From NCBI GenBank assembly GCA_045863855.1, contig BTVV01000083.1, positions 1 through 26,506 of the forward strand: DNA of 26,506 bases. The letters are read 5' to 3'. This DNA is from Planctomycetota bacterium (GTDB taxonomy: Bacteria; Planctomycetota; SZUA-567; H5-PLA8). Positions 1 to 26,506 of this stretch are shown here, one piece after another. Made by a program: the position numbers and the translations under genes. Within the stretch, counting starts at the first letter, position 1; each line of letters starts with the position of its first letter. Below the pieces are notes generated by a model. It worked only from the letters and a program-made list of their open reading frames with translations, ran no database searches and was not told where the DNA came from.

Positions 1-2
1 CC

Positions 3-443
3 GAGAAGGCCCAGTACCCCGATCCCGCCATGCGCGAGTTCTGGCGCGTACGGCTCGTGGAACCCTTTGACCTGCATCGGAAGCTGGCGTACTTCCCGCG
101 CTTCGACATCAACCCCGTCTCCGGCGTCGCCAAGGACAAAAACGACGAAGGCTCGTGGGGGCCCCTGCTTATCTATGACGATGTCTCCGAATCCATCTTG
201 GCCCTCTACGATCGATTGTGGGTCTACGACATCGAGACCGACAAGTGGACCGACCGCACGCCCGCGTCCTGGCAACGCGTCCTCTACGCCGCAGGCGGCA
301 TGAAAAAGTCCACGCGCGAGATCATCTATCGTGGCGGTTCCAACGTGGACCAACCCAAGGGCATGAAGATAGACGGGCACCCCGAGGGCCACTTCTGGCA
401 CAAGCTCAAGCTGGAAGGCGGGGAGAAGCGCAAGGCCAAGTGA
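3..443 (+). CDS. C-terminal part of a kelch/beta-propeller-like protein (5' truncated by the window)
   Basis: Frame is open from base 3 to TGA at 441-443. LWVYDIETDKWT resembles a kelch blade motif. Confidence 0.6.
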   Translation, partial: EKAQYPDPAMREFWRVRLVEPFDLHRKLAYFPRFDINPVSGVAKDKNDEGSWGPLLIYDDVSESILALYDRLWVYDIETDKWTDRTPASWQRVLYAAGGMKKSTREIIYRGGSNVDQPKGMKIDGHPEGHFWHKLKLEGGEKRKAK

Positions 444-513
444 GCGGCGGGAAAATGGACACCGGCGTTCGATTCTTCACTCCGATGGCGCTGACGGGAC
501 AAGGAGACTTTAC

Positions 514-1968
514 ATGCGCATCCTGGTGGTTGGTATGACCGTATTGAGTATGGCGTGGGTCGTTACGTCCGCGGAACCGGCCGGCGCCGCGCCAGACGCT
601 TCGCCCACTCCAGTTCGGAAAGTAGCCAAGTTGCCCGCTTGGCGCGCTTCGTTGAACGTGGGCCAATGGATCCGCTTTCCCAACTCCCACCTGTCCGAAG
701 CCAAGTGGCCCGATCACCCAGATCGGGATCCCCGCAACAAGGGCTGGAGGAATGGCGAGCATGCCAAGATATCGGCATTCGCTGGCGTCAACCTGGCGCC
801 GCTGACCAACCATATCGTGGCGCACAGTTCTGGCCGTGGTTGCTCCTTGGGCAACGACATCCAGGCTTTTAATCTGATGCTTGATGACCCCGTTTGGGAA
901 TTCTGGCAAGCTCCGACCAAATACGACGATCTGGCCATGGTTGCGGTCAACGTCAAAGATCCGCGCATCGTGAATTTGCCGCCCGACGAGCAGACTCAAA
1001 ACCTGGACCGTAGTCCGCGCCCCACGCACGTTGGACATAACGCCGCGGTCATAGGCGATAAGTTCGTGCGCTTCGATCCCGGCCTCCCCGGCGAGGGAGA
1101 CGGAGGTTTCTACACGACCGAGGGGCCAAGATCGTCTGACCGGACCTGGGTGTGGGACATCACCGCCAATCTGGCCCTGCCAGCCGAGAAGCGCCAATGG
1201 TCGGTGGATCCCCGCTTCAAGAACCCTGTTAAGGATTGGCACTATGCGGCGGGCGCCAACCTGTACGGTGACGGCTATTGGTATTTGGTAAGAAGCGACG
1301 GATCTCTTCGTTGGAAACCAGGGCTAGAGACTTTAGAGAAAAGCAATATTCCGCCGAACAATAAAGTTTGGCAGGTCTCCCGCGATCCCGCATTTGCTAT
1401 AGACCACAAACGCGACAGGGCACTAGTCATCAGCGGCAACGCCGGGAAGTTCCCAGGCACGGACGGTCCTTCTGGGGGCTTCATGCCGCTGACTGGAGGT
1501 AACAAACCAGGAGTGAGACCCATATACGTTGATGACCCTTCACAGCCTGGGGCCAAAAATGAGTTCTGCCGTTGGCACAAGAAGGAAAACGGTGCGTCCA
1601 TGATCGGCTCCAGGTGGTTCATGACTTACTGCGGCGACCTCGATGTCTATTTCATGTTTAAGAACTACCAATTGGTGGACAACGACAATGGGGCCTTCGA
1701 GTCGGTCTGGCAGTTCTCCCCTCTGCCAGAGGACGAGAACACTTTGGTTGTCAAATTGCTATGGGGTAATCCTAAGAGTGCGGCTCCCTGGGTCGCGGAG
1801 CGCGGCGCAGGCCAGCCGAAGGATGTATGCACATGGAAGGGCGACATTCCCGGCCCTGGCTATAGCGGGACGTACCGCAAGGCTGTCTGGGTAAAAGATT
1901 TGGCAGGCATTGCCCTCGTGGGACAATCCGTGTGGTTCTTTGCCACCGGAACCCCGCCCGCGCGGTGA
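514..1968 (+). CDS. secreted hypothetical protein, probably beta-propeller-like
   Basis: 484-aa ORF with AGGAG RBS upstream, signal peptide-like N-terminus (MRILVVGMTVLSMAWVVTSA..AGA) and W/D/G-rich beta-strand segments. Confidence 0.75.
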   Translation: MRILVVGMTVLSMAWVVTSAEPAGAAPDASPTPVRKVAKLPAWRASLNVGQWIRFPNSHLSEAKWPDHPDRDPRNKGWRNGEHAKISAFAGVNLAPLTNHIVAHSSGRGCSLGNDIQAFNLMLDDPVWEFWQAPTKYDDLAMVAVNVKDPRIVNLPPDEQTQNLDRSPRPTHVGHNAAVIGDKFVRFDPGLPGEGDGGFYTTEGPRSSDRTWVWDITANLALPAEKRQWSVDPRFKNPVKDWHYAAGANLYGDGYWYLVRSDGSLRWKPGLETLEKSNIPPNNKVWQVSRDPAFAIDHKRDRALVISGNAGKFPGTDGPSGGFMPLTGGNKPGVRPIYVDDPSQPGAKNEFCRWHKKENGASMIGSRWFMTYCGDLDVYFMFKNYQLVDNDNGAFESVWQFSPLPEDENTLVVKLLWGNPKSAAPWVAERGAGQPKDVCTWKGDIPGPGYSGTYRKAVWVKDLAGIALVGQSVWFFATGTPPAR

Positions 1969-2002
1969 CGGGAACATGCGAGGTGTCGTCAGGAGACGGA
2001 TC

Positions 2003-2476
2003 ATGCGATGGACGTTCGTAATGGCGAAGGTCCTGCCCGGTTGCGCCGGCGCGCCGGTTTCGCCACAGGCGCCACGGAGCCAGCCCGCCGAGCCGGAACA
2101 CGCGGATAACCCGGCGAAGACGTTGCCGCAAGGCATCCGAGGGAAGGTCGTCAGGATGGTCGGGGACTTCACCCTGGACCCGCCCACGGGGCAAAAGTTG
2201 CCCATGGCCGTGCCGGTGCACGTCTTTCGCGGACCATTGCAGCCCTTGGAGAAGCCCGATCCCCGGCACCCCGCGCTCGTCGTGATAGTCCAGGCCGGCG
2301 AGAACGGATGCTTCGAGCTTGCGCTCCCAGCCGGCGAATACACGCTGGTCGCGGAGATCGAGGGCGAACTCTACCTGAACAATTGGCTCGAGGACGGCAG
2401 TTGGGCGGTCTGCATCGTGCCGGCCGGAGAGTGGGTGGATTACATCATTCAGGACTTCAAGGACGCCAATTACTGA
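2003..2476 (+). CDS. putative lipoprotein with carboxypeptidase-regulatory-like (prealbumin-fold) domain
   Basis: AGGAG at 1991-1995 precedes ATG 2003. Lipobox-like LPGC. GIRGKV...GCFELALPAGEYTLV is typical of this domain. Confidence 0.65.
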   Translation: MRWTFVMAKVLPGCAGAPVSPQAPRSQPAEPEHADNPAKTLPQGIRGKVVRMVGDFTLDPPTGQKLPMAVPVHVFRGPLQPLEKPDPRHPALVVIVQAGENGCFELALPAGEYTLVAEIEGELYLNNWLEDGSWAVCIVPAGEWVDYIIQDFKDANY

Positions 2477-2498
2477 TTCGACGGGAGGAAGGTTGAGC

Positions 2499-4226
2499 AT
2501 GTTACCGGTAACGAACAGGACCGTGATCGGACGGAAGCTGGGATTGTCGTTGTTGATTGGGACTGCCAGCGCCGAAGAGGTCGTTACCGTCAAGGACATC
2601 AAAGCGGTCTGCCGGCATGGGCAGACCTTCGTGACCTGGAAGGACGCGGCTGAAGGGGAGGCCGGCTCAAAGTACCGCTATTCGCTCTATCGCTCGGACC
2701 AACCCATTACCCAAGAGAACCTGTCCGAGGCCGAGTTCTGCTATCCGGGCGTTTTGAACAACTCCTGTAAGCAGTTCGGATATGCCTACTCGATGAAGGA
2801 CCGTCTCGACCCGAAGCATCCCACTAGTCTCCTGGAAGAGGGAGGCGAGCCGTTACCGCTATGGACGGGAGTGGCGGTGAGAACCATTCGGAAGAACGGC
2901 CGGAGCTACTACGCGGTGATGGTCACGGACGAAAAGTACCAGCCGGTCGGTAAGATCGTCCCGGGCCAGAGCGCCACGGTTGAGCCCGCGGAGGAGAAGG
3001 TCGCGTCCATCCAGCCAATCCTGGTCAAGACTTCCACCAGTAGCGCCGCGATCACTGGCACGGATAATCTACCCCTCATGCTTAGCCTGCACGGCAGCGA
3101 GGCGCGGGGCGGGCCTAGCGCCATGGGAAACATCTTCATCTACTTCGGAACACCTGAGATGGGCTGGCGCGACGGGATTCCGGGATCCTTCGCCGTGTAC
3201 GAGCAGAAGGAGAAGGAACTCATCCTCAGCCCGCGTGACGCGATCGAAAGCCCAGACGGCAATGGCGCGATCGAAACCTGCTGGTTCGGCTATGCCTGCG
3301 TGCCCGTGGGCGCGGAGCACATGGAGCCGCGCGCCTATCCTTTTACAGAGAACCGCCTGGCCTGGATGGTGAACTGGGTCATTAACCGGTATAAGGCCGA
3401 CCCGCGGCGAATTTACTCCGGCGGTCAGTCCATGGGCGGCATGGGCTCCACGCAATGGGCCTTCCGAAGCCCCGATCTCTTTGCAGCCGTTTACCCGCGG
3501 CTGGGTCGGATCCGGCAGTCCTGGCGCCCCACGGTGCCCAAGGGGATTCTGAAGAAGGATCTGGACAGCGAACGTCTGATGATGTTTGACGGCAAGAGCG
3601 ATTACTACACAGACAAGATGGATGCGGCGAAGTACGCAAACGAACACAAGGAAGACTTACCTTTTTACGCGTTCTGTGTTGGCCGAAGGGATTGGGTGGA
3701 GACGTGGAAAGCCAACATCGAGATGGTCCAGGCCCTCACCGCCAGCCGGCATGGTTTTGCGCTCGCCTGGACCAACGGCGGGCACGACGAAATCGGGGCT
3801 CAGGGCCGGACGCTGCTCCAGAAGTATTACCCTCCTTCGAAGTTCTCCCGGGACCGGAGTTTTCCGGCCTTTGGGAACAGTTCCATCAACGAAAGCATGG
3901 GCTCCGGTGAACTGGACGCCGAAAAGGTGCTCAAGGATGGCGACTTGGTCGGCGGTATCAACCTGGGATTCGACTGGAGCGACGTGGTTGACGAAGACGG
4001 CAAGTGGTCAGCCCGGATCTCCAACGACCTATGCAAGACGGAGATGACCGTAGACGTCACGCCGCGCTGGTGCCAGAAGTTTAAAGTCAAGGCAGGCGAG
4101 AAGTTTAAGTGGTTGAGCTCCACAGGCGGCGAGGGCGAAGTCGTCGCCGACCCTTGGGGGCTCGTGACCGTTCAGAACGTCAGGATCCGACCCAGCGAGA
4201 GTACAGTGCTGACTATTACGCGATAG
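2499..4226 (+). CDS. secreted alpha/beta-hydrolase (esterase/peptidase-like)
   Basis: Strong RBS GGGAGGAAGG, signal peptide, LSLHG oxyanion-type motif, nucleophile elbow RIYSGGQSMGG and candidate catalytic His in NGGHD. Confidence 0.8.
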   Translation: MLPVTNRTVIGRKLGLSLLIGTASAEEVVTVKDIKAVCRHGQTFVTWKDAAEGEAGSKYRYSLYRSDQPITQENLSEAEFCYPGVLNNSCKQFGYAYSMKDRLDPKHPTSLLEEGGEPLPLWTGVAVRTIRKNGRSYYAVMVTDEKYQPVGKIVPGQSATVEPAEEKVASIQPILVKTSTSSAAITGTDNLPLMLSLHGSEARGGPSAMGNIFIYFGTPEMGWRDGIPGSFAVYEQKEKELILSPRDAIESPDGNGAIETCWFGYACVPVGAEHMEPRAYPFTENRLAWMVNWVINRYKADPRRIYSGGQSMGGMGSTQWAFRSPDLFAAVYPRLGRIRQSWRPTVPKGILKKDLDSERLMMFDGKSDYYTDKMDAAKYANEHKEDLPFYAFCVGRRDWVETWKANIEMVQALTASRHGFALAWTNGGHDEIGAQGRTLLQKYYPPSKFSRDRSFPAFGNSSINESMGSGELDAEKVLKDGDLVGGINLGFDWSDVVDEDGKWSARISNDLCKTEMTVDVTPRWCQKFKVKAGEKFKWLSSTGGEGEVVADPWGLVTVQNVRIRPSESTVLTITR

Positions 4227-4396
4227 TGAGGTGTTCTAACAGCTACAGTGACCCCATCATGTGAGGCCTTGCGGTCGAAAACCTTGGAGATACGTTTGAA
4301 TTGTTGGTCTAAATCAGGGTGACTCTCCTGCCGGCAAAACTACCCACACACAATGCCGCCCCACATATCCTCTAGCGTATCCGTCCCGTTAATCCT

Positions 4397-4534
4397 TCAT
4401 TGTATGGCAGCAAGTATCTGAATACAGGTACTGGGCGAATGGTAATCTGGAATACCAAGTATCAGTCGCCCCAAAACGCGCTTCTGTTCGTCGGTGAAGA
4501 TCGCCTTACGGCCGCGCTTGTCCTTCTTGGCCAT
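4397..4534 (-). pseudogene. small, probably truncated ORF (45 aa, MAKKDKRGRKAIFTDEQKRVLGRLI...)
   Basis: ATG follows the stop of the upstream HTH gene (TGAAATG) with a GGAGG RBS. The GC-rich first half switches to more AT-rich sequence near 4460. Confidence 0.35.
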
Positions 4535-4535
4535 T

Positions 4536-4973
4536 TCATGCCCCTCCCAGCACGCGTAAGCGCTCCAACGCCTCGCGCTTGCCCAGTCCCCTCAAGGCCG
4601 CCAGCGCCGCCACTTGCGATGCCCTTGGCTTGGTCTTGCCTGATTCCCAGAAGTAGACCGACTGCGCCGATGCGCCGGCGAGCTTGGCGTACTGCTCGGC
4701 CGATAGATCCAGCTTGGCGCGGTGCTTCTTGAGCCAGAGGGGGCTGAAACGGGCCTTAGTATCGGCGGCTACGACAGGCTGGGCGACACGGCTACGTTCC
4801 TGGCCCTCTAGGAACGCGACCTGCTTGGTCAGGCGCGCTACCTGGCGCTTCAGGGCGGCTACGTCGCGGCGGTACTGGGTCGAGGCGCGGTGGAGCGGGG
4901 CGGCTTGGGCGCGCGATTCCTTGCGGGCGATGCGGGAGATTTCGGATTTGAGGGCGGAGGCGAAGGAGGACAT
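4536..4973 (-). CDS. XRE/Cro-C1-type HTH DNA-binding protein with N-terminal coiled coil
   Basis: 145 aa. N-terminal FASALKSEISRIARKE plus coiled coil, C-terminal HTH LSAEQYAKLAGASAQSVYFWESGKTKP. Confidence 0.85.
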   Translation of the reverse strand: MSSFASALKSEISRIARKESRAQAAPLHRASTQYRRDVAALKRQVARLTKQVAFLEGQERSRVAQPVVAADTKARFSPLWLKKHRAKLDLSAEQYAKLAGASAQSVYFWESGKTKPRASQVAALAALRGLGKREALERLRVLGGA

Positions 4974-5366
4974 GGACGGTTACTGGGTGAAACGGGCTTT
5001 GTAGACCGAATTGGGATTCCTCCACCTTATTTCAAGAGGGTGGCCACCTCGGCCCCACCCCACGTGGACGCAGCATGCCCAACCTGGCGAGCCTCTCGAA
5101 AGTCCGCGCGGTGCACCCACTCGCTCGGCCTCCCAGGCTCGTAAATCTTCACGGCCACTAACTCAGGAAAGTACACGGCCCGTGACTGGTGGTCGCTCTC
5201 GATCCACCATATGAGGCTGGGGCGTGTCCGCTCGAATACGCGTGTTCCCTGTGCCATGTTTAGTATTTTCTAGAGAGGGATCATCTAAAATTTGAAATTT
5301 AGCGGTATCCCGTTGGGTCCTTGGTGGGCCTTTCATGGACGTAAAGCGCGTTGGGGCACGCATGAC

Positions 5367-7547
5367 ATGCAAGCTTGGCTAGACCTGACTGCGGCGGCTC
5401 GGCAAGGCGACCTGGAGGCCTTCGGGGGCCTGGTGGAGCAGTTTCAGGACATGGCTTTTGGCGCGGCCTTGGCGCGGTTAGGCGACTTCCATCATGCGCA
5501 GGACGCGACGCAGGACGCTTTCATCGAGGCCTTTCGCGACCTTAAGCAACTGCGCGAAACGCACGCCTTTCCAGCTTGGCTGCGGCAGATCGTTCTGAAG
5601 CACTGCGATCGCCGCCTACGCCGCCGGGGACCTAGGCTGGTGCCCCTGGAAGCATCGGGAGATCGCGCCATGGACGATTCGAATCCCGCCGTCGCGGCCG
5701 AGAAGGCCGAATCGAAGGCCATGGTGCTCGCGGCCTTGAACGGTCTGCCCGAAGACCATCGGATGGTGACGACCTTGTACTACATCGGAGGCCATTCGAC
5801 GGACGAGATCGCGGGGTTTCTCGAAGTGCCTCTGACCACGGTGAAGAAACGGCTGCACGATTCACGGGAAAAACTAAAGGAGAGGATGCTGAACATGGTC
5901 AACACGAGCTTGCACGAACATGCGCCGTCGCGCGATTCGAACTTGAGCAACGCGGTGCAGATGATCAACGCCTGCAAAGTGGGCGACCTGAAGAAGGTCC
6001 GGACGCTTTTGAAGCTCGATCCCCGGCTGGTCTTCGAATGCAAGGCCGAAGAAGGGCGCTTCCTGCCGCTCCATTACGCGGTGCGCGAAGGCCACGCCGA
6101 CGTCGTGCAAGCGCTGCTCGACTCCGGCGCCGATCCTCAGCCCTACGAGCACATGATGCGGAACCACTTGGGCATCACGACGCTGGACTTGGCGCGCGCC
6201 CGCGGCTTCGGCTCGGTGGTTTCCCTGGTTGAAGCGGCCATCCGCCGGCGCAACCCGACGCACGCCGGTTCGGACGAGATCCGGAACGCGATCGCGTCGA
6301 AGAACCTGGCCCGGATCGCGGAACTCGTGAAGCGGGATTCCGCCTGCGTGAAAGCCGCGGACGACGACGGCAACACGCCGCTGCATCGCGCGGCGGAGGC
6401 GGACTGGACGGACGCCCACCGCCTCTACATGGACGAATGGATCCAGCTGGGCGCGGATCTTTCGGCCCGGAACAGCCTGGGCCACACGCCGGTCGATCTG
6501 ACGCTGTTCCCTAACAGCGGCTGGCCCATTGCCCAGCGGCCGCGCCCGGCGATGACGGGCTACCTGCTGGCGAAGGGGGCAGCGTACACGATCCACCTTG
6601 CGGCCTCGCTGGGCGACCTCCCCGGCGTCCGGAGGCATCTGGAGCGCGACGCCAAGCTCGCGCAGCTCCAGAGCTCCAACGGGAAGCGCCCGCTTTCGTG
6701 CGCCGCGGAGTTCGGACACACGAAGATCGTCAAGCTGCTCCTCGAACACGGAGCGGACCCCAATGCGACGGAATCCGACGGATACCGCGCCTATCCGCTG
6801 TACGCGGCGGCCAAGGGCCGGAACCTGGAGATGGCCCGGGCGCTCTTGGATCGCGGCGCGGATCCCAACGCGTGGTTGGAGGCCGGAGGGAACGCCATGA
6901 GCCTGGCGCTGGAACACGGTCATCAGGAGATGGCCGACCTCCTGGCTTCTTACGGCGGCTGCCCCTACGAGAACTACTGGGCGGGGAACCTGCCCGTCAT
7001 GGCGACGCTCTTTGCCATGAATCCGAACCTCGGCAAGGATTTCTTCACGGTGAACTCCGGGGTCTTCTTCGATACCGAGAGTGCGGAGCGCACGGCGGCG
7101 ATCCTGAAACTGGCCATGAAGTACGGAGCCGATCCCAAGACCATCCCGCAGTGGTCGCTCTTCGTGGCGCGCCACTCGCCCGGCGTGCTCAAGACGCTGC
7201 TGGAACACGGGGCCCACCCGAACGCGGCGGACGAGGAAGGCAAGACGACGCTGCACGCCATTCAAAAGCAGTTCAACGAGAAGACGGAGAGCGTTCTCCT
7301 GGAATCCGCGGCGGTCCTGATCGACCACGGCGCGGATCTTCGGGCCCAGGACCATGTCTATCGCGCGACGCCGCTCACCTGGGCCGCGATCTTCGGGAAC
7401 CTGAAGATGGTGGCGTACCTACTCTCCCGGGGAAGCGCGACCAACCTTCCCGACGACGAACCGTGGACCACGCCGCTCTTCTGGGCTGAGTACAAGGGCC
7501 ACAAGGAAGTCGCCGAGCTGCTGCGCAAGCACGGGGCGACCCGGTAG
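5367..7547 (+). CDS. ECF-type sigma-70 factor fused to C-terminal ankyrin repeats
   Basis: Sigma region 2 (AQDATQDAFIEAF...FPAWL) and region 4 (EIAGFLEVPLTTVKKRLHDSR), then many ankyrin motifs (PLHYAVREGH, GNTPLHRAA, PLSCAAEFGH, TPLTWAA, TPLFWAEYKGH). Start taken at in-frame ATG 5367. Confidence 0.9.
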   Translation: MQAWLDLTAAARQGDLEAFGGLVEQFQDMAFGAALARLGDFHHAQDATQDAFIEAFRDLKQLRETHAFPAWLRQIVLKHCDRRLRRRGPRLVPLEASGDRAMDDSNPAVAAEKAESKAMVLAALNGLPEDHRMVTTLYYIGGHSTDEIAGFLEVPLTTVKKRLHDSREKLKERMLNMVNTSLHEHAPSRDSNLSNAVQMINACKVGDLKKVRTLLKLDPRLVFECKAEEGRFLPLHYAVREGHADVVQALLDSGADPQPYEHMMRNHLGITTLDLARARGFGSVVSLVEAAIRRRNPTHAGSDEIRNAIASKNLARIAELVKRDSACVKAADDDGNTPLHRAAEADWTDAHRLYMDEWIQLGADLSARNSLGHTPVDLTLFPNSGWPIAQRPRPAMTGYLLAKGAAYTIHLAASLGDLPGVRRHLERDAKLAQLQSSNGKRPLSCAAEFGHTKIVKLLLEHGADPNATESDGYRAYPLYAAAKGRNLEMARALLDRGADPNAWLEAGGNAMSLALEHGHQEMADLLASYGGCPYENYWAGNLPVMATLFAMNPNLGKDFFTVNSGVFFDTESAERTAAILKLAMKYGADPKTIPQWSLFVARHSPGVLKTLLEHGAHPNAADEEGKTTLHAIQKQFNEKTESVLLESAAVLIDHGADLRAQDHVYRATPLTWAAIFGNLKMVAYLLSRGSATNLPDDEPWTTPLFWAEYKGHKEVAELLRKHGATR

Positions 7548-7615
7548 GCTTGCGTTCTCCGGCCGTTGATCCAGAGTTGCATGGACGGTTCAGGGCGGAG
7601 TTCAGAGGCGCCGGC

Positions 7616-8080
7616 ATGTTCATCATTCGCCGCATTCGAGCGGAGGATCGGGTGGAGTGGCTGCGCCTGCGAGCGGCGCTCTGGCCCGACCACACTCCGG
7701 CGGAGCTTGAGGCGGAATGCGCGGCGATGTGCGCTCACCCGGAGCGGGAGCCCGTCTTCGTCGCCGAGCGGACGGCGGGCGGTCTTTGCGGGGTGATTGA
7801 GCTTTCGATTCGCGGCACGGCAGAGGGTTGCTCCACCTCGAACGTGGGCTACATCGAGGGCTGGTTCGTCGATCCCGATCTGCGAGGCCATGGGATCGGC
7901 GGCGCGCTGGTCCGGGCCGGGGAAGCGTGGGCCGCCTCCGCGGGATGTTCTGAGATGGCCTCCGACACCACTTCGTCGTACCCCGTCAGCCCTGCCGCAC
8001 ACAAGGCTCTCGGTTACGAGGAAGTCAAAGCGGGGTATCACTTTCGGAAGCGCCTGGGAGCAGCCCTTAAAATGAAGTAG
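7616..8080 (+). CDS. GNAT N-acetyltransferase, AAC(6')-I-like
   Basis: WLRLRAALWP, AEGC...VGYIEGWFVDPDLRGHGIG, EMASD and HKALGY are hallmark segments of the AAC(6')-I subfamily. Substrate is not established. Confidence 0.8.
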   Translation: MFIIRRIRAEDRVEWLRLRAALWPDHTPAELEAECAAMCAHPEREPVFVAERTAGGLCGVIELSIRGTAEGCSTSNVGYIEGWFVDPDLRGHGIGGALVRAGEAWAASAGCSEMASDTTSSYPVSPAAHKALGYEEVKAGYHFRKRLGAALKMK

Positions 8081-8114
8081 TAAGGCGGCGGTGTGTAATG
8101 GGCTGGTGTTAGTC

Positions 8115-8258
8115 TCAACCCCCCTCCAGCACGCGTAGCCGCTCCAACGCCTCGCGCTTGCCCAAGCCCCTCAAGGCCGCCAGCGCCACCACCTGCGCCG
8201 CCCTTGGCTTGGTCTTGCCGGATTCCCAAATGTAGATGGACCGCGTGCAGGTTTTCAT
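8115..8258 (-). pseudogene. 3' remnant of a paralogue of the HTH gene at 4536-4973
   Basis: Translates to ...SIYIWESGKTKPRAAQVVALAALRGLGKREALERLRVLEGG*, nearly identical to the C-terminus of 4536-4973. The N-terminal ~100 aa are missing. Confidence 0.8.
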
Positions 8259-8295
8259 GCACCTGGTTTTTGATTCAGGCATCCGCGTAGCGGGC

Positions 8296-8913
8296 CTACG
8301 GTCCGATCATCCTGCGCACGGGTTCGGCCCAAGGTGCGTCCCCGTAGTAGGCGTGGACGCGCACGAGGCTGGCGACCGCGAGCAGAACAATGACGAAGCA
8401 TTGCGCGTAGAGCCGCACGATCTTCTGCCAGCTTGAGGTCGCGGGCCACTTCGGATGGCTGGTCCAGTAGCGGTACAGGAGGCTTGCGCCCCATGCCGCG
8501 AGCACGACGCCGCTGATGGCGAGCATCAGTTCCACGCCGTAGGTCGCGAGGCCCCAGCGCAGCGGGAGGATTCCGGCCACCAGTGCCGCGAAGAGACCTG
8601 CTACCCAGATCGCTCCACCTTCGCGGTACTGCGCGCGGCGCCGGGCGTCGGTTTCGCCGAGGCACTCGATGGTCCCGGGAATGATCCACCAAAGTACTTG
8701 GCTAAAGGCAAAGAGGAGGCCAACGGCCTGAACTGGCAGGTTTAGGCGCACGATCCAGCCCATGCCGAAGGTGAAGTAGGCGAAGGCCAGCGCGGCGAGC
8801 GATCCGACCAACGTTATCGTAGCCGTAAAGGGGAGCCAGCCACGGGAACGGTAGCGTTCCAGTTCGGCGATCTGTTGCGCCCTGCTCTTGGTGTACCGCT
8901 CGGCGAAATCCAT
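8296..8913 (-). CDS. multi-pass membrane protein of unknown function
   Basis: 205-aa ORF with about 5 hydrophobic segments. Confidence 0.7.
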   Translation of the reverse strand: MDFAERYTKSRAQQIAELERYRSRGWLPFTATITLVGSLAALAFAYFTFGMGWIVRLNLPVQAVGLLFAFSQVLWWIIPGTIECLGETDARRRAQYREGGAIWVAGLFAALVAGILPLRWGLATYGVELMLAISGVVLAAWGASLLYRYWTSHPKWPATSSWQKIVRLYAQCFVIVLLAVASLVRVHAYYGDAPWAEPVRRMIGP

Positions 8914-8981
8914 GTACCTATCTAACCGTTGACGATCCGACAGGTCAATGGCAGAGGTGGTCTATCGAAGTGAACCATTAC

Positions 8982-9290
8982 GAGGTTGGCGGACGGGAAC
9001 CTCACCCGTCCATCCAGCATGGCTGTGGCGTAACAGCCTTTAACGCCTGGGACCGCCCCCGAGGTGGTCCGCGCGCCCGAAAGCCCTCGTAGCGCCTTCG
9101 TAAGCGCAGGGATCGCCTGCTGGGCGCGCCTTCGACGGCATGAAATGCAGCCGGCATCCCGTCGTTCTGGAAATACCCCAAAATCTTGGGGCTTTTCCCT
9201 GAACGGGTGCAGCGGGGCCCTTTTGTTGGACTGGTCCCGTAAACAAGCAGGCGACTACGACGCTACTGCCGTTGAGCGCGCCCATCTAAA
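8982..9290. other. hairpin-dense non-coding segment (candidate structured ncRNA or ssDNA structure)
   Basis: Consecutive stems 8991-9011, 9021-9038, 9050-9070, 9071-9129, 9133-9164 and 9169-9198. No convincing ORF. Confidence 0.4.
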
Positions 9291-9382
9291 TCACGGCCGA
9301 TTCACGCGGTAACATCCTGTGGTCCTGGGCCTCGCTCTCCCCTCCAGCCCACGCCTCCAACTCCCAGCAAGGCCCTTCCTGA

Positions 9383-9408
9383 ACCCTAGCGCAAATTTGC
9401 GCTAGGGT
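9383..9408. repeat. perfect 26-bp palindrome ACCCTAGCGCAAATTTGCGCTAGGGT
   Basis: Read directly from the sequence; no spacer. Confidence 0.9.
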
Positions 9409-9494
9409 CGCCGGCCGTCCTGGACCGTTCCTTCCCGCCGCCCTTCAAACCGCTTCCCGCGCCGCTGTACGGGGGCGCCCATCAGGAGCAACCC

Positions 9495-9713
9495 ATGAGC
9501 CTACCAGGTCGTACGTTCCACATTCGTTTACCGCCGCGCCTGCAACACGCGATCGAAACGCTCCACGCGCGCCATTTCGCGGGGCTGCCGGTCGGCTCGA
9601 TTTTGAAGCTGCTGGTCTTGGACCAGTTGAGCAAGGACGAAGCCGAACTGGTGCGGATCGTCGCCGAGCGGATCCGGCGGGGCGGGCGGGCCGAGCAATC
9701 GTTACCGCCGTAA
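9495..9713 (+). CDS. small ribbon-helix-helix-like DNA-binding protein
   Basis: AGGAG RBS. TFHIRLPPRLQHAIE fits the RHH beta-strand plus helix pattern. Confidence 0.6.
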   Translation: MSLPGRTFHIRLPPRLQHAIETLHARHFAGLPVGSILKLLVLDQLSKDEAELVRIVAERIRRGGRAEQSLPP

Positions 9714-9724
9714 GCGGCGGATTC

Positions 9725-9756
9725 CCCCTATTTTTCTCAACGTCTCGCGCGATAAT
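9725..9756 (+). promoter_or_regulatory. putative element-specific promoter CCCCTATTTTTCT-N13-GATAAT
   Basis: The same 13-mer, with the same spacing to a -10-like hexamer, recurs at 21795-21826. Confidence 0.55.
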
Positions 9757-9793
9757 GGCGTCGAAGTTTGAACCCCATAATGCGGAGGCACGC

Positions 9794-10078
9794 ATGGCTA
9801 CGCTTGAAATCACGCTGACGGATGACGTGGACGGTCCGGCCTTTGGCGACGGCACGCTCGCGCTCATGCCGCGATTCTTCGGCAACGGCCGCGAGTCGGC
9901 GCCGTGCGCGTTGCTCACGGTGAAGAGCTGCGACGGTGCGGTCGCGAGCCGGTTCCTGCTGGTCGTGAACGGCAGGAACCTGGCGCTTGAATTGGTGGAC
10001 CGCACGCGGCCGGTAATGGCGACGTTGGACCGGCTGGAGGCGGAAGCGGCGAAGGCGAAGGCCGCCGCCCCTTCGTAG
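9794..10078 (+). CDS. hypothetical protein (94 aa)
   Basis: GGAGG RBS before ATG 9794; GC-rich third codon positions. Confidence 0.65.
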   Translation: MATLEITLTDDVDGPAFGDGTLALMPRFFGNGRESAPCALLTVKSCDGAVASRFLLVVNGRNLALELVDRTRPVMATLDRLEAEAAKAKAAAPS

Positions 10079-10079
10079 G

Positions 10080-10478
10080 CTACTTCATCCGGCGCGCGGA
10101 CGATTCTTCTGCAAGCGCGAGCACCGGTAGTACGGCGGCCAGCGCATCCCGGTCGTGGCGTTCTAGGATCGCATCCAAGCGCTGACGCGCCTGGGCTGCC
10201 ATGGTGGACCACGGATCCGCAGGTTTCACCTGGATCAACTCGTGTGCGGCGACGCCCAATGCCTCCGCGATACGCACGACGAGTTCAAGGCCCGGCTCCG
10301 CCTCGCCCTTTTCCAGGCGCGTGATGTAGCTGAGGCTGAACGCCGCGCGTCGAGCCAGTTCGATCTGCTTCATGCCCAGGCCCGTCCGTAGCTCGCGTAC
10401 CCGACGGCCGAAATGCTTCACCGCTTCGGCGCGATTGAGCGCGACCTTTTTCCGCCGGCTCTTGTTCGATTTTGGCAT
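10080..10478 (-). CDS. XRE-family HTH transcriptional regulator (probable element repressor)
   Basis: FGRRVRELR..GMKQIELARRAAFSLSYITRLEKGEAEPGLELVVRIAEALGV is a canonical HTH_3 pattern. Confidence 0.9.
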   Translation of the reverse strand: MPKSNKSRRKKVALNRAEAVKHFGRRVRELRTGLGMKQIELARRAAFSLSYITRLEKGEAEPGLELVVRIAEALGVAAHELIQVKPADPWSTMAAQARQRLDAILERHDRDALAAVLPVLALAEESSARRMK

Positions 10479-10646
10479 GGTACGCCCTCTCCGGTGAGAT
10501 CGGCCGGAGAGGGAACACGTGCATACATACGATACTATCTATCAGACTACATTATTGTGCTTTGTGTGCCCCTAGTTATACTCCGCCGTTATCGAACGGG
10601 CCGATGGGCGCCCGGGGAACTTTATCGAGACTGCGGGGCGGGGCCG

Positions 10647-11309
10647 ATGAGCGAGATTACCGCGAAATGGGAAGCACTGGGCGGCAAGGGCGGCTTTCTC
10701 GGGGATGCGCTCCAAGAGGAATCCGCCTGCCCCGACGGCGTGGGACGATATCGCCCGTTTCAGCACGGCCACATCTATTGGCATCCGGAGACCGGCGCAC
10801 ACGAGGTCCATGGGGCCATCCGCGACAAGTATGGTGAAAGGGGCTGGGAGAAGAGCAACCTCGGATACCCAGTTTCGGACGAAAAGCCGGGGCTTGAAGG
10901 TATAGGGCGGTTTAGCGAATTTCAGCGCGGCTTTATCGTGTGGGACCAGGAGAAGAACACCTGCGAGGTGGTCGAAAACCAAGGTGAATACGCAAAGCAC
11001 TATTCCGAACCGGCGTTCTGGGAGACGGTGACCGACTACGCATTGAAGGCCGGGCGGCAGGTCATTGAATATGCGGTGATCCTGTACTACTCGCTGATGG
11101 ATCCGGATACTCCCGTTTGGGCACGAACGGTCATCCTTAGCGCATTGGGTTACTTCATCTTTCCCGTGGACGCCGTTCCTGATGTCGTTCCGGTCATCGG
11201 ATTTTCGGACGACTTGCTTGTTCTTGCTGCGGCCTTGGTCGTCGTAGCGATCCATATCAAGCCCGAGCACCGTGAAAAGGCGCAGTTGAAGCTGAAGGAG
11301 TGGTTCTAA
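10647..11309 (+). CDS. LGFP-repeat / YkvA (DUF1232) fusion protein
   Basis: Two LGFP-type repeats (W..LGG..G.LG, FQHGHIYW, LGYPVSDE, FQRGFIVW) followed by ALGYFIFPVDAVPDVVPVIGFSDD of DUF1232. Confidence 0.8.
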   Translation: MSEITAKWEALGGKGGFLGDALQEESACPDGVGRYRPFQHGHIYWHPETGAHEVHGAIRDKYGERGWEKSNLGYPVSDEKPGLEGIGRFSEFQRGFIVWDQEKNTCEVVENQGEYAKHYSEPAFWETVTDYALKAGRQVIEYAVILYYSLMDPDTPVWARTVILSALGYFIFPVDAVPDVVPVIGFSDDLLVLAAALVVVAIHIKPEHREKAQLKLKEWF

Positions 11310-11323
11310 GGCAGGGGGCCAAT

Positions 11324-11746
11324 ATGCCAAAGGGTGAAGAAGAGGAAGTGGGCACGGGGTGGAAGGTGCTCGGGCTTGGAATCCTGGGGCTTGTTTTCAT
11401 CATCACCCGTGTTGGGTCGCATTCCTACCCTTGGAACGAGCCCGGCTGCCAAGCGGGTCCCGGTGACCATGCCGGCGCCAACTCGGTCTACACAAGCCGC
11501 TACGAACCCGGATCCTACGGAGCTTTCTGGGAGAACGAGGAACGCGCCGCGCGGGGCGTACCCGGCGCCGTAGCCAGCCCGGGGCTGATGCCCAGCCGGG
11601 AGTTTTCCCAACGCGTCGAATCCCTTGCGCAAGAGCAAGGTTCGAAGGCGCAGCAACTGGAGATTGAACGCCAACGTGCGGAATTAGAGCAGCTTCGCCG
11701 CGAGCTAGACGCAATGAAATTAGAACGTGCGGAGAGGGGCTTCTAG
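11324..11746 (+). CDS. single-TM protein with C-terminal coiled coil
   Basis: TM segment VLGLGILGLVFII and an E/R/Q-rich coiled-coil tail; follows the upstream gene by 14 bp. Confidence 0.6.
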   Translation: MPKGEEEEVGTGWKVLGLGILGLVFIITRVGSHSYPWNEPGCQAGPGDHAGANSVYTSRYEPGSYGAFWENEERAARGVPGAVASPGLMPSREFSQRVESLAQEQGSKAQQLEIERQRAELEQLRRELDAMKLERAERGF

Positions 11747-11783
11747 CGGCGATTGGCATAGCGAGCCCAAGGAGGGAAGTGTC

Positions 11784-11954
11784 ATGCCATATTTCCATGA
11801 GCTTGTGCAACGCTACTGCGACAACATGGATTGGTTGGAAGAAAATCTCACGCCGGACGAAATGGCATGCGTTGAAGCCGTGGTATCTACCTTCCTATTC
11901 TTCGTGGGCTTTGTACCCTTCTACTTGCTCTTCCGCTGCATCAGCCCGCATTGA
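11784..11954 (+). CDS. small membrane protein (56 aa)
   Basis: AAGGAGG RBS and a C-terminal hydrophobic helix. Confidence 0.5.
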   Translation: MPYFHELVQRYCDNMDWLEENLTPDEMACVEAVVSTFLFFVGFVPFYLLFRCISPH

Positions 11955-12025
11955 TTCGGAGGTATGTAAGGAAAGACCAAGTATTCCGGCATGCCAGGGC
12001 TGCGCCATGCTTCCCGGAACGCCGT

Positions 12026-12964
12026 TCACACGGCGTCCAAGCCGAAGTCGTCCGCCGCGCTTTGCAGGATGCGGCCCAGCGCGAACGGGTCGGTTCCATT
12101 GGGCAGGTTCAAGAGTGCCGCCGCCAAACTTGCGCGTTCCTTCTCTTCGATCAGTTTCAGGCGCTCCCATTCACCCTTGGCCAAATGCCGGGTAATGCAG
12201 GCTTCAACCATGCGCCGCAGTTCGGCCATCGGCATGGCGTCAATCTCGACGGACTCGCCATCAAAGGAGGCCGCGCGGGAATCCGACTTCTTCGTCGGGC
12301 GCGTCGGGAGTTGGAACTGCTCGATCTGCTCCGGCAGGACGGCGACTCGCTCGAACTCAACGTCTACGTTGAAGTCCTCCTGCATGGTTGCCCGTGCTTT
12401 GCGGTCGATGAATACGCCGCTGGGGTCGTGGTCGCCGAAGTAGTAGACTTGGTTGCGCCGACGTTGAGTCTCCATCGCCTTGAAGATTCCAGCCGCAGCG
12501 CTCAGGCTGGAAAGACTGGCGAAACCGCGGCACGGAAAAACCTTCACGCCGAACGGTTCAGCCACGTCCTTCAGGATGCCTGCGATCGCGTCCTTCTCAC
12601 ACCATATCTCCACGTACACCCCCGTCGCCGACCATGCGTTCTTCCGGTACAGGCTCACGGCGCTTAAAAGCGCGTCCGAGATCGAATCGTAGGTCGGCAT
12701 GCCAATATGCCAGCGCTGGCTATCAACGAACGAGTCCCAGGGGATAGAGCCGGCACGGCGCCACCCGGCCAGCAGCCTGCACAGGCGCTTGTACTCGGCT
12801 TCGGTCTTCTCAAGCAAAGTGGCGCTCACCAGCCGGTAGAACATGTGCCTGACGGACATCTGGCCCGGTTCAGAGGCGAGGATGGCCATCGCTCCCTCCA
12901 AGAGGCGCTGCAATTCCGCCTTAGTGCTGCGGCCGCGCTTTACGAGACTAGTCCGGTAAGCCAT
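12026..12964 (-). CDS. Topo VI-A/Spo11-like (Mini-A / DUF2399-type) winged-helix + Toprim protein
   Basis: N-terminal MSVRHMFYRLV with a candidate catalytic Tyr; Toprim motifs VEIWCEKD, CRGFAS, YFGDHDPSG and EIDA. Confidence 0.8.
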   Translation of the reverse strand: MAYRTSLVKRGRSTKAELQRLLEGAMAILASEPGQMSVRHMFYRLVSATLLEKTEAEYKRLCRLLAGWRRAGSIPWDSFVDSQRWHIGMPTYDSISDALLSAVSLYRKNAWSATGVYVEIWCEKDAIAGILKDVAEPFGVKVFPCRGFASLSSLSAAAGIFKAMETQRRRNQVYYFGDHDPSGVFIDRKARATMQEDFNVDVEFERVAVLPEQIEQFQLPTRPTKKSDSRAASFDGESVEIDAMPMAELRRMVEACITRHLAKGEWERLKLIEEKERASLAAALLNLPNGTDPFALGRILQSAADDFGLDAV

Positions 12965-13105
12965 GGGTTGCCCCCTTTAAGTCGGAATCCGCTTTACTTT
13001 GCGTATCTCGCCATGCATTGCACTTCGGCCTTCTCCGCTGTGGAGAGGGGGCGGCTGATTGGCGAGCTCTTGGGCATCCCGCCGTTATTGGCAGGACTCA
13101 CAAAT

Positions 13106-13492
13106 TCACGAGCGTATCTCCGTGCGGGGGATCGGATGAACTTGGTACTGTGCAGTTCGTCCCGGCCCCACCAACTCTTGGGTGAGGTGCCCGCTAGACT
13201 TCAGCTTCGCCAGGGCCCATCGAATAGTGCGCAACGGTTTGCCCGCGAGAATCTCCAGTTTCTTCGCGGAGATGCGCGCGCAGTATTGTCCGGCTAGAGC
13301 ACCTTTCGAAAATCGCGCCTGCCGAGTCGCCTCCCATTCCAGGCAGAAGAGGACCGCCGACCGGGTATCGGGCATGGCGCGCGCCAACGCCTGCATGCGC
13401 GATAGCGAGATGTGCGCGAAGGCTTCCTGGGATACGGAGGCGATCCCGAGACCCACATCGTCATCGTTCAGCGGGGTAAGCGCGATTGTCAC
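13106..13492 (-). CDS. small winged-HTH DNA-binding protein
   Basis: ISAKKLEILAGKPLRTIRWALAKLKSSGHL...GRTAQY is a wHTH pattern. GTGA overlap with the polymerase stop. Confidence 0.7.
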   Translation of the reverse strand: MTIALTPLNDDDVGLGIASVSQEAFAHISLSRMQALARAMPDTRSAVLFCLEWEATRQARFSKGALAGQYCARISAKKLEILAGKPLRTIRWALAKLKSSGHLTQELVGPGRTAQYQVHPIPRTEIRS

Positions 13493-15279
13493 GAGGCCGC
13501 CTCCAGGCCCGCCAGCATGGTTTCGAGCGAGTCCTCCTTTCCGTCCTTGGCGAACCGTCGCAGGACCTCTATGTCCCGGCGCGGCATCAACCCGGGAAAC
13601 AGTTGCGACACGGCGTTGGCCGTGGCCGAAACGATGCGCTTCCGCGCCTCGGCAATCGCTTTCCGATCATCCAAGACGCTCAACAGGTACGCGTCGTGGA
13701 TCGGTAGGCGGATATCCAGGCCTAGATCGTCCAGGTAGAGGCCAGTTAGCTGAAAGCACGTGGCCGCGGCCGACTGTATCGGGAAGTTTTGGCAGGACCG
13801 AGCGAGGTGCCCATGGCCGACTCCGGGTTGGGCGGCAAAGCAAGCCCGAAACCCGAATGCGTTCTCCGCCCATCCGCGTTCCAAGCCAGCGGACACGTAC
13901 GCTTTGAGGTAATCGAAAAGCTCGCGGTAGGCGCGCTGGAACGCGGAGAGGTGGGCCAGTGCCGTCTGGTAGGGTACGCCCAGATCGGACGCGATGGACC
14001 TGATGCCCTTGCCGTACAGGATCGCAAGCATGAGCGCCTTTAGTAAGGTCTTTCGGACTCGCCGCTGCTCTTCGGGCGTCATGTCGTCGCGGATCAGACC
14101 CAGGCGCCGGCCCAGGTTGAGGTACACGTCGCCGTTCGCGAAATCCTGTAGCAGCGCGACACACCCGCTGATCCAGCCCGCGATCCCGGGCTCCTGCTGA
14201 CTGAAATCGAAATGCAGAAACACACAGCCTTCATCGGGGAGCAGGAGCGGGCGGAGTTCACCCGGCATGCCCATCAGATTTGGGGACACGGTGGAGTTTC
14301 GGCCTGTGTGCTGGGCCAGCGGCAGAATCCCGCATCGCAATCGGCCGTCGAGATCCACCCGGCTGCCGATATCCTGACCCATGAACGAATCGAACCGCCT
14401 AAGCTCATACGCCGCGTTGATCGCGGGGTGGAGCCCGCGAAATTCTTTCAGGTGCTCCTCCTTCGCGCTCAGCTTTCGAGTCGGGGTTTTGGGCCATTCT
14501 TGCGCCAAGCCCAAGTTGGAGATCATCCGCGTGAAACCCGTGCTGCCGAGGCCCTCTCCGTCGTGGTCGTAGCCGACCGAGCGCATCAGCTCAAGCCGTG
14601 GCTCTCGATACCGCGGGGCGGCCTCTTGCAGGCGCGACCACGCGTGTTGGTCGAACCTCAAACCCCGGCTGGCGGCTTGGGCCATCAGCCGTGTGTAGGG
14701 CTGGTACAGTTCGACGAGATTGCGCTCCGCAGTTGGCCCGCAATGGCGCTTTAGGTCGGCCATCAACGGGCCGAACGCCTTGAGAGATGTTCGGGCGTCG
14801 TCAGTACAGTATTCTAGTACGCGCTGCAGACCAAACTTTTCGGCGTGCTCTCCGCGCATTATCGCTTCGCGAATTTCGTCCTTTTCGCCTTCCCCGATGA
14901 AAGGGATGTGAAAACGCGAAGCGAGATTCCCGAGGCTCGCCGCGCGGTAGAATCCGCCGGGCAGCTTGAAGGCCGAGGCGTGCAACACCATCAGCAGCAT
15001 GGTCAACGTGTCGAAGTAGCGGTTGGGGAAACGCAGCCCGACAGCGCGGCAAAAGCCCAACTCGGCGTGCGCGCCGTGGACGATGAACACGTTCTCCGGA
15101 TCGTCGAGGACGCGCTGGAGTTGGCCGTAGTGCTCGGTCAGGCGCAGTTCGCGCCCATCGTCGAATACAAGACAGGCGCAAACCGGCTGGAGCGTGGTCA
15201 CGTCGGCGTGCGTGCGCCCACCACCCAGGTCCACCACACGCCGGAAGCTGTACTCCGTGTCGAAGCCGACCAGCATCAC
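13489..15279 (-). CDS. family A DNA polymerase with 3'-5' exonuclease and no 5'-3' nuclease domain (mobile-element type)
   Basis: ExoI FDTEY, ExoIII YCTDD, TGR motif, motif A DFSQQE, motif B RKTLLKALMLAILYG, NFPIQS and motif C IHD; 596 aa. Confidence 0.95.
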   Translation of the reverse strand: MMLVGFDTEYSFRRVVDLGGGRTHADVTTLQPVCACLVFDDGRELRLTEHYGQLQRVLDDPENVFIVHGAHAELGFCRAVGLRFPNRYFDTLTMLLMVLHASAFKLPGGFYRAASLGNLASRFHIPFIGEGEKDEIREAIMRGEHAEKFGLQRVLEYCTDDARTSLKAFGPLMADLKRHCGPTAERNLVELYQPYTRLMAQAASRGLRFDQHAWSRLQEAAPRYREPRLELMRSVGYDHDGEGLGSTGFTRMISNLGLAQEWPKTPTRKLSAKEEHLKEFRGLHPAINAAYELRRFDSFMGQDIGSRVDLDGRLRCGILPLAQHTGRNSTVSPNLMGMPGELRPLLLPDEGCVFLHFDFSQQEPGIAGWISGCVALLQDFANGDVYLNLGRRLGLIRDDMTPEEQRRVRKTLLKALMLAILYGKGIRSIASDLGVPYQTALAHLSAFQRAYRELFDYLKAYVSAGLERGWAENAFGFRACFAAQPGVGHGHLARSCQNFPIQSAAATCFQLTGLYLDDLGLDIRLPIHDAYLLSVLDDRKAIAEARKRIVSATANAVSQLFPGLMPRRDIEVLRRFAKDGKEDSLETMLAGLEAAS

Positions 15280-16037
15280 CCGACCTCCTTCGCGGCGAGC
15301 AGAGTCCGAATCTCGGCGTTGTCGGCGGCCAGCGCGTTGATGTCGTCGTAGGCCACGGCCTGGAGCGCATCAATGATCGCGTCCTGGTCGGGCCACGCGA
15401 CCTGCACGATGGCGTCGCGCTCGGTCTCGGTGAGGTCGAGCAGGTGGATCACGTGGCGGCGTTTCGAGTCGCTCCACTCTTTGAACGTTTTGTAGTGCGG
15501 GAATCGCGGCTGCAACTGCCGCAGGTCGGCCACGACACGCTGGCCGAACCTGGTCAGCGAGAGCGGCATGAGAACCACTTCAAAGGTCGCCCACGCGAAG
15601 GCCGGCACGAACAGCAACCGGCGCGCGCGCGGCAGGACACGAGGGTCCCGCAGCAACGGCCCCGCTAGGATTTGATGGATCGCCTCGAATTCGCCCTCGG
15701 GCTTGTACGCAAGCCCGTGGAACGAGAGCGCGGCGTCGAGCTTGGGCGTGAAGGTCGCTCCAACGCCCCGCAACTCCCGCACCTCCAGCGACTCGACCGC
15801 TTGCGGTACGGCGAGCTGTGCGTCGGCGGCAGCCGCCAGGTCTACGCGCTTGCGCGGCTGCGGCAGCGGGATCGGCGCCGGCATGCCGGCGTTCGAGAAT
15901 TTCATCGCCGGCTCGACGGCACCTCCCTTCTCGGCAGCAGGCTCGCCATCAGCCGGGCTCGACGCATTGGCCCCCTCGTGATCCAGCGTCCCATCGGGTC
16001 CATCATCCAGCATGCCCGTAGCGACTACGGTGCCCAT
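15276..16037 (-). CDS. hypothetical protein coupled to the polymerase (possible SSB-like accessory factor)
   Basis: AGGAG RBS before ATG 16037; stop overlaps the polymerase start (GTGA). Function is inferred from position only. Confidence 0.65.
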   Translation of the reverse strand: MGTVVATGMLDDGPDGTLDHEGANASSPADGEPAAEKGGAVEPAMKFSNAGMPAPIPLPQPRKRVDLAAAADAQLAVPQAVESLEVRELRGVGATFTPKLDAALSFHGLAYKPEGEFEAIHQILAGPLLRDPRVLPRARRLLFVPAFAWATFEVVLMPLSLTRFGQRVVADLRQLQPRFPHYKTFKEWSDSKRRHVIHLLDLTETERDAIVQVAWPDQDAIIDALQAVAYDDINALAADNAEIRTLLAAKEVG

Positions 16038-16229
16038 GGGTGATCTCCTGGCATGGAGCGGCCCGCGCCGCTGCCCTCTCGGTGGTGGTGGCCAGGATCG
16101 GGCGGGCGGACGCGGGCCGCTATGTGTGAGAGACTGCCTGGCCACCGGGGGAATATGTACGAGGCGTCTTGCGGGTATCGCAAGGGCGACTGTTGCGGAG
16201 CGTTGCGGGCTCTCGACAACCAGATTGAG

Positions 16230-16706
16230 CTAGACGTTCTTTCGGAGGCGGTACTCCCTGCCACTACCAGACTTGCCATTTGATTCCAGCACGTTGGCTT
16301 GAACCATTAGCCTGAGCCATTTTGTTCGCGTCGTCCGATCGCGGGCTTTGAGATCCCCGGCCTTGAACCAATCGCCCGACGTCTTTTGGACTTGCTCCAA
16401 GAATTTCTGATGCGTGGCGAACCCCACCCCCTGGGGAGCCGGGACCGCCTCAGGCTGGGGGGCATCATTGGGCGTGCAGGTAGGGTGGGGCGAACTAATC
16501 GCAAGGCTGTAGTGCTTAGGTAGGGGGTGGTTCCAGACAATCGAACCCTCGCGCTCAAGGTGTTCGAGCACTTCGCGCAGACGATCCCGAAGATCCTCCC
16601 TGGCTTCGGCTGGGAGTTCCCGCCTTAGATAGTTCAATAGTTGAAAGTGGGACTTGGCCCCGATACCGAGCGTGGCCTTCACCAGCCGAAGAACTTGCTT
16701 GTTCAC
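16230..16706 (-). CDS. tandem winged-helix-like DNA-binding protein
   Basis: GGGAGG RBS before GTG 16706. Two segments (LREVLEHLEREGSI and WLRLMVQANVLESNGKSGSGREYRL) resemble wHTH ends, joined by a Pro-rich linker. Confidence 0.6.
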   Translation of the reverse strand: MNKQVLRLVKATLGIGAKSHFQLLNYLRRELPAEAREDLRDRLREVLEHLEREGSIVWNHPLPKHYSLAISSPHPTCTPNDAPQPEAVPAPQGVGFATHQKFLEQVQKTSGDWFKAGDLKARDRTTRTKWLRLMVQANVLESNGKSGSGREYRLRKNV

Positions 16707-16737
16707 CGGAATGCCTCCCCACCAAGAGGATTCTTCA

Positions 16738-16847
16738 TAGTAGTAGAGTAGTAGACAGGAGTGCAACCCGTTGCACGGGTATGGTGCGATGCGTTGCACC
16801 GGTTGTGGGCCCCGAAACAGCAACGTATTGCACCCCTAAAGCACCCC
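16738..16847. repeat. three 16-bp palindromic units (consensus GTGCAAC-NN-GTTGCAC) next to a TAG-rich tract; candidate origin or operator array
   Basis: 16761-16776 GTGCAACCCGTTGCAC, 16784-16799 GTGCGATGCGTTGCAC, 16818-16833 CAGCAACGTATTGCAC; TAGTAGTAGAGTAGTAG at 16738-16754. Confidence 0.65.
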
Positions 16848-16988
16848 AATCTGCCTATGGTCTGGTCTCGTCGATGCCTCCGAGCAACGTCGTGCCGACC
16901 CGCTGACTGCCCCCGCTCTCTATCGAGAATCTAGATAACGAACGCCGCAATCTGATTACATCAAGAACCCCTGCGCTGGAGATCTCAA

Positions 16989-17081
16989 TTGGACTCCCTC
17001 GACCTGCGCGTACTCGTGCTCGCCGTCGTCATCCTGCTCGTCTGGATCTTTGGCGGCCGTGACGACGAAGACCCAGAATGA
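16989..17081 (+). CDS. 30-aa single-TM peptide MDSLDLRVLVLAVVILLVWIFGGRDDEDPE
   Basis: GGAG RBS 7 nt before TTG, strong C/G third-position bias, hydrophobic helix and acidic tail. Below the ORF-track cutoff. Confidence 0.6.
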   Translation: MDSLDLRVLVLAVVILLVWIFGGRDDEDPE

Positions 17082-17410
17082 CCGCCCGTTCAACCCCGGC
17101 CCGCGCTCCGCTCTTGCTCGCTAATCGGGGGGGCGACTGGGAGCGACGAAATTGGGCTCAATGGGCGACCTAAATTCCCAATGGAAGTGAATCCTTTTGG
17201 TTGCGCGCTACGGTTTGGATTCAGTTGTAGAAGTCCACCAGAATTGAGCCTCCGCTTCTCGTCAGAATAAAATACGCGGAAGATCTAGTTCAAGGCCGAA
17301 TTTGCCCCGTCAACACGATCTTCCCTGATCTTTCGGGCCCCGCAAACCTTCAACGAGCCCATTTGACCGGTTGGTGTGCAACCGGTCCAAACCCATTCAG
17401 GAGAGTCGTC

Positions 17411-17944
17411 ATGATTCGCCTTTCCGCCAATTTGTCCCGCAAGGTCCCGATCGCGGGCGTGCAGTTCAGCAGCCAGCAATTCGGCGCGTCCTTGGAAATT
17501 GAAGTCAGCGACGCCGACAAGCCGGAAGCGATCCAGGCCAGGATTCGCGAACTCTACGACTTGCTCAATCGCAGCATCGAAGAGCAGATCACCGCAGCCT
17601 CCGAGGCCAAGGGCGAATCCGCGCCCGGCGGCAACGACCAGGAGCCGGGAGGTAACGGCCAGCCGAAGGCCCAGCCGGAGGCGCGTCGCAACGGTCGCGC
17701 TTCGCCGCCCCGCGCTCAATACCGCCGCAACACCGGAGGCAACGGCCAGGGCAACGGCGGCAACGCCGAGCGCCGCTCCGCTGGCGCAACGCAGGCCCAA
17801 CAGCGCGCGATCTTCGCGATCTGCAAACAGCAGGGCATTGAGATGGCCGACGTGTTGGCCGACTACAACGTCGCCGACGCGCGCGACCTGACCGTGATGG
17901 ACGCGTCGAAGCTGATTGACGACCTGAAGTCCCGCAGCGCCTGA
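17411..17944 (+). CDS. hypothetical protein, first large gene of the rightward arm
   Basis: AGGAG RBS. Globular N-terminus, G/N-rich linker and C-terminal ATQAQ...LTVMDASKLIDDLK helical module. Confidence 0.8.
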   Translation: MIRLSANLSRKVPIAGVQFSSQQFGASLEIEVSDADKPEAIQARIRELYDLLNRSIEEQITAASEAKGESAPGGNDQEPGGNGQPKAQPEARRNGRASPPRAQYRRNTGGNGQGNGGNAERRSAGATQAQQRAIFAICKQQGIEMADVLADYNVADARDLTVMDASKLIDDLKSRSA

Positions 17945-18009
17945 AGCATTCGACGTACCTACTTCCCGCCATCACGATCACCGTACCCGATACCTAAAAG
18001 GAGAACTTC

Positions 18010-18855
18010 ATGCCGATTCAAGCGGCAGCCGCGCCGTCGTCTATCCAGACGGCGGCCGGCCCATTGCTCGACCACCTGAGTTGGTCGGGTGTCACGACGT
18101 ATCTGCAATGTCCAAAGAAGTTCGATTACCGCTACCTGGCCGATGCGCCCGAAGAGCGCAAGTCCGCCGCGCTGCTGTTCGGCGGCGCGTTCCACCGTGC
18201 CGCCGAGGCGGCTTTCCAGGCGCGCCTGGAAGGCCGTCCATTCCCGACCGTGGCCGAACTGCTGGCCGTGTATGACCGCGCTTGGAAGGAGGAAACGGCG
18301 GCAGCGCCCGAAGTCGTGTACGCCAAAGGCGAGGACGCCGCGAGCCTGCACGCCCTGGCCGAGCGGATGCTGGTCGCGTTCGTGGAGCACCTTGACGGTG
18401 AAGCCAAGTCCGCGCCACACCGCCGAATCCTTGCATTGGAGCACGCAAGCCGATTCATGCTCCTGCCGGAGACGCCGCCTCTGGAAGCGCGGCTCGACGT
18501 GTTGGAACTCGACGGGAATGACCTGCTGGTGACGGAAATCAAGACGAGCAAATCCCGCTGGAACGACCAGAAGGTGGCCGAAGCCCTGCCGCAACTGGTC
18601 GTGTACGCGCACGCGCTCATGCCGCTGCTGCGCGAGATCGGCGCAAAGCGTATCCGGCCGCGTTTTGTCGTGGTTTCAAAAGCCAAATCGCCCGTTGTCC
18701 AGGTACTGGAACCGAAGGCGACCCAAGCCGACGTGCGGCGCTTGCGCGAACAGGCCGGCGAAGTCTGGAAAGGCATCCGTGCCGGAGTGTTTCCGGCTCG
18801 CGAAGGATGGTGGTGTACGGCGTGTCCGTTTCGAACCGCGTGCCAAGGACGATGA
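18010..18855 (+). CDS. PD-(D/E)XK nuclease, RecB/AddB/Cas4-like with probable Fe-S cluster
   Basis: LSWS..TYLQCP, G.AFH, RLD...EIKTS, QLVVY and C-terminal CTACPFRTAC (1+3 Cys); AAGGAG RBS. Confidence 0.9.
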   Translation: MPIQAAAAPSSIQTAAGPLLDHLSWSGVTTYLQCPKKFDYRYLADAPEERKSAALLFGGAFHRAAEAAFQARLEGRPFPTVAELLAVYDRAWKEETAAAPEVVYAKGEDAASLHALAERMLVAFVEHLDGEAKSAPHRRILALEHASRFMLLPETPPLEARLDVLELDGNDLLVTEIKTSKSRWNDQKVAEALPQLVVYAHALMPLLREIGAKRIRPRFVVVSKAKSPVVQVLEPKATQADVRRLREQAGEVWKGIRAGVFPAREGWWCTACPFRTACQGR

Positions 18856-18858
18856 ACC

Positions 18859-19236
18859 ATGACGATCTGGAGCAAAATGTGGACGGCGGCCAAGACCGTC
18901 CTCCCGGATACACGAACCGGCGGCGAGAGCCTTCGCGACGTTGCCGACCCCACGCTGGAACGCGCGGCGGCGAGAGCCATGGACGTGGTGGACCGCGCGG
19001 CGCAGCACGAACACGAACTGCTGGAAGACGGCGAAATGCGTGCGCGGCGGCTCGTCGAGGACGTGGACAGCCGCGTGGACGCGCAACGCGAGCGTTTGCT
19101 GGACCGCACCGAGCACGTATGTGACCGGATCACGCGCCGGCTCGTTGTACGCGTGCTCGTGGTCGGACTCGTGCTGGTGGGCGCCACCGGCGCCGTAGCG
19201 GTGGCGGCCGTGTGGGCCGCGAAACTTCTACGCTAA
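18859..19236 (+). CDS. helical protein with C-terminal membrane anchor
   Basis: Starts 3 bp after the nuclease stop; charged helical body and hydrophobic C-terminus. Confidence 0.7.
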   Translation: MTIWSKMWTAAKTVLPDTRTGGESLRDVADPTLERAAARAMDVVDRAAQHEHELLEDGEMRARRLVEDVDSRVDAQRERLLDRTEHVCDRITRRLVVRVLVVGLVLVGATGAVAVAAVWAAKLLR

Positions 19237-19305
19237 GTCCTACTCAGTCGCTCTCGCGCCGCGCGGCACGGGTGCCTTCCCACCCCAACCTTTGGAGAAA
19301 CCATA

Positions 19306-19533
19306 ATGACCGCTGAAAACGTGGCCTTGATTCCACCCCGCCGCCGGGACCAGCTCTTCGGCGAGATCAAGAAGCTCGTCGCCGAGATCGACGCGCAGAA
19401 CCGCAGCCTGGGCGCGGTGGACGAGGACGGCGCCCTGATTGACGAAGCGCTGGAACAGATCGCGGGCCTGCTCGCCGCGGAAGTCAGCCGCGCCAAACGG
19501 CAAAGCCGCAGGCGTACCGCCGTAGCCGCGTAA
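19306..19533 (+). CDS. hypothetical protein (75 aa)
   Basis: GGAG RBS and high GC at third positions. Confidence 0.7.
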   Translation: MTAENVALIPPRRRDQLFGEIKKLVAEIDAQNRSLGAVDEDGALIDEALEQIAGLLAAEVSRAKRQSRRRTAVAA

Positions 19534-19551
19534 TCGTGCCGATCCTGTAGG

Positions 19552-19655
19552 GCCGCTCGCAAGCCAGCAGGCATCACAAGCCGTGCCCCGGCACGGCGGC
19601 GCGGGGCTACGCCGGTACCGGGCCGGCGAAGATGCCCCGCGGCGGGCGGCTTTTT
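19552..19655 (+). terminator. multibranch GC-rich structure followed by T5 (terminator/attenuator candidate)
   Basis: 19552-19560 pairs with 19642-19650; inner stems 19580-19597 and 19600-19641; TTTTT at 19651-19655. Confidence 0.45.
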
Positions 19656-19717
19656 CATTCACACGCACCATCCTCTTCACCACAACCACACCCGAATCTC
19701 ATGTGAAAGGTCCATCC

Positions 19718-20794
19718 ATGCCCATGGAAAGCACCACGTTGTATTACAGGGAAGGCAACTCCGACAAAGTGTATCAGGCGCGCATCGAACCGCAGGACGC
19801 GGGCTACGTCGTGAACTTCGCTTTCGGACGGCGCGGAAGCACGCTCCAGACCGGCACGAAGACGGCTTCGCCGGTGCCGCTCGACGAGGCCAGGAGGATC
19901 TACGAACGGCTCGTGCAGTCGAAGCAGGCGAAAGGGTACACGCCGGGCGAGGACGGCACGCCGTACTCAGGCACCGAGAAGGCCGAGCAGGATTCGGGAC
20001 TGCGGCCCCAACTCTTGAACGCGATCACCGAAGACGAAGTCGAGCCCTACCTGCTCGATCCCGCGTATTGGCTCCAGGAGAAGAAGGACGGCCGGCGCGT
20101 GCTGGTCCGTAAGGCCGATGGAGAAGTCACGGGCATCAACCGGCGCGGGCTGACGATGGGTTTGCCCGAAACCATCGTCAAGGCCGCGCGCGCGTTACGC
20201 GCCGACTTCGTCCTCGATGGGGAAGCCGTAGGCGACCGGATCTTCGCCTTCGACTGCCTGGAACGCGGCGCGTCGAAGCTGGAGAAGCTGCCCTACCGCG
20301 ATCGGTGGCGCATTCTGCTCGAACTGGTCGGCGGTCGCGGCGGCGCCATAGAGGTCCTGCCCACGGCGGCGGCGAGCGGGGACAAGCGCGATCTGCTGCG
20401 GTTTCTGCGGGAACGGAACGCCGAAGGCGTCGTCCTGAAAGACCGTGGCGCGCCGTATACGCCGGGGCGGCCGGCCAGCGGGGGGCCGCAACTCAAACTG
20501 AAGTTCACGGCCACCTGCTCCTGCATCGTCGCGCCGGGCCGTAACGGCAAGCGCAGCGTCGGCCTGGAACTGCTCGACGGGCTTAAGCTCGTGCCCGTCG
20601 GCCACGTCACCATCCCGCCAAATACGACCATCCCCAAGGTCGGCGGGGTCATCGAAGTGCGCTACCTCTACGCTTACCAGGGTGGCGCGCTCTACCAGCC
20701 GGCTTTCTTGGGCCGCCGCACCGACATCTTGACCGCCGCCTGTACCCTCGCCCAACTGAAGTTCCGCCGTGAAGACGGCGAAGACGAAGCCTGA
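19718..20794 (+). CDS. WGR-domain ATP-dependent DNA ligase
   Basis: N-terminal WGR-like domain (SDKVY...FGRRG...KQAKGY); ligase motifs I EKKDG, III LDGE, IIIa FAFD, IV EGVVLK and V KLK; C-terminal OB-like segment. Confidence 0.9.
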   Translation: MPMESTTLYYREGNSDKVYQARIEPQDAGYVVNFAFGRRGSTLQTGTKTASPVPLDEARRIYERLVQSKQAKGYTPGEDGTPYSGTEKAEQDSGLRPQLLNAITEDEVEPYLLDPAYWLQEKKDGRRVLVRKADGEVTGINRRGLTMGLPETIVKAARALRADFVLDGEAVGDRIFAFDCLERGASKLEKLPYRDRWRILLELVGGRGGAIEVLPTAAASGDKRDLLRFLRERNAEGVVLKDRGAPYTPGRPASGGPQLKLKFTATCSCIVAPGRNGKRSVGLELLDGLKLVPVGHVTIPPNTTIPKVGGVIEVRYLYAYQGGALYQPAFLGRRTDILTAACTLAQLKFRREDGEDEA

Positions 20795-20855
20795 TCCGCA
20801 CCTGCGTTCCTCGTTTGTCGGACTAGTCCATTAAACCCTTCAAGGAGGAAGGTCC

Positions 20856-21611
20856 ATGTTGATGTTGTCCAAAGCCCAGGAAGTCTCGCGCCACGATCTG
20901 GGCGCGATCCCCACGCCAAAGTCCACGGATACGTGGCGTCCCGTGCCGCACCTGGAAGTCGTCGAAACCCTGCTGCGGCGCGCCCAGGCCAAGGGTCTGC
21001 GCGTGACCGGCGAGCGCTACGCCGTCATGGACGGGTCGCTGTACCCCCAGCCGGGCGTGCAAGTTTCGCTGCGCGGCGCGCGCATGTTCGGGTCGCTGGA
21101 TTTCGCGCCGATCCCGGGCCTGAGATTCCCGCCGGGGTGCATGCCGTCCGCCGGCATCCGCAACAGCCACGACAAGTCGTTCGCGCTCTCGATCCTGAGC
21201 GGAGCGCGCGTGCTGGTCTGCGCCAACGGCGTCCTGAGCGCCGAGCACGTGATCAGCCGGAAGCACACCAGCGGCCTGGAGCTGACCGCCGAAGTGGACC
21301 GTGCGCTCGATGCCTTCCTGGCGAGCACGACTGCGTTCCACGACACCTACATGCAGTTGCGTGGCACGAGCCTCTCGAAAGCCCGGTCCCATCACTTGGT
21401 GGTGGAACTGGCCCGGGCGGGCGCGTTCTCGTCCTCCGATATCGTGCCCGTTGTTGAGGAGTTCGAGAACCCGCGCCATCCGGAGTTCCGGGAGCGCAAC
21501 GCCTGGACGCTTTACCAGTCGGCGACCGAGGTCATGAAGCGCCAATCGCCGGCGCGGCAGGTGGACGGCTTCAAGGCGCTGAATTCGGTCCTGTTGGAAC
21601 TGGTCAACTGA
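20856..21611 (+). CDS. DUF932-family protein
   Basis: TDTWRPVPH, GIRNSHDKS, GARVLVCANG, RKHT and NAWTLYQ motifs; AAGGAGG RBS. Confidence 0.85.
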   Translation: MLMLSKAQEVSRHDLGAIPTPKSTDTWRPVPHLEVVETLLRRAQAKGLRVTGERYAVMDGSLYPQPGVQVSLRGARMFGSLDFAPIPGLRFPPGCMPSAGIRNSHDKSFALSILSGARVLVCANGVLSAEHVISRKHTSGLELTAEVDRALDAFLASTTAFHDTYMQLRGTSLSKARSHHLVVELARAGAFSSSDIVPVVEEFENPRHPEFRERNAWTLYQSATEVMKRQSPARQVDGFKALNSVLLELVN

Positions 21612-21613
21612 AC

Positions 21614-21648
21614 GAAGGGCCGCGCCGCTTACCACGGCGCGGCCCTTC
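21614..21648 (+). terminator. 14-bp perfect stem-loop after the DUF932 gene
   Basis: GAAGGGCCGCGCCG-CTTACCA-CGGCGCGGCCCTTC; U-tract is weak. Confidence 0.6.
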
Positions 21649-21794
21649 CATTCGCCCAAGCAAGGAAGCCGCCATGAGACGGTTCACTCGCCGGATCGCC
21701 GCCAGCACGTGAACGGCGGCGCGTTGCTCGCCGTTCACGTGCTGCGCCGGGTGCTTCGGAAAGGTTGTCGCGGCACGTATGTAGATGGTGGTAA

Positions 21795-21826
21795 CCCCTA
21801 TTTTTCTGGGACGGACTCGATAAGAT
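21795..21826 (+). promoter_or_regulatory. putative element-specific promoter CCCCTATTTTTCT-N13-TAAGAT
   Basis: Second copy of the motif at 9725-9756. Confidence 0.55.
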
Positions 21827-21864
21827 TGGGCTGTCGGATCGAGGCGGGTTGGGGGAGGGACGGT

Positions 21865-22392
21865 ATGCCTGAGAGTCCAGAAACCAAGCCGCCCGAAGCG
21901 GCCGACGAAACCATCGCCGATGTTTTGTTGAAGCTCGCCCAGGCCGGCGACCTGAGCAAGGTCGCACAAACCCTGTCCGGTCGCGGCGTGCTGGCCTATG
22001 AACCTCAGGATCACCAAAAAATTATTCGCCGTTGCATCGCGGCCTGCGCCCAAGCGGGCACGCCGCAGCTGGCTGATGCCCTGTTGCAATCCATGCTCGC
22101 GTTTGACGGCGCGCTGCTGTTGCGCGCACAAACGCGGGCGCTTTTTCAGATGAAGCGCGCGGACGCCGAGTCTGGCCCCACCGTCGGCCCCTTGCCCAAG
22201 GAAGCCGTGGAAGAACTCGAACGGGTTGGCCGGCTCGAAGAACGGATAGTTTTCCTGGCCCAGAACTACAGCCGGGTCCAGCGTTCGTTGGGTTTGCCTG
22301 GGTGCGGCGGCAAGCGCAAGGGGAGCGGCCAAGTGCTGCGGATGGGCGATTACCTGGATGACAACGAAGTCCCCGCAAAGGGCGGCGAGTAG
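21865..22392 (+). CDS. hypothetical protein
   Basis: GGAGG RBS before ATG 21865; predicted helical. Confidence 0.7.
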   Translation: MPESPETKPPEAADETIADVLLKLAQAGDLSKVAQTLSGRGVLAYEPQDHQKIIRRCIAACAQAGTPQLADALLQSMLAFDGALLLRAQTRALFQMKRADAESGPTVGPLPKEAVEELERVGRLEERIVFLAQNYSRVQRSLGLPGCGGKRKGSGQVLRMGDYLDDNEVPAKGGE

Positions 22393-22394
22393 CC

Positions 22395-22916
22395 ATGCCG
22401 CCCGCGGCACATCAGCAGTGGACCGAAGCGGAGTTGATGGCCTTAATCCCGCCGGAGTATCTCCAGAAATTGCATGAGCTGCGCCCCGTTCTGGAAGTGC
22501 AGGGCACGGTTTTGCTCCGCTACGAACGAGATCGGCGGCAAGCCTTCTCTCTGCGTTACCGCGCCCAGGACCCCGATGGGCGTTGGGTTCATCGAGCCGT
22601 TGCCATGGGCGGCTGGGAGTCGGGGCCGTACGCGCGGCTCTTGATCAAGAAGTGGCGGTGCGAGCGTCGGGCCAAGCGCGCCGCCGAACTGGCGGAAGCG
22701 GCCCGGCAGGCGCGGCTGGAAGCGCGGGCGCGCCGATTAGAACGCCAGCTGGTCCGCAAGATCCTGCCCGGCGGAAAGTTGTTCAAACGCAGGGCGATGA
22801 AAGCGTTCGACGAGGCGGCCGGCAAGAGCCCACTGCACGCGCTCGGATTCCTGCACGGCATGGACGACTTGCAGCCTGCTCGGCCGGGTCGTCCCCGGCG
22901 CGGGAGGCTCTGGTAG
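22395..22916 (+). CDS. basic hypothetical protein
   Basis: 173 aa, starts 2 bp after the upstream stop, Arg-rich. Confidence 0.65.
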   Translation: MPPAAHQQWTEAELMALIPPEYLQKLHELRPVLEVQGTVLLRYERDRRQAFSLRYRAQDPDGRWVHRAVAMGGWESGPYARLLIKKWRCERRAKRAAELAEAARQARLEARARRLERQLVRKILPGGKLFKRRAMKAFDEAAGKSPLHALGFLHGMDDLQPARPGRPRRGRLW

Positions 22917-23068
22917 CGCGACAGAGCACATACGACGGGCTTCTCCGGGCTCGTTTCCCAACCCCGCCGGAAGTGCGTTTTCAACCCAGGTGCATGTACC
23001 CGCATTCTGGGCGCGTCCGAACCTAGCCCCAGCCCCTGCAAAACCACCAATATAAGGAAGGTCCAACC

Positions 23069-23335
23069 ATGCTCACGAAAAGCAGGTCACGTCGCCAGGC
23101 TCGCAGCGGGCTACAGTGCCCGCATTGCGGGAACGCCGTTTTCTGGTCGCTGTACCGTGCCGTGATCCGAGTCGAACACATGCAGCAAACCGGCCCCCGG
23201 ACCTGGCGCCGTATGCGGACGGAGAATCGGCGCTACGATTTGCCGCTTCCGCTCTGCATGGTTTGCGAGCGCTGCGGGCACCCCGCGCCGGTACCGGAAA
23301 GAGTTCGTGCTTCTTCGGCTAGCCATGCCCCTTGA
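23069..23335 (+). CDS. small zinc-ribbon protein
   Basis: CPHC...CERC pairs; AAGGAAGG RBS. Confidence 0.65.
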   Translation: MLTKSRSRRQARSGLQCPHCGNAVFWSLYRAVIRVEHMQQTGPRTWRRMRTENRRYDLPLPLCMVCERCGHPAPVPERVRASSASHAP

Positions 23336-23359
23336 CGACAGCGCCAGATATGGTACGAA
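23332..23359 (+). promoter_or_regulatory. possible sigma70 promoter for the excisionase-integrase unit
   Basis: TTGACG-N16-TACGAA with a TGn extended -10. Confidence 0.3.
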
Positions 23360-23595
23360 ATGTTCAGCGACTACGCGCGATGACAGCGCATCGCTCGATC
23401 AACCATCGAGGATCTGAGCCGCAGGTAAACCGCGAGAAGTGATGCGCGAACGCCTCGGCCGGTCGCTACCCCAAGTTGTTGATATTAGTCGTTCCAACGG
23501 CGCCCGTCGGCGTGCCGTCTTCGCTTGGGTTTCGCCCTGCCCCTTCCGCACCTTCCTCGCTCCTGTGGCCGGACTCGGCATTGCCGGAGTGCCGG

Positions 23596-23946
23596 ATGCA
23601 GAAGCCGAAACAGCCTTCCGAACACCATCTAAAGCTAGAGTCCGAAGTACATCCACCCGACTTCGAGGCAGAAGAGCCGGTCAATGCGACCGAGACTCGT
23701 GACCCTCGGCAGCCGGGTTCTTCATCCGCCTCCCTCCTGGTGGACGCCAAATCCGCGGCCGAGTTGATCGGCGTTTCTCCATCCACCTTTTGGAAGCTGC
23801 ACTCGCAAGGCCGCATCCCGAACCCGATGCGGCTTGGGGGGCGTGTTGTTCGTTGGCGCCGCGAAGAACTTAGCGCTTGGGTGCGCGCCGGCTGCCCTGC
23901 CCGCCACCTTTGGCGGCCTGACGATCGAACGAAGAGTAGGAGCTAA
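23596..23946 (+). CDS. AlpA-family excisionase / recombination directionality factor
   Basis: LLVDAKSAAELIGVSPSTFWKL...GRIPNPMRLGGRVVRWRREELSAW; lies directly before the integrase. Start codon uncertain. Confidence 0.85.
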   Translation: MQKPKQPSEHHLKLESEVHPPDFEAEEPVNATETRDPRQPGSSSASLLVDAKSAAELIGVSPSTFWKLHSQGRIPNPMRLGGRVVRWRREELSAWVRAGCPARHLWRPDDRTKSRS

Positions 23947-23950
23947 TCAA

Positions 23951-25192
23951 ATGAGAATCTTCAAGGCTACGTACAAGGATCGCAACGACCAGCGCCGGAC
24001 ATCGGCGAAGTGGTATGGGGAGTTCAAGGACCACAACCAGCGAGTTCGAAGGGCTCCCCTCGTTACTGACAAGGCCGCGAGCCTTGAGCTGGGCCACAAG
24101 ATCGAGCGGTTGGTCGCGCTCAAAGTTTCGGGTGAAAGCCCGGATCTCGACTTGGCCAAATGGATGGTGGCCGCGCCGAGGCATGTCATGCGCAAGCTGG
24201 TTGAGTGGGGTGTTGTCGAATCCAGCCGCCTCGGGGCGATGAAGTCTTTCAAGGAGCATTTGGAAGACTATCTGGACGACTTGTCCGCTGCGGGAAATTC
24301 GGCGAAGCACGCCATCGTTTCACATGCGCGCGCGAAGCGGGTCATAGAGGGATGCCGGTTCGGATTCATCTCGGACGTCAACCGGGAGGCCATCAAGGAG
24401 TTCTTAGGGAGGCTTCTCAAGAAGGGGAGGATCGGTCCCAAGACCTACGGATACTATGTTCGCGACTTGAAGGCGTTCTTTAAGTGGATGCGCCGGTCCA
24501 GCAGGCTTCGAGAGGACCCTGTGGAGCATTTGGAGGGGTTGGGCGCCTCCGCGATCGCGAAGGGGAGGCGCCGGATTCGGCGTGCTTTGACCATCAAGGA
24601 GATTTTGCTGCTTCTCGTGTCAACCTGTGACCAGCCCTTCCGGTACGGCATGAAAGGGCAGGAGCGGGCGCTGGTCTACCGCCTGGCTCTTGAGACCGGA
24701 CTACGGGCAGCGGAGCTTGCAAGTCTAAGGCGGGCAAGCTTCCATCTAGGCGCCAAGCCAGCAACGGTCTTTCTCTCCGGAGCGTCCACAAAGAACCTGC
24801 GGGATGCAGAGCTGCCGCTTCGGAATGAAACCGCACTTCTGCTACGGGACCATTTGGCGGCGAAGCTGCCCGGTGCGAAGGCGTTTGCCATGCCACCCAG
24901 TACGGAGACCGCACGGATGCTCCGGGCGGATTTGGCCGCGGCCGGGATTCCCGATAAGGATTCCCAGGGCCGAGTCGTTGATTTTCATGCCCTACGGCAC
25001 ACCTTCCTGACCCTCCTGGCCGCCAGCGGGGTACACCCTAAAGTTGCCCAAGACTTGGCTCGCCATTCGGACATAAACTTGACCCTCTCCAGGTACAGCC
25101 ATACCATCCTGGAACAGCGCTCGGAAGCAGTGGATCGGCTCCCCAAATTCGACAAAGTCGATGTCCAGGACGCGGAGACGGGGCCGAATTAG
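23951..25192 (+). CDS. tyrosine recombinase / phage-type integrase
   Basis: Catalytic R (TGLRAAE), K (STKN), HALRH, ARHS and Y (SRYSH); AGGAG RBS before ATG 23951. Confidence 0.95.
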   Translation: MRIFKATYKDRNDQRRTSAKWYGEFKDHNQRVRRAPLVTDKAASLELGHKIERLVALKVSGESPDLDLAKWMVAAPRHVMRKLVEWGVVESSRLGAMKSFKEHLEDYLDDLSAAGNSAKHAIVSHARAKRVIEGCRFGFISDVNREAIKEFLGRLLKKGRIGPKTYGYYVRDLKAFFKWMRRSSRLREDPVEHLEGLGASAIAKGRRRIRRALTIKEILLLLVSTCDQPFRYGMKGQERALVYRLALETGLRAAELASLRRASFHLGAKPATVFLSGASTKNLRDAELPLRNETALLLRDHLAAKLPGAKAFAMPPSTETARMLRADLAAAGIPDKDSQGRVVDFHALRHTFLTLLAASGVHPKVAQDLARHSDINLTLSRYSHTILEQRSEAVDRLPKFDKVDVQDAETGPN

Positions 25193-25200
25193 GATCCATC

Positions 25201-25264
25201 TGCTTGGCGGAATGCTTGGCGGAATTTGCCGGATTTGGGCGGACTAATACGGACCTTGACGGAC
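25201..25264 (+). repeat. tandem TGCTTGGCGGAA x2 plus phased CGGA repeats (candidate integrase arm / Xis sites)
   Basis: CGGA starts at 25208, 25220, 25230, 25240, 25250 and 25260. Confidence 0.7.
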
Positions 25265-25285
25265 CCTCCCAGAGGGGAAGTCGGC

Positions 25286-25374
25286 GCCGGAGTGGCGGAA
25301 CTGGCAGACGCAGTGGATTCAAAATCCACCGAGGTTCACCCCTCATGAGGGTTCAATTCCCTCCTCCGGCACCA
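25286..25374 (+). tRNA. tRNA-Leu(CAA)
   Basis: Acceptor stem GCCGGAG/CTCCGGC, discriminator A plus encoded CCA, anticodon arm GTGGA-TTCAAAA-TCCAC, long variable arm and GGTTCAATTCC T arm. Confidence 0.97.
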
Positions 25375-25407
25375 AATTACATAAATATAAGGACTTATAT
25401 AAACGGC

Positions 25408-25454
25408 GTTATACAAAAAGTTATACGGAAATGTTATACGGATGTTATACGGAT
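25408..25454 (+). repeat. four GTTATAC direct repeats (candidate arm-type sites) upstream of TATAAT at 25460-25465
   Basis: Copies start at 25408, 25420, 25433 and 25444. Confidence 0.75.
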
Positions 25455-25491
25455 GTCTGTATAATAGGCTTGGCAAGGAGGCCGCCAAGCC

Positions 25492-26506
25492 GTGAAGAGG
25501 CCAGTCGCCAAGTATCAGCACATCAAGTCGCGACAGACTCCAGGCCGCAAGGTCTACTTGATCAGTTGGTATCCGCCGAGGATGGCCGGAAGAAGGACAA
25601 TGTCTTCCCTGCAAACTGATGACCCGCAGGAGGCAAAATCGATAGCGCTGGACGTCGAACGCATCGTGAACAGCGACGAATTGCTAGCCGTCCTAGATCC
25701 GAACAGTGATGCGCTCGAAGGCTTCAACGAGCGAGCGATCGAACTCGTCTGGGGCCAAAAGCCCAAGCGTGCCACCCCGACAGTATCGTTGAGTATTTCA
25801 AGAAACGCCGGGCGCGCCAGAGGCCTCTACGCCGGGCGGCTAAGTCCTACGCAGCGCCAAATAGAGATTCCCAACGACGAGTTGAAGGCAGCCCAGGACA
25901 CCATCCGAGATCAAGCCACCAAGATCCGGATCCTGGAGCGCGAAAAGTCCGATCTGGAAGAGGAGAACAAGACCTATCGCCGCCGGTTGAACAAGCACGT
26001 AAGCGTGACGCTCAACGATGCCATCGAGGAGTTCAAGACGTATTACAAGGGGCGGGCCGAGAAGACCGAGAATAGCGTCTTGGCAACAAATCGAAACCTG
26101 GCGGGATTCCTCCCGGCCGGTACGACCAAGTGCCTGGGTGATTTGCGAGTTGGCGAATTAACGGCTCGGTTCATAAATGGTTGGCTGGTCGAGTACTGCG
26201 ATCCGCGTACAGGAAAGGAAGTCTCCCAGAACACCCGCCTTCGAGTGAAGCGCTATGTCTCCACCTTCTGGTCTTGGGCGTACAAGCATTACGACTTGTC
26301 CGAGAATCCGATGGACAAGGTCATGGAGGTCGCCGGAACCGCGCCGGAGCACATCTTGGCCATCAGGCGCGAGGATGACCTGATTGCCTACCTGGAGGGT
26401 TTGAGACCCTGGCCTTACTGGCGCGCATGGGCGGCCATGGCGATTTTTGCCGGCCAGCGCTGGGCGGAGCAGGCCTTGCCCACGCTGCGCCAGCAGATCG
26501 GCAACG
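25492..26506 (+). CDS. second tyrosine recombinase/integrase, 3' truncated by the window (absent from the ORF track)
   Basis: AAGGAGG RBS and GTG start; 338 open codons. Core-binding-like VSQNTRLRVKRYVSTFWSWA...ENPM and Box I-like AIFAGQRWAE. Confidence 0.8.
   Translation, partial: MKRPVAKYQHIKSRQTPGRKVYLISWYPPRMAGRRTMSSLQTDDPQEAKSIALDVERIVNSDELLAVLDPNSDALEGFNERAIELVWGQKPKRATPTVSLSISRNAGRARGLYAGRLSPTQRQIEIPNDELKAAQDTIRDQATKIRILEREKSDLEEENKTYRRRLNKHVSVTLNDAIEEFKTYYKGRAEKTENSVLATNRNLAGFLPAGTTKCLGDLRVGELTARFINGWLVEYCDPRTGKEVSQNTRLRVKRYVSTFWSWAYKHYDLSENPMDKVMEVAGTAPEHILAIRREDDLIAYLEGLRPWPYWRAWAAMAIFAGQRWAEQALPTLRQQIGN

Follow-up and report, generated by a model that had tools for sequence, protein, structure and literature searches.

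What kind of mobile unit carries a DNA polymerase, a nuclease, a ligase, an excisionase and an integrase, and no recognisable capsid or conjugation genes? This question is raised by a segment (9383..25285) of the planctomycete contig BTVV01000083.1, analysed over its whole stretch of 26,506 nucleotides (the window). In the preliminary description, the segment was taken for a satellite-like or mobilisable self-replicating island of about 16 kb, possibly dependent on a helper element starting at 25375. The reading favoured here, which we hold to be probable, is that it forms the conserved core of a larger island at tRNA-Leu, belonging to a family without detected virion or conjugation genes and likely excised, copied by its family A polymerase (PolA) and carried by helpers.

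Extent of the island and its tRNA-Leu(CAA) site

The limits of the island are given by the following features:

1..25329: right-hand part of an att-bounded island, open at the left edge of the contig, with attL on contig C197
25203..25329, + strand: attR, with arm-type repeats and the putatively island-supplied 5' half of tRNA-Leu(CAA)
25286..25374, + strand: tRNA-Leu(CAA), with an independent element on either flank
25375..26506, + strand: left end of a separate element, the second at this tRNA, with its own arm repeats and an integrase from 25492

The 47-bp 5' half of tRNA-Leu(CAA) has a second copy at C197:3980-4026, and the arm-type 16-mer is found in the genome solely at C83:25206 (C83 being the contig of the window) and C197:3919. 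Together, the tRNA half and the unique arm motif on C197 imply a unit of at least 29 kb from att to att, with an assembly gap between C197 and C83; the boundary proposed earlier for a 16-kb unit was therefore wrong. Judging from the sequence, the integrase crossover likely falls inside the anticodon loop of the tRNA, whose 5' half would have been supplied by the integrating island. This 5'-side integration had been overlooked, as had an SSB-fold gene and a Toprim-like gene, in a gene content that otherwise held. Positions 25317-25329 are common to both duplications of tRNA-Leu(CAA), and the opposite end of the second element lies at C53:1740-1805, its content having been lost to an assembly gap.

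G066, a genome of the same genus, carries an equivalent island of 168 kb with identical site and att geometry, a host PQQ gene lying outside its attL and nuoA past the tRNA. At its equivalent tRNA site no element of the 25375 type was found, and this island standing alone rules out the second element as an obligate helper, against the dependence suggested before.

Signs of excision were looked for in assembled contigs, which cannot phase a 47-bp repeat, and neither an attP circle nor an empty site was seen. Coverage over the window is not raised: depth in X1 was 8.7-12.7 across 9.3-24.5 kb and 12.6-12.7 in repeat-free bins left of 9.3 kb, contig depth not being equivalent to copy number. On C197, depth is slightly higher for the island than for the host part in all four runs (9.7 versus 6.3-7.9 in X1), a difference too weak to use.

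Two divergent arms and their surroundings

Inside these limits, the features are arranged as follows:

514..8913: cargo-type genes (Pfam), placed inside the island by att geometry (putative placement)
9383..9408: perfect 26-nt palindrome (sequence inspection)
9495..10478: regulatory trio of an RHH-like small ORF (by inspection), a conserved ORF and an XRE-HTH repressor-like gene
10647..11954, + strand: LGFP-DUF1232 protein and two small ORFs, variable cargo
12026..12964, - strand: Toprim/topoisomerase-like protein (PHROG 6247 'DNA topoisomerase', E 5.5e-49)
13106..13492, - strand: small winged-helix (wHTH) protein, candidate origin binder, immediately following PolA in all 10 loci of the clade
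13489..15279, - strand: family A DNA polymerase, PolA (PF00476, E 3e-22)
15276..16037, - strand: protein with an OB fold, similar to gp32-type SSB; the stop codon of its gene overlaps the PolA start
16230..16823, - strand: probable winged-helix regulator (by inspection), first gene of the replication operon
16824..17410: divergent control region (gene orientation)
17411..17944, + strand: conserved backbone ORF, first in the right arm
18010..18855, + strand: PD-(D/E)XK (Cas4/RecB-like) nuclease (E 5e-33)
18859..19533, + strand: two small conserved ORFs (sibling comparison)
19718..20794, + strand: WGR-domain ATP-dependent DNA ligase (profile matches)
20856..21611, + strand: DUF932 protein (profile match)
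21865..23335, + strand: two conserved ORFs and a zinc-ribbon ORF
23476..23946, + strand: excisionase, AlpA/HTH_17 (Pfam, PHROGs, NCBIfam)
23834..25192, + strand: tyrosine integrase, reading toward the att site

The divergent arms described before are seen around 16.8-17.4 kb, with PolA in the leftward one and nuclease, ligase, DUF932, xis and int in the rightward one; the polymerase, these five genes and an XRE regulator were all confirmed by profile matches. The control region between the arms has a 72% DNA match with the G066 island and contains a weak sigma-70-like site at 17244-17273 (one found versus 0.3 expected). The palindrome at 9383 was rejected as an att site or terminal repeat, since 5 of the 17 family genomes contain it, with several copies in ordinary intergenic spacers, and contigs from two runs (both possibly the source sample) span it without change; no exact copy was found in viral contigs, and it may be a candidate operator or a REP-like repeat. 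To its left, the cargo encodes abhydrolase-like, XRE-HTH, ECF sigma-ankyrin fusion, GNAT and membrane proteins, along with proteins of no assigned family, practically nothing of which has a match in the G066 island. The regulatory trio, whose XRE gene (10080-10478) matches Pfam HTH_3 with E 8.5e-13, has paralogs on C117, C157, C164, C167, C208 and C230, and also in sibling regions.

PolA is composed of 3'-5' exonuclease and polymerase domains, with no 5'-3' exonuclease (AF2 pLDDT of 89 for the predicted structure). As read from its residues, the catalytic motifs are intact: the exonuclease domain is full-length, with DxE and YxxxD, and D6, E8, Y156, D160, D357, K413, L417, H527 and D528 are conserved. 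It falls in a clade that is tight, rare and akin to the CHEAP polymerases. With PolA as the query in viral collections, no close relative appeared in IMG/VR (best ≤31% identity among the matches listed) or in GenBank phages (≤28% among the 25 matches listed), and no close plasmid relatives were found. For the SSB-like protein, the best structure matches were RB69 and T4 gp32, with a Z of only 5.5 and an rmsd of 4.6-4.9 over 140-143 aligned positions; BFVD gave a phage SSB match (E 1.8e-4), Foldseek against the PDB nothing at E≤0.001 (gp32 being rank 5), and the Atlas search no usable match. Its gene is upstream of PolA in all five loci having room for it. Homologs of the wHTH protein show weak HTH or Phage_rep_org_N matches (E 0.004-0.07), and family searches gave no significant match for the 16230-16823 ORF, whose position is occupied in L021, L022 and L029 by an unlike regulator-like ORF. 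The Toprim-like ORF had no match in a sequence search of the PDB, and has a 56% identical homolog in genome G313, there after another PolA. No primase or helicase was recognised in the window.

The SSB-PolA-wHTH module is kept in 10 distant loci (integrase downstream in four, tRNA in two), in line with the reading favoured here. Could it be a small integrative element in its own right, lodged within the island and serving repair or recombination instead of replication? Its loci from Gemmataceae and metagenomes are compact and immediately adjoin their own xis/int, which favours this idea, as does its absence from 400 other phylum genomes sampled and from the sibling islands. For two compact loci, L022 and L023, no att duplicate was found. 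However, the module in the window has neither an integrase nor att sites of its own, and it fills the slot that holds other PolA modules in siblings, making such nesting highly improbable.

In the right arm, the 17411-17944 ORF is present in 17 of 401 phylum genomes, and Planctomycetota is the commonest phylum in its nearest Atlas cluster (n=6718). The nuclease and the ligase are each found in seven of eight same-family sibling regions, the latter also in 6 of 401 phylum genomes at E≤1e-50, and DUF932 in five of the eight (75-87% identity), with a 14-bp-stem hairpin (21614-21648) directly 3' of its gene. The true start of the excisionase is probably downstream of the first codon of the ORF. 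Relatives of the integrase in G066, G091 and G268 are 61-62% identical.

A family of islands with a swapped polymerase slot

Collecting homologous loci, as had been proposed for defining core genes and ends, yielded eight regions in five genomes of the same family that share the right-arm backbone (17411-type ORF, nuclease, WGR-ligase, DUF932, xis and int). These islands sit at tRNA-Leu, -Arg, -Gly and tmRNA, and three siblings are complete and att-bounded, at three different sites, with examples of ~41 kb, where the duplication is 43 bp long, and ~50 kb, where it is 23 bp. An island PolA is found in four of nine regions, and these enzymes represent two or more deeply separated lineages, with the window clade and a 608-aa enzyme of G313 on one side and enzymes of 744/787 aa on the other. 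In a quick tree, with long branches and no named CHEAP included, the window clade and the CHEAP-like G313 enzyme are sisters (SH-aLRT 100). Elsewhere, a sibling-region PolA is accompanied by a primase/D5-type helicase, and the backbone occurs with no island PolA in the G066 island and in genome G205. The left-arm replication slot is swapped between islands, and the polymerase module is an accessory open to exchange rather than the defining gene; given G066 and G205, self-replication is at most optional. In profile comparisons with the neighbours of the G313 608-aa PolA, neither the SSB-like protein (probability 0.5) nor the wHTH protein (probability 0.7) had a significant match, and thus the three-gene layout common to both is positional only.

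Profile searches agree with the earlier statement that no terminase, capsid, relaxase or T4SS motifs are recognisable: no capsid, relaxase or T4SS family was matched among 34 ORFs of the window (Pfam) or 26 (PHROGs, NCBIfam), and the sole packaging-category match was a marginal one (E 0.008), between the HTH of the excisionase and a TerS family. Virion or conjugation modules, which would speak against such a unit, had no match inside the three complete islands either (PF02534, PF19044, PF08751, PF03432, PF05065, PF03354 and PF03237; genome-wide, the search consisted of these seven families, which divergent planctomycete relaxases or capsids could escape), and no virion PHROG was matched among 64 further sibling proteins. 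A prophage was rejected on the absence of terminase and capsid matches between the att sites of these three, the island of the window itself having an assembly gap, and PICI, P4-like and cf-PICI satellites on the lack of capsid, TerS and capsid-redirecting genes and on size (at least 29 kb versus 10-20 kb). The satellite-like label, with no other satellite hallmark in sight, was consequently dropped; what stands is an integrative class at the level of the family, with replication genes of its own.

The islands could instead be remnants of temperate phages or ICEs that kept the early and replication regions, lost the virion or transfer modules and gained cargo later. Divergent arms, XRE, xis-int, nuclease, ligase, gp32-like SSB and PolA are indeed phage-like, the 17411 ORF has Uroviricota in its third neighbour cluster in the Atlas, PolA3 polymerases are reported from prophage regions in the excerpts of PMC12926913, and there are decayed copies (one G313 island copy frameshifted in several genes; integrase remnants at the equivalent tRNA in G091 and G283). 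Nonetheless, three complete islands at three sites without a virion or conjugation match, a backbone whose genes remain open and 45-87% identical across siblings, and a PolA with no close viral relative among the matches listed make this origin unlikely.

Very unlikely is an ICE or mobilisable element whose relaxase and T4SS are too divergent or fall in the unassembled gap. The C197-C83 link does span a gap with room for a hidden transfer module, the genome of the window has an unplaced coupling-protein (PF02534) fragment on C267, and the G066 island includes a Tad pilus cluster. Moreover, DUF932, the DUF6094 methyltransferase with helicase (here in G268) and the ThiF/AAA cassette (here in the G066 island) are characteristic of the backbones of plasmids and ICEs. 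However, coupling protein, VirB4-type ATPase, TrwC and MOBP relaxase are nowhere in G066, G313, G268 or G205, the genome-wide relaxase search covering TrwC and MOBP, with MOBQ, MOBH, MOBV and MOBC outside it.

Proposed mode of life and comparison with known systems

In the favoured reading of a helper-carried island, the XRE/RHH-like genes would repress the island and the divergent region (16824..17410) would induce both arms. Integrase and excisionase would release a circle, to be copied by PolA, as the elongating enzyme, with the SSB-like protein, while nuclease and ligase may repair or recombine the excised DNA; the copied island would then move to new cells by hitchhiking on a helper. As the window has no recognised primase or helicase, priming and unwinding must be supplied from elsewhere, by the host, by the Toprim-like ORF or by genes in the unassembled part of the island. 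A bolder and rather unlikely reading makes these islands a distinct self-replicating, PolA-based class, matching pipolins as their family A counterpart, with the window clade as its minimal form (PolA, gp32-like and wHTH proteins priming and strand-displacing alone) and CHEAPs as island replicases. Self-synthesizing prokaryotic elements to date have mostly family B polymerases, and the window module, a rare and compact polymerase-SSB pair, is a candidate for priming and strand displacement. With 40-170 kb of defence and metabolic cargo, the islands are likely to be a principal means by which this uncultured family acquires genes.

A literature search, with most subscription journals outside its scope, found no paper on this planctomycete family. 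For the polymerase, the closest comparison is with CHEAPs (PolA cluster 15), which, in the excerpts of PMC10201439, are likewise of ~600 aa, with exo and pol domains and a B3 leucine, and coexist with Pol I; the window PolA has these domains, intact motifs and leucine. The G313 sister resembles, by eye, the I. dechloratans CHEAP fragment of the supplement, and the window clade is ~26% identical to that sister and shares ≤30% identity with the 129 full-length relatives nearest to the clade. CHEAPs are described there as cellular auxiliary enzymes, whereas the window and G313 PolAs lie inside att-bounded islands, which gives CHEAP-type enzymes a testable genomic role. CCPol-MP-Cch2 of SCCmec, in the same excerpts, also joins a CHEAP-related PolA to an adjacent beta-barrel partner in a capsid-less integrative element; however, the window partner is larger and gp32-like, there is no Cch2-like helicase, the recombinase is of the tyrosine type and PolA keeps a full exonuclease domain instead of a truncated one.

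Regarding the site, the displaced 5' tRNA fragment upstream and the anticodon-loop crossover are known from Islander tDNA islands, where, in the part of PMC4383910 used, this configuration is rare (159 of 3919 islands); unlike in them, the 3' side of the window tRNA is used by a second element. Pipolins, as presented in the excerpts of PMC11551731, are also att-bounded, tRNA/tmRNA-integrated elements with their own DNA polymerase, a core plus defence cargo and no T4SS, for which integrase exchange and hitchhiking are proposed. The window island shares with them the att-like repeats at a tRNA and the tyrosine recombinase, but their polymerase is a primer-independent PolB (piPolB) and not a swappable, optional family A enzyme, 99.8% of them are at the tRNA 3' end and not on the 5' side, and their core genes differ. 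Cargo-carrying tycheposons, according to the portions consulted of bioRxiv 10.1101/2020.12.28.424599, combine tRNA integrase, excisionase, cargo and optional polymerases, primases and helicases, seed large islands and have no capsid or conjugation machinery; compared by description, the planctomycete islands have the same tRNA integration, optional replication module and cargo, and likewise no detected conjugation genes. They differ in phylum, size (41-168 kb), the conserved nuclease-ligase-DUF932 arm and an integrase that points toward the att end, contrary to the tycheposon orientation. The window island is thus an analogue of both pipolins and cargo tycheposons, equipped with a PolA, and family A polymerases swapped into one slot extend their lifestyle to a new phylum and a new polymerase family.

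Gene content of the window and the ends of the island

Contig C83, from a genome of 6.9 Mb in 287 contigs, makes up the entire window, and its genes are part of a real family of islands with a swappable family A polymerase. Family scans bore out the PolA, nuclease, ligase, DUF932, excisionase and integrase named in the preliminary description, the nuclease being of the PD-(D/E)XK type, the ligase of the WGR type and the integrase a tyrosine integrase; they also show an XRE regulator. Two ORFs had been overlooked, the Toprim-like and the OB-fold one, given here with PolA and the tRNA:

12026-12964, Toprim/topoisomerase-like ORF, on the basis of PHROG 6247
13489-15279, minus strand, PolA
15276-16037, OB-fold, SSB-like ORF, on the basis of its predicted structure and gp32 likeness
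25286-25374, tRNA-Leu(CAA)

The predicted OB-fold model (core pLDDT about 80-90) has gp32 single-strand binding proteins as its top structural matches (Z 5.5, rmsd 4.6, 140 aligned), and the ORF also matches a phage SSB in BFVD (E 1.8e-4); it is thus likely an SSB, with a Z of 5.5 that is only middling. Nothing in the window was recognised as a primase or helicase. Elsewhere in it, ankyrin repeats are fused to an ECF sigma factor (5367-7547), and an XRE-HTH gene (4536-4973) has a partial second copy at 8115-8258 and more copies on contigs C124, C42, C128, C133, C162 and C105. At 21494-21569, within DUF932, a second variant of equal depth occurs in sequencing runs X2 and X3, suggesting another sibling island absent from the assembly.

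The intact tRNA-Leu(CAA) is flanked by two elements, each duplicating one half of it, and the host promoter is separated from it, on contig C197. This contig repeats the 5' half (25283-25329, 47 bp, 100%), followed by a 16-mer whose only other copy in the genome lies between the integrase and the tRNA, while contig C53 repeats the 3' half, preceded by the short repeats that lie just beyond the window's tRNA as well. From these shared sequences the order is deduced to be host, attL (C197), island 1, its integrase, tRNA, second integrase, element 2, 3' half (C53) and host nuoA; the two duplications share 25317-25329, the anticodon loop. The order is confirmed by G066, a genome of the same genus in 8 contigs, in which the host gene of C197 comes first, then the 5' half, a stretch of 168 kb, a 63% identical integrase, the full tRNA and nuoA. 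No second element is present at this site in G066, so that the helper role once proposed for the element starting at 25375 is wrong. The proposed 16-kb unit from 9383 also falls, since the att sites on C83 and C197 give island 1 at least 25.3 + 4.0 kb; the element genes themselves stand as part of the family. Position 9383 was rejected as an end, being the start of a 26-nt palindrome (9383-9408) with several copies in host spacers. Of 17 family genomes, 5 have this palindrome (control pattern, 0), with at most 4 copies per genome, in both islands and host spacers (loci L143, L146-L152).

Read by eye, a sigma-70-like promoter remains beside the displaced tRNA half in both genomes, so that any transcription of the restored tRNA has to start in island DNA. 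Islands with a 5' tRNA fragment are known but rare, at 159/3919 (PMC4383910). The 61% identical integrases of genomes G268 and G091 have another position, on the 3' side of tRNA-Arg(TCT).

Sibling islands and their polymerase slot

Searches with the ligase and the integrase turned up 8 more regions, spread over 5 genomes of the same family, plus one distant region (G245). The 8 share backbone genes 39-87% identical to those of the window: nuclease (7/8), ligase (7/8), the 17411 ORF (6/8) and DUF932 (5/8). Three of the islands are complete, and decayed copies of island genes and integrases exist.

Complete sibling islands
G066: 168 kb, at tRNA-Leu(CAA)
G313 C2: about 41 kb, at tRNA-Arg, 43-bp duplication; PolA of 608 aa
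G313 C1: about 50 kb, at tmRNA, 23-bp duplication; PolA of 744 aa, downstream of a primase/helicase and upstream of a Toprim-like gene

The cargo comprises defence genes (DUF499-DUF1156-SNF2, GmrSD), metal efflux, Tad pili, nitrate reductase and B12 enzymes, the scan of G066 having taken in 78 of its 114 island proteins. A cassette of ubiquitin-like, ThiF, AAA, NYN and DUF2997 genes is found in the right arm of the G066 island (L129, 4131-12059) and again amid host genes of the window's genome (C24, 3697-11607); it is a separately mobile module. One sibling island (L179, 4261-8099, in G205) has a reverse transcriptase cassette within its control region, and such a cassette also lies at L004 (7159-10959).

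Four of the 9 regions have a PolA on their divergent arm (the window, both G313 islands and G268, with 787 aa); the G066 island and G205 lack one, and two other regions are truncated by contig ends. The Toprim-like gene of G313 C1 is 56% identical to that of the window. In a quick tree of 35 sequences with long branches, the window's clade and the 608-aa enzyme form one group (SH-aLRT 100), separate from the 744/787-aa pair, from Pol I and from an 841-aa PolA on contig C176 of the window's genome. This patchy presence and the split lineages indicate that the polymerase module is exchanged and optional. The very divergent C176 enzyme, with a primase-like gene (L011, 1203-6635), marks another polymerase-bearing element of the same genome, and G066 has two more non-Pol I family A polymerases outside its 168-kb island (C1:4815 and C1:3101331).

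The clade of the window's PolA

The 44 close relatives of the window's PolA are 48-62% identical to it, the next ones being at 30% or less; those named are Gemmataceae and Singulisphaera, and no close viral or plasmid relatives are among the matches listed. The clade is known from 3 species genomes and 7 metagenome loci, and from none of 400 other phylum genomes sampled. Catalytic residues are conserved in both domains (34 aligned sequences), and the predicted structure is confident (pLDDT 89). A wHTH gene follows PolA in 10/10 clade loci and an SSB-like gene precedes it in all 5 with enough room; downstream lie an integrase in 4 of the 10 and a tRNA in 2, and one locus runs on into a fragment that, by eye, is possibly primase-like. 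Upstream of the SSB-like gene, L021, L022 and L029 have a conserved ORF of 335-377 aa (about 30% identity), with an OmpR-like C-terminal winged helix by inspection and no significant Pfam match.

Among 129 full-length relatives from profile searches, motif C reads HDA in 96 and the B3 leucine is present in 102, while the 608-aa enzyme is the nearer one for 99 of them. By eye, this enzyme resembles a CHEAP fragment of I. dechloratans shown in the supplement of PMC10201439. We read the window's clade as probably CHEAP-related.

Possible life cycle and comparison with known systems

Component genes, att sequences and the family pattern are observed directly, and from them we infer the steps of a mechanism. 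XRE/RHH-like regulators would keep the island silent; on induction both arms would be switched on, Int and Xis would excise the island as a circle, and PolA with the SSB-like protein would copy it, starting at an origin to which the wHTH protein binds, the nuclease and ligase serving in its processing or repair. Transfer between cells would require a helper phage, vesicles or transformation. The preliminary description had proposed looking for raised coverage and a circular junction; coverage proved flat and a junction was not seen, in contig data poorly suited to show either, and these results, with the decayed copies, count against activity of the island.

Six-frame searches of five genomes covered the coupling protein, VirB4-type ATPase, TrwC, MOBP relaxase, capsid and two terminase families, and none of these matched within the three complete islands. 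Terminases and one capsid occur outside them, a prophage on contig C67 of the window's genome included, and one coupling-protein fragment on C267 is unplaced. When 64 sibling proteins were scanned against PHROGs, the matches were to replication and integration families and to no virion families. The prophage-like C67, with its capsid and large terminase, is a candidate helper, and contig C1 of the window's genome holds an array of 26 tRNA genes (23667-28178) with a terminase-like gene 18 kb off (46445).

Literature searches brought up no description of the island family, and supplementary data on tycheposons and pipolins might hold similar modules. The island does not qualify as a pipolin, a satellite or a prophage. 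A PolA3 group, reported from prophage regions (PMC12926913), may include relatives. Pipolins (PMC11551731) and cargo tycheposons (bioRxiv 2020.12.28.424599) work in like manner to the window's island, and CHEAP/CCPol (PMC10201439) is probably related to its PolA.

Follow-up and report, generated by a model that had tools for sequence, protein, structure and literature searches.

A conserved trio of SSB-like, PolA and wHTH genes beside an origin-like repeat in a mobile element of a Planctomycetota bacterium

The window analyzed in this work, i.e., the whole 26,506-nucleotide stretch of contig BTVV01000083.1 from a Planctomycetota bacterium, embeds a group of minus-strand open reading frames (ORFs), a non-coding repeat motif and a divergent set of plus-strand genes followed by a tRNA gene. 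These features are organized as follows:

16733..16833, minus strand: origin-like non-coding motif, three palindrome-like repeats and then a pyrimidine-rich tract
16706-16230, minus strand: 158-aa ORF, with a ribosome-binding site (RBS) and GTG at 16706; the frame is open from 16823
16037-15276, minus strand: SSB-like protein of 253 aa, starting at the RBS and ATG at 16037, not at the GTG at 16145
15279/15276-13489, minus strand: PolA, Klenow-type family A DNA polymerase
13492-13106, minus strand: wHTH protein of 128 aa, similar to the DNA-binding domain at the N terminus of replication initiators
12964-12026, minus strand: Mini-A of 312 aa, Topo VI-A-like 5Y-CAP plus Toprim
17363..22916, plus strand: divergent element backbone with PD-(D/E)XK nuclease, WGR-ATP-dependent ligase, DUF932 and hypotheticals (Pfam)
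23476..25192, plus strand: excisionase-like HTH_17/AlpA gene and tyrosine integrase (Pfam, PHROGs, NCBIfam)
25283..25374, plus strand: tRNA-Leu(CAA) integration site, whose 5' 47 bp (25283-25329) are repeated on contig C197

The five co-oriented genes described in an earlier note on this sequence are all present. The same note held that three of them are coupled by GTGA overlaps; this is correct for the PolA/wHTH junction, whereas the SSB/PolA junction reads GTGATG and represents a GTGA overlap if PolA starts at GTG and a TGATG overlap if it starts at ATG. A gap of 141 bp separates the wHTH gene from that of Mini-A. On the opposite strand, the tyrosine integrase itself spans 23834-25192, and the backbone is common to sibling elements in same-genus and same-family genomes, with a DNA identity of 66-79%. 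The search for a further att-like copy in the window was negative, and the contigs from four runs, whose depth is no gauge of copy number, showed no excision-type joint; a promoter/terminator scan gave results at chance level. The gene identities adopted here rest on homology or on models, while the conservation of gene order and of the motif is observed.

The polymerase, a Klenow-type PolA, matches Pfam DNA_pol_A (E 3e-22), is devoid of a 5'-3' exonuclease domain and has intact 3'-5' exonuclease motifs. The exonuclease residues D6, E8, Y156 and D160 are kept in 33 of 34 homologues, as is Y421, and the polymerase residues D357, R408, K413, H527 and D528 in all 34; motif B3 has Leu (L417, 34/34) and motif C has HDA. 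In PolA-SSB primases the final thumb helix lacks one turn relative to Pol I. In a pairwise alignment of the present PolA with Taq, a 4-residue gap precedes the conserved GR, at a position assignable neither to a helix nor to a loop. This PolA belongs to a set of 45 homologues, itself included, sharing 48-62% identity, and its close relatives are Planctomycetota records. A second, distant group of cassette-borne PolAs is 23-28% identical to it; in a quick tree the close and the distant proteins come out as sisters, separate from host Pol I (SH-aLRT 86). SSB-like or wHTH genes occurred in none of 80 IMG/VR loci with distant PolAs (21-31%), and the plasmid and phage collections yielded distant PolAs only, and nothing in them matched the distant SSB-like protein. 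The PolA loci of marine viruses that were inspected encode a primase and a helicase (Walker A motifs, judged by eye).

The 253-aa product of the gene upstream of PolA is predicted to be an OB-fold, T4 gp32-like single-stranded DNA-binding protein. Its AF2 model (pLDDT 83.8, with the N-terminal ~80 aa disordered) retrieves mostly OB-fold proteins from the PDB, the best being T4 gp32 (8gme_B; Z 5.5, rmsd 5.3, 152 aligned), together with RB69 gp32 (2atq_B; Z 5.1, rmsd 4.8, 141 aligned); these Z values are moderate, and an unrelated protein-glutaminase prodomain ties with them (Z 5.3 over 77 residues). Foldseek gave no PDB match at E<=1e-3 and the ESM Atlas no usable one; BFVD gave 15 at E<=1e-3, one of which is the SSB of Streptomyces phage BRock. 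The earlier note had left this protein as unknown and so missed that, if it is a gp32-like SSB, it forms with the polymerase a PolA-SSB pair, that is, a published primase architecture. A polymerase with a gp32-like SSB is also the ordinary elongation pair of phages, which requires a separate primer. The prediction of a PolA-SSB complex returned a score of 0.00, which carries no weight for or against.

The comparison of related loci revealed that the SSB-like gene lies directly upstream of PolA in 7/7 informative close loci and the wHTH gene downstream in 12/12, out of 13 close loci in all. The same SSB-PolA-wHTH order was found in 11 distant loci, four of which were identified via the SSB gene itself, and many of the cassette loci are short contigs. 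The upstream protein of the distant loci has a model with the same order of strands and helices, and its longest alignment is with gp32 (135 residues, Z 4.2, rmsd 4.8). Two hhalign comparisons of the close with the distant SSB-like family gave no sign of homology in sequence (probability 0.1-0.2), so that the two are equated by their location and predicted fold. Integrases or serine recombinases are present in most related loci, and a sibling element of the same genus (L123) carries the distant cassette in the same slot, with an upstream 'X' gene homologous to that of the close locus L013 (E 8e-22). Uncharacterised ORFs persist among the loci, e.g., the X family of 285-395 aa.

The 158-aa ORF probably encodes a regulator that fills the 'X' gene slot and is unconserved. 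Two wHTH-like segments can be discerned by eye, and the protein gave no significant family match in Pfam, PHROGs or NCBIfam, no meaningful match among the fetched loci and no significant resemblance to L130:3193-3828. The idea that it is a primase-helicase remnant found no support, since there is no longer homologue among 946 candidates (weak evidence) and no long open frame upstream. The 128-aa wHTH protein, in turn, probably resembles the N-terminal DNA-binding domain of RepA_N, HTH_36 and lambda O initiators, with an ESM Atlas feature score of 0.96 against RepA_N clusters and a structural TM of 0.60 against Phage_rep_O (a lead only), in agreement with the initiator-type role previously proposed for it.

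The three palindrome-like repeats (16761-16776, 16784-16799 and 16818-16833) fall inside the segment 16738-16847, which the earlier note had singled out. The repeat pattern has four matches in the window against 0.94 expected, a number reached by 2 of 100 shuffles. When 168 loci (about 1.5 Mb) were searched with nhmmer, the motif was found only in the close-PolA loci L008 (E 5e-4), L013 (2e-3) and L005 (0.56), and 15/15 shuffled queries were without match at E<=100. The motif profile also found L006, outside the training set (E 1.3e-4); in the distant loci the motif was not clearly found (best E 0.58). An origin-like site at about 16735-16835 is upheld by the retention of the motif in four related loci, and it may function as an origin. 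The unit that is conserved consists of three genes together with a DNA motif, not of PolA plus the Toprim gene.

The earlier note had recognised no primase, helicase, HUH relaxase or Topo VI-B partner in the window, and the family searches were likewise empty: primase, helicase, HUH and GHKL had no match among the window ORFs in Pfam (34), PHROGs (15) and NCBIfam (16). Of the 122 ORFs that lie no more than 5 kb from PolA in 18 loci, PHROGs identified none as a primase and one as a helicase, the latter located beyond an integrase and a tRNA; the same scans were able to detect primases and helicases, as they found them in other loci. The absence extends to the assembled part of the element, whose left end is unassembled. 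Searches for Prim-Pol, DUF3987 and DUF927 were negative in the genome itself (94% complete), which harbors other mobile primases/helicases on contigs C157, C22, C12, C178 and C46 that could act in trans. The notion of a PolA replication module without recognisable primase or helicase is sustained by the scans of the window and of the neighbour loci. Taken together, a mobile element carries a conserved SSB-like, PolA and wHTH trio beside an origin-like repeat, with primase and helicase unrecognised, and thus may replicate by an undescribed route.

As far as its sequence tells, the Toprim gene encodes a Mini-A whose catalytic residues are intact, and is an accessory outside the conserved cassette. 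Mini-A proteins have the motifs RxxF/Y-Y and E...DxDxxG and a C-terminal T2BI box of xWELDAL type (PMC7671362). The R-x-x-x-Y motif noticed earlier was confirmed, and R39-x3-Y43, E123, D178-x-D180-x2-G183 and E240 are invariant in 13/13 aligned sequences; the T2BI box is VEIDAM at 239-244, an approximate match in which V replaces W, with D242 kept in at least 90%. The protein matches phrog_6247 'DNA topoisomerase' (E 5.5e-49), and its sole, weak match among PDB profiles is Topo VI-A 1d3y (E 0.15). Topoisomerases VI and VIII do not fit, as the protein has only 312 aa and no ATPase B subunit, separate or fused (no GHKL B subunit among the 34 window ORFs in Pfam). It shares with the Mini-A of Takahashi et al. 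(PMC7671362) the architecture of about 300 aa with 5Y-CAP plus Toprim, the RxxFY, E...DxDxxG and ELDA-like motifs, the lack of a B subunit and the location on a mobile element. Its relatives occur in 78 phage records; here, in contrast, it sits on an integrative element, and no virion gene was recognised in the window, which holds an incomplete element. The literature searched, with most subscription papers outside its scope, contained no report of a Mini-A activity and no description of the SSB-PolA-wHTH cassette.

Among known systems, the closest parallel is offered by the PolA-SSB primases. One of them, CcPol-MP from SCCmec, starts DNA de novo at an iteron origin and mostly does so opposite a template C (Bebel 2020, PMC7581432). 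According to Rice 2023 (PMC10061031), PolA-OB-fold pairs are widespread, and all 17 Pol-SSB pairs there have a helicase, in the order Pol-SSB-helicase. Like these, the element described here has an A-family polymerase with intact catalytic residues, a predicted co-operonic OB-fold protein, a recombinase and a repeat-containing origin-like site close by. Unlike them, it is missing the helicase (present in 17/17 pairs of PMC10061031), its order is SSB-Pol-wHTH, its OB protein resembles gp32 and is of greater size, a wHTH protein encoded separately stands in place of the helicase's origin-binding domain, and its close relatives are Planctomycetota rather than Bacillota. The close helicase association of TV-Pol (PMC10061031) is likewise not seen in the window or in the 18 loci. 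With pipolins, the element shares integration at a tRNA, the possession of a tyrosine recombinase and the restriction of its recognisable core replication enzymes to a DNA polymerase; nevertheless, the polymerase is of family A instead of primer-independent family B, and is accompanied by an SSB-like protein, a wHTH protein and a repeat motif. Being an auxiliary bacterial PolA of Klenow type, with Leu at B3 and with both its exonuclease and its polymerase motifs intact, the enzyme also resembles the CHEAP / 'broken thumb' PolA supercluster, CHEAP being the subfamily closest to CcPol (Czernecki 2023, PMC10201439). CHEAPs have no known partners listed, and Leu-B3 occurs also in an unrelated supercluster (PMC10201439), so this combination is not diagnostic alone. 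Finally, a gp32-like OB fold that ends in a helical part and lies beside a proofreading polymerase recalls T4-type phage modules, but those phages encode their own primase and helicase.

We suggest, with confidence about evenly balanced, that the window represents a tRNA-Leu-integrated element whose replication slot holds a self-contained cassette made up of an origin-like repeat, a gp32-like SSB, a proofreading PolA and an initiator-type wHTH protein. That this cassette is a helicase-less variant of the PolA-SSB primase modules of CcPol-MP type, with self-priming inferred and Mini-A as an accessory, seems to us a proposition for which belief and doubt weigh the same. According to this model, the element would first excise; the wHTH protein would then bind the repeats and open the adjoining tract, the exposed strand being held by the SSB. 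The PolA-SSB pair might initiate synthesis de novo across from the pyrimidine tract, in the manner of CcPol-MP; self-priming by PolA, already raised in the earlier note, is upheld as an option by this analogy. PolA would extend by strand displacement and the SSB would coat the displaced strand, which would make an element helicase unnecessary. Mini-A would be an exchangeable accessory found in many replication operons, most likely a nuclease for topology or resolution; that it is not the primer source is a part of the model that we hold with the same even balance.

Different processes might account for the same genes. One is a host-assisted theta replication, which we regard as rather unlikely, in which the wHTH protein binds the repeats, host DnaB/DnaG or a ColE1-style transcript unwinds and primes, and the contribution of PolA and the SSB is limited to primer extension or to an improvement of early synthesis. 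The resemblance of the wHTH protein to RepA_N and lambda-O domains fits this idea, since such initiators cooperate with host helicase and primase, and lambda-type origins similarly consist of repeats followed by an AT-richer tract. Moreover, exonuclease-proficient auxiliary PolAs, e.g., CHEAP, were assayed as primer extenders (PMC10201439). However, the 128-aa protein is without the C-terminal helicase-recruiting part of O-type initiators, and a host replisome makes PolA and the SSB largely redundant, yet both are present in every informative close locus. Second-strand synthesis or gap filling on incoming or excised single-stranded DNA, carried out by a cassette that is not a replicon, jointly with the nuclease, the ligase and the DUF932 protein of the backbone, appears unlikely. 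Such synthesis by PolA-SSB pairs was raised in PMC10061031, the window does carry the PD-(D/E)XK nuclease and the ATP-dependent ligase, and the cassette is absent from the slot in some same-genus siblings (e.g., contig C117). Against this, the small elements L006 and L013 have the cassette, an excisionase and an integrase, with ligase/nuclease unmatched nearby, and an initiator-type wHTH protein with a conserved repeat motif suits origin firing better.

The mechanism put forward in the earlier note, in which Tyr43 of Mini-A nicks the repeat motif and PolA extends the resulting 3'-OH by strand displacement, is in our opinion very improbable. It draws on the invariant catalytic residues, on the absent B subunit, on the proximity of Mini-A to replication genes in most loci, and on its position after PolA both here and in L129, a same-genus sibling with a 56% identical Mini-A. 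Nevertheless, the PolA-Toprim linkage, on which the note had made its proposal depend, is not conserved: Mini-A occurs in 0/24 cassette loci and the motif is conserved without it. Eight of the close loci lacking Mini-A extend at least 1.1 kb past the wHTH gene, and L005 and L013, which keep the motif, reach the excisionase-like gene (L013 also the integrase). The PolA of L129 and L130 is of another lineage (HDE motif), associated with DUF3854 plus a D5-type primase-helicase, and of 11 other Mini-A loci seven lie beside an ordinary primase/helicase within about 3 kb and only one has a PolA. In addition, type IIB enzymes build their active sites across a dimer and, as a rule, cleave both strands, which counts against nicking.

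Returning to the helicase-less PolA-SSB cassette, its broadest reading would be that small integrative elements, recurring in the surveyed genomes, replicate by means of three proteins alone, namely a PolA that primes itself and displaces strands, a gp32-like SSB and a wHTH protein that opens the origin, with no primase, helicase or nickase. They would then be to family A polymerases what pipolins are to family B, and the first PolA-SSB replicon to dispense with a helicase, a generalization that we put forward tentatively and with more doubt than belief. The survey of Mini-A loci indicates that the replication genes adjoining this family belong to several unrelated types, and the likely role of Mini-A is thereby narrowed to that of a general accessory. 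If the cassette works as proposed, a three-protein replicon with a defined origin could be rebuilt in vitro, and a proofreading, self-priming and strand-displacing PolA could be put to use in amplification without primers. Should the PolA-SSB pair prime and displace strands unaided, PolA-based priming would reach beyond Bacillota, and the helicase, present in every described case, would become dispensable.

The five co-oriented genes reported in the earlier note are indeed present on the minus strand of the window (the whole of contig C83), with the starts of two of them corrected:

16733-16833, three palindrome-like repeats with a pyrimidine-rich tract, located upstream of the first gene
16706-16230, minus strand, first ORF, 158 aa, most likely starting at GTG 16706
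16037-15276, minus strand, the formerly "unknown" SSB-like gene, 253 aa, starting at ATG 16037 with a good RBS in front
15279-13489, minus strand, Klenow-type PolA, with Leu417 at position B3
13492-13106, minus strand, wHTH protein, 128 aa
12964-12026, minus strand, Mini-A, matching phrog_6247 "DNA topoisomerase" (PHROGs, E 5.5e-49)

The PolA exonuclease residues are kept in 33/34 aligned homologues and the polymerase residues in 33-34/34, while the last gene carries the Mini-A motifs given in the accessible part of PMC7671362, invariant in 13/13 sequences. The junctions among these genes are not assembly artefacts, since they are bridged by contigs of another study (run X3), one spanning Mini-A, the wHTH gene and the PolA end with zero differences, and a second spanning the SSB-like gene, the 158-aa ORF and the repeats. 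The absence of primase, helicase, HUH and GHKL families, also claimed previously, was borne out among the window ORFs scanned (34 ORFs against Pfam, 15 against PHROGs and 16 against NCBIfam).

The analysis of 13 loci with close PolA relatives (46-62% identical), retrieved from genome and metagenome scans, revealed a conserved cassette: the 253-aa gene lies directly upstream of PolA in 7/7 loci having upstream sequence, and the 128-aa wHTH gene directly downstream in 12/12 having downstream sequence. On contigs that extend further, an HTH_17-type gene comes next, often accompanied by an integrase. Three of the source records are named, and these are MAGs of Gemmataceae or Singulisphaera. The arrangement recurs in 11 distant loci whose PolAs are 23-28% identical: a protein of 190-250 aa precedes PolA, and a small wHTH, judged by eye from translations, comes after it. 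Six of these loci were found via PolA, four via the upstream protein and one via DNA similarity. Close and distant PolAs group together (support 86) in a quick tree with long branches and no bootstrap, and the PolA of locus L113 joins them (97); host Pol I, marine viral PolAs and the PolA of the sibling element L129 fall outside. PHROGs (E<=1e-7) was run on the 122 ORFs that heuristic calling placed at most 5 kb from PolA in 18 of the 24 cassette loci, the six short ones being left out; it recognised no primase and one RecD2-like helicase, located beyond an integrase and a tRNA-Met. With looser cut-offs it detected primases and helicases at other loci, the majority of these matches still having E<1e-7.

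A seventh distant locus found via PolA, the sibling element L113 (L113:1395-5987, G066:C1), is arranged differently: a related PolA is present together with a 228-aa protein that contains Cys/His and looks gp32-like by eye, and a 600-aa protein showing SF2-like helicase motifs by eye and no helicase match in Pfam, PHROGs or NCBIfam; no primase was recognised. L113 may hold a version of this PolA-SSB module that includes a helicase. In several loci the SSB-like gene has upstream of it a member of an uncharacterised family, X (285-395 aa, no Pfam or PHROGs match), in place of which the window has the 158-aa ORF. The X proteins of L123 and L013 are homologous (E 8e-22), the remaining members being grouped by eye:

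L005:1090-2148
L006:4514-5518
L013:2887-4017
L107:2305-3489
L123:10435-11289

The 253-aa protein has 37 relatives (E<=1e-3) among 1.84 billion representatives, and its model (pLDDT 83.8) consists of an OB barrel with C-terminal helices. Its best and longest PDB matches, with moderate scores, are the gp32 proteins of T4 (Z 5.5, 152 residues, rmsd 5.3) and RB69 (Z 5.1, 141 residues, rmsd 4.8); an unrelated prodomain ties with them at Z 5.3 over 77 residues, and Foldseek returned no PDB match. An annotated phage SSB is found among the BFVD matches. The model of the distant-family protein has the same strand/helix order, its longest alignment is again to gp32 (Z 4.2, rank 4), and the two share many BFVD matches; profile comparison detected no sequence homology between the two families. 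Fold and position thus lead us to predict an SSB function. For the 128-aa protein, RepA_N clusters gave a score of 0.96, and there were matches to models of HTH_36 and lambda-O type; its putative binding to the origin is offered as a lead.

The repeats at 16733-16833 were matched, among 168 loci searched, only in the close-PolA loci L008, L013 and L005, with a clear alignment, and shuffled queries gave no match; the L006 copy was recovered independently by profile. Three of these loci, L005, L013 and L006, have the motif upstream in the same orientation (in L006 at a distance of ~4 kb, with an IS in between); in L008 it is inverted and lies downstream. Since these four close-PolA loci keep it, including L005 and L013, which lack Mini-A, the candidate origin of the earlier note is supported, with the SSB-PolA-wHTH trio as its partner.

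The part of that interpretation in which the Toprim enzyme supplies the 3'-OH is not supported: a Mini-A profile searched against six-frame translations of the 24 cassette loci and three flanks found none, and eight of the close loci extend at least 1.1 kb past the wHTH. Eleven other Mini-A loci occur in 400 genomes of the phylum, and in seven a primase or helicase lies within ~3 kb:

L129/L130, DUF3854 and D5
L135, DnaB
L155, D5
L156, primase-like PHROG (E 1e-7)
L159, DUF3854 and DUF927
L160, CHC2 and D5
L161, DUF3987

None was recognised at the other four, of which one lies on a contig of 3.7 kb. PolA occurs in only one of the 11, L129, where Mini-A (56% identical) directly follows an unrelated PolA having its own primase-helicase, whereas the sibling L123 carries the cassette in the same slot without Mini-A. 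From this survey and contrast, Mini-A accompanies replication operons of many kinds, is dispensable for the cassette and cannot be its required primer source; priming at a Mini-A nick is accordingly very improbable. A general nicking role may nevertheless exist, because rolling-circle initiators too coexist with helicases. Two further observations are that the DUF3854/D5 primase-helicase is broken into two ORFs at L130:452-2954, and that at L116:5773-7206 a ParB-like N-terminal domain is fused to Mini-A, with a DnaB gene near.

The module sits in an element with a nuclease, a ligase, DUF932, an excisionase and a tyrosine integrase, adjoining a tRNA-Leu. In a same-genus genome ~168 kb separate the two att copies, and since about ten further contigs of the window's own genome correspond to this region, the element is probably an extra, tandem insertion; its left end is unassembled. 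At 25283-26506 the tRNA-Leu is used at both ends (its 5' 47 bp recur on contig C197, its 3' 58 bp on C53), and a second integrase begins at 25492. More generally, a family of tRNA-integrated elements in this genus (window 17363-25192; L123, L129/L130, L139, L113, contigs C117 and C157) has a common backbone or flanking genes and an exchanged replication slot, holding SSB-PolA-wHTH, Toprim primase-D5 helicase-PolA-Mini-A, or none. Elsewhere the window harbors ankyrin repeats fused to an ECF-sigma-like N-terminus (by eye), followed by a GNAT acetyltransferase (5292-7547), an IS-like remnant repeated at 4460-4975 and 8120-8245 (88% identical, and on many other contigs), and an LGFP-repeat/DUF1232 fusion adjoining an HTH_3 regulator (10413-11309), repeated on C117 and C164.

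In the proposed mechanism the wHTH would bind the origin, PolA would prime itself with SSB assistance, and synthesis would then proceed by strand displacement, an overall reading that has about an even chance of being correct; self-priming, taken by itself, is held more tentatively. CcPol-MP of SCCmec, an A-family polymerase, primes de novo only with an OB-fold partner and prefers an iteron origin, according to the accessible text of PMC7581432. CHEAP PolAs, closest to CcPol and with no known partners in the accessible part of PMC10201439, share Leu at B3 with the window enzyme. As far as the part available of PMC10061031 goes, this extends to 17 Pol-SSB pairs in Bacillota, each of which has a helicase, whereas the window cassette has none that was recognised; for this reason we regard it as working like a PolA-SSB primase module and do not class it as one. 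A PolA3 group linked to prophages is named, with no gene context given, in the accessible part of PMC12926913, and no description of an SSB-PolA-wHTH cassette was found in the literature searched. Theta replication assisted by the host is unlikely, and second-strand or gap synthesis less likely still. Mobile-type primases and helicases do exist on own-genome contigs C22, C12, C178, C46 and C157, none of which maps to the ~168-kb island; they could act in trans or be linked unseen.
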